The translations under genes and the position numbers were made by a program. The notes under the pieces are model-generated. The model ran no database searches. It worked only from the letters and a program-made list of their open reading frames with translations, and was not told the origin of the DNA. From positions 3,391,098 through 3,455,097 of the forward strand of contig CAVNZM010000011.1 of NCBI GenBank assembly GCA_963693365.1: DNA of 64,000 nt. The letters run 5' to 3'. The first letter of the stretch is position 1. Each line of letters begins with the position of its first letter. This document shows positions 1 to 64,000 of this stretch, in pieces. This stretch comes from Amoebidium appalachense. Taxonomy: Eukaryota > Protista > Ichthyosporea.

Positions 1-955
1 AGGAGGGGGTTGAACTTGGCCGCAGATTTGGACGTGAACTCGCCCGAGCGCAGGAGGCACGAGCTGCCAAGCAGCAGGGCAGCCCACAGACGCAGGGCCT
101 CCAATGAAGAGCCCGGTTGGATGACTGGGAGGAGGGCGCGGAGGTCGGCTGGGAGGAGGGGCTCGAGCACTCGTTTGGGCCGGTGGCTGCCTTCCAGCAG
201 CAGGAAGCGGCCAGCCCCGCGGATAAACCACTGAAGGCTCTGCTGGCCGGAGCCCGCTGGTGGTGCCATGCCCAAGCTGCGGTGCAGGCTGTTGACGGCG
301 GAGACGATGCTGGGCATGGTCCGGGCTTGCACCGCACGCATGGCGCACCAGGCAAGGAACAGCTGCACTTGGGCTGGGCAGGCTGGCAGGTAGCCACCAT
401 CAGGATTGCGGCAGTCCATTGCGTAGATGAAGTCGATAAACTGGCGCTGGTAGGACGAGTAGGAGGACTCCGTGCTGTCACCCACTGACAGCCGAGTGAT
501 GGTGCGGGCCACCTCCGGGACACAGGCCAAAACCTCGGGGGTGAACCACTGGGCAAGCCTACCATGGTCGCCACCAAAGGGGAGCAAGCCACCTGCAGGG
601 ACAGAGCTGTGTGAGCATCATGCCTAGAGTCCCAGGGGGGGGGGGGGGGGGTAAAGGCAACGAGCGGGGTGGGCGGCAGGCAAGCGGGTGCACAGGCAGG
701 CAAACAAGGGGGGGAGGGGGGGGAGGGGGGCGTAGCTAAAGGGCAGAGGATGCATGCAGCGCTGGCAGGGAGGGCGGGGGAAGGGGAGGGGGGGGTATGC
801 GCGCACAAGCCGCGGTGTAGGCGTGCGTGTGTGTGCGCTAGTGTGTGGGTGTGTATGAGCATGTGTGTGTAACACCGAGGTTAAGCATGCACGATCGAAC
901 TTCGGGGCGGTGGAGGGGGTGGCAGGTGGGGTTGGGGGGGTTGGGGGGAGGGGAA

Positions 956-992
<37 letters not shown>

Positions 993-1070
993 GACACGCC
1001 ACAAGCAGTTGGCACTGCGGGCCAGCACAGAACAAAGAGGCACACCGTGTGTACACCGTAAGACCGTCAT
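1..1070 (-). CDS. Tyrosine recombinase of the retrotransposon (partial; predicted exon 1 1070-1046, exon 2 592-<1)
   Basis: Manual translation of 592->1 is open: ..VGDSTESSYSSYQRQFIDF..VQLFLAW..IVSAVNSLH..LWAALLLGSSCLLRSGEF.. (core-binding helices plus the catalytic Arg motif LRxGE). In-frame stops lie just upstream of the acceptor tgctcac..ccctgcag|G at 593/592. A phase-compatible ATG exon ends at donor G|gtgtgc (1046/1045). Confidence 0.8.
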
Positions 1071-1284
1071 GTATTGTCCCAAACACTCCACCGGGTGAGT
1101 GAGGGAATCCGAGCGAATTCGTGTAGTGGGGGGGGGGCCGGCCCCGGCCGCCACTGCAGAACATGAATCGTGCGATATACAAAGTGGGAAGGGGGGAAGG
1201 GGGGGTGTCGGTGCCCCCCACAGCCCACACGCCAAGCCCAATACGAAGGCAAAGGAACAGGGGAGGGGGCTCGGCCCAGCCCCA

Positions 1285-3172
1285 TCACGAGAGAGGGGCA
1301 GCAAACCACCGTGACCCCGCTAGCCACTCAGGCACGGGTGTTGGGACTGGTGCGTGCCACGGGTGCAGCCGGTCGAAAGTGGCCCACTGTGCCCGCGAGA
1401 TGGCATCCGCAATCGAGTTTTCCACGCCAGGGATGTGCTTGGCCGAGACCAGCACCGTGTAGCGCATTTCCATCAGCGTGATGAGACGCAGCACCCGGGC
1501 AATGGCAGGGACGGGGGAGTGACGGGACGCGATCGTAGATACTGCACCGTCGTTATCGGTGAGCACGCGTATGTGGCTGTTGCGACAGCTGGGACCCCAA
1601 CAGGCCAGGGCCACGGCAATGCCAGCCAGCTCAAACAGCACGGAAGCCCACACATCTCCGCCAGCAATGACCGTGCGCCAATGGTCCGTCCATGCTAGGT
1701 GAAACCACGCTTGACCCCAGTAGCCACCGCATCCTATGCTGCCGGCCGCATCTGTGGTGAACATGTGATGCACGGGGGGGGGTAAGCACACGTATGCCGT
1801 TCCACTCGGGGAGGAACTCCGACCACAGCACAACGTCGGCTCGTGCGTCGGCGCAGACACGGATGTGGTGGTGGGGCCCTAGGCCGGCCCTCTCAGCCTC
1901 CGCCAGCAGATGAAGCAAGCGTTGAAGAAAGGCACGGGCACGCCCCAGCGCCACAACCTGAGCACACCACATGAGCTTGCCGCACAGGGACCGTAGGTCT
2001 CGAACAGTGGCCTTGGTGCGACCCCGCCAATCGGCTAGCAGGGCCCGGAGCTCGGTCAGCTTGACGGCAGGTAAGCGGGCCTCCATGCGCAGAGTGTCCC
2101 ACTCGAGCCCAGAGTAGATGAGCGTGTGTGAGGGCAGCTGCACTTTGTCGTCGGCAAGCGTAACACCCACCTTCGAGCACACCCACCGAAACACCAGCAT
2201 GTTGAAGGCGCACTCTTGCAGCGTATGGCCGCCGAAAAAGAAGTCGTCCACAAAATGCTGTGTCTCTGTGGCGTTGAGGGCGTGGGCGAAGTGCTGCAGG
2301 GCCTGAGCTATGCGTTCCCAGAACGCTGGGCTGGACCGCAAGCCAAACGGTAGGCGGGTCTCCACATAGAACGCGCCTAGCAGCTGGAACGACAGCAGTG
2401 GCTGGTCGTCTGGGTGCACCGGGCCGTGACGAAAGGCACCCTTCACGTCGTATGCCCCGAGGAAGCAGCCCTGGCCGAGCCGAGCTACTGTTTGCATCAC
2501 CGTGCGGATGGTGATGTACTCCAGCTGATCCGGGTAGTCGACCCCATCGTTGATACTGGAGCCACGCGGGAAGGAAAGGTCGTGGATGCGGCGGACGCCC
2601 GTGCCGCCCTTTTTGGGAACTGCCCCGAGGGGCGAGGATACAAAATAAGGATAAAGGGCCACCATCTCGTCGCGGGTGAAGGGGCCCAGGATGTGGCCGC
2701 ATGCCACTTCCTTCGCAATGTCGGCTGCAAGCTGCTCACGGGCCGCCAGCGCGGACGGGTGGTTTCGGCCCACCCGGGTGACCCGCTCGCCGAAGTAACC
2801 GACCGAGAAGCCCAGCTCTAAGTCGCGGAGCAGAGCCTGCTGAAACGCAATGTCGAGGTGCGGAAACAACTCAAACAAACGGCGGAAGTTGGGGACAGAT
2901 ACGGTCTGTGGTGGTGCCGCTGGGTGGGGTGACCATGGGCCCCGCAGGGCAACGGAGAGGGCAGGCCCAGCGCTGACGTCAGCCCCTGCCCGAAAGGGGG
3001 CTGGGCCCCCTAAGCCGGGTTGGCCCCCCCTTCCCCCGCCCCGTTGGCTGGGTTGGGAGGGCAGGCGTGTGCGCCGTGCGCCGCTGAGCCGCACTTCAGG
3101 CAGGCGTGCTTGTAGCGGCAAGGGTTGGGTCCCTTCCTGGTGCAGCCCTTGGCCGTGTTGAAGCCCCGGCAT
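1285..3172 (-). CDS. Reverse transcriptase-RNase H (pol) of the DIRS/Ngaro element; one frameshift at the G-run near 1774-1782
   Basis: RT motifs RRIHDLS, YDVKGAFRH, RLPFGLRSSP, HFVDDFF in ORF 1631-3172. RNase H motifs TDAAG, FELAGI, TDNDG, HIPGVENSIADAISR in ORF 1285-1860. The two frames join at a homopolymer. Confidence 0.88.
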
Positions 3173-4070
3173 ATCTCATCCGCAGCAGGGGCCGGGCTGG
3201 CGCGAGGGCTGGCTGTGGCCCCCCCAGAGGCAGGCTGCCGGGGTGTGCGGGGAGCGGTGGGTGCCTGGTGCAGGCGGGCACCAGACAGGGACACGGCCAG
3301 CTGCACAGCGTCGGGTGCGTCGAGTGGGCGGCCAGAGGCAGCGCACGACCGGCGGTGTGCGTCCTCCCAGCGCATGATGGCAGCCCACTGGTACTCGGGT
3401 GCCAACTCAGTGGCCACAAACTCGGCGTGGGCCAGCAGGGCCGTGACGGGGGCGTTGGCGTTGATGCGTAGGCGTAGCAGCTGCAAGATGCAGCGCAGGT
3501 AGGTCTGCAGGTCCGGGCACAGGGCGGGCTGGCGCTGGGTGCCAGGCGTCTGCAGCACAACCGTGCCAGCAGGCAGGCCAGGCAGGGAAACCGGCTGGCG
3601 CTGCGTGTGGACAGAAGAGCCCGTGGGCGGCAGCAGGTCGAGTAAAGCGAAAAGCTGCATAGGCTCGAAGATGGCAGCCCCCCGGACCTCCGGGGACAGG
3701 TGGGGGCAGGGTGGGTTCGACTGGCTGCGCTGGCTGGCCCCCCAAACGGCCAGTTGCAGGGCATTGGGCGGCGGAGGCAGCTGGTGCATGTCGCCGCCCT
3801 GAGGGTCCTCCTCACGGGGGCGCTTGTTGGCGTTGCCGGGGGGTTGCTCTACAGCATCCACGGCCCCCGCCGCAGCGGCAGGGGGCCCCGTGACAGGGGG
3901 GTTCCTACCGGTTCCGCCCCCGCCAAGGTTGACGAGGTGGGGGAAGGCGCGCAGGAGAAGATCTTGCTGGGAAGGGGGGGCCGGGCTGGCCTGCAGGGCC
4001 TGACGGGTCGCGTTGGCCACCTCAGAAGCAAACATGCGAATGGTCGCTGCCAGCTCAGGGGTCAGGGCAA

Positions 4071-4118
<48 letters not shown>

Positions 4119-4191
4119 CGTCCTGCACAGGAGGGCGCGCCTCCTGCCCTGCCTGTGCTGCAGGGCCATTGTCTGTTGGGTCTACTTCCAT
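3010..4191 (-). CDS. Gag-like ORF1 of the DIRS/Ngaro element (poly-Q tract, C-terminal CCCH finger and CCHC knuckle)
   Basis: ATG at 4191 (MEVDPT). C-terminus CRGFNTAKGC..C-RYKH-ACLKCGSAAHGAHAC. Overlaps the start of pol in another frame. Confidence 0.8.
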
Positions 4192-5440
4192 ACTTGAGCC
4201 GCCGTGTGCTAGCCACCGAAAACGCAATCGTGCTAACAAAAACCGTACGTGCAGCACACGGCGAAAACGAAGGTGGCCTGCATCTGCAGTGTGCTGCGCC
4301 GGAAATACCGGCGCTGGTGGCGCCTGACGTCAGGCGCTGCGCCAGACCGATGTCAGCCGCCGCTGCGGCTGCGCCTGGCGCCGCGGCCCGTGACGTCATG
4401 GGCCGCCCGGCTGCCTGCGCCCGAAGTGATCCGTGAAACATCTTTCATCTGCTGCGCATATGAAACGTACACTTAGTTCAAATGGGCCGAGAAGGTTTGA
4501 CTGCTGGAGCCGCAGTTCATATACCCGGGATGTCGATCTGAGGAATGCGTCCGAAGTCGCTCGACCAATCGCTGTGCAGCGAATGTTTATCCTTTGGAAT
4601 GTGCATGATCTCCAGGGCGCGAACTGGAAACACGGAGTGCCTTTGAACCCGGGTGAGTCGCTGAGGCCCTAGAAACCAATGAGAGAGAGAACTTTTCCAG
4701 TTTTTCAGGCAATAAAAAAGAATAATATGTTTCCTATCATTAGGAGCATGGTTTTTAAGCAGGTGTATGTAAAGGTTCGTACTCTCAGTAGGAACGTACT
4801 TGCCTGCGGATACATGCCATCATGGTCCTAATATTTCGCACCCTGTCACCAGTCCGGCCCGCGCTCCGACGTCTCGGCCCAGTCCCGGTGGTCACAACAA
4901 GAAAAGGGGGGAAAAAACGTGAATGGAGTGAAGGAGGAGCAGAGAGGAGGGGAGGGGGGTTGGAAAGGAGGGGGTGGAGGGGGAGAAGGGGCCTGGGGCG
5001 GGGGGGCCCCGGGGGGGGGGGGGGGGGGGGAGGGGGGGGGGGGGGGAGGGGAGGGAGGAAGGACCAAACTTTCTAATACAGGACCAAATATTAAGTGGGG
5101 ACTCGGCTCGCGAGCCTCGAGGCCTAGGTGGGTCCGGATCCGGTGCGGGGAGGGGAGGAGGAGAGGGGGGGGGGGGGGGGGGGGGAGTATCAGTGCCATC
5201 TCATTAATAATGATGGAGAAAGATCAGGGGGAAGGGGGGCCCGGGGGGGGGAGGGGGGGGGGGGGGGGGAGGCCTAAATAGCTAGGGGGAAATCCGGGGG
5301 CCCGGGAGGAAAGGGCCCGCGGGGAAGGGGTGATTGGGGTGGAGGGGGGAGGGGGGGGGCTAGTGAGTGAAAGCACGATAAATTGGAAATATGGTAGACT
5401 ATTGGGGCCGTGCGTTTCAGAATCGAATGCGCAAGTTTTT

Positions 5441-5476
<36 letters not shown>

Positions 5477-5944
5477 ATCCGCAAAAATTACGTGTAGTCT
5501 GGATGTGGATTTGTACTAAGAATTTGTTTCCTGGGTCAGGCCGCATTTAGGCCCTCCCCCCCTTTCCCTCAATACACACACACATGTATGTACACGCACA
5601 CGCGGGGGGTGCGGGTGGGGGTCGGGGGGGGGGGTCTGGCCAGGGGTGACCGTGAAGCTGGGAAGAGTCTGAGCAGTGACTGCTCAAGGGACAAAAATGG
5701 CGCAATCATGTGAATGATTTGCAGCCAATCAGACGACAGAAATACTCAGTCCGAAAGGCGCCGCACGTAAGATCGTCCTTGCCCGGGATAGTTGCCAATA
5801 CAATTCATGACGAATGTGAATACGGGGATCACCATATTCACATATTCGCCTTTTTCCGGAATATCAGAGTGGGAAAGATGGAATTTACGGTAGGGGGATT
5901 GAAAAGAGGGTCAGGCAGTACGAGAACGAATCAGAGGCACCACC

Positions 5945-6350
5945 TGACCAACTGTGGATGTTAGCAAAACAACTGAAGAGGAAACGAAGCAAAAAGGAAA
6001 GAGGAAAGGGAGCAAGATGAGAAAGTGGAATGGAAGCAAAAAAGAAAAAGATACCAGAAAGAAGGGGGGAAAACGGAAACAAAGCAGAAAAGAAAGAGCA
6101 AAAAAAAAACCAAGAAAACAAAGAGGAAATGAAGCAAGAAAACAAGAAGAGAAAAGAAAGAGAAAACAAAGAAAGAAACTAAGAGAGGAATGAAAGAGGA
6201 AACGGAGCAAAAAAGAAAGAAGGACTAAAGAAGCAAGAAAAGAAAGAGAGAAATGAAAGAGGAAACTCGAAACAAGAAAGATAAGAGGAAATTTTAAAGG
6301 CGCAAGAAAGGAAAGAGGAAACGAAGCAAGAAAGGAGAATTAACTACAAC
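5945..6350. repeat. Purine-rich (GA/A-rich) low-complexity degenerate minisatellite
   Basis: Recurring aagaggaaa/gaagcaagaaa units, almost no pyrimidines on the + strand. Confidence 0.7.
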
Positions 6351-7189
6351 GAGAGCCTCGTGATTCAGAAAGCCAGCCCTCCAGCACGCCGGGCATACCA
6401 TGCTATAAGCTTTAACCCCATTTGGCCACAAATGCGCATCTGTGTGCTGTGTGTGTGTGTGCGCGCGCAGCCCCGAGGGGTTGAAGGGGGGGTGGGGTGG
6501 GTGGGTGGGGGGGGGGGGGGGGGGGGGGGGGGGGATCTGCAGTTGCCTAAATAATCTGTGGTTGGTGGGTGGTTGTGTTGGGCCGCCAAAGGGACCGGGG
6601 GGAGGGACGAGGGGTGGGGTCAAAAAATGGGAGGTAGAGGAGGAGGGGGGGGGGGGGGGAGAGGGGGGGGGGGGGAGAGGGGGGGGGAGGGGGGGGGAGA
6701 GAGAGAGAGGGAGAGGGGGGGGGGGGGCTGGAGGGAGGGAAGGTTGGAGGGAATGGGGTCGAACAAGGACGAGCAAAGTCCAGGAATTCAGTTTTTGGCA
6801 TGACAATGCACAAGATCGAAAGGTTTTCTTAGGGCTAAATCTCTCCGTCCTGCCCCCAATCCCCCCCCCCCCCCCCCTCCCCCTTCCCTCTCCCCCTTCC
6901 CTCTCCACCTCCAACCCCTCTCCCCACCCCCCTTCCCCCCCCCCTCCCCCCCGCCTCACCCCCAGCAACCTCGTTTGATTGCCCTCTTTCTCCTTCTGTA
7001 GCAGGTGTAAAGAGTGTAAATGCTTCCACACCTCCTGTTGATTGAACCCATGCAACCGTTTCTAGAAAGGGAGGACTTGTGTAGATTTCCTTTACGGTGC
7101 ACTTGTGCGCGCGCGTTTGTGTGTGTGTGTGCCCAGCGGGGGGAGGGGGGGGGGTCCCCGGTCCCTCACTCTCCATAGCCCCCGGTGAC

Positions 7190-8210
7190 GAGTGGGGCAT
7201 ATATTTCAAACGGATGATTGACCGTCGGGTGGAGAGTGCAGGCTGGTGCATTCGTTTATTTAGGGATGCTTATCTTGCTAATATTTCTACTACTGTACAC
7301 TTGCACACCCGTCTCAGTATATTTCCTACCTTTATTCGCCCATTGTCTGAATACGGGTTGCCCTTCTTAGCTATGGCACCCCCCCGATACTGTTGAAAAT
7401 ATCACCCACTCACTAGATGACTTCCACTACACCACTTGCTTTACGTTTCTTACTGGTCTTTCCACACCCATCCCTAGACGCCTTTTCGATTATCTCTACG
7501 CACTCACACCACCATCGCAACGCGTACACGAATTAGCCCTTAAATTTCACCAACACATCACCCGCCTCTCCGCATTTGCCCTGGACCACCCACTCTTCCG
7601 ATTGCACGCCTCCCCGCCGGACTCGCCCCTCTACCTCTTCCCTTCCGCAACGTCTCTGCCCATTGTCGAGCGATATGCGGAGTGGCTGGCGACCCCACCG
7701 GAGGTACGGCTGGATCATGGTGTGACTACTGTGAATAGTTTTAAGTCTATGGTTGATAGATATCTTTTTACTCTGTACGTGTTGCATCCCTTCCTGTGTT
7801 AGGACCGCAAAAATACCAACTACTAGTAGCCTATATGGCGGATACGATTAGAGAATCTCGTTCCTACATAGATTCGTTTATTCGTAATGTTCAGGCGTGG
7901 TGCAAAAACGCAAAGATTATTATGGCATGGCGGTGTAGTCGGTTTCTGGTGTCTCCTGCTCGTATGTGTAATGTGTGTGGGGGGCGGTTTACTTGTGGAT
8001 GCATATCTATCAATAAGTGTGACCTGCTAGCTAACGTGATAGAACCGGAGGTTATGTGCGGTTTTATTCTCTTTGCTTCCTCCCTTCCTCAATGTATCCG
8101 TTTAAAATGACTATCCTAAATCACCTTATTAATGCTGCACAGTATGATATTGTGATACGGTGTCTTAACTTTCTTTCGGAGCTACCAATGCTAGCCTCTG
8201 CTTACCCATA
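7190..8210 (+). pseudogene. 5'-truncated, decayed non-LTR retrotransposon (LINE) ORF2 C-terminal fragment
   Basis: GIYFKRMIDRRVESA..TRLSIFPTFIRPLSEYGLPFL resembles the post-RT LINE motif (L+YKxxIRPxLEYG). A downstream CNVC zinc-knuckle-like segment follows. Broken by stops and frameshifts. Confidence 0.55.
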
Positions 8211-8834
8211 ATATGTAATAGGGTTGTCATCTACTAAGATGGGCGCTAAATGTTGCTTAGCATGTCTCTAGCTGCATTTGATTGGCTGCGCTGGAAAATG
8301 CAGTAGGCCGTCGAGTGAGGCTGGGCCCCCGACAGTGTCCACAGCAATAAATAGTGTGTAGACCCCCTTCTGGGTCTCCGTTGCGACATTTTTTATTATT
8401 ATATTTTATTTTTATTTTATCACGTTTGCCCATATGGGGTTAACGTTTTCTCTACAGTGGAAGTCTAGGATCTATCGGCCACCATACTGGCACTAGTGCC
8501 GCACAATCAATATTGCATACATGCAAGCAGACGTATCTGGACTGGGGTCTATACTGGTATAATATAAAACAATAAAAAAAGTAGAAATATCGCACGATAT
8601 CCTAGAAGTTCTCTTTTGATCACACTCAGTGAAGCCACAGCGCATATCCACGGCACAAACATAGATTTGAAGCCTTGCCAACAGCCTGCTACCTTCTGAG
8701 GTAGCTCTTATTTTTCAAGGAGACGCGGACGATACGGAAATCGGCTGATCACGTGACTCACCTACCTTGAAAAATAGAGCTACCCGGCGAGATGACATCA
8801 CGTTACTAACTACTGTGACCACCAGACCAACCCG

Positions 8835-8881
<47 letters not shown>

Positions 8882-9900
8882 TTGCGATATTGGTCCTTGT
8901 CTTTCTCCAGCCTGGCACCCTCTCTTTCGAGATCCCTTGCTCTTTGTAAGTCCTCCCCCCTCCTCCCCCTCCCCCCCCCCCCCCCCCCCAACCCCTCCCT
9001 CCCCCCCCTCCCCCCCCCCCCCCCAAAAAAAAAAAAAAAAAAAAAAAAAAACCTAATATTAGCTCTACCAGAGGCCCCGGCCTTCCCCCTCCTCCCCACC
9101 AGCCCTTAGGCTTCGAATTGCCCCCTCCCCCCCAAAGTTGAATTCAATACTTGAGAATGTACTTGTGGCGTTAGGTTCCCTATTTATGTACTGGATAATT
9201 TCTGGGTTACAGTGCCGCGTCCCCCCCCCCCCCCCCCCCCCTGCCGCCCCCGGGTGGCCCACCTAGCTCGCCCAGCTCGCCGGATCACCACACGAACGCA
9301 CAAACTTTTTTAACCATCACAGAGAAGGATAGCACCTTAGCTAGTGTACTTTCGGTGCTGTGTGGTAGACGGTATTTTCCCTAGAGGGCCCTCCGGGAAC
9401 AAAACGTGATAAAATAAAAATAAAATAAAATAAAAAAAAGGAGGGGGGGATGGGGGGGGACTCCAGGGGCCTCGCCCGGGGCAGAAAAGATTCTGGGTTT
9501 CCACCCAGCATCCTCCGAGAGACATGAACACATCTCTCAGATTCTCTCTATGAAGTTTTTTTCCAAAAACACGGAGATGGTGGGATGTGGTGGGCTAAAA
9601 AGGTTGGGGTGTGGGTTTGTTTAAGAACTCATTCAGGCCAGGGGTGGAAATTGTCACAGTAGGATTCAGGAAAAAGAGAAAGAGAGAGCAAGTCTCAGAG
9701 TGAAGGAGAGAGTGTGGGGCGGGGGGGGGGGGGGGGGGGGGGGAAGGAGGGAGGAGGGAGGGCCGGGAGGAAGGTAGGAAGGGAGGGGGGAGGGAGGGCG
9801 GGGGGAAGGGGACAGTGAGAGAGAGGGAGAGAGATCTGGAGAGAGAGAGTGATAAAGAGAGCCTGGCCGAGAGAGAGAGAGAGAGAGAGAGCGCCCCTGC

Positions 9901-9941
<41 letters not shown>

Positions 9942-11027
9942 ACCCACCCCACCCATTCCCCTCTGCTCGGACAGTTTTCAGTTATTATCTGCCTCGTTCC
10001 CCACGTTTCCCTTCGGCTGGAAACACTAGTATCTACGATTGTCATCACGCAGCAAAAAGGGGGAGGGGGAGAGAGGCAGGTGAGAAAGGGGTGGAGGCCT
10101 TCCCTTCCGCACACAAACACACACAAACATATATATATGCATACACACAGCGACGTTGGACGGCAGAACCAATTAAAACCAAGTTTTGAACGTTAAGGTG
10201 CATGAAAGCTGCCGTAAATGAGCCATTTTGCTAGTACAAATGACAGAAGCTCCATTTCATTTGCATCCCCCGATACTATAATAGGTGTATTTAGGAGTAA
10301 TTGCATTCGAATCCTGGTTGGTTAAGTTGATGTGTGATTCCCTCTTGTGCCGAAACTTTCTTTCTTTTTTTTTGTTTTTCCCCAAACAGGCTTTCGGGGA
10401 GGATTATGGGCCCTGGCGGATGGAGGATTGGGGGAGAGGGGGGGGGGGGGGGGGGGGGGGGTTCCGATTGCTTGTGGCACATGTAGCTTTGAATGATCTT
10501 ATTGTTATAAGTGAATGTACCAGAAAGGCATATCGTCCCCCCATTTTCTTCCTTCCCCCCCCCCCCCCCCCTCCCCCCCCCCCCAAATCCCCCCCAAAGA
10601 TTTTTTTTTTTTTTTTAAAAAAAAGGGGAATGGTATTTAGAGAGGCCAGGGAAGGAGGGAGGGAGGGAGGGAGGGAGGGGAAGGGGCGGAAGGCTCTCGG
10701 GAAACCATGTTCGGAAAGGTTATTCCACAGACGGTGGTCAGTGACCTTTAGACGATGGCCTTTCTCGTCCCTCCTCTCTCCTCCTTCTCCCCTCTCCCCA
10801 TACACATACACACATATGATACCGTGACAACGACACACACGCACACGCACACACCGTGCCACGCACACGCACACACGCACACACACACGCACACACCAAC
10901 ACACACACACACACGCACACACACACACACACGTGATACACACACACGCGCGCGCGCGCGCGTACGCACACGCATATGCAAAAGCACTCGCACAAACGAC
11001 ACAGGCACACACATAGACACACACACA

Positions 11028-11062
<35 letters not shown>

Positions 11063-12349
11063 CCACGCACGCACGCAACCATACACACATGCACACACAC
11101 AAAACGCTCTCACATACGCGCAAGCACCCTGCTTTCCAGCACACGTTCAAGAATTTGTCACCATCTACTACCACAACAGGCTGCAAAGGCGTTTCTTCAT
11201 CCCATTCGTCCCTCCTATAGCCACAAACTAACCCTCCCCATCGGTCTAAGCTCAAATACCACCACCACCCAAACTTTAACCTCTCCCCCCCCCCCCCCCC
11301 CCTTCCCCTCCCCCGTTACCACCTCCCCTTCCCCCCCCCCTCCCCCCTCCCCCCCCTCCCCCCCCCTCCCCCCCCTTCCCCCCCTCTCCCCCGTTGCATC
11401 CCCTCCCGCCCCCCTCACCATGCATGTGCCTCTTCCAGCCCAACACACTGACGACGTGCGTGCGTGGTGCAGAGAAGGGGTTTTGAAGCTATGGAATGTC
11501 CGTGTTTTCAAGTCGTTAAAGTTGCCAAAGGGACTCTAAAATCAAAGCGATAATCGGCCATTCCCATGGCTGAAATCCGCCATCAATCAACGGACATGGA
11601 ACAGTAATATAACCAGATGGTGGCACATGTGGGACCAAGCCCCACACGCACTAAACTCTTCTAAACACTCACACACGCATACACGTGTACAAGAGACCAA
11701 CAAGGCCTCCTACATGTATATATTCTTGGTACATCATACTTTTTATTTCATAATTTCTGGAACAACCTTGCCTTTTCGATCGATCGATCGAAAGCGCTGA
11801 AAACACGACCCCCTACAAACAACTGGGGACTGGTTTTTCGCCCAAGTTGGCCAAGCCTTGTTTGGGAGCTAACTTGCCTTAAAAGGTTAAAAGTACTAAG
11901 AGGCCTCTTGATTGGATAGTACATCGCCTTGGGCTAAACTTTTCTGATTGGCTGAGCCATTCGGTGTTGTTTCTTTGACCACTGTTTACATCAGTATGTG
12001 AGTATTAAAATGATTCTGCATTCAAAAAATCAACTACATTAAGCTTTTTAAAAATTATTTGTTTACTATAATTGCAATTTTCCATGAAAACAATAGCTTA
12101 TTAGGCTGGCATGTTCCTGACTAATCATACCTGATCAAAAAGATAAGAAACGACTATGTGATTGGCAGTAAGTCAGTCTACGCCATCGCCACACCGCCCA
12201 CACCTCTGCCGCGCCTGCCCTGGGCCGGCCTGAGCCGAACCAGGCGAGCCGACACGTGTTTTCAAGAGCACACAAGCAACACACACAAAACCACACTCCC
12301 CTCGAGAGTTCATTTTTCCGCCCCTTTCCACCCAGTTCTAACTTAGAAA

Positions 12350-14127
12350 ATGCTGGCTGTTTTGAAGTGCGCACCCGCCCTAGCCCCCGCGCTTGAGGCG
12401 TCTGTTGCGGCAGCTGTAGCCGCAGGGACAAGGAGGCAGCTTGCGAGAAGCTTCCACGGTGCCCGTGCAGCCTGGCAAGGTCTGTGTGTGTCTGTGTGTG
12501 CGTGTGTGTGTGTGCGTTTTGTACCCGTGTGCGTGCGTGTCTGCAAGTGCCTACGTGCGTGTGTGGTTCTTTATTCTCCCTTTTGGCACGTGGAATAGGC
12601 AGGCGGGGTTGGGGGAGAACTTTGACCGTGGAGCTTGAAGGGTTGGTTTGATAATAAAGTTGGAGAAAAGGAGGCATAAACCGCAAGTGACGAAGGGGGG
12701 GGGGGGGGGGAGGGGGGGGGCAGAGGGGAGGGAGGGAGCGAGGAAGGGGGAGGAGGGGAAGAGAGTGAACATGGAGAGGGGGGGTGTGGAGGGGGGCGAG
12801 GAAGGGTTTTGCTTGAAAGGAGGTGCAGGGGATGTGGGCTGCACCCCTTCTTGTGGGGTGTGCGGTGGTAGTGGTGTGGAGGGTCCTTGGGAGGGCGGGG
12901 GAGGGGGGAGGGGGGGGGGGGGGGGACCGAATGTGTCGTTCGAGAAAAAGAATGAAAGTTGTTACACTGATGGGATGCTACCCTTCTCTCCCCTCTCCTT
13001 TCCCCCCTCCTCTCCCCTGCGAAGCCCCTCCCTCCCTTTTTTGGCTCAACACCCCCAACAGTCGTTTTACAAGCTTGAAAGAGCTTTTTCTCTTCACATT
13101 CTATAAGCTGGTGGTGTCTCCGGGCAGTCTTATCTCAGCCGCTCCCCCCCCCCCCCCCCCCCCCCCCCAACCCTCCCCACCCCCTCTCCCCTACCCACGC
13201 ACACATTCTTTGTATTTTTCTTCGTAGCAACCATTGTCTATTTCTCGTGCTTTTCCTCCTCCTTCGCTCCCCTTCCCTCTTTCTCCGTTCTTTCTGTTCT
13301 GTACGTCCTCAACACCACCAGTCCCTCCCCCCCCCCCCCCCCCCCCCCCCCCCCACACACACACACATCACCACCACTTCCCTGGGGTCCGCCCTTTTAA
13401 ATCCCCTGCTCTATTCTTTGGCCCTTACCCCCACGCTTACACTTGCACACTCTTATCCGTCTCTTTGCTCCCCCCTTGCTCCTTCTCTTACTCATCCGAC
13501 TCAATGTCCCCCTGCACCCCCCTCCCCCCCAGGCCCCCACAGACTCTTTCCCTTTCCTTCTCTTTTGACGTTATGCTCCTCGTGTCCCCCCCTCCCTCCT
13601 TCTCCCTCCCTCCCCCCCCCCCCTCCCCCCCCCCCCCTCCCGGTGAGGATGAGCTCTGCTCATGGATGATACGCTTTGTGTGACTCCTACGTAATCTGCA
13701 TGGTGTCGCCCGTTGTGAAGGGGTGCTTCTTACACTGCATAGCTCTCTACCTCGCCCCCCACCTTCCCCCACCCCACCCCCTCCCCCTTTTGCCCACCTG
13801 CCCATTAAGCATCATGGCTAAGCTGCAATGAATGATGACCTCTCACTCTGCCCTGGTGCTGACACCCCTCTGATTTCACGCAGATGACAAGGAGGGAGAG
13901 GAAGCTAGGGAGGGGGCTGAGGGACCCTCTGCCGAGGAGGCTCTAAAAAAGGAAATCGAGACACTCAAGGCTAAGTTGGCCGAGCTTGATGTGAGTGGTC
14001 ACGTACACACACACATGCAACTCCCATACGTGCACGTTTCGTGCCTTCAAAATCGAAGGACATACTCGGGCGGCTGCTCTACGTGCAAGTATGCACGTAA
14101 CGTGTTTCCACTATCCCGGCCCTCCTC

Positions 14128-14162
<35 letters not shown>

Positions 14163-14375
14163 CCTCCAGTTTTTGTGTCTCTATCATGCTCTTTCTGTCT
14201 CATGCACCCACACTGCTCTTACAACTTTGAGCATGCACTTTCACCCCCCCCCCCCCCCCCCCCCACCCCCCCACCCCGCCCCCCCCCCCCACCCCGCCTA
14301 CCTGTCTTCCTCATTGTTTCTCTCTCTCTGTCCTCCCGTTTTTTCCCACCTTTTCCGCCCTCTTCCCCTATTTCC

Positions 14376-14410
<35 letters not shown>

Positions 14411-14928
14411 TTTCCCGTGTCCTCACCCCCGTGCTCGTTGCTGGGCCTCTTCCCTCCTGACCAACTCAATTTAAATTCCGTTTCTTTTTTTCACCCCTTT
14501 GTTGCAGTCTCTCTCTCTCCCCCTCCCCCCCTCTCCCGGGTCTCTTCTGCCCCTCCTCCTCTCCTGCGTGGACACTGTCCGTCTAATTCCGCCTTTTCCA
14601 ATACTGCTTCCCCCCCCCCCTCCCTCCAAACACACACGCGCACGCACACACACACACACAAACACAGGACAAGTACAAGCGCTCTCTTGCCGAGGCTGAG
14701 AACACACGGAGACGTGCCCGTGTGGAGGTCGAAAATGAGCGGCAGTTTGCCATCCAGGGCTTCAGCAAGAGCCTGATCCAGGTGGGTGGGTGTGTTTGTT
14801 TGTGTTTGTTTGTTTTGGGGTGTTTTTTTTTTTGGGGGGGGGGGGGTTGACTGGCGTGTGGGCGGGTGTGGGTGTGGATGTATATTGGCATGTGTGTATG
14901 CACGTGCCTGCGTTTGTTTGGGTTGTGG

Positions 14929-14970
<42 letters not shown>

Positions 14971-15044
14971 TGATAATTTGTGTTTGTGTTTGTGTACCTT
15001 GTTTGTACGTGTGTGCCTGTCGTGGGGGCATGTGTCTGATGGGT

Positions 15045-15078
<34 letters not shown>

Positions 15079-15222
15079 CCCCCGCCCTGCCATAGCTAAA
15101 TCTTTGATCTTTGAGGTGTTATGACGTCACTGGTCTAACCTCTTCCTACCGTGTCTGTTGTGTGTGTTGCCCCCCCCCCCCCCGCCCTGCCCAAACCCCG
15201 CCACGACCACCACCTCCCAGCC

Positions 15223-15288
<66 letters not shown>

Positions 15289-15325
15289 CCCCTTGCTCCC
15301 AATCCTCTCCTTTGTGTCTTTCCCT

Positions 15326-15364
<39 letters not shown>

Positions 15365-15943
15365 AAAAAAAAACGCACACACACACACCACCACCACCAC
15401 CACCACCACCACCCATCCTATCTCTTTCCACTCTAGTTCCCCTGCGAGAGCACACGGTCTCACTCTATTGTCTACTCTCTCAGTGCATTCCGTGCGATTC
15501 CAACCGTCTGCGTGTCTTCCATATCCCCCCCTCCCTCCCCCTTCCTGCTTGCCCGTCATGAATGTGTACTTCGTACTCTGACGCTTACTACCCCCCTCTC
15601 TCCCCCCCCCCCTTACACATGCACACACACACACACCTATGGCATTTTTCTAGCTCCAACTCCAAGAGAGACTGGCCGGTGGAGGGGGGGGAGGGGGTAG
15701 GAGGGGATTTTTCCTATTCTTCAGGGTTCCCTCTGCCATTACCGATCGTTGGTTGAGCGTTAATCCTAAACCAATTGACCCAATCAGGTTGCGGACATAT
15801 TCGATCTTGCAACCAACTCTGTGGACAAGGCGCAGATCGAGAGCAATGGGGCCTACAAGAATCTGTTTGAGGGGCTGACCATGACACAGGCTGAACTCTA
15901 TAAGGTCTTTAAGCGCCATGGCTTGGAGAGGTTCGAGGTGCGT

Positions 15944-15980
<37 letters not shown>

Positions 15981-16053
15981 CCCACAAGGCATGCACATGC
16001 ACATGCACAGGTTTACATGTACTCACGCGCGCGCGCACACACACACACACGCT

Positions 16054-16094
<41 letters not shown>

Positions 16095-16383
16095 AGAGAG
16101 AGAGAGATGAGTGAGTGAGTGATTGAGTGAGTGAGGCATACACGGCGCCTACACCCAGACAGACGCACACGCCCGCACACACACAAACAAAGAGAGAGAA
16201 AGAGAAACAGAGAGAGAGGCATGTACACCGGTGCACACACACACACACATACAAGTGCATGCGCACACACACACACACACACACCTTCCCCATGTTTGCC
16301 CTATGCTGCCTCTCTGGTTGGCCCGTAGCGCTGGTTCTCATCGTTCTCATCGCCTGTTTGCTCATCGTCCTTTTATCCCCCCT

Positions 16384-16414
<31 letters not shown>

Positions 16415-16788
16415 TCCCTTCCACCCCTCTTCTCGGACACACACACGTGCACATCACCATATTCACACACATCCACGTACACACCGCTGCACCCACACAC
16501 GTACATACACTCACACACCCCGCTGCACCCACACGCGTACACAACTTTCCACCTACAGACGTACACACCTTTCCACCCACACACGCACACGCACACACCC
16601 ACCCACACACACGTACACACGTGCAGCCCATGGGGGAGAAGTTTGATCCCAATGCGCACGAGGCGCTCTTTGAGCTTCCAGACCCTTCCAAGGAGCCCGG
16701 CACCGTGGCCGTGGTGCAAAAGTGCGGTTACAAGCTCAACGGCAGAACACTGCGCGCCGCTGCAGTGGGTGTGGTCAGGGACCAGTAG
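12350..16788 (+). CDS. grpE: Mitochondrial GrpE nucleotide-exchange factor (Mge1/GRPEL-like), 5 exons
   Basis: Exons 12350-12479, 13884-13990, 14668-14781, 15788-15937, 16627-16788, all GT-AG and phase-consistent. Motifs [60 protein letters not shown]. Arg/Ala-rich presequence. Confidence 0.95.
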
Positions 16789-18383
16789 GAAATCCTTTTT
16801 AAATTTTAACTTGCTCCGTGGTTATTTATGTCTTCCTCGATTTGCAGTTCAGTACCCGTGTGTATTTATAGACATTGGCGTATCGTTTTATAGCACAAGT
16901 GCGTGTCGAATAGATCATGGGTGCTAGAATCATCTGTCGATATATTTCATATTCTGCAGCCAATGAAGACCTTTCTCTGTGGTGGTATCTCTATAATCCA
17001 TTGGTGTCTTTTTGGTCAAACACAACTGGTGTGGGCGAATCTTTTTAATCGCTCAATTTCCATGATTTCACACCACACACAGAAATAGTGGGGGATTTTT
17101 TGCTCTAACATGTGAATGACGTTAAGGGATGCACTACTATTGAAAGGGGGACGGGTGCAGATTTTCTAATACCTGCAGCCGAAATATTATTGGTTGGGTT
17201 TTACATTTTGATTGGCTCGTGGTGACTTTAAATCCAAACAGAGCATTTTGATTGGGTGCCGCTAAGCCCTGGTGGCTTGTAGCTCCCTTCCTCTTCCACA
17301 CACAAATAGACAAAAGTATGTTTTTTCCACCCTTGTACCTGCAGTCGCTAGGCTGTGACCTTTCTGTGACAATAATGATGAAAGTGTTGGTGCAGCTTGG
17401 GCGTGTCAGTGTGATACCGCCGAAAAGAAGAGGTGAGAGGCTTGTTCATGGGGCAAACACACGCACACACACCATGATAGTATGACACTCACATATATTA
17501 AAGCGTTCTACAGGGAAAACTGTGTCCTTCGGAGGATGAAGGAGTGGCGTTTAACCCTACACATTCAGAGACCAAGCTTAAGTGCATGTTCGTCCATGGT
17601 CCGGATCCTGGGCTCCCCGGGTTCTCCCTCATGATGATCCTCCCTGAATGCTTCCTACCCTCCCTCCCCCCCCCCCCCCCCCAAACACACACACACACGC
17701 ACCTCCTTTTTGGGCACCTTTTTGTGGTCTGAAGTTCCTGCAACACTGGCAAACATTACCAGCGGGCGGGGAAGGGGGGGTGGTGGTTGGGGGGGGGGGG
17801 GGGGGGGAGGAGAGAGAGAGAGAGAGAGAGAGGAGGGGAGGAGAAAGAGAGAGAGAGAGAGAGGGAGGGGAGGAGAAAGAGAGAGAGAGAGCGAGAGGGA
17901 GGGGGGGAGAGAGAGAGAGAGAAGGCCCCTCTCTCCCGGGGGGGGGGGGGGGAGGGGGAGATCGAGAGCGTGGGAGGGTCCCGGAGGGAGCGAAGGAGAC
18001 TGAGAGGGAGAGAGGAAAGAAGGAAATTTGTGAGTCACTTGCGTGCACCCAGATGAATTATTTAATTGAATAGCTTAATCTGGCCTGAAAAGCTATCGAT
18101 CAGAAATAGCACAAATTGACTTTTAGGTAAATAGAGCCTGTCATACACATCATAACAATTGCAGAGAACTGCCCGGAGTATTTACCGTTAATATGTATAG
18201 TGTTTTGACTCACCCCCCCCCCCCCCCCCCCCCCCCCAACACACACACACATCTCTTCCTTTTCCCCTACACGCACACACAAAGGCACACGCACACGCGC
18301 GCACACACACACACGCGCACGCACGCGCACACGCACGTGCGCGCGCACACACACGCACACACATACACACACACAGACGCGAA

Positions 18384-18453
<70 letters not shown>

Positions 18454-19065
18454 GCACGCACGCACTCATGCACGCACACGCACACGCACACGCACACGCA
18501 CTGCACGCACACGCACACGAACACGCAAGTGCTCACACGGCACACACACGCACACACATAACTCTTGTGCGGGTACTCTGCCGTCGTGCCCCATTCACCC
18601 GCCACTACTTATTCACATGCCACTCCTCATAATGACTCCAGGGGCCCTCTTCACTACACCTTTGCTCACACCGAGCCTCCTCGGTCTCTTCCGTTTCAGA
18701 CCTCTCTACCACGTGTACTGTACACTCCCGAACTGTGAACAGCCTACGTGTCGGATCAAAAGCGAGAAAGAGAGTAGAAGGCGATGTAGCATGCAGCTAA
18801 GTATGATAGGCAAGCCCTCTCCGCTTCCAAGAAGCATTCCAACATGTTCATATTTATTGGTGATTGCCACACACAAACCTACATATACATCGGGCTGGTA
18901 TTAAGGGGGGCCGAGTATTCGAGTATCGCAATCTGAAATGTGCACTTTGTTGGTCTCAGACATGTGCACGTGGTAACGGTATTTGTGGGAAACAGTGATC
19001 AAAACCGAAGAGCAAGCAGTTATCAAAACACGAATGACTACTCCACCAGGGGTAAGAGGGGCGGG

Positions 19066-19103
<38 letters not shown>

Positions 19104-19480
19104 TGTTGCACAATGAAAAGACAACTGAAGGTAAGTTCACAGCCGCTGGTAATGCTACTGATCCTGTGCAGAAAAGAACTGGCACAGGCAAAATGTGCAA
19201 CAAAGTAGAACCCATACTTGCAATGGGGCCAAGCAGGCTCAAGCCATCCACAGCACCCGAATCAGACCCAATCCACTGTGACCTTGGGTCATCCGTCTCG
19301 ATTAGAGTTGAAACAGTTACAACTGTGAGCAGGCAGTGGAAGCAAATTACATTGTTGCAGCTGTAAGAAGGAATCTAGGAAAAGTCGATCGAAACACAAA
19401 CTCATGAAAGGCGATAGTTTGGGGAGGCACCGCCGTGGCTTCCTAAGCGAATAATTTCCTGGCTTACATACGGGCAACTT

Positions 19481-19558
<78 letters not shown>

Positions 19559-19618
19559 CGTGTGCGTGTGCGTGTGCGTATGATGTATGTGTGTGTGTGT
19601 GTGTGTGTGTGCGTGCGT

Positions 19619-19678
<60 letters not shown>

Positions 19679-19835
19679 CCGCACACGTGCACGGGTGTGT
19701 GTGCATGTGTGTGCGGGTGGGCGGGCGGGGGGGGGGGGGGGGGGGGGGGAGGGGGGAAGGAAGGGGGGTCGACGGGAAATAGCAGCATGGTGGTGGTGGT
19801 CGGTGAGGGGGGGGAGGGGGTGGGGTGGGGGGGGG

Positions 19836-19873
<38 letters not shown>

Positions 19874-20548
19874 AACAAAAACTTTCTCGATGGCGACACG
19901 GTGATCTTAGACCTTTCTTCCTTGCATCGGATTATCGAGTGAAAACCACCATCCACAACCTCAACCTCCTTCCCGCCTCTAAGATAGTACTCCGCTCCCT
20001 CACTTCCCTCACACGGTTTCTCTTCCGTCGATATCCGGTCATCCGAAAGTATCTTCTTAACGTTTCAACTGGCATCCTTCTAATTTATCGATATCCTTTC
20101 TTCGTTTGTGTCTGCCCTGTCCCCCTCGTTGATGTGTTCGTCCGTCCAACCACTCCGTTGCCACTCCGGACTCTCATCTGTAACCCTAATACTCTCAAAC
20201 CTGAGGCCTGTGGCCAGATCACATCTCTTTCTCAAAAACCAAAACCTGTCAATGACTCATTCCCCTCCCCTTCCCCTCCCCTCCCTTCCCCTCCCCTCCC
20301 CCCCCCCGCCCCCTTCCCCCACACACACACATACTGATCAATACACACACATATTTATCTAAAGTGTGTGTGTGTGGGGGGGGGGGGGGGGAGAGGGGGG
20401 AGGGGGGTGTAGAGGGGGGGGGGGGGGGGAGGGGGAGAAGAGGAAACCATATCATTTGGCAACTACAAATAATAAACGGGAACGTAATGGCACACCGCAG
20501 GTATTCAGTGAGGCGACTTAGAACTTGCCTGGGAGGGGTTTTGGAGGT

Positions 20549-20609
<61 letters not shown>

Positions 20610-20630
20610 CGGGGGGGGGGGGGGGGCGGG

Positions 20631-20682
<52 letters not shown>

Positions 20683-21616
20683 CGTCACAGGGGGTAGGGG
20701 GAGGGGGGAGGGGGAGGGAGGGGGAGGCCTAGCTAGGAGAGATGACTCGGGACTCGTGAACAACCTGATCAGGGAAGCAAGCAATGACCATGCAGTTAAG
20801 ATACCTCGAGAGAGTGATTGTCCTGATAACCTGCCCTGTGACCCTGTGATTGACCCTGTGATTGACTTCCCCCAACATTGGCAATGCCTCACGATGATCG
20901 TGATCGAGCTCCCCCCCCCCCGGCCCTTGAGCTTCTAGGCCTCCCCTCCTTAATCCCCCCCCCCCCCCCCCCCCCCCTCCCCCCCCCCCCCCCCCCCCCC
21001 CCTCCCCCCCCCCCCCCACCCACCCACCCACCCACCCACCCACCCACACCCAGCCCCCTCCCCCCTTAGTTTTGTTTTGTTCGATGGTCACCACATGATG
21101 GGCCCGTCCGAGACACCAGCCTAAGTCACGGACTATGGTTACAGGGTTAGAAATATAGTCTGGAGACCCCAGCATCATTCATGACCGACACATGCCCGCC
21201 TACTCCTATAACTCACAATTTAACACCTGCCACACCAAAAACTTACTCTCGACGAGGAGATGACAATCGCGATAGTTGTTTGGGATTGTTTTGGCTACAA
21301 ACGGCAAGTGGCTTATAGGGCCCTAACGGCTCAGAATATCCAGGCACAGTTTCGAAACCTGGATAGCGCATTCCAAAGGATAAACATCAACTGCACAGCG
21401 ATTGGTCGCGCGACTTCGGGCGCATTCCTCAGATCGACATCCCGAGTATACAAACTGCAGCTCCAGCAGTCAAAACCCAACAAGTTGCCACTCATCAGCT
21501 CATCCTTCCACGGCTTCGTACTGCTCTGCTCTCCAGCGTTATTGGCGACATCACGCCCATCGCTCTCATACAGACCTTAAGCAACCCTTCCATTACCAAC
21601 CCTGCACCTATCCACC

Positions 21617-22546
21617 ATGGGTCACGACCAGAGCAAGCCCTCTTGCAGCAGCCCTGCCTGCCGCAATGCCGCCTCACGCCGCAGCATCGACACCGTGAAT
21701 TCTCCCCCCGCGGCTGCTGCCCAGCCTGCCGGTGTGGGTCGTCCCCCAGCGGCCGCCAAACCCGCGGCCCTCAGTAGTTCGGCGACCGCTGCTGCCAGTG
21801 GCCGGCGCCGTGACGTCATCGTGGACGACCAGCAGCCGGCCGCAGCCAGTGACGACTTGGTGGTTGTGGGCGGCGTGCTGCCGCCCTTCACACGCACACA
21901 GACGCCCCCAGCAGATACCTCCGCCCTGCCTGGCGCCACCCAGGCTGCCACCCAGGCTGCCACCCAGGCTGCTACCCAGGCTGCCACCCAGGCTGCTACC
22001 CAGGCTGCCCTCCCATGGCCAACACCAAACGTTGAAATCTCCATCCCCGCAGTGCGCCGTGACGTCAACTCGCCCTTGCCGTCTGCCACCCAGGCCGCCC
22101 TTCCTACGGCCATGGAGGCTCTGCCTGCTGGTCCTCCCACACCGCTGCAGACTGTGGATGTGTCACGTGACGGCGTGCACGTGGTGGCCCGCTGTGCGCC
22201 GACCAATAGTGATGAAGGGTTGGATGGGGCCAGTGTGGGTGTGGGAATGGTGGCAGGGGGGGGTGTTGGTGGCGTTGGTGGCATTTGTGGTGTTGGCGGC
22301 GGTGAAGAGGTCAAAGAGGACACAGCGGGGGGATGGGGTGCGTGTAGAGCTGCAGAGCTCCGAGAGTATGGCATAGATCGATATGTGCACCAGCTAGTCC
22401 TTCATGTGATCACAAGAGTACATGTTGACACGTTGAGAATCACTAAACTTCTGTTCAACTTCCAAGTTTCACATGCACACCAAACCTACTATGTATCTGC
22501 CATCGTCGTATACAGTTGTTATTTACGTGCAGCACATGAGCAGTAG
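21617..22546 (+). CDS. Hypothetical Ala/Pro-rich protein (possibly the first exon of a larger gene or element)
   Basis: 309-codon ORF that is not microsatellite-derived. No recognisable domain. Confidence 0.3.
   Translation: MGHDQSKPSCSSPACRNAASRRSIDTVNSPPAAAAQPAGVGRPPAAAKPAALSSSATAAASGRRRDVIVDDQQPAAASDDLVVVGGVLPPFTRTQTPPADTSALPGATQAATQAATQAATQAATQAATQAALPWPTPNVEISIPAVRRDVNSPLPSATQAALPTAMEALPAGPPTPLQTVDVSRDGVHVVARCAPTNSDEGLDGASVGVGMVAGGGVGGVGGICGVGGGEEVKEDTAGGWGACRAAELREYGIDRYVHQLVLHVITRVHVDTLRITKLLFNFQVSHAHQTYYVSAIVVYSCYLRAAHEQ
21935..22006 (+). repeat. 12-bp tandem repeat x6 (GCYACCCAGGCT, encoding ATQA)
   Basis: Six head-to-tail units read directly from the sequence. Confidence 0.9.
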
Positions 22547-23301
22547 GAGGGTTTGTTAAAACCTTGTGATGACTGTGTGACCCTGCAGTGGAGAAATCAC
22601 ACGTTGCCGCACATCCAAATTAAATATAGTCAAACCATGTTCCAAAATATATCATGAGTACGGGACTGTTGAACAGCTCAAAGGGAGGGACGGAGGTACG
22701 GAACATGACGCCGTTGTCCGGCTGCAATAATTATAGATACTTAATTACAGGAATATGTATATACTGTTAACTGGATACAATGTGACATCATACTGCTTAC
22801 TTTTGCCCAACTTCTACGTATGTATCTTAAATCCATGGGCCCCAGGTTACGTAGAGAGAGAGAGAGGGGGGGGGGGGGGGGGGGGGGGGAGAAGGGGGGG
22901 AGGGGGGGGGGGGGGGGGAGGGGGTTGAGTAACTACGATGTTTCAGGCCTTTGTTCTTTTTTTCAATTGAACCATTGTTTAGCGCATCTTGTCCGACACC
23001 GCCTTCCGTTGGTGCTGGCCTAGCAAAGTAATTTACATATGTAACTGTATTAAAATGCCTAGGACTTAGAGCATGGTCCAAGCTATTTATGATCTTGACA
23101 GGCAATTTCAACACGACTATATGTCCGACAACGGTATGTATGTAGTCGCCGAGTGTGCCACCGTCAAATTTGTTCGCCACTTTTGGCATGCCACAGTACC
23201 CCAGCTTATACTCGAAGTTCTCACTGCTACCAAACTATTGAAAATTCTGACGTGGCGTTCTTCTTTTCAAAGAGAAAAGCCCCCCCCACCCACCCACCTT
23301 C

Positions 23302-23332
<31 letters not shown>

Positions 23333-24515
23333 ACACACACACACAAGTCACCACCACCACCACCCCAACCCTCCAACACCACCACGGTACAATGCAACCA
23401 CAGACGTCAACACGGACATAGTGTACATGCACGAACTTCTGGCACACGCAGGCGGCACGCTCGCGGACGTACGCACACACACACACATACACACACGCAC
23501 ATACGCACAAAGGCACACACACACCACGGCGGTGCATACACAAGCAGTGTGCACACAGCATGTCATCGGACCACTGCAAATAGGTCATGGGCGGGGGAGA
23601 GTAAAGATGTTTGTTTCACACTGTGTGTACATATTCGTGTCAACTTTTACCCTATATATCTCAGATGGTAGTATGGTTTGTATGTGTGTGTGTGTGTGTG
23701 TGCGTGCCCGCCCTCACAGCTGCAACTCAAGCTCCTCCTCCCGGTGCACCTACCCCGAACTCCCCTGATTACGAGCTCCCCATGGCCACAAAAAGACCGG
23801 GCATGAGCAAACTTGGGTGACAAAATGGGGAATGGACCAAGAAACAACGCCAAGGCGAAAAAAAAAATGCGTATTGAAACGGGTAATACCGTAGCAAGGA
23901 ATACATATACTTGGCAGGGGAATATATATACGTAGCAAGGGGGCAAAAAAAAAAACTAACAAACGTAAGAGACTACAAGAGGCCCTCGAGTCTCAAGTTA
24001 AGCCAAGGCTTGGCTCACAGGCTGAGCGCGGCAAACTTTGTGGGTTGGACTTGGAGTGTATGTATCGTGCCCCTATCATAAGTTGTACCGCATCTTCTTG
24101 CAAAACGTAAACAGGGGAATGTAAAAGGTTTCTTTTAATTAATTAAAAAGTTTTCAACCGATAACTGATTTTTGCAGAAATATTAACATAGTACTACACC
24201 CGCCCTGCAAGCAAAGCACCCTTACGGAATACTTGCTCACAATGCATTGGCAAAGATTTGCCCCCTTCCGGAGTATGCAATGACGTAACTGGTTGACCCC
24301 CTCCAGAGCTCCCCAGCCCACAGAAAACAGAAAACGAAAACTCGAACAGAAACGTTTCATCAAATAGCGGGTTGTATGTTTCAACAAGGGGAGGTTATGA
24401 GCTTTCCACCCCTAATCCAAGCCTGTTCAATCGTCTTTTTCTTTGGCTACACACACCTATCTATTACTAGGGGAGGTAGTTTTATTTTCTGGCCCCTGTG
24501 GGCCTGAACAGCAAC

Positions 24516-24601
24516 ATGGCGGTCGGGCGGCTGACTCGTCTGTTCGCTCTCCTGCCCCGTGCGTTTGGGGCTAGGCAGGGTGAGTGCCTCTTGTTTTTGG
24601 T

Positions 24602-24635
<34 letters not shown>

Positions 24636-24654
24636 CCTCGCTGAGACACCCTCT

Positions 24655-24693
<39 letters not shown>

Positions 24694-25346
24694 AAAAAGT
24701 CGTTTCTCTTTTCACTTCCTTTGCCTTTTTCGCGCCCATGTAGCCTGGCAAGTGTTGGGGACAGATCGTTCCAAATTGCATCCACACTTTCTTCTGACTC
24801 GTTAGTGACATCTCTGTTCCGAAAGGTCGGTGACTTTTCTGGAAGGTTGGCTTTCATCCATGTCACTTTCCTGGCACATTCCTTCTCGATCGTCGGGGAC
24901 ATACATGAAAGGATTGGGTTTTGTGTTTTCATTGGTTTTGTCCTGCTCTATCTTTATGATTCCCCTCCCCCTCCCTTCCCCGCCAGTGTTCTTGCTGAAA
25001 CGTCCAGTCACTTGTATTGCATTGAAAAACAGTTGTCCCTTCTGTCTATGCCTGGCGTTCACCCTGCTCTATTGTCAACACCTCCGTTCTACTCCCCCCA
25101 TTCCCCCCCCCCCCCCCCTCCCCCCCCCCCCCCCCATCCCATTTAAGGAAGGAGGGGGAGAAAAGAACAAAAAGGGAAAGGATGATAAGACATCGGACAA
25201 AACTCTTGTGGCTGACACTTCACCTCATCTGCCACCCAACCTCCTCGATTGCCTGATACACACTTAACCCCCCCCCCCCCCCCCCCCTCCCTCCCACACA
25301 CACCCATGCACGTGCGGGCACGCGCGCGCACACACGCACATGCGCG

Positions 25347-25381
<35 letters not shown>

Positions 25382-26797
25382 AGCGATCCAGAGAGCGCCC
25401 ACGCCCCTCTCTGTTCTTCTTCGTTGCGGTGTTCCGAACAGAACCACTGCCGTTGCTAAGGGCCTGGTTGTTTCGCGCGTTTTGGTTGGCTGTTCGCGTC
25501 CTGCGCCTTCCATATTTGGTCAACTTCGCACCAGCACACGTGCGCTTTCGCACTCCCTTTCTGCTTGGAGGAGCAGGGTGCCATCCGGGCAGTTGATACG
25601 AAATGCTTTTGGACCAAAGAGTGGGAGGACACTGGGGTTGGCTGCATGCCTGGGTGAGTGATCTGCCTTTGCAACCATGTTTACGGATCGCTTTACCTTG
25701 TGATAGGCCGACTTGTGGTATTTATCTTGTTTTTTCCCCAGTAAGCCACAACAGTTTGTGTGTTTGTGTTGCAAAAAGGTGTTTCGAATTTACACTCTTG
25801 GATTTAATTTGAACATTCCTGGTGAGTTTGTGAATGTTTGTGCCTAAAATGCTGTTCATGTATCTTTTCGTTCATGTGTGTGTGTGTGTGGATGGTGGTT
25901 GTCTTTTTTTGTTGTTGTTGTCGTTGGGGGGAGAGGGGGGGGGAGAGGGAGGAGGGGGGCAGCAGCAGCAGAATTCGAGGTGAAATGGTGGTTCTCCTGA
26001 TACTAACCTGTCTCCCCCCCCCCCCCCCCCCCCCCCTTCCCTGGGGAACACACACACACATGCACACACGCACACACACACGGGCGCGCACACACACACA
26101 TACAAAAACAAAACGAAAAAACAAAACAAACAGGGGTGTGTGCCCAAGTGTCGCCTGCCCACACAGAGCCAGCACACACTGTGGCCCGATTCGACCTCCC
26201 CCTGACGGCCGTGGCACTGAGGCTGACAGCAAAAGGGGGGATCCTTGAGGCACCACGTGATCCAAAGGTGGGGGTTTTTCTTATTTACAACCCTCCTTAG
26301 GGCTTTGATCGTGGGTATTCCTTTCCTGCAGTGTATTAGGGTGAGGGGAAATGAAATCATGAATAGCTTTTTCGTTATACATAAGTATAACAGGATGAGC
26401 CGGCTGAAAGGGGAGGAGAGGTGCTTTATAACGCTTGGTTGAGCATGGAATCAGATTTATCACATGTTTGCTCATACATATTGAAAATTACACACACACA
26501 TGCACACACGCACAGGCAAATGGATGCGCGCGCGTACACACACACGTTCACACACTCACGCACACAGACGCTGCTTGCTGTGGCCTACTCCGAATGCCAG
26601 CGTCTGCACTTTGAGCTCAGCCGTCAGGCACAGAGGGAGGAGGAATCTATGCGGGTTCGCAAACAGGTTGGTGCAAATCTTGAAATTTGAAATTTCAATT
26701 TTGTTGTTTTGTGTGCATGACCATAGCGTCAAATGGCTGGTGGCTGTGGAGCTTTGAAACGTTCTACTGTAGATGACTGTATCTCCCCCCTCCCCCC

Positions 26798-26829
<32 letters not shown>

Positions 26830-26876
26830 AAAAAAATAAAAAAATACATAAATAAATAAATAATAGAAAAAAATAA

Positions 26877-26924
<48 letters not shown>

Positions 26925-27208
26925 CGCATGAAGAAGTAGAACAAGAACAAAAGAAGAGATCAGAAAAAGGAACGGACTGTTGGAAAGCGTCTTTCACACG
27001 CACTCACACCCACATTCTCTTATACGGACTGGTGTACGTAAAATGTTGGATCCTTGAAACTCTGTTGCGGCTATGCATTACTGTAGTGTGTGTGAAGAGC
27101 GAAGGCTCTCAAGTCGCCCCCTGTGCTGAACCATAAACTCCCCCGCCACCCTGCTTCTGCGAGTCCCTTGTCGTGCACACGACACACACACACGCGCGCA
27201 CACACACA

Positions 27209-27273
<65 letters not shown>

Positions 27274-27711
27274 TACACACACTCATCACTCGCACACATT
27301 CAATCCCCCCCCCCCCCCCCCCCCCCCCCCTTCCCCATACACACACACGCACAAAAATGCACTCACCCACACTTTCACACACTAACGTAAACACACACAC
27401 ACACACACACACACTTCCATCACACACACAGAACGAGCAAATTCTCTCGGAGATGGTCGAACGTGAACGCCGCCTCCGTGCCGAACTTGCAGAGAAGGAC
27501 GAGAGGTCGAAAAAGGAAACAGAGCGGTTAAAAGAAGAGTGTTCGAGGTTGGAGAGGGAGAGGGAGTGTGTGGTGTGTTTGGAGGGGGGAGAGGAGGGTG
27601 GTGTATGGGTGTGGGCACCTGGCTGTGTGTGTGGGGTGCGATGGGAGGATGAGCGAGTGTCCGTGTTGTCGGCGAGAGGTCACGGTGCGCATACCGTACT
27701 TTTTACCGTAG
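24516..27711 (+). CDS. Coiled-coil plus C-terminal C3HC4 RING-finger protein (putative E3 ligase), 5 exons; one extra G in the run near 27584-27589
   Basis: Phase-consistent GT-AG exons 24516-24579, 25384-25653, 26134-26267, 26568-26666, 27432-27711. Removing one G gives CVVCLEGERRVVYGCGHLAVCVGCDGRMSECPCCRREV. Confidence 0.75.
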
Positions 27712-28637
27712 ATTTCTTTTTTACCGCGATTTGTGGACAATTGTTGCAAGATTGTGTTGCAATTGGTACGGTATATACGTACAATATATGTATGTTGTCC
27801 AACCTTTTTGGACGTTTGGATTTTGCGGCTATTTGCAGAATTATTGGGATCTGTGTGGTCCAATTAGGTGAGCAGCAATGGTTAGGCCTAGCTAGGCCAG
27901 GAGTGCATGTTATCTTCGGTGAGATATATTGGTGCTTTCCTCTCCATATACAATCTCAACTAGGCCATCCGATTGAGGCCAGCCGATGTTTTTAAAAGAA
28001 TCATTCACTCAAATCCCCCCATACCGTTTTCAAGTTGCACCCAACACATCTATGCATTCTTTTTTTGCCTTTGGATGTTTTGAGGGTAGAAAACAGGTTA
28101 GGGGTGCGCGTGTGAAAACCGAGGTCACTTTTTTGCCTCTCGGGGTTCTGTGGATAGTCCAAGGGGGTCTGCGGTTTTCTTCATTAGTGTGCAAGCGCGT
28201 ACAGAGATGTGTGTATTTGTTTTCTGAGATTTGTATATCTCATGGCCCTAAATTGGGTGTATATCAAATATATCTACCGAGGCCCTTGTGCCACTGTTAT
28301 AACATGGTCTTGCTCGGAACCCGAGCTATAATAATAATTACCGTATGCTTTCTACGGCCTGATTGGTGCTTGTTAATAAAAAGTGTGTAAACCCTATTTG
28401 TCCCCAATGAATGGTAATTTCTGTCACCAAACCGCCCAAAATTAATCCTGGACAACTCTGTCATGCTTTATGACACTGTTCGCAAACTCGTGAATATACG
28501 TTCAGATGCAGGGGTCACATGCTGAAGACCGGAGAGGGGGGGAAAAAAGGTGTGGGGGCAAACTTCCAGTTAGTTTGGTTCATTGCGACGGGCCTTCCCT
28601 ACATGATTGGACAAAACACTGTCCGATGACGTAAAAT

Positions 28638-28674
<37 letters not shown>

Positions 28675-29185
28675 TGGGTTTGAATGCAGAACACGGTAGG
28701 AAGTACACATACACGACAGAAGCATGGTCGGTGCAGGCAACATCAGCAATGCGCACCGTAATAGTATGCGTCATAGGCAGAGCCCATCCTCAAGGAGGAC
28801 CCAAGTCATCAATTGCATCTGAGTTTCGGCCCCTGAGCCCGCGTATATACGACTCTTCTTAACTCAGACAACAGCATTAATTAACTGAACTGGCCAACCC
28901 CTCTTGATCAAGGCCCCAGGGTTGCTTATATGCAAACAAGATGACCGAAACGTGTGTGGGCAAAACTAATACAGCATGCAGCAAAAAATGCGTATGTGCT
29001 TACAGATAAACGACACAGCACCCATGCCTGGTTGCATGGGGGTAGGGGGGGGGGGGGGGGGGGGACGGTTTATAAACCTAGCTGAACGACAGACGAGTCG
29101 TCAGGCCCCTACCTATTGCGGGGTTTTCGTGGTGGTGGTGGTGGTTGGTTGGTTGGCCGAGAGGGGGGGGAGGAAGGGGGGGGAA

Positions 29186-29223
<38 letters not shown>

Positions 29224-29224
<1 letters not shown>

Positions 29225-29544
29225 TTAGGTAATACATAAACCTGGAAACTAAAACGAACGTACAGTCCTAGTATCAGCAAAATGAAAGCGCTAATTTTAT
29301 TTACATGTTCATACAGAGGGGGGAGGAAGGGGGGCCGGGGGAGGGGGGGGAAGGGGGGGGGGGGGGGGGGGGGGGGGGATAGGTAATACATAAACCTGGA
29401 AACTCAAACGAACGTACAGTCCTAGTATCAGCAAAATGAAAGCGCTAATTTTATTTACATGTTCATACATCACCAACTTCCAGATAGAAACGGAAATTAT
29501 TCCAAGCCACACCGTAAAAACCGAGTCAGAAAAAAAAGAGACCC

Positions 29545-29578
<34 letters not shown>

Positions 29579-29870
29579 CAGACTTGATCTACATATTCAT
29601 GCTGTACATTGTCACTAAGAGCTTCTAGGTGGGTAGAAATGTAAATGTTACGGATTATACAAAAAAAAAAAAAAAAAAAAGGCGCTGATTTTATCTGCAT
29701 GCGCATACCTCGAAAACTTCCATGTTAGAAACGTAATTACCGGATTATACAAAGAAAGAAAAGAATACGGGCGTTAATTTGATCTACATGTTCAGAACAT
29801 TGACACCTTTCAAGGTACGAAAGTAAATAGTGAATTATGTTAAGGAAGTGGGGCGAAAGGGAGGGAGAGG

Positions 29871-29908
<38 letters not shown>

Positions 29909-30010
29909 GAAAAAAAAAAAAAAAAAAAAAAAAAGAAAAAGGAAACGTTGATTTGATCGACATGTCCGCAGACCGAGATTGCATAGAAAAGTAAATACCG
30001 AGTCATAACG
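29224..30010. repeat. Degenerate tandem array (~6 units sharing GCGYTRATTTKATYTACATGTTCA), including a near-exact ~90-bp direct duplication
   Basis: ~29226-29314 recurs at ~29380-29468. The core motif recurs near 29287, 29441, 29577, 29681, 29769 and 29943. Confidence 0.7.
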
Positions 30011-30219
30011 AAATGCCCAATCCCCCCCCCCCCCCCCCCCCTACACACACAAAAAAGAAACACACACAAAAAAAAAGGGGGCGGGGGCGGGGGGGGGGGC
30101 CTCTGTTAGAAAATGCAGGGAACAGGAAACCAACAAACATCACATATGGAACTGAAATTGAGCCCGCCAAGTTGAACCACCCACCAGATCGGATAATCGG
30201 AAACAGACACACGTACTAT

Positions 30220-31301
30220 TCACTGCCCTGGGTTAAACCCATTCATGATTCGCCCCTGCAAACCAGTCACACCATATAAGGCAACAATGATGTCCGGAAG
30301 CTCCGTTCTGACCAATAGAATCACTTGCATAAAAAGAAACCCCGAAGCCAGGACAACCTCCCGTGTGGTAAGCGCGATGTACCGTCCTGGTTTCTGAAAA
30401 ACGGATTTAAATCTCCGGAAAAACCGCCTGAACCTGCCCGTGGGTGCTTCCGTTACATGGTGTCGAGGGATGACGCTGTTGTTGCAACGACCGCATAAAT
30501 TCTGAAAAACGGATTGAAATTTCGAGAAGGATGTTGTGGTGTCGGTTGAAAGAGAGTCCATAGGTTGCTGTGCGAGGGGGGGTTCATGCACATTTTTGTC
30601 CTGCACATTCACAACAATACCATCATGAGACCCATTAGAAATACCGAAAAACATGGTGGGGTCCTCCCCATCCATTACTACGGGTATTTCAGTTGCCTTT
30701 TCCGGTTCTCCAAGTTGATATTCATCGGTACCCTCGGGACAATCGGTCTCGAGGAGCTCGTATTCCCCCACTACGGTATTTTCATACCCGTATTTTGAGA
30801 CACTGCCGTTCACATTCGACAATCGGGTGCTCTCACGCCCGCACGGGGCAGGGAACCAGGGCCAAAACCTCCAACAAAGCAAGAGAACGGAGAAAAGACT
30901 GAATATAATCTCCGTAGCAACCCGAAATGCCAGCGGAAGAAATGGAAACAACGTGTTTAAATGGAAACGCTGCCTCCAGAGGGGTTGAAAGTATTGGTGG
31001 GTTAAGAAATTGGTGGTCGAACCCCAGGTAAATATGTCCATGAACAAGTGCAAAACTGCACTGGCGTATCCTAATTTCCATAGTTGGAAAAATGAAATTT
31101 GGTGGGATGGGTCGTGCCTGGGCCGACCACCGACGATGCAGAAGGTAAATGTTGAGATGAGAATGGACGAAATTAGGCTACCCAGTAACGTGTGAATAAA
31201 TTCCGCATGGTTGTCGAATGGGTAGAGAACAGAGTCCAAGTCGAGAAGACTGGATGCACAAAAGGTGATATAGGCCTGTGTGTGTGTGTGTGTGTGTGCG
31301 T

Positions 31302-31386
<85 letters not shown>

Positions 31387-32499
31387 TGCGCGCGCATGTG
31401 CATACGTGTGCGCTTGTGTGTGTTTGTCAACGGTGTTTACATGCGTGTGTCTAGGCTACAGGGGGGGGGGAGGGGGGGGGGGTCAGAATGTGGTACACAT
31501 AAAAGAGCGTGTCACGAATGTAATGGATAACGCCAAGCTATTAGGTTGATGATAGGCATTATGGTATCAATAGCTTGAGATTCACGGTATGGCATGATGC
31601 AATATCAAGAAGCCAGGGGTGGGGGGGGGGGGGGGGCAGGGACCGGGGTGGGCCCAGGAAGCGTGCGGATGGAAGGGGGGGAAAGGGGGGCGAGGGGGGG
31701 GGGGGGGGGGGGAGGGGGGAGGGGGAAGATTCACAGGAAACAATGAAAGTATACCAGAGCAAGAAAACCCGATCTTCTATCTTGGAGCAGAAAGACGTGG
31801 AGTTGTCCCCGAAGGTGGGGGGGGGGGGGGGGAGGGGGGTTATAGGGAGAGGGGGTTGGGGTGAGGGGCGGGGGTGAGGGGGAGGGGGGGGGGGGATCGA
31901 GGTCGGCACGTCCACATGGGAAAACGAAAGTGGGAAGATCGTGTGATGCAAAAGCAGGCTGTCAAGTGAAGAAGAAAAGAAAAAGATACCCAGGTGACGG
32001 ACTGAGTTACTTGATCCACAACGAAAAAACCCAACTGGTAGTAGTAGAATACGAGTTGGGGTGGGGGGTTGGGGGGATGAGCGGGTGGGTAGGTGGAAGG
32101 GAGAGGGGGAGGGGGGGGGGGGGGGGGGTAGGCACAGAAATGTGCAAATGGAATTTATCGAGGAAAAAAAAGAAGTTATGAAACAAACCGCTCAGAGATG
32201 AACTTGAAAGAGGAATTGTGTGTGTGTGTAGGTGGCGTGGTCGGGGGGAGGGGCGGGATCTAGAGCCTGGGGGTGGGGGGGGGGGGGGGGGGAGGGGTGG
32301 GGCGGGTGGGGGGAGAGGGGGGGAGGGGAGAGTGGGGCCGGGGGGGAGGGGGGGGGATGAGCAGATGAGGCTGGTTATCAGGTGCGCTTCAGGAGAAGGG
32401 ACTGTGGGGAGAGGCTACCTGAAAGAAGAGATCTTGGCCATGTCCACAGAGAATGGAGAGGAAGAGACCAGAGGCCAAATGGACAACCCCGTTAGGCAT
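30220..32499 (-). CDS. Membrane-bound metal-dependent hydrolase-like protein (YdjM/DUF457-like), 3 exons
   Basis: Exons 32499-32419, 32034-31990, 31275-30220 (GT-AG, phase 0). Motifs MPNGVVH..G, LLDLD, H..FIHTLLG, LHLFMD lie between hydrophobic helices. Confidence 0.7.
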
Positions 32500-34410
32500 G
32501 TTCGCCTTCACCGGCCTACGGACCAAGTCCTAGCTGAGAAGATCTTTTCTGTATCGACTTGGGGCTTGCTTTGCCCTTGCTTGCAGGAAGATGTTAAAGG
32601 TGTTTTGCGTCGCTTTCCCAATATTCAAGCTTTGTTCCGTGTGATACCAGCTACAGGGTACCTGAAGAGATCTGAACGATTCAAAGAGTCCTTGCAATTG
32701 TTCACGTACATGTGAACACGTTCTTATCAAACAGGTGGCTACTGCATGCGTTTTGGTGTCAGTTTCTGGCGCCTGTCCTGCAGCCTAAGCCCTCAATGAC
32801 AGGTCTAATCACTAGTAAAAATGTACAAAAACCGTATTATCCTCGCGACGTCAAAAAAAGTAGTGTACCACGTTCAGGCTACTGTCAGACTGTTCACTGG
32901 CCATGGCAGGTTCTTTCTTGCTTCTTGTATATTGCAGTGATAGTGCAACTAGTGCCTGGCGCGAATTGAGAGGTTCCCGGCCGCCACGGCCCACCGGCGT
33001 GACGCATGACGTCATGACGCGGCCGTGCCACTCGAAAAATTCTATTTTATCTTCTTATTTTTAGAAACACACCTACATTTTGGTAGCATCAATATCCCCT
33101 GCGGGCCGTGCTCGCACCATGTACCTACAAATAAGTGACGTCTTGATTACATTCGTCACCGGCCGGATCATTTTCTTTTCAAAAACCTTTCAAAAGATCG
33201 CACCATATATAGTTCGTAAAGTTGTGTTATGACTGGCTCAACTTCGCGCCAATATTCAGAAAAGCTGTTTATCCCCAAAGATGACGTTTGATTGGATAGA
33301 AGTTGGGGCGGGGTATCATATGGAATGCATGCGAATCTCGGGCAGATAAGTCTTTGCAGCCTAGCCAAAAAAACCCACTGGGCGTGCTCAAGGAAGTAAA
33401 TCCGGAAAAACGGGAAAAGAGTTGTATGTTTTCATTTCCGTGAAAGGTCACAAGACTTGTACACTCGATGAGCAAGTGAAACTTCATATCAGTTGGAATG
33501 TGAGCCGTGAATATTGGTCCAATCATATCACCGTATTCTTTGATATGACAAATCCCCCTGTACCTGGGAACGGTCATTAGACTGACTGATAACACATGGC
33601 CTCGGCCGCCGCCGCCGCGGGGGGTGCGGCATGAGTTCAGAGTTCAGAGTTCAGAGCAATGAAAATAATGAAAATAACTAAACTTTGTGACTACTTTAAA
33701 GTTGCTGAGATCATACGTGGTGCAAGCTGCACTATGAACACATGTATAGTGCTAGTAATTAATACATTTTTGTTGCCTTCTGCAGGGTTATCGTAGCTAC
33801 GTCACGGCCTGCACTCAGGGGGGGGGGGAGGGGGGGGGGGGGAGGAGGGGGGATGATTCGAAGGGGGTATAAATAAGAACATGCACCTAAAGGTCTTTCC
33901 CGTGGATCCTCCCCCCTCCCCCCCCCCACCTCTCCCTCCCCCGGGGCCCCATACTATGATATCTAGGCCCAATATTATATGCCCCTTCCCCCCCCCCCCC
34001 CCCCTCCCCTCTCCGGATCCCCGGACCCCACTTCCCTACCCGGAGGCTCAAGAGCTCCCCCCTTCCCCTCCCTCCCCCCCCCTCCCCCCCCCCCCCCCAA
34101 GGCTTACGGGGGCCCTTCTTCATCGAGGGGGAGGGGGTGGGGGTGGGGGGGTGGGGGGGAGGGGGTGGGGGGAGGGGAAGTGGAAGGCGGGGGTGGATGC
34201 ATGTCAGCCTAGGTGAATTCAATTGTTTAACTCCAGTGTGCAGGACTGGTCTGAAGGCTTAAGAAAACAACGAGGAAATGGGGTCCAGTGGAGGTGGTGG
34301 TGGTGTTCTGTGTGTGTGTGTACACGTGCACGTATGTGTGTGGTTTTTTTAAGGGGTGAGTGGTGGTGGTGGTGGTGGTGGTGGTCACCGTGGTGGTGGT
34401 GTGTGTGTCT

Positions 34411-34458
<48 letters not shown>

Positions 34459-34600
34459 GGGGGATAGAAAGAAAAACTGCTCGTGGGTCACTGTTTTTCG
34501 TCACTGTATTTGTAACGGGCCGCTCATATTTATATAACTACTTTAATTTAAGTACACGTGTTCATTATCATATACGATGGCCAAATATAGAAATTTTGGC

Positions 34601-35341
34601 GTCGAAGTTCTTGGAGCTAAAAAAACGTTTAAAAGGGGGAAATAATAGCTTGGCCCCAAATTTACCTTGCCGTTTTTAGCGAATGTATTTTTTATTCATG
34701 AGTTCTAGTGATTCAGTGAGTGCACGTGCCTGCCTCAGGCTGATCATGACAACTGCAACACACCATTCCTACATGGATATCAACCAAAAGAAAATAGTAT
34801 ATACTGTGGTGGTCTCCTAAACCTTGTGCGGCATGCGCATACATGATATTACAGTGACGCATGTGCATATTATTGTTCTGTACACCGGAGTGTGCCGGTG
34901 CACGTGGCTGTTTTGTGCACATGTTACAATAGCAGCACGATCTCCCTAAACTCCATGTTTACACATCCCTCACCCTGGCTCTGCCTTGTCGGTGCTCCAA
35001 AACACACATACAAATCCCCCTAGACTCAGTGCCTGCACATGGTCGCATTCACGTGCAGGTCACGTGACACATGCGATGCCATACTGCCGTCTACAGCAAC
35101 AACCACGGCAGCATGTATACCGGCCCAGCACGAAATATACTTATCGGCAGCCCACTGAACTCGCCCATTTTCTCTTTTTCATGTATGTCCCTCCTTTTTT
35201 GTAAAATCACCCTTTTTGGCCTCCCGGTAGTGGATTTTGCAGGATTTGACTTCTTTGAGGTCCAAAAACCTCAAATTTTCCCCGGCGGGGCCGGGGAGGG
35301 AGAATTCAAAAATTGCCCGCTCCTGATATGGTACCCGGGCC
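34601..35341 (+). repeat. ~740-bp dispersed repeat, copy A (probable non-autonomous element)
   Basis: Reverse-complement match along its length to 43422-44160, e.g. gtcgaagttcttgga.. and ..attgcccgctcctgatat.gtacccgggcc. Confidence 0.9.
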
Positions 35342-35867
35342 CGCCGCCGCCTCACATACGCAATCATCAAAACCCGTCTTGCATTGCCTCTTACCACACC
35401 TTGCCTCGAGGTCGATTGTCTATGATGAAATTATGGTTTTTGCCTGTTTTCGCTACGAAATAGGCGCCGGACACCCCATGTTGCTTATACAAAAATTGCT
35501 TGTCGCTTTGTTTATCAAATAATTTACTAATGGAGCAAAACCCCTTTTCTATTCAGATTATTAATTATAAGCATTATAAGCAGGATTTGGTATATGACCG
35601 CCGATCACTCAGCCCTTCATTCCGCCAGTTCGGCTGGCTGGATCTCTCTAGAGCGAAGCAAACACATTGAGATTCTCAATTAGTAAATCTAAATTGGTCT
35701 AAAGCCTTCGTTTGTCAAAGGAACTTCGTTGAAGAAGGTGTTTCCACGAGCGAGATAGCCGTTTTGAAACAGAGTATTGCCAGGAATCAGTAAGCACCAA
35801 GTATAGTAAGCACCAAGTATAGATTAGACATCGCAGCTCGGGTGTTCCTTGTTACTGTAACGCAAAC

Positions 35868-36769
35868 ATGGCGCGCATCCAAATCATCCCAACGGCGCTG
35901 TGTTTTGTGGGCTTTGTCCTCCTGTTGGTAGGAGTAGCCACCAGCAACTGGATGCGTATATCTGAAACTGCAATGCAGTCCTGTATGTCCTCCCCCCACC
36001 CCCCCCCCCCCCCCCCCCCCCACCACCACCACCACCACCATCACCACTACTACCTTCGATGGTGCTTGCTCTTTGTGTGTACTCTGCAACTTCTGCTTTG
36101 CGGTGTCCGTCGTGAATGTGTAAATGGTACTCTGTAACGCAACCTAACCTCCCCTCCAACCCCCTCCCCCCTCTCTCCCCTCTCCCCTCCCCCCCCATCC
36201 CCTTCCCGCTTTCCCCCCTCCCTTCTCTTTCAACCCACAAGCACAGTCAAATACTTGATCACATTGTGACCACAACATAAACATCCGATTGTTGCCACAA
36301 TGGTACCATCCGATGGTCCCCAGAAATTCGATCTACTTCTACCCTTGCTGCACTTCTTGTCCCTCTTTCACTATTGGACCCCTCCCTTCTCGCCCATGTG
36401 TTCGTGTGCGTGCTCTGTATTTGTCCATCTCGAGCTTTGTGCCCTATAACACCCTCTCTTTTTTTTCTGAAACCCTCTCCCCTTGCCCCCTCCCCCCCCA
36501 ACCACCCGCCCGTCGTCCCTCACCCCTCCCCTTCCACACCCACCAGTGACCACGGTATTCGCCACACCATGCACAGACACACACAATAAAATCAAGCAGC
36601 AGCTAAAACTGCACCTAGATCCACAAGGACCTTTAAACGAAAATACAGTTGCAAACACATGATCATGAACAACAGTGCTCCGCAAGCACACCTACAAGGA
36701 TACATACATACAGGCACAGTCCTTCGTTTGATAACTAGCCCACAGTCGAGCTCACAAATAATATAAAAA

Positions 36770-36803
<34 letters not shown>

Positions 36804-37155
36804 CCGCTCCTCGCTCCTCCCCCCCTCCCCCCTCCCCTCCCTTTACCCCAACCCTTGTGATGGTGAATTCCGCACTGCCCATATCACATAACCCCCCCCC
36901 CCCCCCCCCAACTCCCCTCCTTAACACACTTACGCTCATCTCTATGACCTGTCTCGCCAAGTCACCCAATTCACAACCATAACCACCACGTCCCCATTCA
37001 TTACCTCTCCAACACACACACACACAGACACACAGACACAAACACACACACACACACACACACACATAATCGCCTTTGGCACACACAAACTTACTTGTTC
37101 ACACTCACCCCAACCCCTCATCCACCCCTACTGCCCAACATGTCGACCCTCCCCC

Positions 37156-37191
<36 letters not shown>

Positions 37192-37807
37192 AGGCATAGG
37201 AACCCCCCTGATGATGGGCTCTGTTCAAGTGTCTTCAGCCTGCACGCTTGAATTGTTTGATTTTGGATTTCCCACTTTTGTGACGTTTTGTTGTTGCTCT
37301 TTGTTGTCTCCTCCATATTTCCAACCCTCTAACGCATACATCACCCCCCCCTCCCCCGGCCCCCCCTAAACCAGCTCCTTAGGCTATCACTCTACACACC
37401 TCGACGTTTCATTTCTATCCACAAATCACCAAGCACCCCCCCCCCCCCCCCCCCCTCCTCCTCCCTCCCCCTCCCCCTCCCCCCCCCCCCCCCCCCCCCC
37501 CCCCCCACCACCACCACCACCACCCACCCACCCACCCCATCAAACCACCCCCCTCCCCCCCCTCCCCCCCCTCTCCCCCCTCAAAAAAACCAAACAATTT
37601 CAAAGTAAGCAAACAAGCAAGCAAACAACCAAACACACCAACACACACACACATGCGCACAGTCAAGGACACCAACAGCACTCTACAGCACCTAGGCCTC
37701 TTCCAGGCCTGCTACATATCCGACATCAATGGAGGGACTGATTGCACAAGCATTAACTGGTACTGCGATGCAATGGCATGCTGGTACTATGAGGTAACCA
37801 AACCCCC

Positions 37808-37839
<32 letters not shown>

Positions 37840-38308
37840 TTCTCCCTCCCTCCGCCCCTCCGCCAACCTCCACACACATACACACGCGCGCGCACATTTT
37901 TTCTCGCTTCTGCTTACTGCGGCAACTTCTGCCACCGGTTTTTCACACTGCCCTTGCCTGCTGCCTGATCGCATAAGCAACCGTGCTTGTCCCTGATCAA
38001 GACAGGTGACCCACCCATGCTCAAGTGAAACAGTGTCTGAGTTAGAATTATGCTTTAATAATACAGTCACCGCTCGATATATCCCCCCCTCCCCCCCCCC
38101 CTGGTTACACTCTGGGGGGGCGTTATATCGTAGGGGGCACTATGTCGTAATGTATCCGTGTTCAAATCCTGCCCGAGACCCCAAATCGGTGACATCACGG
38201 GGGGGAGCTATATTGGGGGGGCGCTGTTGATGATCTTTATGTGTCGGCTGAGTTGGCTTGATGTTGTCCCTTTTAAATGTGCACTTCGCATTATGTGACA
38301 CAATCTAG

Positions 38309-38347
<39 letters not shown>

Positions 38348-38668
38348 ACCCCCCACACACACACACACACCCACCCCACCCACCCTACCACCCACCTACC
38401 CACCACAACACACATATATCTCTCATGCAGTCTTTACGGCTTCCCTCCCCCCTCCCCCCCCCCCCCTCCCCCCCCTTCTTCCCCCCCCCCTCCTCCTAGG
38501 CCCACTGCGGTTGACTCCCCCCCCCCCCCCCCCCCCCCCCGTGCTTGATGTATGTTACCCCCGTTACACACTTCCGCTCGCCCCCTCCCGTCCCTCACCC
38601 TATATTCCATTTTTTTATACCCGGCATCTGCATGGTTGAGCCTGTTCCCTCTCCCCCACCTCTCCCCC

Positions 38669-38718
<50 letters not shown>

Positions 38719-39503
38719 ACGCACGCACACGCACACACAGACACTCACACCCCTACCATCACGATGCTCATTTCCCAACCAACTCATGCAAGTTCGGGAT
38801 TCACAACTCCCACACTCCCACACAACTCCCAACGCCCGCACCAAACCAGCCAATATGTTTATTGGTTCACCTTGCCTATTGTGGTCACCATATAGAAAAG
38901 TCATATGGTTAGCAAGGACTGGGTGGAAAGCGGGGAGATGAATGATTAGAGGTACTGTATCATCAAGAAGGTCGTATTTCCTTACCATTTTCCCGTAAAT
39001 TTCACAGAGCGGGGTCTATCGCTGCGTCTCGGCCAACATCTGGCCCCTGGGCAACTGCGCAGCCTTCCAATCTACACGTGTACTTGCCGTAATCACTCTT
39101 TTTGTCTCAGTCGCCGCCGTCGGCTATTTTGTCGCTATTACAATCACGCGCGATCCATCGAAATTCGGGTTTGTAGCATCTTCTATCGCGTTGGCGGCAG
39201 GTCTGGTGGGGATGATTGCAATGTCTGTGTGGGTGGGTGCTGTCTTTAACCAGACGTCAGAGAACAAGTCGGTGTCCAGGTTCTTTAATCTGCACTGGAG
39301 TTTCAGCCTGTTTGTCTCGGGATGGGTCATCATTCTCTGCAGCGGGTAACTTTTCTTCTTTTTCTTTGCACCCCACACACGCGCGCGCACACACACACAC
39401 ACTACACACAGACTAACACTCACATAGCTCAGGCACCAAAAACACCACTTCTCCCCTCCTTCCCTCTGCCTGGGATACCCTTTCCTCGTTTCTATTTTCC
39501 TTT

Positions 39504-39553
<50 letters not shown>

Positions 39554-39871
39554 CACCACCTCCACCACGGTCACCACAACCACCCATCCACCGTTTCAGA
39601 TGTGTCGGTCTTCCGTCTTGAAACTTTTTTGTTTATCTTGGGTGATCCATGCCTGATACTTGGTGTGCTCTTTCTTTGCCACCCATCCCCCTCCCCCCTC
39701 CCCCCTTGCCCTCCCCACCTCCGTCCCTCCCTCCCCCCCCCCCCACCCCCCCCTGCCGTCGCGGCCCCCCTCCTCCTCCCTCCCTCTTGCCCGCTCCCCC
39801 TGGACACTTGTGTTGCATTGGCGGCGTTGTTGTAGCCAGCTCAAAAAGTGTGTGTGTGCTTTTTTTTTTTT

Positions 39872-39902
<31 letters not shown>

Positions 39903-40417
39903 GGGGGTTACGTGTATGCATGTCCGGAGAAGTGCATGTGTCTGTTCATGTGACGGGCTTGTGTGGATACGGATGTGTGAATGTGTGTTTTTGTGCCGCT
40001 GTGCTTCGTGTTCTCTGGGCGTTTATTCTGCCAGTGTGCTTCTATGCCCGTTCTCTTCCCTTTTTCCTGGCGTTTTTTTTATTTTTTTGTTTGTGTGTGT
40101 TTGTGTGTCGAGACTGTGCAGCCTGCCCCGCCCCGAGGGGCGGCGGCGGGCGCGCGCGGAGGGGGGGAAGGGAGGGAGGGAGGGATTGTAGTGTGTTTTT
40201 GTGTGTTTGTGTGTATATGTACTGTGTAAATGTGTTGCATCTATCTATCCGCGCTTGTCATAAAACTTACTCTTTTTGCTTCAGGATTGTCGGGGCAGTT
40301 CTTGCCTTCCGGCTCAAACAAGGCTACACCGGTGATGAGGACGGGGAGATGAAGGATAAAATCACCGGCAAAGAGCCGGCACCAGCGCAGGAGCCTGAAC
40401 AGTATGAGATGCGTTAA
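35868..40417 (+). CDS. Claudin/PMP22/EMP-like tetraspan membrane protein, 4 exons
   Basis: Exons 35868-35982, 37663-37793, 39008-39345, 40285-40417 (GT-AG, phase-consistent). Four TM helices, first loop W..GLFQAC..C signature, and a WSF motif before TM4. Confidence 0.85.
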
Positions 40418-40876
40418 AAATTTAAAGGTTTTAATGGTGTGTGTTTATTGGTTGGTCATGGTTGCATGTTAATAGGTGGAAAAGGTAAGAACACATGCCT
40501 TGCAAAGATTGTGTGGTGGTTATGACTATAGGATGGGTGTTGATAGCATTCATCAATTTGGGGTGAAACTGTAGAAGTTTATTTTGAAGGATTATATAGA
40601 TCCATGCGAGAATTGGGGGTTTTGGGTGAGTTGGTGGGAAATGGAATATAGTTGATAGATCGATGAACATCTTAGGTGGCACCCTGTACCTACTTGATGT
40701 TGTTTAAATAGGACTATTAAAGAATCTGGCTGCCAATCATGAGGGTTGGTTAGATGTAATCTCCAGTCGACGTCTAGCAGATTCTAAATTGCAACTCAAA
40801 GGATGATGTCGCTGAGGTGTCAAGGTGACGATCGTGCTCGGAAATGCGCTGGACACACACACACACACACAAGGCA

Positions 40877-40954
<78 letters not shown>

Positions 40955-42278
40955 CACCACAGTGCACGTGCACCACACAACATAAGAATAGTGTACTGCC
41001 CCAGTCCATTACTACGTATTTGCATTTATCATAACTTCGATTGACATGTTATTTATGTAAAGACCCCAGTGTCCACCGAAGGGAAATTGATTGAATAAAC
41101 TGATTTATTTACTTGACATACAACGATCTGCCAGCACATAGGCAACTCATACTCCCCCCCCCCCCCCCCCCCCCCCCCCCCCGCCGCCGCCGCCTCCTGG
41201 CGCTGAGCCTTAACGTTTTCATCACATCTACATTCTGTTGCCTGTGCCCCTGTGTGAATCGTTGAGCACGCACGATCGCAACTCGACCCCTTGCTATATC
41301 ATCAGCCAAGCAAGCGCCTCACCCCCTCTCCCTCTCTCCCCCCACACGTGCACACAGACCCACACATGTAAAACTCACTCGTCCACCTTCACGTCACACA
41401 GGCGCAGAGAAGTGGCAAAGGCCCATCGATAATATCACCATGCGGCCTTCGCTCTATTACAGGGTTCAATCAGGATTGAGATGATTCACCTATAAGATAT
41501 TATGATTGGTACTAGATTATTTACGATTGTAGGGGCTCCCGAGGTTGGGGGGAAAATATGATAAAGGGGAGGGGGAACGGTCCGGGGGGGGGGGGGGGGG
41601 GGGGGGGGGAGGGGGGAGGGAGAGAGGGGGGGGATTCGGAGGGGGGACTGTGACTTCCCTACATAGTCTCAAACTGAGCATTATTATTATTAGGCTGTGC
41701 ACTTGAAGAAACCTTCATGTGCAGCAGTTAGTATTTCTTTCGGATCTGATTAGCTTAGAGCCCTCCGGACCCTTAAGTTTTCGGTTAATCAAAACAGACC
41801 GAAAAGTCAACATACATGTGCGCGCGTGCGTGTGTGTTTGGTGGTTATGTGTGTGTGTGTGTGCGTGCGTGCGTGTGCAACCGGCTAAGAAAGAGTGAAA
41901 CGGCTTACATTACTGGACCCACGGTCCCGGACACATGCCTTATTAATACTCCCTGGTTCTATGAGCCTTTCTGTGCCAAAATGTGTGCACATATCTGTGC
42001 CCGGGTACATTTGAGTTTTGTGTTAATTTGTCACTGGGTGTGTGTGTTTGTGGTGTGTGTGCACACGCGTGTATCACAATATGTGTCTGTGTGTGTGTGT
42101 GTCCGTGTCACGGTGCAGGTGCGCAGTGTGGTGTGTGTGTGCCCCCTCTCCGCCCTCCCCTCCCCCCCCCCCCAACCAAAAAAAAAAAAAAAAAGAAAAA
42201 GAAAAAAAAAAAACTTATGAGTGTGCACGCAGCCCACTTTGAGAAGGAACCAGAGGACACTGGGGTTGGGGGGTTGTT

Positions 42279-42318
<40 letters not shown>

Positions 42319-42382
42319 GGCACGCTGGGGGCTGTGCAAAAATGTGTGCATATCTCTGTGTGTGTGTGCTTGGATTTTGTGT

Positions 42383-42422
<40 letters not shown>

Positions 42423-42539
42423 CCCCCAACCCCTACCACCACCACCACCAAAAAAAAAAAAAAAAAAAAAAGGAAGAAAGAAAGAAAGAGAGAAAGAAAG
42501 AAAAAATCACGCAGCCCAGAAAAAGGACCCACATGAACG

Positions 42540-42579
<40 letters not shown>

Positions 42580-43421
42580 GATTGATAAGATAATGAACCC
42601 TACGGCCGAGAAACCTTGAGATTTTAGACCCTAAACCGTTATTATCTGTTATCTTAAGAGTGACCCCTTTAATATAAGACCCGTCGTCCCGTGCCACTGT
42701 CAGTCTACTTTACTAAGGTCACGGTGTGCATGTGGCGGGACGGGGTGGAACGTGAAGACTCGGAGAATTTAAGGGAGTTTCTGTTAGGCCGATTTATTGT
42801 CCCCACTCCAGGTCATCCGGGTCAAGCCATTCACCCAGCATATAAATAATGATGATCATAACTGCAATCTTCTTTCTAATGCTTTATCATTATTAAGGCT
42901 TCTTTATTTCTTTTTATTCTCTTTTCTTTTTCTTTATTGTTGTCAAGTTATGGTGCGCAGCTGATGCGCAGCACGCCAATCATAGCTAGAATCCCCTCTG
43001 ACCCGAACCGGCCCGAAAGTCTAAAAGAAACCCCCTGTAACCGAATGGTTTGTGTTAAAACTTGGAGTTGTCCAGTCGGAATTATACTGTACCATTCGTG
43101 ACTCATTGGTGTGAAGCCTGGACGCACAGGGCATTCTATCGGATAGATCAGTACTGTCTGGATGTAGCTAGTGGATGCATGTGTGGTGATGCCAGGGTAG
43201 CTACACCGTCATGTGTGTTTTTCATTGTTTTTTTTTTTATCCCGTTTCACCTCCCGGTGAGGCACTGCCTCAGGGGAGCTTACCGTCTTCCGCCTAGACA
43301 CAGATCGTACTGTATAGCATACTCATAAGTCAGGATTCTAACTGACCCCAACTGGCACTATTTTTAGTTACGCCTTATCCCACGTGCACAGTTCTAGCCG
43401 CAGCAACGCTAGTGGGGAAGT

Positions 43422-44160
43422 GGCCCGGGTACGATATCAGGAGCGGGCAATTTTTGAATTCTCCCCCCCGGCCCCGCCGGGGAAAATTTGAGGTTTTTGG
43501 ACCTCAAAGAAGTCAAATCCTGCAAAATCCACTATACCGGGTGGCCAAAAAGGGTGATTTCACAAAAAAGCAGGGTCATACATGAAAAGAAGAAAATAGG
43601 CGAGTTCAGTGGGCTGCCGATGAGTATATTTCGTGCTGCCGGTATACATGCTGCCGTGGTTGTTGCTCTAGACGGCAGTATGGCATTGCATGTGTCACGT
43701 GACCTGCACGTGAATGCGACCATGTGCAGGCACTGAGTCTAGGGGGATTTGTGTGTGTGTTTTGGAGCACCGACAAGGCAGAGCCAGGGTGAGGGATGTG
43801 TAAACATGGAGTTTAGGGAGATCGTGCTGCTATTGTAACATGTGCACAAAACAGCCACGTGCACCACACTCCGGTGTACAGAACAATAATATGCACATGC
43901 GTCACTGTAATTCCAGGTATGCGCATGCCGCACAAGGTTTAGGGGACCACCACAGTAGAGACTATTTTCTTTTGGTTGATATCCATGTAGGAATGGTGTT
44001 TTGCAATTGTCATGGTCAGCCTGAGGCAGGCACGTGCACTCACTGAATTACTAGAACTCATGAATAAAAAATACATTCGCTAGAAATGGCAAGGTAAATT
44101 TGGGGCCAAAGTTATTATTTCCCCCTTTTTAAACGTTTGTTTAGGTCCAAGAACTTCGAC
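43422..44160 (-). repeat. ~740-bp dispersed repeat, copy B (inverted relative to copy A)
   Basis: Reverse complement of 34601-35341 with scattered substitutions. Similarity stops just before the KilA-N remnant. Confidence 0.9.
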
Positions 44161-44190
44161 AACAAAGCTTAACAAGAGAGGCCCAGCACC

Positions 44191-44580
44191 ATGCTATGCA
44201 ATGCCGGCCGCGTATACAACACGGAGAAGACGGGGGACAGTGCTGACAAGCATGTTCTGTTTTGGAGCCGCAAGAATATTGATTTCATCAGCAAAGCCCT
44301 GGAGCGTCTTAACCTGGCAATATACCAAGGAAAGTTGCCCCTGGGCAACATTCCTCCCATTGGTCCGCTGAGCGTCGATGACGTCATCGACACATCGAAT
44401 TCCAAAAAGAAGTCCGGCGATCCTGCGCTGAGGGGCACCTTCGTTCACATTGCGCTGTTCCCTGCTCTTGCCCGCTACGTCTCCACCGACTTTGCCGTAC
44501 ACACGGACGCCCTGCTGTCGCGCATGTTCACGGGCGACTACTCTGTGCTGGCCGATGTCATCGACATCTTGCCCGGGACC
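44191..44580 (+). pseudogene. Truncated KilA-N DNA-binding domain gene at the host/virus junction
   Basis: (ST)MLC start and GTFVHIALFPALARYVSTDFAVHTDALL match the KilA-N pattern (NATKLC..GTYVHxxLxxxxAxWISPxFA). Stop just upstream; runs into host-like poly-G downstream. Confidence 0.7.
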
Positions 44581-44963
44581 TGTGCGTGCGGTTTGGGTTT
44601 GATCGGGTGTGAAAAGGGGGGGGGGGGGGGGGGGGGGGGTTGATAGTGTTTACTGGAATATGTGTGCTGTTTTATTCTCTCGAAGGAGAGTTGGCGAATG
44701 CCAACTTTCCTCCCATTCGCCGACTGGCCTATTTATGAATTTTCAAATAAACGACTATGCCTAACAAGAGAGGCCATTGTTCAAAACGACCGGTGGGTTG
44801 GGTGGGTCACGTGACGAGAAGTTGCATTTGCAACTATTCAAGGGAGATCAAGTAGCATAACCTGGCAATATACCAAGGAAAGCTGCCCCTGGGCAGGATT
44901 CCTCCCATTGGTCAATAAACAACAAAGCGGTTTGTGGAGGGACGGACGGAGCGACGTGACCAA

Positions 44964-45710
44964 TTAGTACATGCCGCGGGGCATGTCTTGTGCCGTGCCG
45001 GCATTCGTCTTTGGCATGCCTAATAAGCGGAACAGCAGATACCCCACGATGGCAAGCACCAAAATGACGGCGACGACCTTGAGCATGCCACCGAACGCAC
45101 CAAACATGCCGGCAAGACCCTCGCTCGACTGTTCGGTAATCTTCTCCAGCTTTGCAGCCGACTCCTGGACCGCCTTGTCGTTCATGATGTTCTCCGACAC
45201 GAGCTCGGCCAGCGCTTCGATGGTCTGTACCTGATTGATTTTCTTGATTTTCAGGTTTCTGTCGTCTTTGATCTCCATCTCCTGCTTCGCGTTCATCACG
45301 AGGGTCAGCGAGCTGTCAAACGCGCGTGTTGCATTGAAGGTGAAGTCGTTGATGGTCTGCGAGAACGTGTCGCTGGAGTTCTTGCCGCTGCTGCCCAGCT
45401 CGGTCTTCTGCTTGAGTTTCTCGTTGAGCTCCGCTTCCAACTTACTCTTGAACTCGTTCGTGCTCTGGGTCTTCTGTATGGCCTTGATGTTGATCTTGAC
45501 GCGCTGGAGCTGATTAATTTCGCCGAGGTCCGCACCCGTGAGACCCGAGATCGTCATCTTCTGGTCCGTCATGGTTGAGGCGCTTACGCTCTGATCAACC
45601 TTGATGCTCGTGGACACGGAATTGCGGACGATGTTTTGCAGCGTCGTGGTCGTGCTGTTGCCACAGTCGCCCATTCCGAGTATACACACCATCTTGTCGT
45701 CTGGATACAT
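44964..45710 (-). CDS. Virion membrane protein, poxvirus L1R/F9L-like myristoylated envelope protein family (start uncertain: 45710, 45692 or MG at 45674)
   Basis: MGDCGNSTTT.. followed by an S/T/N/Q-rich helical body with repeated Q-x-I-x-I / INQxQ motifs and one C-terminal TM (VVAVILVLAIVGYLLF). Confidence 0.75.
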   Translation of the reverse strand: MYPDDKMVCILGMGDCGNSTTTTLQNIVRNSVSTSIKVDQSVSASTMTDQKMTISGLTGADLGEINQLQRVKINIKAIQKTQSTNEFKSKLEAELNEKLKQKTELGSSGKNSSDTFSQTINDFTFNATRAFDSSLTLVMNAKQEMEIKDDRNLKIKKINQVQTIEALAELVSENIMNDKAVQESAAKLEKITEQSSEGLAGMFGAFGGMLKVVAVILVLAIVGYLLFRLLGMPKTNAGTAQDMPRGMY

Positions 45711-45774
45711 TCAGGCGCGGCGGACCAGCGGGCAGCGCCATTTTGCCTGTGAAATATTTTCTCCCCGCACGGTA

Positions 45775-46344
45775 ATGGACCGCTGTTCATCGAAGCGCAG
45801 CCTGAGCGACAGCGACGAGGACATGTGTGACACGGCGGAGACCAAGGCCCTGTGTCTGCCCAGGCCCCCACCCCCCGAGGTCACCCTGCCCACGGGTGTG
45901 GCCACAACCAACTACAGCAAGACCCAGATCCCACGCCCGGCCATGAACGAGATCAAAGCCGAGACCGACCCAGTCAAGGTTGAAGGACTGAACTTTATTG
46001 TTATGTCGTGTGCCGCCCAGGGCCTCGACCAGGTGACAAGCGACAACCAGTGCGGCATGAAGATCCGCGGGGCGTTCAACACCGTGGAGGAGGCCAACGC
46101 GCACGCCCGGGTGCTCCAGGAGAAGGACCCGTTCTGGGACATCTACGTGGCACCCATGTACGAATGGTTTGTGGTGCCGCCCAAGACGGTTATGTGCGAA
46201 GAGGTGGTGCATCCTAACAAGACCATGGAGGAGATCATGAACAACGAGCTGCGCCACAGGCACCAGCTGGCCGAAGGCCTAGAGACACGCATACAGGACG
46301 CAAAGAACGAACTGAACAAGCAGGACATGATGGTGGACTCCTAG
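45775..46344 (+). CDS. Conserved NCLDV protein (DUF5832-like)
   Basis: GMKIRGAFNTVEEANAHARVLQEKDPFWDIYVAPMYEW motif typical of this giant-virus family. ATG at 45775. Confidence 0.75.
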   Translation: MDRCSSKRSLSDSDEDMCDTAETKALCLPRPPPPEVTLPTGVATTNYSKTQIPRPAMNEIKAETDPVKVEGLNFIVMSCAAQGLDQVTSDNQCGMKIRGAFNTVEEANAHARVLQEKDPFWDIYVAPMYEWFVVPPKTVMCEEVVHPNKTMEEIMNNELRHRHQLAEGLETRIQDAKNELNKQDMMVDS

Positions 46345-46356
46345 ACACAGACCGGA

Positions 46357-47055
46357 CTACATGGATTCCTCGGGTGGGAGCAGGCAGACGCCGTTGGGAA
46401 GGTTGGTGCCGTCGGCCTCGTCGGGAGGTAGCACGCGGATCTGGAGGGCAAACAGGCGCACCTCGAGCTTGCCGTCGAACTCGACACGCTGGCCCTTGCG
46501 CTTGACGCCGTTGTAGATGCCCACGGACTTGATCTCGCCGGCGACGCGCACGTTGGGCAGGTTGGGGCTGTTGAACACGGCCAGCACCTGCTCGCGGTCC
46601 ATGGGCTTGCCGCTGGCGTCAAAGTAGTTGGCGCCGGAGTCGGGCACCAGGCGGAACTTGATGGACTCGATGCGGTCGACGAGGCACGAGCGCATGCGGT
46701 GGTTGATGGCCATCTCGTCGGGGATGGGGTCAAAGTCGGAGAACGCCAGCTCGGCGTTGGCCACGGCCCAGGAGACCACGGCGGCCTCGAGGTCGCGGAC
46801 GGCCGAAATAAAGCTGTCCAGCTGCTCCTGGCATCCACTTGAAGGCGCGTACTGCGAACAGTCCAGCGAGTTGTACTCCTCGTTGGGGGGGAACTTGCAC
46901 TTTAGCAGGGGGGTGTAGAAGCGGATGGGCTTGTTCTGGCGGCGCACAGGGAAGTAGATGGCGGTGTGGTTGCCTGCCCTGTTGCTCTCCAGCTTGGAGG
47001 GCCCGATGGTGATGTCGCGGCCATGGATGGCTTCTGTCCAGTGTGCGAACTGCAT
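46357..47055 (-). CDS. Putative NCLDV single-stranded DNA-binding protein (T7 gp2.5-like OB fold)
   Basis: PIRFYTPLLKCKFP, FISAVRDLEAAVV, IKSVGIY, LQIRV pattern with an acidic C-terminal tail. TATA box 42 nt upstream. Confidence 0.6.
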   Translation of the reverse strand: MQFAHWTEAIHGRDITIGPSKLESNRAGNHTAIYFPVRRQNKPIRFYTPLLKCKFPPNEEYNSLDCSQYAPSSGCQEQLDSFISAVRDLEAAVVSWAVANAELAFSDFDPIPDEMAINHRMRSCLVDRIESIKFRLVPDSGANYFDASGKPMDREQVLAVFNSPNLPNVRVAGEIKSVGIYNGVKRKGQRVEFDGKLEVRLFALQIRVLPPDEADGTNLPNGVCLLPPEESM

Positions 47056-47090
47056 GTTTGCGAGCGTGGAAATGAGGGCATGCGAGCTTC

Positions 47091-47099
47091 TTTTATACC
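47091..47099 (-). promoter_or_regulatory. TATA box (GGTATAAAA) upstream of the SSB gene
   Basis: The same motif precedes four other viral genes at a similar distance. Confidence 0.65.
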
Positions 47100-47114
47100 T
47101 TCTGGGGGGTGGCC

Positions 47115-47420
47115 TCAGGCCGGCATGCCGCCGCGCCACGCGTCCTGGAACGCCATTTCGTAGGTGACCGCGCGGTTCTTCTCCATCGGGTACGAATGGA
47201 TCATGTCCCTGGGCTCGAGACGCACGGCGTACATGGATGCCGGGACGGCCGTACGTGGAGTTGTGTAGCGGTTTGCGGCTTCGAGGGCGGTGTAGTCCAG
47301 GCGCGTGGAGCGCTTGCCCCTGTCACTCGTCGTGCTGCGCACCTGCACCTCGTTCATGACCATACCCATTGTAAGGTCGTTTTGGTTGGAGAGCAAAATG
47401 CGACCGTAAGAATCAGCCAT
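47115..47420 (-). CDS. Hypothetical viral protein
   Basis: 101-aa ATG ORF filling the gap between neighbours. AATATT motif 11 nt upstream. Confidence 0.6.
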   Translation of the reverse strand: MADSYGRILLSNQNDLTMGMVMNEVQVRSTTSDRGKRSTRLDYTALEAANRYTTPRTAVPASMYAVRLEPRDMIHSYPMEKNRAVTYEMAFQDAWRGGMPA

Positions 47421-47458
47421 GAGCTATGGCAATATTTTTTTTTTGGAGGGCCCCGCTA

Positions 47459-47704
47459 ATGGAGATCAACAACAACACGCTCTTGCTGCTGGCCATCGTT
47501 ACCATCTGGTACTACTGGTCGCAGCAACCGCAGGCGCCGCCGCCGCAGAGCACGTGTCCCCGGCATTCCAACTACGTGCCCGTGCCCATCGCCGTGGCGC
47601 CTGTCAAGGTGGACGTGGACCCCAGAAACGACATCACCAACACCGCCAAGGACGGCACCGACCTGCGGAACGTGCTCAACACCACGGTGAGCTACGTGAT
47701 CTAA
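47459..47704 (+). CDS. Small viral membrane protein (N-terminal TM)
   Basis: MEINNNTLLLLAIVTIWYYWS..; GC3-rich codons like the other viral genes. Confidence 0.65.
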   Translation: MEINNNTLLLLAIVTIWYYWSQQPQAPPPQSTCPRHSNYVPVPIAVAPVKVDVDPRNDITNTAKDGTDLRNVLNTTVSYVI

Positions 47705-47709
47705 ACATA

Positions 47710-48372
47710 TCAGAACGTGCCTGCCAAGACGTGTAGTGAGTCGATACCCCCGGCCCCGTAGGCCATGACGCCACGCCCACCCGCCGCCCACCCTTGCCCC
47801 CAGCTGTTCTGCACCAGCCAGCCGCCCCTGGCATCGTCCCAACCGAACACCATCACCGCATGCCCGCCCACGGGCCTTTCACCCGGATCCGGTGTCCACG
47901 TCTCCTCAGGGCCAAGCCGCTTCATCGAGCGGTGTTCGAGCACGTGCATGGCGACAGGCCCGTTCCTCTGTATTTCCCGCTTGATGGCACATGACCCGTG
48001 GCCCTGCATGTCCGTGAATGAACGCAGTTTGATTCGACCTTTGTCCGTGAGCACGCCCACGCGGCAGGCGTGCATGTGTGCCTTTACCAGCGTACCCCCC
48101 ATGCAACCCCTGTTTCCCAGTGTGTTTTGGAGAAGGTCGTCAGTGTCGACGGTCACCTGCTTGCCGAGCTGGACGGCGATGCGCCCATGGAGCGCAGCCG
48201 ACGTGGCGTGCGCCCAGCACGAGCCACACCGTGCCTGGTAGCCCACGGGGGCAACCACCGCGGGGGAAACGTCGAGCCAGCTGAACCGAGATGGAAGCGG
48301 GCGGCAGTATGAGCGCAGGAACAGAACCAGGGCGCACACGATCAGTGCGAGTAGGAGGAGGGGAACGGTCAT
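47710..48372 (-). CDS. Papain-like (C1A) cysteine protease with N-terminal signal/anchor
   Basis: QARCGSCWAH (catalytic Cys), GCMGG, GGHAVMVFGW (His), WLVQNSWG (Asn). Confidence 0.9.
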   Translation of the reverse strand: MTVPLLLLALIVCALVLFLRSYCRPLPSRFSWLDVSPAVVAPVGYQARCGSCWAHATSAALHGRIAVQLGKQVTVDTDDLLQNTLGNRGCMGGTLVKAHMHACRVGVLTDKGRIKLRSFTDMQGHGSCAIKREIQRNGPVAMHVLEHRSMKRLGPEETWTPDPGERPVGGHAVMVFGWDDARGGWLVQNSWGQGWAAGGRGVMAYGAGGIDSLHVLAGTF

Positions 48373-48409
48373 GTGTGACGGCACGTTTTTTATTTTGTCC
48401 CGTACTGTA

Positions 48410-48640
48410 ATGGATGAAGCAGCCAGCAACCCCAAGGACACCACCCCCAACGCACCCGAGCAGCAGCCAGACACCCCGACCGAAACCGCTGCCACCAGTC
48501 CCGTGCCAGCAAGGCAGGGCATGGTGGTACGGGCGGGGACACCGCAATTCTTCCTGATGGTGTTTCTTGTGACCGTTGCGGCGGCCATCGTGGGCACGCT
48601 GCTGGCTGGGTACATCGGTTCGCGGTTTTTGACGAGCTGA
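48410..48640 (+). CDS. Small viral tail-anchored membrane protein
   Basis: P/T-rich N-terminus and a C-terminal hydrophobic helix FFLMVFLVTVAAAIVGTLLAGYI. Confidence 0.6.
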   Translation: MDEAASNPKDTTPNAPEQQPDTPTETAATSPVPARQGMVVRAGTPQFFLMVFLVTVAAAIVGTLLAGYIGSRFLTS

Positions 48641-48675
48641 GGTGGTCAGGTTACGGATTTTGCCTGCTGCTGCCA

Positions 48676-48852
48676 ATGGCACGCCGGAGACACGGATTAC
48701 GGAGACGCACGCAGAGACGCCCACGTCGCGGAGGCTTGAAACGCGAACAACTACAAAAGGCATTTGAACTGGGGCTGCTCGATTCGCCTTACTCGCTGGG
48801 CATGGACCGCAGGTGTCTACGCGGGATTCTGGGGCCGTGTGGGTCCTCGTGA
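48676..48852 (+). CDS. Small Arg-rich viral protein (58 aa)
   Basis: Manual translation MARRRHGLRRRTQRRPRRGGLKREQLQKAFELGLL..; below the ORF-track cutoff; fills an otherwise empty gap. Confidence 0.5.
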   Translation: MARRRHGLRRRTQRRPRRGGLKREQLQKAFELGLLDSPYSLGMDRRCLRGILGPCGSS

Positions 48853-48876
48853 GCACGGAAACAACGCCAGATGTAG

Positions 48877-49182
48877 ATGCGAGGCAAGAGGGACAAGTGG
48901 CTGGCCCAGCAGCGCCAGCGCACACAGCACCAACTGTGGCAGCAGCGACAGCTGATGAAGCAACGCCTGCGCCGATACCGGGAAGTGGGACAACTGAAGG
49001 TGCGAAACAATATGGAGCTCAAGCGGATGTTAGCAACGCGCAAGAAGGCGCTCCGGATGCTCGATGAGGTCACGCGCGACATAGCGCGAATAAGGCACAC
49101 GTCGGCCGGTCCGTTGGTGACGGAGCTTGCCCTGCTGACGGAACAGGCACTTGCGCTGGACGCGCCCGGCCAAAATAAATAA
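48877..49182 (+). CDS. Hypothetical basic coiled-coil viral protein
   Basis: 101-aa ATG ORF in tandem with its neighbours. Confidence 0.55.
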   Translation: MRGKRDKWLAQQRQRTQHQLWQQRQLMKQRLRRYREVGQLKVRNNMELKRMLATRKKALRMLDEVTRDIARIRHTSAGPLVTELALLTEQALALDAPGQNK

Positions 49183-49193
49183 CTCAGGCATGT

Positions 49194-49742
49194 ATGGAAA
49201 GACACAGTGCAGTCGCCACAACGGCCGTGAGGCCACAGCCCCTCCCTGAACCTAGCTACAGCAGACAACAGCTGCGTGCGGAGCTCCGCGGCCTACGCCG
49301 GGATGCCATGCAGCGGAAACGACAGGAGCAGGAGGTGGCCCAAATGATACGACATTCCACAAACCGTGCCATCAAACGACTGAAGCGGTCAACGGCTCAG
49401 GCCTCGGGCACCGCTACGACGGGTCAGCGCATCAAGGACATCGAGATGCGCATACAGAGGGTGCTGCAAGGGGCTCGGTTGGTGGCCCGGGGTAGGGAGC
49501 GATTGGGGGAAGAGGCCAGTGACCAGCTTCTACGGATTTACCACGCAACCGACCGACTCATCCAGACGCGAAGAGCAAACGAGGCCGCGACGGCCAAGTG
49601 GCGGGGGCTCTATGAAGAGCTTGCAAAGCTGGGCGAGAAGGTAGGCAAGGCTTTGCAGGAGGATAGGCTGGCGGGATTGCAGGCGAGGGCCCAACAGGGT
49701 GGCACAGTCATAAATCAGGTATACGGTGGGCAGTCCGGTTAA
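49194..49742 (+). CDS. Hypothetical coiled-coil viral protein
   Basis: 182-aa ATG ORF, helical and R/Q/A-rich. Confidence 0.65.
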   Translation: MERHSAVATTAVRPQPLPEPSYSRQQLRAELRGLRRDAMQRKRQEQEVAQMIRHSTNRAIKRLKRSTAQASGTATTGQRIKDIEMRIQRVLQGARLVARGRERLGEEASDQLLRIYHATDRLIQTRRANEAATAKWRGLYEELAKLGEKVGKALQEDRLAGLQARAQQGGTVINQVYGGQSG

Positions 49743-49764
49743 AAATGTGGTGCGATCATATAAC

Positions 49765-51042
49765 ATGGCCGCAGTGGCGCAACCCGAACCGCCCAACTGG
49801 AGCAAGACACGGAAAGGAGGTCGGAAAAGTTATGCGTACTGGGAGGACCTCGACAAGCCCACGCAGAAGACGAAGAAGCAGGTGTTGAAGGGCCTGGAGC
49901 GGGCCGGCAAACGTGGAAAGGAGGAGGACCAGGAGATACAGAAGCGGATCAAGTACAAGGCGGACCTCGTGAAAAAGAAGTACAGCAAAGCACAGAAGCA
50001 ACAGGCCAAGGACAAGGTCCAGGCAAGTGAGCTTCTCGGATTTCAGGGGAAGAAGATTGCCGCAGTGGCACGGGGGGCAAGAACAGGCATCCCGCTAGCC
50101 AACCAGCAGGCGTTGTCGCGCATTGAACTCCAGTTGGCAAAGTTCAAGCTGCAGGCCAAGCAGTTGGCCAAGGACTACATCGACAAGAAGCTGGAGGTGG
50201 ACATCAGCAACTTGGGCAACGAGTACGACCAGCTCAAGACCCGCTACGAGAAGGCGGACGTCTCAGTCGACGACAGCAGCATAGGCTTTGTCACGAACAA
50301 GGCCACCGAAAAACTGCTCGCCCAGAAGCAACAGTTCAAGAAGAATCTGGATGCCGAGCTCCTTCTCAAGCGTATAGTGGGCTACAAGGCAGTTATTGGT
50401 GCATACCTTCGGTTCATAAAGGGCACCCGGAGCGAGCTGCTTAAGAACCCGGTGTACGTGAACTACTTTTCCAAGAAGACGCCGGATGAGCTGGGACACC
50501 TAAATCTGTTGTTTAACCGAGATGTCTATCTATTGCGGCAAGGGGATTTGAACAGCTTGGGTAATGCACTCATAGGGAAGCTGGTCGATACATCCAGTTT
50601 GCTGAGAAAGTGTGCGGCATGGACGAGCTCGATGTACAGCGCCGTGGATACCGCGCTGGGCACCAAACCCACGTTTGCACTGGTCAAAAAACTGGACAAC
50701 ACCAAGGACACTCTTTTTGATCTGGAGACGGAAATTGTGCGTCTCGCCAATCCCATTGCCCCCAGCAACCCCAACGACGAACCGGCGGACCTCGAGGACC
50801 TGGAAAATCGTTTCGAGGACATGGCAACGAATCTTGCTGGTGGGCGCGGGCTGGGTAACGTGGACATGAACGGCATCAATCAAGCCCTAGAAAACCAAGG
50901 GCAAGAGCCCATGGATATGGATAACCTGCGACAAGGGGTCGAAGGCGCAGACACAGGCGCAGCCGCGCAAAACATATCAGATTTGACGGCCCCGAATCAG
51001 CTTGAAACCATGCGGCAACGGCATGCAGCACCGGCAACCTAA
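49765..51042 (+). CDS. Hypothetical Lys-rich coiled-coil viral protein
   Basis: 425-codon open frame from ATG 49765; AATAAA overlaps the stop. Confidence 0.75.
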   Translation: MAAVAQPEPPNWSKTRKGGRKSYAYWEDLDKPTQKTKKQVLKGLERAGKRGKEEDQEIQKRIKYKADLVKKKYSKAQKQQAKDKVQASELLGFQGKKIAAVARGARTGIPLANQQALSRIELQLAKFKLQAKQLAKDYIDKKLEVDISNLGNEYDQLKTRYEKADVSVDDSSIGFVTNKATEKLLAQKQQFKKNLDAELLLKRIVGYKAVIGAYLRFIKGTRSELLKNPVYVNYFSKKTPDELGHLNLLFNRDVYLLRQGDLNSLGNALIGKLVDTSSLLRKCAAWTSSMYSAVDTALGTKPTFALVKKLDNTKDTLFDLETEIVRLANPIAPSNPNDEPADLEDLENRFEDMATNLAGGRGLGNVDMNGINQALENQGQEPMDMDNLRQGVEGADTGAAAQNISDLTAPNQLETMRQRHAAPAT

Positions 51043-51178
51043 TAAAACAAATGCGTACACAGTGTAAATGCGTGCTGTTTGGCTCCTTCTGTTTCTGTTG
51101 TTTGTCGGCGCTGCCGTCTTTATTTGGACTAGCCCGTGAAGGGCTCGGTTAAAATGATGTTTTCTTCATGCTCGTGGG

Positions 51179-51391
51179 CTACACAGCCTTTGTCTTTGCC
51201 AGCAACTGCTTGCGGGTCTTGCGCACCAATTTTAGGAAGTCCTTGCCCTCGTGTTCGGCCTGGTCGAGGCGGGCAAGTGCCGTCTTCATGGTCGACGGCT
51301 GCGAGGGGATGGCGGGGGCTTTGGCGCGTCTCGTGCGAGACTTCCTCTTGGACACGCCGATCTGCTCGAGGATTAGGTCGTCCAGTGTCAT
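51179..51391 (-). CDS. Small basic viral protein
   Basis: MTLDDLILEQIGVSKRKSRTRRAK.., 70 aa. Confidence 0.5.
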   Translation of the reverse strand: MTLDDLILEQIGVSKRKSRTRRAKAPAIPSQPSTMKTALARLDQAEHEGKDFLKLVRKTRKQLLAKTKAV

Positions 51392-51446
51392 TCTAACAGC
51401 ACTGCCGAATAAACGGGGAGCTGCCAACCGTTGGGCGCAAAACCAC

Positions 51447-51722
51447 CTACAGCCTCTCGAGTGCGGGAACCGCGTACTGGAGAAGTGCGTATATGATGCC
51501 CACGGCAATCAAGCTCCGCGTGATGTTCTGCTCGCCACGTCCCTGCCAGACCAGGAAGAACAGGAACACGTACTGCAGCCAGGGCCACTTGCGCCCCAGG
51601 CGGTGGAGCGAGTCGTTGGGTGGGTAGGCCATGTAGGCGGTCAACCCGGTGATGGTAGCCTGGAAAAGGGGGTTTCTCATGTATGCCCTCATCCCATAAT
51701 CGACACCCGTGGCCAAAGACAT
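51447..51722 (-). CDS. Small viral multi-pass membrane protein
   Basis: Hydrophobic segments flanking FLFFLVWQG; 91 aa. Confidence 0.6.
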   Translation of the reverse strand: MSLATGVDYGMRAYMRNPLFQATITGLTAYMAYPPNDSLHRLGRKWPWLQYVFLFFLVWQGRGEQNITRSLIAVGIIYALLQYAVPALERL

Positions 51723-51778
51723 TATACCCTACCACCAAATTATATCGAACGGCTGCTGTCTGGAGGCATTTTGGCGGT

Positions 51779-52312
51779 TTAGAGAATCTCGAGCCCGGCG
51801 TCGTCCAAGCGCATGCGTGCCACCCCCGTTGCCGAGGTGAACAGCAGTCCCGAGTCCCCGGCTGCCTCGATGCGCCAGCCGTTTGCAAAAACAAAGTGGC
51901 CGTCGAAATTGCCTACAAGCCTGTCCATCCACGGGCTCTGTATTCGTCCGTCACGTGTGACCGTGAGCACATCCTGGCCGTTACCTGTTCGTAGGCGCCC
52001 GCGCACGTGCGGATCGACATAGACCATAAGGTCCTTGATCTTGGGGAAATATGGCAGCGGCTCGTCCAGCACCAGCAGCCCCCGTGCGAGCTCAACCGAC
52101 TGGATCGTGCGTACGTGGTGAAGCACAGCCAGGGCCTGTCCTGGGTAGAAGAAGTACTCGGGGCTCGTGACGTTCCTGAACCTGAGGTTGCCCTTGTCCC
52201 AGCTGAACCCCCCCTGCACGCCTATGGAAAGCGGTTGGTCGGAGTCCCAGGCCATGCACCTGACCGTCGCGGTGTCCAGCTCGCATCCCGACATTATTGC
52301 GTGGCTCTGCAT
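51779..52312 (-). CDS. Hypothetical viral protein (beta-rich)
   Basis: 177-aa ATG ORF; no motif recognised; start may be at 52291. Confidence 0.6.
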   Translation of the reverse strand: MQSHAIMSGCELDTATVRCMAWDSDQPLSIGVQGGFSWDKGNLRFRNVTSPEYFFYPGQALAVLHHVRTIQSVELARGLLVLDEPLPYFPKIKDLMVYVDPHVRGRLRTGNGQDVLTVTRDGRIQSPWMDRLVGNFDGHFVFANGWRIEAAGDSGLLFTSATGVARMRLDDAGLEIL

Positions 52313-52811
52313 GGATAACCGCCATGATAACAGTCATTCGCGCGTCTTTGCGGCCGAGCTCGACGGGCAGGTGGGTGCGAGAGATGTGGCTCGACGGCTG
52401 CTGGAGAACGGGGCGAGGGCGGTATGCTCGGCAGGCAGTGAGGGTGGTGTTCGAGTGTGCGTGCTGTACCGGAGCTTTCGGGGCGCGGGCGAGGTGATGG
52501 GTGTGCTTGCGGCTTTCAAGTGCAGGAGGTGTGTGGTGCGACGTCCAACAAACGCGTTCAAGGACTGGCTGGAGGTCGTCTCGCTAAACCGTGACCCGTG
52601 CATGTACGTACAGAAGGGGGGAAAGATGCAGCTGAGCGAGGAGCTGTTTCCAAAAGAGCTTGAGTCCATGGGCTGCTACTGCGAGTACGTGGAGGCATGC
52701 CACTTCTACTCGCCCGTGCTCAAAAGACTGGATATGCCACTGCCCCGTCTGGGGGATATTTATTGCGAAGAGGAGACGGAGGCCAGCGAGGATGACGCGG
52801 CCGGTGACTGA
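52311..52811 (+). CDS. Hypothetical viral protein with acidic C-terminus
   Basis: 166-aa ORF from ATG 52311. Confidence 0.55.
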   Translation: MDNRHDNSHSRVFAAELDGQVGARDVARRLLENGARAVCSAGSEGGVRVCVLYRSFRGAGEVMGVLAAFKCRRCVVRRPTNAFKDWLEVVSLNRDPCMYVQKGGKMQLSEELFPKELESMGCYCEYVEACHFYSPVLKRLDMPLPRLGDIYCEEETEASEDDAAGD

Positions 52812-53626
52812 GGGGCCGGCCCGGGGGGGCTGGGAGCTGCGGGCGGGCCGGGGGGGCTGTGGGGCTCCTCGTCGGGGTCGCAGTCGGGGGTGAGGTAGCG
52901 GTCCAGGGTGTCCTCGAGCGCTCGCTGCACGGCCGCCCAGGCGCCCTCGTCGTAGTGCAGGGTCTCGGTGTCGAGCTCACCGCACAGGCACTGGATGAAC
53001 TCGCAACTCTTAAGCCCTGTGATGGCAAAGTAGCCCATGACCTGGATGCGGTCGTAGATGGGGATGTGGAACTTGTTGACGCGGTTCTTGACCTCGACGA
53101 TGCGCCCGAGCTCGTCGCACACGCCGTCCAGGCGGCCCCCGATCTGGTAGCGCACTCCGCCACGCGTGGTGAAGGGCTTGGAGACACGGAACACGGTGTT
53201 GCGCTCGGTCAGCTTCTTGCCGGTCAGCCGCTCGTACTCGTCCATGACGGGGTCCTCGCCCGTGAGCCCGCGGGTCTTGAAGATGACGCCCCTGGCCAGC
53301 TCCCTGTCGGCGGGGTCGTCGATGGACGAGAGCGCATCGTCGATCAGCATCTTGAGCTCGTCGGCGGACTCGGCCTTGGCCATCTTCACGAGCCCGTTCT
53401 CCAGCACGTCGGCATGGCGCTTGCGGCAGAGGAACTCGGCCTTGCGGGCCGCAGCCTCGCCGAGACGGGCATTGCGCAGGCGCGAGCGAAGGTGGGGGAA
53501 GGACGAGTAGACAATCTGTTCGTTGTGGCAGAGCAGGGCGTTCACGGCATCGGCGACTTCACGATACTTGTGGCGACCAGCGAGGGCAGCGAGCTCAGTG
53601 CAGTAGATGGTCAGAATTCTGGACAT
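52760..53626 (-). CDS. YqaJ-like (lambda-exonuclease family) viral recombination nuclease
   Basis: TELAALAGRHKY, GLTGEDPVMDEYE, IGGRLDG, IVEVKNR, YDRIQVMGY motifs. Confidence 0.85.
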   Translation of the reverse strand: MSRILTIYCTELAALAGRHKYREVADAVNALLCHNEQIVYSSFPHLRSRLRNARLGEAAARKAEFLCRKRHADVLENGLVKMAKAESADELKMLIDDALSSIDDPADRELARGVIFKTRGLTGEDPVMDEYERLTGKKLTERNTVFRVSKPFTTRGGVRYQIGGRLDGVCDELGRIVEVKNRVNKFHIPIYDRIQVMGYFAITGLKSCEFIQCLCGELDTETLHYDEGAWAAVQRALEDTLDRYLTPDCDPDEEPHSPPGPPAAPSPPGPAPQSPAASSSLASVSSSQ

Positions 53627-53680
53627 GCCTACAGGTAGCTGAGAAAATAAAAAGTGAGGGGGTTTGGTCACCGCGCGGCC

Positions 53681-53783
53681 TTTTATACCCTTGAACGTGC
53701 AACCCAGTCGCCAAAACAAGAAAAAATCGACCGCGCTTCATCGCGGCAGTCGCATCACCTCTGACTCCCGCGAAGGTATAAAA
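53681..53783. promoter_or_regulatory. Divergent promoter with two outward-facing GGTATAAAAG TATA boxes
   Basis: Minus-strand TATAAAA at 53687-53681 (YqaJ gene) and plus-strand TATAAAA at 53777-53783 (zinc-ribbon gene). Confidence 0.65.
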
Positions 53784-53822
53784 GCCGGCACACACCCATA
53801 CAACCATCACATCTGCAGCAAC

Positions 53823-55523
53823 ATGTCTCTCTCTCAAACCTTTCCTTCTCTTGCCCGCGAGTGGCACCCAAGCAAGAATGCCCCGCTGTCGGCGTCGTCC
53901 GTGGGGGCAAAGTCGAACAAGAAGGTGTGGTGGCTCTGCGGCACACCGGGCTGCAACACCGAGTGGGAGGCCTACGTGTTTGCGCGGATCAAGCAGGAGC
54001 CAGGCTGCGTCGCGTGCCGCAAGAAGGCCGACCCCAAGAAGTACTTTACCAAGAAGCTCGATGCCGACAAGACCTTTGCGGCGCTCTTCCCCGACATTTC
54101 CGCAGAATGGCACTTTGAGAAGAACACCCCCATCACCCCCTCCGACATCGGCAAGGCAAGCAACGTCTTCTGGTGGAAATGTTCCAGTCCCGGTTGTGAT
54201 GTCGAGTGGCAGGCGAGCCCCTCGAACCGCACGAAGAACGGACCTGGCTGCCCGGCATGCAAGCGCAAGGGGATAAGCATGCGCGTGAAGACGGATGAGA
54301 CACTCCGAGCGAAGTTCCCTGCCATTGCCGCCGAGTGGCATCCCACGAAGAATGGTGAGGCCACGCCAGACAGCGTGCACCACGGCAAGAAGATGAAGGT
54401 CTGGTGGGTGTGCACGAACGGTCACGAGTGGGAGAACTGGATTCACAACCGCACACGACTCGGCAACGCCTGCCCCAACTGTGCCAGCAACAAGAGGGCT
54501 CGCGCGCTCGGGCCTGACGAAGTCGAGACGCCGGCCACCAAACGCCCGCGCAAAGAACTGCCCAAGAACGACGAGGAGTACGCCGAGAAGCGACACGCCA
54601 ACCTTGAACGACGAAGCGCCCACGGCACCGAGATAGGTGCAGTAGGAAAGAAGTGGGTGATGGGCATGTTCAGAGAGGCTGGTCTGACCATTATGCCGAC
54701 AAGGGAAAGTTGTGGCGCAGATTTCCTTTGGGTGACGGAGCCTGGTGACGAACCCCGTGGCTTTGCAGTGACGGTTAAAACCAGCACCCGACGGGACGAA
54801 TCCGTGTTCCAATTTATGCGATGCAACAAATACCCAGGTGGAGTGGTCGCGTGCGTTGGCGACGACGGCAGGACACGGCGGCTGTGGGTCTTTGCTGGGA
54901 ACGAATCAGTCATGAATGCGTCTGGGCAAATTACCATTGGGCAAGGGGGGCGGGCTAGATTTGCGGACCGGGAGGTCGCGTCTATTGAGGAGCTGAGGTT
55001 TGCACTTGACAGACTGAAAGGGAACCTGCAATTACAAACATTCATCCAAGTCAACACACCAAAGGGAGCAAAGCAGATGCGGGAGATCGAGACACAGGCG
55101 GCAATCGAGGAAGTACTTCAGACCAAGTTTGTGTACCCAGAGGCACATGAACACAACGCGCGATACGACATGTACTGGAAGGGCAAAAGGGTGCAGGCCA
55201 AGACAGCGACGGACATGGGTTCGTATTGGCAGTTTAAACTGGCGACATATACCGGTGGGCCCACACGTGAAACACATTATGCAATAGGCGACTTTGACTT
55301 TGTGATGGTGTATCTTCCCGGTTCTTCACCGAGTGTTTTATTCGTCCCAGCCTCGGAGCTCCACCGACGGGGGCTGATCGCTGATGTCCACGGTCCTCGA
55401 GCGGCACCCTGTGTGACATTGAAGAAGCATGGTGGGGGAAAGCACGGCTGGCTCCTGGATTTCAGATATCCTATAGTCCAGGGGTTGGAAGAAAGCTTTG
55501 GATCGATCCTGGAGCGTTTCTAG
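53823..55523 (+). CDS. Triple zinc-ribbon (DUF4379-like) protein with C-terminal PD-(D/E)XK-like endonuclease domain(s)
   Basis: Three repeats of FPxxAxEWHxxKN..(V/F)WWxC..W....R....CxxC. Then ADFLWV..VTVKTS and YDMYW..VQAKTA motifs. Confidence 0.8.
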   Translation: MSLSQTFPSLAREWHPSKNAPLSASSVGAKSNKKVWWLCGTPGCNTEWEAYVFARIKQEPGCVACRKKADPKKYFTKKLDADKTFAALFPDISAEWHFEKNTPITPSDIGKASNVFWWKCSSPGCDVEWQASPSNRTKNGPGCPACKRKGISMRVKTDETLRAKFPAIAAEWHPTKNGEATPDSVHHGKKMKVWWVCTNGHEWENWIHNRTRLGNACPNCASNKRARALGPDEVETPATKRPRKELPKNDEEYAEKRHANLERRSAHGTEIGAVGKKWVMGMFREAGLTIMPTRESCGADFLWVTEPGDEPRGFAVTVKTSTRRDESVFQFMRCNKYPGGVVACVGDDGRTRRLWVFAGNESVMNASGQITIGQGGRARFADREVASIEELRFALDRLKGNLQLQTFIQVNTPKGAKQMREIETQAAIEEVLQTKFVYPEAHEHNARYDMYWKGKRVQAKTATDMGSYWQFKLATYTGGPTRETHYAIGDFDFVMVYLPGSSPSVLFVPASELHRRGLIADVHGPRAAPCVTLKKHGGGKHGWLLDFRYPIVQGLEESFGSILERF

Positions 55524-55533
55524 TGTTGAGGTC

Positions 55534-55711
55534 CATCGTTTATGCACGCGCGGTGTTTTATTTGAGTGGTGTGAACACAATATACTTGCAATATTGACTC
55601 CTGTGGCAGGTCCACATCGTTTATGCGTGGTGTTTTATTTGAGTGTTGTGTATTTCAATAAACGGACAAAATTAAACAATATGCACAATGAACACAATAT
55701 ACTTGCAATAT
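55534..55711. repeat. Imperfect direct duplications in the convergent 3' intergenic region
   Basis: catcgtttatgc..ggtgttttatttgagtg occurs twice (~55534, ~55615) and tgaacacaatatacttgcaatat twice (~55572, ~55689). Confidence 0.8.
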
Positions 55712-55737
55712 CCGTGGTATAGAATTAAGATGGGTGC

Positions 55738-57036
55738 TCAGGAAAATCTTAATGAGAGCATCCCGCCACTGATGCTCACTAGGTTGTGACCTCTGGCATA
55801 TACCCAGAAGTCCACGGTGCCGCTGAGGGACTCGTGAAGCTCCAGGTTCAGGTCAATCGTGTCGATGCGGGAGAAGTTCGTGCTGCCTGTGGGCTGGATG
55901 GAGTCTTCGGGCTGGAGGGCATAGGGGATCATGAACATCTTGAGCGTAGGGGCACGGGTGTGGTACTTCTGGACCAGCACCTTGTGCGAGAACAGCCCGC
56001 TGTAGTTGTACTGCATGCCGGTGTTGTTGTACTTGACGTCGATCTTCTGGATGGGTAGGTACAGCGGGTTGTTGGGGCTCTTGCCAGGCGAGGCAAAGTT
56101 GAAGAAGTCGTTCTTGCCGGGCTCGTTGTTGCGTGTGCGGGGCTGGCACACGATGAGCAGCTCCTTGACAGGGAAGCCGAAGTTGAGCTGCTGCGTGAGG
56201 GTAGCCTTCTCGTTGGGCCTGCTGTTGACGTTGGAGCTGAACATCTTCTCCTGCCACAGGTCCACGAGGTAGTCGTGGCGCTGGGCCTGGGCCCACATGG
56301 CACGTTCCTGCTCGTCCACGAAGATGTACTCGACGATGATGCTGCTGTCGGAAATCTTGCCACCATGAGCGTCGTTGGTGGAGCTGGAGGGCTTCTGGTC
56401 GCCGACGTCGTTGATGAGGTCACGCAGGGGCTTGGTGTCGATGTCGATGCGCACGGTGTGGAACTGCAGGGCGACAATGGGCAGGGCAGCACCATACCTC
56501 CTGTTGAACCAGAACTGCAGGGGAAAGAAGTACTCCATCTCGTGGTTGGCCCACTCGCGCAGCTGGCTCACATGATCGGCCTTGCCAATGGCGATGCCCA
56601 GCCCCTTGCCAGGGGGTGTCTCGATGTCCTCGAGCAGGGCGAGAAGACGGCCCACGTGCTGGTCGATGCGGTATGTCCCCACGTTCAGCTCGATGCGGTT
56701 GAAGAGGGCAAAGGGCAGCATGTTGACAAAGTGGGCGTCGTAGGGAAGGGGGCCAATCGAGCCGTTGGAGACGGCGTTGGGTGGCCCACGCTTAAGAGCG
56801 CCTACCTTGAAGTGGATCCAAAGGTCCTTGATGAGGTCTCCGGAACGACTAATCTCGCAGTTGCAGCCGGTGGCGCCGTAGTCCAGGGCGGTCTGGAAGT
56901 TGACCCTAAAGAACTCAATGGAGAAGTTGCTGATCTGCGCATACTTGCTGCGGAACAGGGTCTTGGTGGGTTTGAAGGTCAGAACGGAATCCTGAACGCC
57001 CTTGGACACCAGCTGCACAATCGCCGAGCTAGACAT
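55738..57036 (-). CDS. MCP: NCLDV double jelly-roll major capsid protein
   Basis: N-terminus IVQLVSKGVQDSVLTFKP..FRSKY..NFSIE, SGDLI, FPLQFWF, ALPIVALQF, FPVKEL, YALQPE..QPTGSTNFSRID, NLVSISGGM. Confidence 0.97.
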   Translation of the reverse strand: MSSSAIVQLVSKGVQDSVLTFKPTKTLFRSKYAQISNFSIEFFRVNFQTALDYGATGCNCEISRSGDLIKDLWIHFKVGALKRGPPNAVSNGSIGPLPYDAHFVNMLPFALFNRIELNVGTYRIDQHVGRLLALLEDIETPPGKGLGIAIGKADHVSQLREWANHEMEYFFPLQFWFNRRYGAALPIVALQFHTVRIDIDTKPLRDLINDVGDQKPSSSTNDAHGGKISDSSIIVEYIFVDEQERAMWAQAQRHDYLVDLWQEKMFSSNVNSRPNEKATLTQQLNFGFPVKELLIVCQPRTRNNEPGKNDFFNFASPGKSPNNPLYLPIQKIDVKYNNTGMQYNYSGLFSHKVLVQKYHTRAPTLKMFMIPYALQPEDSIQPTGSTNFSRIDTIDLNLELHESLSGTVDFWVYARGHNLVSISGGMLSLRFS

Positions 57037-57124
57037 GTTTAATAGACGCGCACATAATATTGCGCTCTCGTGGGTCTGGATGCATATCGTACCATCAAAC
57101 AGACTTTTTGCGGCTAACAGCAGG

Positions 57125-57940
57125 ATGCCCTACGCAACGTTCGAGGCCCTGTACAACGACTTCGGCGGCCCGGCCCGTCGGCTGCAGATACTCGCCACGG
57201 ACCGCTACGCGAGGGATTTCGACATCCCTGAGCCCGTGGTGCAGGACTGCGCGCTGCTGCTTGCGCACGCGATCGACGAGTTCACGGAACAGCTGGCCCA
57301 CGAGGCGCCGCTGCCGCTGTCTGCCCTCGGGATCGTCGACATGGCGCACTACATCTGGGGACTGCTCGAGACGGCCGAAGTCAAGAAGTTCCCGTTCAGC
57401 AAGGCGCTGCGCGTGGCCGAGGACGTGTACCAGCGCACGAGGCTGGCATGCATGTCGTCCACGGCGGCGGACTTCAACCGTACGGTCGTGGACGCATGCG
57501 GCACGCCCGCCACGGTGGTGACGGACATCAGCAGGTACTCGCGCTTCTACGAGCTGCCGCTGGCGGACGTGGCCACAATCAACAGGTGGCTTGTGACAAC
57601 CAAGCGACAGCTGGCAAGCGACCCGATGAAGGTACTGGATGTCCCCAAGCCCATCCAGCGCATGCGCCCGCGCACCCGCTGCGTGAAGCGGGAGGAGGCG
57701 CAGAGCCGGCGCATGGAGCTGCACGAGGACCTGTTCCAGCGCTGGCGCAACACCGTCTACAAGCCGGACAACATGGTGGCCATGCCGACCCACGAGGTGG
57801 ACAAGAATACCCTGCTGGCCGTGCACCACCGGCGGCTCACCGGGCAGCACGTCGAAAAGTTTGTGTCGGGGACGGCGGTGGACATCCGGGGAAAACCGGC
57901 CCCCGGCAAAAGCGCCATGTTTTTCGCGGCAGTGGACTGA
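57125..57940 (+). CDS. Unknown viral protein, paralog family member 1
   Basis: ATG at 57125. Aligns by eye with 57970-58776 (LQI..YAR.F.I, LSALGI, RVAED.YQR, DFN...VD.CG.P, EDL..RWRN). Confidence 0.8.
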   Translation: MPYATFEALYNDFGGPARRLQILATDRYARDFDIPEPVVQDCALLLAHAIDEFTEQLAHEAPLPLSALGIVDMAHYIWGLLETAEVKKFPFSKALRVAEDVYQRTRLACMSSTAADFNRTVVDACGTPATVVTDISRYSRFYELPLADVATINRWLVTTKRQLASDPMKVLDVPKPIQRMRPRTRCVKREEAQSRRMELHEDLFQRWRNTVYKPDNMVAMPTHEVDKNTLLAVHHRRLTGQHVEKFVSGTAVDIRGKPAPGKSAMFFAAVD

Positions 57941-57969
57941 CGTGGCCATTTTATGGATGAGACATGTAA

Positions 57970-58776
57970 ATGGTGCTTATAGGACAAGCTGACTCCGCCG
58001 ACTTTAACGCCAAGGTAAAGGACGTTGTCGACAAGCTACCGCTGCGGCACCTGCAGATCGTCAACGCCAAAACTTATGCCCGGCGCTTCAACATAGACGT
58101 AGACACGGCCCAGGCGCTTGGGGTGTACGTGCGTCTCAACATCGACCATTTTCTCCTGGGAATACAGAACAACCAGGCGCCGCAACTCAGTGCGCTCGGC
58201 ATTCCGATTCTTGCCGTGCAGGTCCTTCCTAACACAACCGAGCCAACCACAAGAGTGACTGACGCCATCAGGGTTGCCGAAGACATCTACCAGAGGCTGA
58301 GACGGGTGGTGACAAACGACTCCAGCCCAGACTTCAACCTCATGACCGTGGACGACTGCGGGCAGCCGCGCATGTACATCACCAGGGTCGAGGAGTTCAT
58401 GCGCACATACTCGGTAGCCTTCAACTGCGTGACCACTATCAACAAGCACCTATCGAACATCTCGAAGCTTAAGACGGCTACCGCTTCTGCCACAACCCTA
58501 ATCCCATGCTTCATCAACGGCGATCTCTTCAAGGTAACCACATGCCCCGGCCCAGTGTGCGCTGAAGTCAAGATGTTGGGCCGTCTTCAACTGTATGAAG
58601 ACCTCTACAGCCGCTGGCGCAACGTGGTCATCGGCACCAGCACGCTGGCTGTGACCACGTCGAACCTCACCATGCAGGGCGACACATTGGCCGCATTGTA
58701 CTATCGCAACCTGGACAAGGCCCGCCGGGAGGCCAAACCGTGCATGCAGTCGGCAAATATCTGCCTGGGGCGCTGA
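57970..58776 (+). CDS. Unknown viral protein, paralog family member 2
   Basis: 268-aa ATG ORF; tandem paralog of 57125-57940. Confidence 0.8.
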   Translation: MVLIGQADSADFNAKVKDVVDKLPLRHLQIVNAKTYARRFNIDVDTAQALGVYVRLNIDHFLLGIQNNQAPQLSALGIPILAVQVLPNTTEPTTRVTDAIRVAEDIYQRLRRVVTNDSSPDFNLMTVDDCGQPRMYITRVEEFMRTYSVAFNCVTTINKHLSNISKLKTATASATTLIPCFINGDLFKVTTCPGPVCAEVKMLGRLQLYEDLYSRWRNVVIGTSTLAVTTSNLTMQGDTLAALYYRNLDKARREAKPCMQSANICLGR

Positions 58777-58804
58777 TCGCTCCATTTATTCGGGGCCATA
58801 CCCA

Positions 58805-59191
58805 ATGGCAAAAATGAACGTGCGAAACTACTCGAAGGGGTCCGCTGAACCGCCCACCCCAAAGGCATCCAAGCGTAAGCCCCCCACAAAGACACGGCGC
58901 TGCGGGCCGGCGACCTCCCGTGTCAAGGGCGTGTGCATGCCGGCGCGGCTCGACCAGCTTGACGGCAAGGATGGCGGGGCACGATCGCATTTGCCCAAGA
59001 ACTATTCGGGTGAGGTCAGCACAGCAAGCAGCAACCTGATGGACAAGCTATTCACCACCACAACTAATTACCAGGCGCTCGCCACCCATCTTGCAGCAAC
59101 CAGTAATGCGACCGCCTGGGGAGTGGACAAGCTGGCAACCATCCTTGACGGCACGGCTCAGCGTACCCGGACCACCATGTTCCTGCAATAA
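58805..59191 (+). CDS. Hypothetical viral protein, basic N-terminus
   Basis: 128-aa ATG ORF; AATAAA overlaps the stop. Confidence 0.6.
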   Translation: MAKMNVRNYSKGSAEPPTPKASKRKPPTKTRRCGPATSRVKGVCMPARLDQLDGKDGGARSHLPKNYSGEVSTASSNLMDKLFTTTTNYQALATHLAATSNATAWGVDKLATILDGTAQRTRTTMFLQ

Positions 59192-59378
59192 AGCATACGC
59201 GCCGTCCTGTATTTCACGTCCGACTTGCCAGCCAGATACAGGTGAACCTACCACCTTTTCCTAAACTTGCCAACATGACCACGGGTCATGAAAGGAGCTA
59301 GGCTAGTGGCGGTCATGCGGTTACAAGAAATATCATTGTAGCAGTAGCCCGCATGCAAACGTTATGTCCATACAAGTA

Positions 59379-59759
59379 ATGTCTCGACCCAACCTCAAAT
59401 CGCGATGCTGGGGCCCGCACTTCTGGAAAGTCATCCATGCTGTGACCCTGGGCTACCCGGACAACCCCACACCGCGCGTCAAGGAGCAGTACGAAGGCTT
59501 CTTCAACTCGTTGGTGAACGTTCTTCCATGCCGGGCGTGCCGTGGACACTTTGCCAAACTCATACGGCACTCCAGATGCAAGCTTGGCCGGCGTATCCTG
59601 CGGAACAGGAATGCGCTGTCCAAATGGGGCGTGAGGGTTCACAACGCCGTGAACCAGCGCAAGAAGAAGCCGGCGGTGCGGCCCAGCGAGGCCCTGAAAC
59701 CCTACGAGGCCTGGATGGTCAAGCCACGCCCTGGTTCGCAGCCCAGTGCCGAACGATAG
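59379..59759 (+). CDS. Erv1/Alr-family FAD-linked sulfhydryl oxidase (poxvirus E10R-like)
   Basis: WGPHFWKVIH, LPCRACRGHF (CxxC), HNAVN motifs. Confidence 0.93.
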   Translation: MSRPNLKSRCWGPHFWKVIHAVTLGYPDNPTPRVKEQYEGFFNSLVNVLPCRACRGHFAKLIRHSRCKLGRRILRNRNALSKWGVRVHNAVNQRKKKPAVRPSEALKPYEAWMVKPRPGSQPSAER

Positions 59760-60423
59760 TGGCCAGGTGCTGGATGTATGCGCCGGGATGCAAATCGTTC
59801 TTTGTGTAGTTGCAGGTCTTGCAGCAGGGCACGCTGTTGCTCTCGGTGTACCCCACGGCCGGATACAGCCGGTCGACGCCGTTGGACTGGTCCAGGCCGC
59901 AGTAGAAGCAGGGCTCCCTGCGAATGGCGTCAAACTGCTTTCGCGTGAGCGTGAACACGGACGAAGGGCAGCGCCGGCCATTTTCTGTGTCGCAGCGCTT
60001 TCGGGCGCTGCACCTGTACGTGTTGTAGTTTGTGCTGTATGCGCGCGATGACGGGGGCTGCCTGTACGCCCTGCGAGTGGCAAGGGCCTTTGCGAGCCGC
60101 TTGACGCCAGCAGCCGAGCGCCCCAGCGCGCGTTTGACCAGCGGGCAGTGCAACAGCGTGTGTGCGGCGAGGGCGGCGAGCTGCGTGGTGCGCAGGCCGT
60201 GGCGGATCCGGTGGCAGACGGTGCACACGGGACGCACGTTCCCGTGGACGTAGCCGCGCTTGTAGAGGCACAGTGCCACGTTACGGTGGGTCCGCTCGGC
60301 CTCGGCGCGGTTGCACACCTGGCACGGCCGCTTGAACAATTCCGCCAGGGTGGTGGGCGACAACTCGATGGGCAGCTTCTTGTTGGCGGCGTTGGCCCTA
60401 AGACTGGCCACAAACTGCTCCAT
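59719..60423 (-). CDS. HNH-type endonuclease with two Zn-binding modules
   Basis: PCQVC..GYVHGNVRPVCTVCH and PCFYCG..NGVDRL..GYTESNSVPCCKTCNYTK. Confidence 0.8.
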   Translation of the reverse strand: MEQFVASLRANAANKKLPIELSPTTLAELFKRPCQVCNRAEAERTHRNVALCLYKRGYVHGNVRPVCTVCHRIRHGLRTTQLAALAAHTLLHCPLVKRALGRSAAGVKRLAKALATRRAYRQPPSSRAYSTNYNTYRCSARKRCDTENGRRCPSSVFTLTRKQFDAIRREPCFYCGLDQSNGVDRLYPAVGYTESNSVPCCKTCNYTKNDLHPGAYIQHLATIVRHWAANQGVA

Positions 60424-60441
60424 GTTAAACCCAACAATAAA

Positions 60442-60744
60442 TCAACCGGTGACGAACACACGCGGCCCATCTGTTGCGACCACCACTCCCAGCGGGGCGC
60501 ACAAACCCGCCACCCAGGACGCGTACTCGGGCGTGGCGTGCAGCAGCAGCAGCCGCGGCCTACCCCCTCCCCGTGCGCGCTCAAGGATGCCCAGCAGTCC
60601 CGGCACCCAGCTGTGCACGTACCCCGGCCCCACGGCGGCCTCGATGCCCAGCCGTGCACAGGAGGCCCTTAGGAGCGTCCACTTGCGCATGGGGAGCACA
60701 AACATGCCGCAGGGGATGATGTGGTCGACATGCCTTGCCTCCAT
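60442..60744 (-). CDS. Hypothetical viral protein
   Basis: 100-aa ORF from ATG 60744 filling the gap. Confidence 0.45.
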   Translation of the reverse strand: MEARHVDHIIPCGMFVLPMRKWTLLRASCARLGIEAAVGPGYVHSWVPGLLGILERARGGGRPRLLLLHATPEYASWVAGLCAPLGVVVATDGPRVFVTG

Positions 60745-60812
60745 TTGCGGGAGCCGGGGGGGGTCGCGGGTATAAATACCCTCGACGCCACCACACCCGG
60801 CCAGTCTCGACA

Positions 60813-61064
60813 ATGGTGGCCTACGACGAATTCGAACTTCTGGCCTACCTCGGCACCCCTGTGCCAAGTGAAACGGAGTCGGAGGACGAGAGGGAGCCCC
60901 TGCCGCCCCCCCTTGATCAAGAGTTTGAGCTGTTGGTGCACATCTTCCAGGAAATCAAGTACCGATCGGCCACCACCGGCCTGTTTGACCGACTCACCCT
61001 CAAGCATTTCTACACACTGGCCCACAACACGTCAAGCTGCTTCACGTCGGCACGTTTGCGGTGA
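60813..61064 (+). CDS. Small acidic viral protein
   Basis: MVAYDEFELL..; GGTATAAATA 42 nt upstream. Confidence 0.6.
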   Translation: MVAYDEFELLAYLGTPVPSETESEDEREPLPPPLDQEFELLVHIFQEIKYRSATTGLFDRLTLKHFYTLAHNTSSCFTSARLR

Positions 61065-61599
61065 GGCTGTCGAGGATGCTGAAACACAGCTGACCGAGTT
61101 TGGCCGGGTCCCGGTTCTCAAGCAGGGCGCGGGCGTCATCGTCGGTCATGTTTGAGGTGGCGGCCTTCGCGATGTTGAAGATGTTCGACATGGTGGCCGG
61201 GTCGAGTGGCGGGAGCTGGCCGGCATGGTCCAGGACCTGCGTGGACGGGACTGGTGCAGCTGTCGCACCACTGTACACGACCAGGCGCTCGACATACTCG
61301 ACTACGGCAGCCTTGGTAATGGGGTGCATGCGAGTCCATGCCGCGTGCAGCCCCATCTGTTGGAGTGGAGAGTGGTCGCCCTCAAGAAACGACCAGTCCT
61401 TGGCGGCGACCTGCGGCATGAACGGCGCTATCTGAGCCGCAAAGACCTGAGGGGGCATGTCCGGGCTGACTTCAGCTGTGGAGGCCGCGATGGACCTTGC
61501 CTGGGCGATCTCCGGAAGGTCGGGGAACGCGGTCTGGAGCTTGGCGCAAAGCTCATCGAGGCATGCATTAAACGAGGCAGCTTCCATTAGCAATGCCAT
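61042..61599 (-). CDS. Conserved NCLDV hypothetical protein
   Basis: FN....EL...L...FP..F...I.P....KD..F..W..M....K..V..Y...L pattern, as I recall it from giant-virus conserved ORFs. Confidence 0.65.
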   Translation of the reverse strand: MALLMEAASFNACLDELCAKLQTAFPDLPEIAQARSIAASTAEVSPDMPPQVFAAQIAPFMPQVAAKDWSFLEGDHSPLQQMGLHAAWTRMHPITKAAVVEYVERLVVYSGATAAPVPSTQVLDHAGQLPPLDPATMSNIFNIAKAATSNMTDDDARALLENRDPAKLGQLCFSILDSLTANVPT

Positions 61600-61652
61600 A
61601 CAAAAAAAGGGCGCAGGGGATGTTGAGAAAAAATGATCAGCCCGTCATACAG

Positions 61653-61865
61653 ATGGCAACAACACGCAGACGACACCACCGGCGGCGCGGCGCGTCAGTA
61701 CCGGGAGAAAACAAGGCGCTTGCGCTTCTGACCAACCAGATCCAAGAGACTAGTCCCGGATGTATGCCCCGGGGGTTTGCGAGAACCATCGCGGCTGCAA
61801 AGCTCGGCAACATGCGGCGTCACATTCGCCGACGACTGTGCGAGGCGTGGCGCAGCAAGTGGTAG
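61653..61865 (+). CDS. Small Arg-rich viral protein
   Basis: MATTRRRHHRRRGAS..MRRHIRRRL. Confidence 0.5.
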   Translation: MATTRRRHHRRRGASVPGENKALALLTNQIQETSPGCMPRGFARTIAAAKLGNMRRHIRRRLCEAWRSKW

Positions 61866-61885
61866 ACACGACAAGACACAAGCAT

Positions 61886-62872
61886 CTACACGGTCATGAG
61901 ACAACGCGGGGTTGTCCGTGTTTTAATAAACGACCAGCCCAGCTTTGCACAGATGGCCTGCCATGTGCGGTCGTGGTCACAGAGTTTGTCTGCAGACTTT
62001 AGCAGGGGTATGTGGGGTAGATAGGCGCCCCACTGGAGCAGCTCGCAGAACTTGAACAGCAGGTAGTTGACCGAGAGGAAGTTGATCCTGTCATCGCACG
62101 CGTCCTTGAACACGCCCTGCGTCTGCATGAACATGTCGCGCAGGCGGTCCAGCTGCTCGGGGTTGAACTGCGGGCACTGAATGCCAAATGCGCTCTGCAT
62201 GATGCTGGGGATGTTGCGGTAGTAGCGGTTGAGCTTGCGGCTTCTCAGGAGCTTCTTGACATGTGCGTGCGTGATGCGTTCCATGGGGTAGTGCAGCGTG
62301 GCCGCGTCCCTGACAAACTCGATGACGTCAACCGGTATGTCTGTGGTCTCCTTGCCCTGGAAGTGCACGAGCGTCTCGTTGAAATGGTTGAGCGGCTTGT
62401 ATACCTGTTGGCGCTGGCTGCGGGGTGGGGGCATCTTGAACACCGACTTGTTGAACTCACAGAACCCGGGCACGGCCTCACCGCACTCGTCGCACACGTA
62501 CATCTCCCTCATCTTGTCCAGCAGGCCGACGCCGCACGCGGGGCAGGGATCGGGCTCGCGGCGGGGAGCACGGTCCTGCACGTCCTCCACATGGGTCAGG
62601 TAGTCGCGATACACCTCCCTCCTCGAATCCCTGTCGCTGCACTCGTAGTGCTTAAGCATGTAGGGCAGGGTGTCGAGAAGGAACTCAACCTCCTCCTGGA
62701 CAACAGCGGCGTCGCCGATCCTGCGGCGCTTGGCAAACTCGGCCATGCGCACGTCCACACGCGACTCCATGTCGTTCTGGGCCACGTGCTGCACATACTG
62801 CTTGTCTGCCTCGCAGCCCTTCTTGGACCGGTAGGGCGCGCGCATCGGGCGCTTGCGCTCGTCCGCTGACAT
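61886..62872 (-). CDS. VLTF3: Viral late transcription factor 3 (poxvirus A2L-like VLTF3)
   Basis: CPAC..CDECG zinc ribbon, YKPLNHFNETLVHFQGKE, LNRYYRNIP, RINFLSVNYLLFKFCELL, LLKS..KL..HD..W..IC..LGW.F. Confidence 0.95.
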   Translation of the reverse strand: MSADERKRPMRAPYRSKKGCEADKQYVQHVAQNDMESRVDVRMAEFAKRRRIGDAAVVQEEVEFLLDTLPYMLKHYECSDRDSRREVYRDYLTHVEDVQDRAPRREPDPCPACGVGLLDKMREMYVCDECGEAVPGFCEFNKSVFKMPPPRSQRQQVYKPLNHFNETLVHFQGKETTDIPVDVIEFVRDAATLHYPMERITHAHVKKLLRSRKLNRYYRNIPSIMQSAFGIQCPQFNPEQLDRLRDMFMQTQGVFKDACDDRINFLSVNYLLFKFCELLQWGAYLPHIPLLKSADKLCDHDRTWQAICAKLGWSFIKTRTTPRCLMTV

Positions 62873-62925
62873 GCTAGTTGGCAAGAAAGTGTGCCGCGGA
62901 CGCGCCTTATATACCTGCGGGAGCC

Positions 62926-63618
62926 CTAGTTCACGCTGTCGGCCTGGATGATGAACAGTATGGGGAAGGTACTCCCTGGGATGCTTTCAGCGAACGAGCC
63001 CGTTGCGGCGCTCAAACCCAGGTTTGTGGCCTGCCCAGACCCTTGAGAAGCGACGCTTGTTCCCAGCAACTCGATGATTTCAGTGCCGTGGGCAACAGAC
63101 TCGCGGCTGTAGTCGGGGGGGGGAGGTGCCCGACCCGGCTTAACGCCACAGTAGCCCAAGACGTTCTTTGGGGTGGCCAACACGCATTCACCGCCTACGC
63201 TTACGGTGCCAGGCCCGCAGCTTCCCCCTTTCCGCGAGCTCGAGCGAACACGCATGGTTGCGGCAGGTCTGGACTTGGGGGCGGCAGTGGGCTTCCTGGT
63301 TGCCATTGCCTTGGTTGGGGCTTGAACGGGTTTAGAAACCGGCCTCCTGGAGGCGGCCTTGGGGGCAACGCTCACCCGCATGGTCCCCATTGGTTTCAGA
63401 GGACGCATGGCGGTCGCAAGCTTGGGTTTCTTTGGGGGGTGGCCGACGGTCGCATGCTTGGCTGGTGCCTTGCGCTTGGCGCTGTCACCTGGCATCCCCA
63501 GACGCCCAGCACGACCGATGAGCGACTCGAGCGCCTTCACCTCCAACTCCAGGTTACTGGTGGACACGGGAACAGGCAGCACGCGTGATGCTTCCGTCAG
63601 TTTAGTGTTCCTGCGCAT
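62926..63618 (-). CDS. Basic K/P/A-rich viral protein with a CGPGT..C motif
   Basis: 230-aa ATG ORF with a low-complexity basic middle region. Confidence 0.6.
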   Translation of the reverse strand: MRRNTKLTEASRVLPVPVSTSNLELEVKALESLIGRAGRLGMPGDSAKRKAPAKHATVGHPPKKPKLATAMRPLKPMGTMRVSVAPKAASRRPVSKPVQAPTKAMATRKPTAAPKSRPAATMRVRSSSRKGGSCGPGTVSVGGECVLATPKNVLGYCGVKPGRAPPPPDYSRESVAHGTEIIELLGTSVASQGSGQATNLGLSAATGSFAESIPGSTFPILFIIQADSVN

Positions 63619-63641
63619 TTATTTGTGGACAAGAAAAGATA

Positions 63642-64000
63642 TCACACACAGCGCCGGGCAACGTTGGCCAGCTTCGTTTGCTCCGCATGGAAGAGAGCCA
63701 GCTGTGCATCGTAGTCGAGGGTCTCGTTTGTGCGCACGTTACATCTCTGGAAGAGTATGTAGCGTACACGCCGGTAGAGGTCCTCGCTGAACAGCGTGAT
63801 GTCCAGTGGAAGCACGCCGTACTCCCCAAACCATGACAGGATGTCCTTGTCCAACTCGTTGGGCTGATACCAGTCAGGAAGCGCCATCAGCGTGTCGGGG
63901 GTTTTCTTTCGCACCAGCTCCTCCAACTCTATAAGGTAGGTCTGGATCTTGGACGCCTCGTCCAGGCCGATTCGCCACTTGCACGCGTACTTATCCAGGT
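63642..64000 (-). CDS. Unknown viral protein, paralog family member 3 (5' partial)
   Basis: Open from the window end: LDKYACKWRIGLDEASKIQTYL..FSEDLYRRVR..QLALFH, matching the second repeat of the 57-58 kb paralogs. Confidence 0.65.
   Translation of the reverse strand, partial: LDKYACKWRIGLDEASKIQTYLIELEELVRKKTPDTLMALPDWYQPNELDKDILSWFGEYGVLPLDITLFSEDLYRRVRYILFQRCNVRTNETLDYDAQLALFHAEQTKLANVARRCV

Follow-up and report, generated by a model that had tools for sequence, protein, structure and literature searches.

Candidate splice signals ahead of the recombinase gene of an Ngaro-type retrotransposon in Amoebidium appalachense

Results

Gene content of the locus

The window, the whole 64,000-nt stretch of the Amoebidium appalachense genome analyzed here, begins within a retrotransposon. 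A reading of positions 1-7000 revealed gag, reverse transcriptase/RNase H and tyrosine recombinase (YR) in that order, all on the minus strand, which is the ORF order of Ngaro elements. The gag-like ORF (3010..4191) encodes 393 amino acids with a C-terminal CCCH/CCHC-like zinc knuckle and begins at ATG 4191 in a strong context. It has no Pfam match, and its C-terminal part matches the gags of two related loci, L022 (E 2e-11) and L033. The pol gene (1285..3175) encodes reverse transcriptase (RVT_1, E 3.5e-10) and RNase H and ends with the stop codon TGA at 1287-1285. The RNase H part is 46% identical to the protein P0001, up to the end of P0001. A methyltransferase domain after RNase H is absent; the pol stop lies approximately 30 codons past the ADAISR motif, as it does in P0001, and no room for the domain is left. 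According to the portions of PMC3783388 and PMC3266345 available, a methyltransferase domain in pol is a feature of DIRS1-like and PAT-like elements, and this hallmark was not found in the pol of the element. The anatomy agrees with the definition of Ngaro in the accessible parts of PMC3783388, PMC3266345 and PMC13465315. By ORF order and domain content, the element is an Ngaro-type YR retrotransposon. A search with the reverse transcriptase gave no matches in viral contigs.

The copy in the window was compared with contigs of four runs (X1, X10, X11 and X18) over positions 1-4900; these were taken from 24 runs listed as containing the stretch, none of them on record as RNA. X1 is a DNA run that may derive from another strain. 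An RNA origin of X10 and X18 is a guess, and the longest X10 record is 45 kb. The 5' edge of the element was placed at 4471/4472, where the depth of an X1 contig falls from several hundred to approximately 19 at 4472. Depth in X1 is 279-366 across the element body, compared with about 19 on the flank, a ratio that suggests some 15-19 element copies, although depth is not a copy number. The element is likely present in several copies per genome. The drop at 4472 and loose contig ends delimit a 276-nt 5' terminal repeat on the minus strand (repeat A, 4196..4471). The X10 and X11 contigs that contain 4196-4471 have loose ends on both sides, X1 depth reaches 832 on 4265-4471, and the contigs reveal a second copy of the repeat with constant neighbours, which is predicted to lie past the left end of the window. 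Ngaro elements have split direct repeats (A1...B1 A2 B2), and in the window copy the B repeat falls outside the window. Direct repeats are found in the related loci L025, L039, L065 and L070, among 31 loci of at least 5 kb.

A C run near 1774 shifts the reading frame of pol in the window copy. The X1 and X11 contigs are one base shorter there and read through, and the X10 contig has the same length at this run as the window copy. Near 1308 the window copy carries 6 extra bases that are absent from all four runs. Three other features of the element and its surroundings were seen. At 2944 an X10 contig with one third of the element depth exits the element into unrelated sequence, perhaps marking a truncated subfamily. 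On the 5' side (4472-4900), an X1 contig reaches through the flank up to 4472 and then continues for approximately 180 letters foreign to the element, perhaps because of an empty site or a paralogous flank. A 109-nt repeat with 91% identity occurs in opposite orientation at 4496-4604, just beyond the 5' edge, and at 21366-21474, where it precedes a 321-codon low-complexity ORF (21581-22543).

Elsewhere in the window, a five-exon host gene on the plus strand (12350-16788) contains four GT-AG introns of 677-1404 nt that are rich in poly-C and CA tracts. From its motifs we take its product to be a GrpE-like co-chaperone. The last 20 kb (44000-64000) are gene-dense and hold 3 poly-C/G runs in 20 kb, compared with 6-23 per 4 kb elsewhere. 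This block encodes an NCLDV major capsid protein (55741-57129), VLTF3 (61889-62986) and Erv1/Alr (59307-59756), together with a papain-like protease, DUF5832, DUF4379 and KilA-N, and is an endogenous giant-virus segment. Such blocks are known from protist genomes, as stated in the part of PMC11244446 available.

A recombinase fragment that lacks a start codon

The 5' part of the YR gene occupies positions 1..592 on the minus strand and extends from the core-binding domain to LRSGE, its first catalytic Arg motif; the remainder lies beyond the window. The fragment itself matched no Pfam family, and word-indexed searches with it returned no match. Its assignment is based on Atlas matches of 0.96-0.98 to core-binding/Phage_int_SAM_1 clusters, a weak match to the N-domain of Cre (E 0.04) and 74 protein matches at E 0.001 or better. 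With phmmer the fragment matches the YR ORFs of related elements, down to E 2e-14; these are the ORFs that follow pol in the related loci, and three of the six tested score above the Pfam Phage_integrase cut-off. Matches to the element include basidiomycete and sponge proteins. Both the X10 and X11 contigs stop at 479 (479/480), and an X1 contig continues to 651.

The initial annotation stated that the recombinase frame is closed just upstream and has no usable ATG ahead of the domain, and both statements are correct. In-frame stops are located at 626-624 (TAG) and 620-618 (TGA), and the first in-frame ATG, at 419, lies 19 codons past the conserved S codon of the ST..Y motif (476). Translation could in principle begin without splicing, on a full-length RNA or an internal one, by non-AUG initiation, by reinitiation or by a frameshift from the out-of-frame ATG 565, with the splice-like sites described below being coincidences or by-products of protein motifs. 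ATG 565 stands in a strong context, and the frame it opens continues across YR with no stop codon. The stop of pol overlaps a start codon in TGATG (1287-1283), and in the available portions of PMC3783388 the YR ORFs are described only as in frame, frameshifted or overlapping. However, no indel capable of bringing ATG 565 into frame is present in the X1 contig, and a start hidden there by a frameshift error was rejected on that ground. The ATG at 1285 meets a stop in the window copy short of YR, and a route from pol to YR would need two recoding events over 692 nt. Expression without splicing is therefore regarded as rather unlikely, also in view of the codon usage of related families given below.

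The spacer and the proposed mini-exon

Pol and YR are separated by a non-coding spacer of 692 nt on the minus strand (593..1284) that contains poly-C and CA tracts. Since the spacer has stops in all three frames, simple frameshifting from pol to YR is excluded here. Deep contigs cover 1-651, 1004-1166 and 1129-1284. A Pol-YR fusion through the GTGATG at 1288 was considered as well and rejected; that site is phase 2 and requires an acceptor at 607, which overlaps the branch-like motif.

The initial annotation proposed that a mini-exon (1046..1070, minus strand; 25 nt, MTVLRCTH) supplies the start codon and is joined to the recombinase across a 453-nt host-style intron. The bases are present in the window copy: the exon ends in phase 1 at G|GTGTGC, and removal of 1045-593 (453 nt) keeps the frame. 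The start codon is not kept among copies. ATG 1070 is ATT in the X1 contig 1004-1166 (depth 292 of 292), X1 being the only one of the four runs that covers the site. The spacer offers 21 combinations of an ATG with a phase-1 GT, and the mini-exon is no more than expected by chance. The poly-C and CA tracts do resemble host introns, with a C content of 0.53 compared with 0.34-0.50 in the four introns of the GrpE-like gene, but the non-coding flank has them too (13 runs of C8 or longer in 4472-7000). The tracts were therefore rejected as evidence of an intron and taken to characterize the non-coding DNA of the genome.

A broader form of the same proposal is an internal spacer transcript that would start at ATG 1070 in the window, or at ATG 1164 in the family contig, and be spliced from 1046 to 592. 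Its donor, ACG|GTGTGC, lies in phase 1 and is similar to the host donors GTGCGT and GTGGGT, and a 453-nt intron is nearer to the lengths of host introns than one of 3.3 kb is. In the X1 contig the C run at 1128 is one base shorter, which places ATG 1164 in frame with the donor at 1045 and gives an exon of 118 nt, but this frame depends on the length of a homopolymer. ATG 1070 and ATG 1164 both stand in contexts poor for a start, with a pyrimidine at -3 and a base other than G at +4. Moreover, most relatives have no spacer that could hold a mini-exon, yet they have the acceptor-like site, and neither candidate exon resembles the upstream residues of the closest recombinase relative. A short intron of this kind is considered unlikely. 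The alternative of a host-style intron captured by the recombinase gene is not borne out by the relatives, which point instead to a phase-1 donor within gag; positions 593-1045 more probably form the 3' end of an extended alternative intron, in the manner of retroviruses, that spans pol.

The acceptor-like site at 593

The YR frame starts immediately after a splice-acceptor-like site on the minus strand (593..615) that is phase 1 to YR and consists of a branch-like CTCAC (615-611), a pyrimidine tract and CAG (595-593). The bases are as the initial annotation reported them. The conserved S codon follows 116 nt downstream, and the sequence of the site is unchanged in the X1 contig 1-651 (depth 366). 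It is the sole site of its class in the 4471 nt of the element sense strand, where shuffles give an expectation of 0.97. The site exceeds the chance expectation: the probability that one of this class falls in 620-540 is ~0.035 under a rule that was chosen after the site had been seen, a level that leaves some room for coincidence and to that extent favors expression without splicing. None of the four host acceptors fits the rule, which is thus uncalibrated on this host. The features of a U2-type intron (GT, branch-like site, pyrimidine tract, YAG and compatible phase) are found with the donor at 3908 and the donor at 1045 alike. The acceptor at 593 is probably used in splicing.

The alignment to the closest relative of the recombinase, P0121 (48% identity), starts at LPFG, three codons past the acceptor, and does not reach further upstream. 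The gene call of P0121 starts at a Met 39 residues ahead of the homology, and the 36 residues upstream of the homology are rich in Pro (28% vs 10%) and unlike the mini-exon. They look like read-through of pyrimidine-rich DNA.

Among the joints listed for contigs of the four runs, none falls at 593, 1046, 2920 or 3909, which does not imply that splicing is absent, as X10, X11 and X18 have no real cover at 480-633 and 985-1128. The X10 contig 3701-4014 crosses 3909 unspliced. An approximately twofold depth of YR over pol in X10 and X18 was set aside, since depth cannot rank parts of a gene.

A candidate donor within gag

The top-scoring donor within gag, CCG|GTAGGA (3903..3911, minus strand), ends a putative exon at 3909, past gag codon 94, and is phase 1, equal to the phase of the acceptor at 593. 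It would serve as a shared donor. Scores were computed with ad hoc weights, on which the site at 3908 scores 6.5, the site at 1045 scores 6.0, a phase-0 site in pol 7.8 and host donors 6.3-7.8. The donor is formed by adjacent GGT (2 of 32 Gly codons) and AGG (2 of 25 Arg codons), with a joint value of 0.005 and 2 such pairs. The same G|GT-AGG form at Gly-Arg is found in five related gags, all of one clade. Taken alone, the donor at 3908 is modest, with P 0.105 under synonymous shuffling.

A candidate acceptor for pol is also present. It is a weak phase-1 site before the conserved start of pol (2920..2935, minus strand; CAG 2922-2920), with 2986 as an alternative. The C tract at 2925 is longer in all four runs than in the window. 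In relatives, the best acceptor ahead of pol is phase 1 in 8 of 13 cases, two rows of which are misaligned.

Splicing into 593 could instead proceed from another donor: the second-best gag site, CCC|GTGAGG at 3815; one of the phase-1 donors in pol, at 2739 and 2439; or a multi-step path through a cassette exon (1153-1046). The site at 3815 is likewise phase 1, but scores 5.2 compared with 6.5 at 3909. CAG 1154 and the donor at 1045 bound a 108-nt in-frame cassette exon in the window copy, whereas in the X1 contig the exon has 107 nt and breaks the frame. The best donors in the RT regions of relatives have no excess of phase 1 (4 of 12). Use of any of these donors appears quite unlikely.

Splice-like signals in related families

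A metagenome scan yielded 244 loci, of which 80 were kept. Among these, 52 have an alignable YR start and fall into 28 families at less than 75% identity. Most of the 28 have 8-62 nt between the stop codon of pol and the S codon. A Met upstream of the YR motif is absent in 13 of the 28, lies within 12 residues of the motif in nine, where initiation would cut helix A, and is further up in six. No start codon is conserved among the families.

Acceptors were counted on 26 families, two having been dropped because the motif at the end of RNase H is lacking. In 20 of the 26, the first YAG downstream of this motif is in phase 1 relative to YR and is followed by the S codon at a distance of 119-143 nt, compared with 116 nt for the phase-1 acceptor in the window; six have no phase-1 site at the motif. 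The Ala codon of the ADALSRFQ motif is GCT in 15 of 26 families against a background of 22% (p 1e-4), and the first Gln codon at the motif is CAG in 21 and CAA in one, with none in four (background 54%; p 2e-5). In sequence, the codons of the motif resemble a branch point with a tract and an acceptor. The need for the protein motif leaves this choice among synonymous codons unexplained, as it does the donors in gag, and both observations argue against expression without splicing. In the pol of the window the motif reads GCG GAT and the branch-like form has been lost. The shared acceptor phase partly mirrors a single inherited geometry of overlap.

The best donor is phase 1 in all 13 of the non-redundant gags, which were picked by a zinc-knuckle pattern; in the control regions it is phase 1 in the 4 of 12 RT regions noted above and in 10 of 23 YR regions. 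The donors of relatives lie at homologous Gly-Glu or Gly-Arg codon pairs common to the members of a clade. The 13 gags amount to about five clades, and synonymous shuffles alone return phase 1 at rates of 34-82% for individual gags. Because the gags and families are kin, the significance of the shared donor phase is estimated to be nearer p 0.02-0.05 than 4e-5.

Two related loci also have a short AT-rich spacer between pol and YR (L015:3270-3510 and L021:1690-1790). At the end of each spacer is an acceptor-like site that is T-rich, in phase 1 and 53 nt upstream of the S codon, and in-frame Met residues are found at -25 and -16. In a fungal gene model, P0147, an N-terminus that looks Gag-like precedes YR. 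It is a lead only.

Discussion

The results presented here indicate that the recombinase of an Ngaro-type element in A. appalachense has neither a start codon of its own nor an open frame connecting it to pol. It is reasonably likely, on the evidence of sequence comparison, that a 3.3-kb intron removes pol and yields a fusion of Gag residues 1-94 to YR, while the unspliced RNA serves as template. A single transcript would start from repeat A. Left unspliced, it would provide Gag and the template for reverse transcription. Splicing from 3909 to 592 would remove a 3316-nt intron made up of gag past codon 94, the whole of pol and the spacer, and would join Gag and YR in frame. The same donor may also be spliced from 3909 to 2919 to give Gag(1-94)-Pol. 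New copies would keep the intron because the unspliced RNA serves as template. The initial annotation had proposed that splicing serves the recombinase and that unspliced RNA is copied. That general idea is favored on comparative grounds, and the gene model with the mini-exon is not.

In most relatives the acceptor-like signal lies within the last RNase H codons (ADALSRFQ), where pol and YR overlap. In the family of the window the acceptor lies in a separate non-coding spacer that has since filled with host-type simple repeats. It is possible, although we hold this only tentatively, that throughout the Ngaro group a single phase-1 donor in gag is joined to either pol or the recombinase by alternative splicing of the retroviral kind, the recombinase acceptor usually being in ADALSRFQ. 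If so, the family of the window would serve as a natural experiment in which splicing can be told apart from frameshifting. In most families the overlap of pol and YR fits frameshifting and splicing alike. In the present element the 692-nt spacer closes every frame, which leaves simple frameshifting out, and the splice signals still match in phase.

The known Ngaro elements (fungal, Cafeteria burkhardae and Xenopus families) have the same gag, RT/RNase H and YR on one strand, lack a methyltransferase and carry a long recurring 5' repeat. Unlike these relatives, pol and YR of the element described here neither overlap nor abut, but are set apart by the repeat-rich spacer. Splicing is not mentioned for such elements in the available portions of PMC3783388, PMC3266345, PMC6681497, PMC4157794, PMC9210276 and section 11 of PMC8547959, and the strings 'intron' and 'splic' have no occurrences in the text available from PMC3783388, PMC3266345 and PMC9210276. 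No description of spliced expression in Ngaro was found in the literature searched; the reviews by Goodwin/Poulter and Poulter/Butler, which lie outside that search, may discuss it. Nor does the literature searched address how a start-less Ngaro recombinase is translated, noting only overlapping or frameshifted ORFs.

Introns that persist in RNA-mobile elements have precedents. Penelope-like elements carry introns, and a Rhizopus DIRS1-like element is reported to have introns within its YR gene, a case on which the literature searched yielded no text. The element in the window would share with these the retention of introns, but theirs are ordinary introns inside one ORF, whereas the alternative intron here would contain the whole pol gene. 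Retroviral env mRNA is made by splicing. In retroviruses and LTR retrotransposons, as proposed here, the unspliced RNA is the genome, the spliced RNA is an mRNA, and the intron survives reverse transcription. The spliced product of those systems is Gag or Env, whereas here it would be a tyrosine recombinase on Gag residues 1-94. Splicing of env is mentioned in general terms in the accessible part of PMC5035971, and the part of PMC5580714 available describes conserved alternative splicing for Copia Gag in plant Ty1/Copia elements (shGAG). DIRS-1 can reverse-transcribe an unspliced marker RNA, according to the available text of PMC7192593.

Finally, the splicing proposed here, if true, would add a recombinase retrotransposon to the elements that separate template from mRNA through host splicing. 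It predicts a Gag-recombinase fusion protein, and the annotated N-termini of Ngaro YR proteins would be wrong. If splicing holds across the group, the proportion of template to recombinase would depend on the host spliceosome, and the N-terminus of Gag could tether the recombinase to the particle or guide the choice of target.

Follow-up and report, generated by a model that had tools for sequence, protein, structure and literature searches.

The window analysed here, a stretch of 64,000 nt from Amoebidium appalachense, consists of host DNA joined to a block that is supported as an intact core-gene segment of a giant DNA virus (Nucleocytoviricota). The explanation that we favor, at close to an even chance of being right, is that this left-truncated, medusavirus-related block was recently captured by end-joining in a host repeat, and that it came from a virus persisting outside the chromosomes, with tens of copies for each host genome. 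Elements of this kind are already known; it is the anomaly in copy number that had gone unreported.

Between 44,964 and 64,000, 29 intronless ATG-started ORFs (median 185 aa, GC3 0.65-0.90), one of them open at the window end, make up 92% of the sequence (Table 1), which bears out the preliminary description of about 28 packed intronless ORFs over about 19 kb. Likewise, the poly-G/C and CA tracts said to vanish past ~44,640 do so: G/C runs of at least 10 nt occur 2-11 times per 2 kb on the host side, the last at 44,639 with none beyond, and the CA/TG tracts end at the same position. CpG observed/expected ratios are 0.43-0.76 in host bins versus 0.90-0.98 in viral bins, and 0.74 versus 0.95 when repeats are masked. 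That is, a gene-dense intronless block with a composition unlike that of its flank, a hallmark of GEVEs, is present.

The curated Pfam cut-off was exceeded by six of the 30 window proteins scanned (capsid, VLTF3, Evr1_Alr, Peptidase_C1, DUF5832 and, three times, DUF4379), and the block contains both a nucleocytoviricota-type NCLDV capsid (PF16903, PF04451) and VLTF3 (PF04947). From the core-gene set proposed earlier, MCP, VLTF3, Erv1 and the protease were upheld by Pfam; support for the YqaJ-like and L1R-like genes is weaker. The L1R-like ORF, likely a virion entry protein, gave no Pfam or PDB match; in the ESM Atlas (0.94, 216 of 256 features, recognition score under the tool's threshold) it matched clusters that are 98-100% viral (Nucleocytoviricota) and 13% L1R_F9L. 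The proposed SSB was not confirmed: the candidate had no match in Pfam, PHROG or NCBIfam, and its model (pLDDT 40) had none in BFVD at E 0.001 and a best Z of 4.8 in PDB. The HNH protein matched a PDB HNH endonuclease (E 0.007); a PacI-like identity was weighed for it and not demonstrated. The hallmark genes are free of premature stops, as had been stated: MCP aligns over 94-100% of its own length to relatives of 407-426 aa and VLTF3 over 97% of its length, while the translation of the protease, whose start most likely lies at 48,372 (220 aa), has an N-terminal hydrophobic anchor and keeps the Q/C, H and N catalytic motifs. A usable family match in Pfam, PHROG or NCBIfam was absent for 20 of the 29 viral ORFs; this is more than the half first given as ORFans, a status that these family scans do not confer, homologues having been sought for MCP and VLTF3 only. 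Family B polymerase, A32 packaging ATPase and D5 primase-helicase, already said to be missing from the window, were found in none of the 30 proteins scanned, and the element runs past the window. Furthermore, the 19.8 kb of visible viral DNA contains no histone or RNA polymerase gene and the window no JmjC or DNMT gene, tRNA and Rfam scans of the window gave 0 matches, and exact-match look-ups of 11 window proteins against a protein collection gave none.

Table 1. Features at the host boundary and in the viral block (window coordinates)
Feature	Position	Strand	Evidence and remarks
Host interspersed repeat, cut at 44,160	43,422-44,160		94.8% identity over 751 bp to copy at 35,341-34,595
Variable multi-copy left segment	44,161-44,963	+	KilA-N ORF starting at 44,191, truncated at break point 44,569 (Pfam E 7.2e-5, 23 bits vs cut-off 23.8); G run, 44,616-44,639; KilA-N-like repeats; 56-nt repeat, 44,310/44,858, 95% identical
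L1R/F9L-like membrane protein	44,964-45,674	-	N-terminal MG, C-terminal hydrophobic segment
DUF5832 protein	45,775-46,344	+	Pfam E 8.7e-18
232-aa protein, candidate "SSB"	46,357-47,055	-	TATA box 42 nt upstream
Two small divergent ORFs	47,115-47,704	- (101 aa), + (about 81-92 aa)	ORF list; hydrophobic N-terminus in + strand ORF; no family match in Pfam or PHROG
Papain-family cysteine protease	47,710-48,372	-	Pfam Peptidase_C1 E 2.9e-20
Eight ORFs, 70-425 aa	48,410-52,811		ORF list, GC3 bias; no usable match in Pfam, PHROG or NCBIfam, nor in ESM Atlas for 425-aa ORF
YqaJ-like recombinase/exonuclease	52,760-53,626	-	Pfam YqaJ E 0.037 (under cut-off); PHROG RecE-like exonuclease E 3.9e-4; TATA box 61 nt upstream
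Three DUF4379 zinc fingers and probable PD-(D/E)XK nuclease	53,823-55,523	+	Pfam DUF4379 E 9.4e-44; PDDEXK_5 E 0.042; TATA box 46 nt upstream
Double jelly-roll major capsid protein (MCP), 432 aa, intact	55,738-57,036	-	Pfam Capsid_N and Capsid_NCLDV
Two paralogous ORFs, 301 and 268 aa	57,035-58,776	+	31% identical to each other (238 aa aligned, E 2.5e-26)
Erv1/Alr sulfhydryl oxidase with intact CxxC	59,364-59,759	+	Pfam Evr1_Alr E 2.8e-20
HNH/endonuclease VII-type nuclease	59,719-60,423	-	PHROG E 2.3e-14; PDB HNH endonuclease E 0.007
Four small ORFs	60,442-61,865		TATA box upstream of 60,813-61,064; no family match in Pfam, PHROG or NCBIfam
Late transcription factor VLTF3, intact	61,886-62,872	-	Pfam Pox_VLTF3 E 1.4e-33; TATA box 41 nt upstream
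Two ORFs, last one running off window	62,926-64,000	-	Element extends further right

Ten relatives, most of them unnamed, share 77-80% identity with the capsid; one is encoded by a 183-kb contig deposited under Daphnia sinensis, and VLTF3 is 51% identical to a protein on that same contig (183,011 bp), which likewise carries both genes, 17 accession numbers apart (KAI9549643.1 and KAI9549660.1). Taken together, this contig and the unnamed metagenomic relatives P0001, P0002, P0012-P0013, P0015-P0018 and P0020 match the window at 77-80% for the capsid and 50-51% for VLTF3, and in a tree of 160 capsids, no named virus among them, the window MCP and these relatives form one clade with support 1.0. 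They are viruses distinct from that of the window, and the contig may belong to Daphnia or to a passenger; the literature yielded no paper linking Daphnia sinensis with Nucleocytoviricota and nothing relevant for Daphnia and medusavirus capsids. The nearest relatives of the block sit on the 183-kb and a 122-kb contig, which lends no support to the compact lineage envisaged earlier. The structural model of the capsid (pLDDT 77) matched PDB entries too and had its best BFVD match in the MCP of Medusavirus stheno T3, at 27% identity and E 5.7e-33, ahead by little (5.1e-30) in a single Foldseek ranking, with 432 aa in the window versus 523 aa. Going by this modeled fold, the virus is likely related to medusaviruses. 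Similarity was lower elsewhere: in IMG/VR, a single MCP query returned five pattern matches and 0 relatives and an alignment query 11 loci with best segments of 23-29%; the best 80 of 239 MCP relatives in JGI metagenomes were 22-32% identical; and MCP was the sole match when 30 window ORFs were compared by tblastn with 91 IMG/VR and JGI loci. Near-identity of the MCP to a described virus, which would have spoken against novelty, was thus not seen. The lineage is possibly undescribed as regards formal naming alone, no named virus exceeding 27%, but giant-virus insertions in Amoebidium have already been described (PMC11244446).

One of the main results concerns depth in public sequencing runs (numbered X1 to X22 where cited). 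In X13 and X16, which represent one sample, the depth of viral contigs exceeded that of unique host contigs 72- to 128-fold, a ratio between single contigs, whose depth is not equal to copy number. In X13 the unique flank contigs stood at 14.9-20.6 versus 1,481-1,912 for viral contigs, and in X16 those identical to the window at 35.5 and 40.2 versus 2,638-3,555. A single-copy provirus should have the depth of host single-copy DNA, so the excess rules out a lone provirus of that kind. A sharp coverage difference across the junction had been named beforehand as a refuting sign and was found; an assembly chimera is not thereby shown, since the junction is resolved to the base and has microhomology. 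The viral pool is near-clonal: its full-depth contigs reach 3,649 bp without branching, and the run contigs share 99.9% identity with the window copy, which differs at 14 of 10,083 bases from seven listed long viral contigs of X1 and at 8 of 8,750 from eight of X9. This identity, together with the absence of CpG decay, supports the recent integration suggested earlier. In 20 of the 24 listed runs (six samples, 2011 to 2024), half or more of the words of 43,000-52,000 were present.

A serious possibility, although we hold it below an even chance, is that all copies are chromosomal. An insertion burst or a tandem or segmental amplification would then have produced about 70-130 near-identical copies, mostly collapsed or unplaced and silenced by methylation, and the element would be an amplified ordinary GEVE. 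The ratio of virus to host repeat is similar in X9 (2024) and X13 (2011), and so is the share of a minority form at 55,106, about 22% in both (depths there of 22, 130 and 390 in X1, X9 and X13 versus about 60, 600 and 1,700 for the core; the 3′ part of the DUF4379 ORF is carried by a minority of copies). Such stability over 13 years is the pattern expected of chromosomal copies and argues against an episomal reading. Moreover, two forms occur near 50:50 at 49,295, 53,059 and 56,638 in X13. Most copies continue leftwards into sequence other than that of the window copy, diverging from it at 44,569/44,570, 44,709 and 44,929 (an X9 contig at depth 503 has 926 different bases left of 44,929), and varied left flanks are expected of separate insertions. 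For Amoebidium, moreover, 90 insertions on chromosomes and 42 unplaced ones have been counted, and no particles were seen (PMC11244446). Against this, X1 has abundant virus and hardly any host repeats: the viral block has a depth of 40-75, the adjacent host repeat 2-6 and the repeat-rich bin 38,001-38,667 a depth of 0, whereas in X13 the host repeat (3,944 at 43,754-43,856) is deeper than the virus, so that the virus:host ratio shifts at least 6-fold. X1 could be an enrichment library, e.g. for methylated, CpG-rich DNA. CpG decay, again, is lacking, and copies about 99.9% alike contrast with insertions described as divergent and incomplete (PMC11244446, in the part available). Furthermore, with 87 copies the 18 measured ORFs would amount to some 1,570 genes. 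That is more than half of the approximately 2,835 GEVE genes implied for A. appalachense by 737 being 26% (PMC11244446), and so many genes from one element fit poorly with insertions that the paper calls partial and divergent.

Contigs of the host repeat match the window up to 44,160 and viral contigs from 44,159 on, placing the junction at 44,159-44,160 with a 2-bp microhomology, from which we propose capture by end-joining; the viral DNA therefore starts at about 44,160 and not at 44,964 as first described. At 44,160 the alignment with the second copy of the host repeat breaks, and both this copy and the run contigs, as loose ends, extend past the break point. No terminal inverted repeat or target-site duplication was seen at the left viral end. 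Splicing of the host genes, noted from the outset, is borne out by an X10 contig that skips 39,345-40,283 with GT..AG ends. The host side also bears a claudin-family gene and animal-like GrpE exons, of which 35 of 52 and 23 of 49 residues are identical to mitochondrial GRPEL1 chains, in a comparison that listed no fungal chain. Among 90 candidates, the GrpE exon was closest to a beetle sequence, at 59%. CGC/GCG depletion, a possible footprint of Amoebidium methylation, was not found in the window (CGC observed/expected 0.76 versus 0.62-0.79 in other contexts). The core block of the window copy is intact, but its left end is cut, so that the copy falls short of a whole genome.

It is improbable, though deserving mention, that nothing was inserted and that a chimeric long read stitched abundant free virus to a host contig. 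The depth jump of about 90-fold at the boundary would agree with this, as would the position of the break within a several-hundred-copy host repeat (depth in the thousands in X13 and X16) and the fact that none of the listed run contigs bridges 44,160; however, one single-copy junction among about 90 viral copies is easily missed among those contigs. The join has neither a long shared repeat nor a gap, the left segment is rearranged in a way peculiar to the window copy, this copy shows several private bases relative to the runs (47,776, 56,170 and 57,115), and its left-flank allele occurs as such in X1 and X16, all of which weighs against a chimera. Finally, a small polinton-like virus of the adintovirus or mriyavirus type (30-45 kb) multiplying as a large transposon is very improbable: the window genes are short and dense, and Amoebidium adintoviruses have VLTF3 and 44 copies (PMC11244446), but such viruses have a polinton capsid, protein-primed polymerase, integrase and terminal repeats, whereas the window capsid matches Nucleocytoviricota Pfam models and is predicted to fold like giant-virus capsids, the 19.8 kb of viral DNA lack a protein-primed polymerase, an integrase and terminal inverted repeats, the block has Erv1, L1R-like, DUF5832 and protease genes, and the relatives lie on 122- and 183-kb contigs.

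Under the favored reading of recent capture from an extrachromosomal virus, the virus would replicate in the nucleus using host RNA polymerase II. Each of the five TATAWAW sites in the viral block precedes a start on its own strand by 41-61 nt, a zone to which 2.6% of positions belong, and these TATA boxes precede DNA-metabolism genes and VLTF3, which suggests nuclear replication and use of the host polymerase. A late-promoter TAA motif occurs at 5 of 28 starts versus 18 of 618 background ATGs, a hint only, with two starts mis-set. Among the runs carrying the sequence, none was listed as RNA. Run X10 contains viral contigs of uneven depth (8-604) beside the spliced host contig, and carried-over high-copy DNA could explain them; in X22, RNA by guess, 44,208-46,600 is without cover. 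Contigs cannot rank genes by expression, and these X10 and X22 signals were kept out of the evidence. Partial insertions such as that of the window might arise when the host repairs its double-strand breaks by ligating in pieces of broken viral genomes. The excess copies might be episomes or virions, by analogy with skiaviruses and the Allomyces Cali8 virus. CG methylation may then have silenced the inserted copy, with too little time since for CpG decay. A bolder version, possible but distinctly tentative, is that the virus is an unnamed family-level, nucleus-dependent lineage with a distant relationship to medusaviruses, with about 90 replicating extrachromosomal genomes per host genome in long-kept cultures of a unicellular animal relative, seeding new insertions.

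Giant-virus insertions are known in many protists. If a near-clonal pool at roughly 90 copies is real, it would be the missing donor for the Amoebidium insertions and would bring into culture a capsid clade so far known from unnamed contigs alone. As a replicating extrachromosomal virus it would also be the first giant virus known to be live in an ichthyosporean, and endogenisation could be followed while under way. Existing data would then allow a direct test of two questions: by what route giant viruses without an integrase get into host chromosomes (at this locus through microhomology), and if a live infection is subject to silencing. If all copies are chromosomal, the assembly undercounts the element many times over, which is of lesser import but still corrects the published picture.

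The window element fits the giant-virus insertions described in Amoebidium (PMC11244446). There, too, gene-dense intronless islands with VLTF3 and an NCLDV capsid form partial insertions in an intron- and repeat-rich genome; the likeness is one of description, not sequence, and the placement of those insertions beside Mamonoviridae (Medusavirus, Clandestinovirus) agrees with the best named match found here. The available text distinguishes at least six viral clades, without a complete genome, and reads the insertions as stochastic, methylation-silenced leftovers; microscopy by Sarre et al. 2024 revealed no particles, and the capsid was not seen to be reactivated (PMC11244446). No depth excess is reported in the main text as available, where "episom" and "extrachromosomal" occur 0 times, and among titles and abstract openings, subscription papers being outside the scope, no report of a free or high-copy Amoebidium giant virus was found. 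Medusavirus lacks RNA polymerase and relies on its host (PMC8557863), which matches what the window TATA boxes suggest, although its early promoters consist of a palindrome and a poly-A motif (PMC8557863) instead of a TATA box. Mamonoviridae have an amoeba host and genomes of 369-381 kb (10.64898/2026.07.28.741200); of their full histone set, the visible viral DNA of the window shows no gene. The window block carries MCP, VLTF3 and YqaJ-like genes; the five genes common to the Skiavirales-Manovirales clade include MCP, VLTF3 and YqaJ (10.64898/2026.07.28.741200). Skiaviruses (proposed Skiavirales, an MCP-A32-VLTF3 clade), sister to Mamonoviridae, are circular episomes in cultured thraustochytrids (10.64898/2026.07.28.741200). 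The matches obtained here included no identified skiavirus sequence. Furthermore, the Allomyces strain Cali8 has an integrated Mycodnaviridae genome with about 50-fold viral coverage (PMC13533422). Their hosts are different, thraustochytrids for skiaviruses and fungi for Mycodnaviridae (near Algavirales and Imitervirales), and the likeness is drawn from published descriptions; by this analogy, the window virus likely works as they do, as a persistent giant virus long unnoticed in a cultured microbial eukaryote.

Depth was compared on the two sides of the junction, as the preliminary description had proposed, here on assembled contigs of public sequencing runs. In run X16, unique host-flank contigs identical to the window had depths of 35.5 and 40.2, and the viral contigs 2,638-3,555; in X13, from the same sample, the values were 14.9-20.6 and 1,481-1,912. 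The resulting virus-to-host ratio of 72-128 compares single contigs within one sample, and summed contig depth is not itself a copy number, so that the reading in copies is ours; an excess of this size disagrees with a single-copy provirus. In X1 the virus had a depth of 40-75 and the adjoining host repeat 2-6, an excess that may reflect library enrichment, whereas in X13 the repeat was deeper than the virus. The virus-to-repeat ratios of X9 and X13 were alike, which argues against a fluctuating infection. Among the 24 runs listed, 20 held at least half of the words of 43,000-52,000 (six samples, three organism labels, 2011-2024), and the best-holding run may be the window's own sequence source. 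No such depth excess is reported in the consulted portion of Sarre et al. (PMC11244446) or in the literature listings surveyed on Amoebidium giant viruses and Daphnia relatives.

Viral copies form an almost clonal pool, with mismatches between the window and the seven long X1 viral contigs listed at 14 of 10,083 bases, and between the window and the eight listed for X9 at 8 of 8,750. The window has a few private bases relative to the runs, and several sites in X13 are split between two forms at close to 50:50. At ~47,435 the window differs from all four runs compared by a single inserted or deleted base within a stretch of T, probably a long-read consensus error. We favour, tentatively and with close to even confidence, a nuclear virus that persists at tens of copies and whose broken genomes are ligated into host breaks. 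That the copies are instead dozens of collapsed chromosomal insertions is a serious but lesser possibility. The host is probably Amoebidium, and for Amoebidium appalachense 132 giant-virus insertions, placed beside Medusavirus, are described (PMC11244446).

The junction itself lies further left than the 44,964 given initially, since viral run contigs align from 44,159, extending leftwards into other sequence, and the two window copies of a 740-bp host repeat (43,422-44,160 and 35,341-34,595, 94.8% identity) match until 44,160 and then part. In the public runs, host-repeat contigs continue beyond 44,160 as the second window copy does. This repeat is non-coding, present in several hundred copies and has an internal 18-bp inverted repeat (43,490/44,140); a second high-depth repeat (43,230-43,422) lies immediately to its left. 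The host and viral sides share two overlapping bases, and a join with 2-bp microhomology and without long homology is typical of end-joining repair. None of the run contigs listed spans 44,160, as an assembly chimera would have it, an explanation that we nevertheless consider unlikely. The ~800 bp to the right form a variable multi-copy segment, in which a KilA-N ORF is broken at 44,569 and other copies part from the window copy at 44,570, 44,709 and 44,929 (an X9 contig of depth 503 has 926 other bases left of 44,929). Because the other copies diverge leftward and the KilA-N ORF is broken, the window copy is a left-truncated piece of a larger entity and not a whole genome.

The sharp contrast described between the right third of the window and the remainder was borne out. 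Left of 44.2 kb, GC is ~0.50, CpG o/e 0.43-0.76 and G/C runs of at least 10 nt number 2-11 per 2 kb; right of 44,640, where such tracts had been said to end, GC is ~0.60, CpG o/e 0.90-0.98 and the window scan found no such run. The ~28 packed ORFs became 29, covering 92% of 44,964-64,000 (median 185 aa, high GC3). Six of 30 scanned proteins exceeded the Pfam cut-off, namely the NCLDV capsid, VLTF3, Erv1 and protease already named, the last of papain type, plus DUF5832 and a DUF4379 protein. YqaJ and KilA-N matches fell under it; PHROGs backed YqaJ and added an HNH nuclease, an L1R-like protein is a lead from the ESM Atlas, and the SSB label was unsupported by structure-model and fold searches. 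Within 53,823-55,730, only about one-fifth to one-third of copies carry the 3' part of the DUF4379 gene, which encodes the nuclease; an X10 contig leaves out 55,234-55,756, and direct repeats of 23 and 26 bp lie in the spacer that precedes the capsid gene. In this the region acts like a mobile insert with an endonuclease. Judged from its capsid and VLTF3 sequences, the element is a Nucleocytoviricota block, an assignment that stops short of Mamonoviridae membership; a polinton-like element is very improbable.

The capsid protein (MCP) shares 77-80% identity with ten proteins, one of them encoded by a contig of 183,011 bp in a Daphnia sinensis assembly, which also encodes the best VLTF3 match (51%). 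This contig, with the proteins P0003/P0022 (KAI9549643.1, KAI9549660.1), may be a near-complete relative of the window virus filed as animal DNA. Next come the relatives P0004/P0021 (46-47%, 122-kb contig) and P0025 (34-36%), the remaining matches having 26-37% (best 150 among 1.84 billion representatives); IMG/VR and JGI scans gave none above 32%. In a capsid phylogeny computed with FastTree under LG+G (160 capsids, 402 columns), leaving out four non-capsid proteins, two fragments and eight proteins above 620 aa, the window and its ten relatives group at support 1.0 and join P0004, P0021, P0025 and the further relative P0126 on a long stem. P0004 (122,362-bp ENA contig, 47%) is a second, more distant member of the same clade. 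The best BFVD match of the capsid model was Medusavirus stheno (27%), with mimivirid capsids narrowly behind.

The host part is eukaryotic and spliced, as its GrpE and claudin-family exons and reverse-transcriptase retroelement indicate (Table); a run contig skipping a 939-bp GT..AG intron confirmed the spliced genes noted beside the virus. The GrpE exons are 47-67% identical to mitochondrial GRPEL1 chains in the PDB, and the best database match of only 59% is a weak pointer away from well-sampled animals. The retroelement has a strong TpG excess (o/e 1.41) and a layout that, we presume, recalls DIRS/Ngaro tyrosine-recombinase retrotransposons. Another short host repeat is apparently common to 4,517-4,690 and 21,330-21,580, with near-identical translations. 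A CGC/GCG-specific footprint was looked for in the window and not found, a result that does not fit Amoebidium.

Table. Host-side features of the window
Feature	Position	Strand	Remarks
Mitochondrial GrpE gene, two exons, animal-like	15,779-15,940 and 16,627-16,788	+	
Claudin/PMP22-family gene, multi-exon, last host gene before virus	35,823-40,417	+	One intron confirmed by spliced contig
GC-rich retroelement	1-4,329	-	gag-like ORF 3,010-4,329; RVT_1 (Pfam E 3.5e-10); RNase H-like frame
Long open frame, 411 codons, several hydrophobic segments, no Pfam match	30,220-31,455	-	

Each of the five TATAWAW sites in the block is followed, at a distance of 41-61 nt, by a start on its own strand, a zone making up 2.6% of positions. 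The sites precede a 232-aa ORF, YqaJ, the DUF4379 nuclease, an 83-aa ORF and VLTF3; none precedes the capsid and membrane genes in the block. This placement suggests that host polymerase II would transcribe the early genes in the nucleus and that late genes would depend on viral factors. A nuclear virus maintained at tens of copies could shed broken genomes, which repair would ligate into host breaks.

PMC11244446 describes Amoebidium appalachense as an ichthyosporean from freshwater arthropod cuticle with an intron- and transposon-rich, CG-methylated genome. The anatomy of the block, its medusavirus affinity and its capsid relative in a water-flea assembly all agree with Amoebidium as the host, which we consider likely. 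If the host is indeed Amoebidium, the existence of the window insertion is probably covered in bulk by that study. Such endogenous elements of giant-virus origin have been described before, likely in the same host. Medusavirus has no RNA polymerase (PMC8557863), and a similar host-polymerase early reading may hold for the virus of the 19.8-kb gene block. Precedents for a persistent high-copy giant virus are the skiaviruses, circular episomes sister to Mamonoviridae and long overlooked in cultured thraustochytrids (10.64898/2026.07.28.741200), and Allomyces Cali8, with an integrated virus at 50-fold coverage (PMC13533422).
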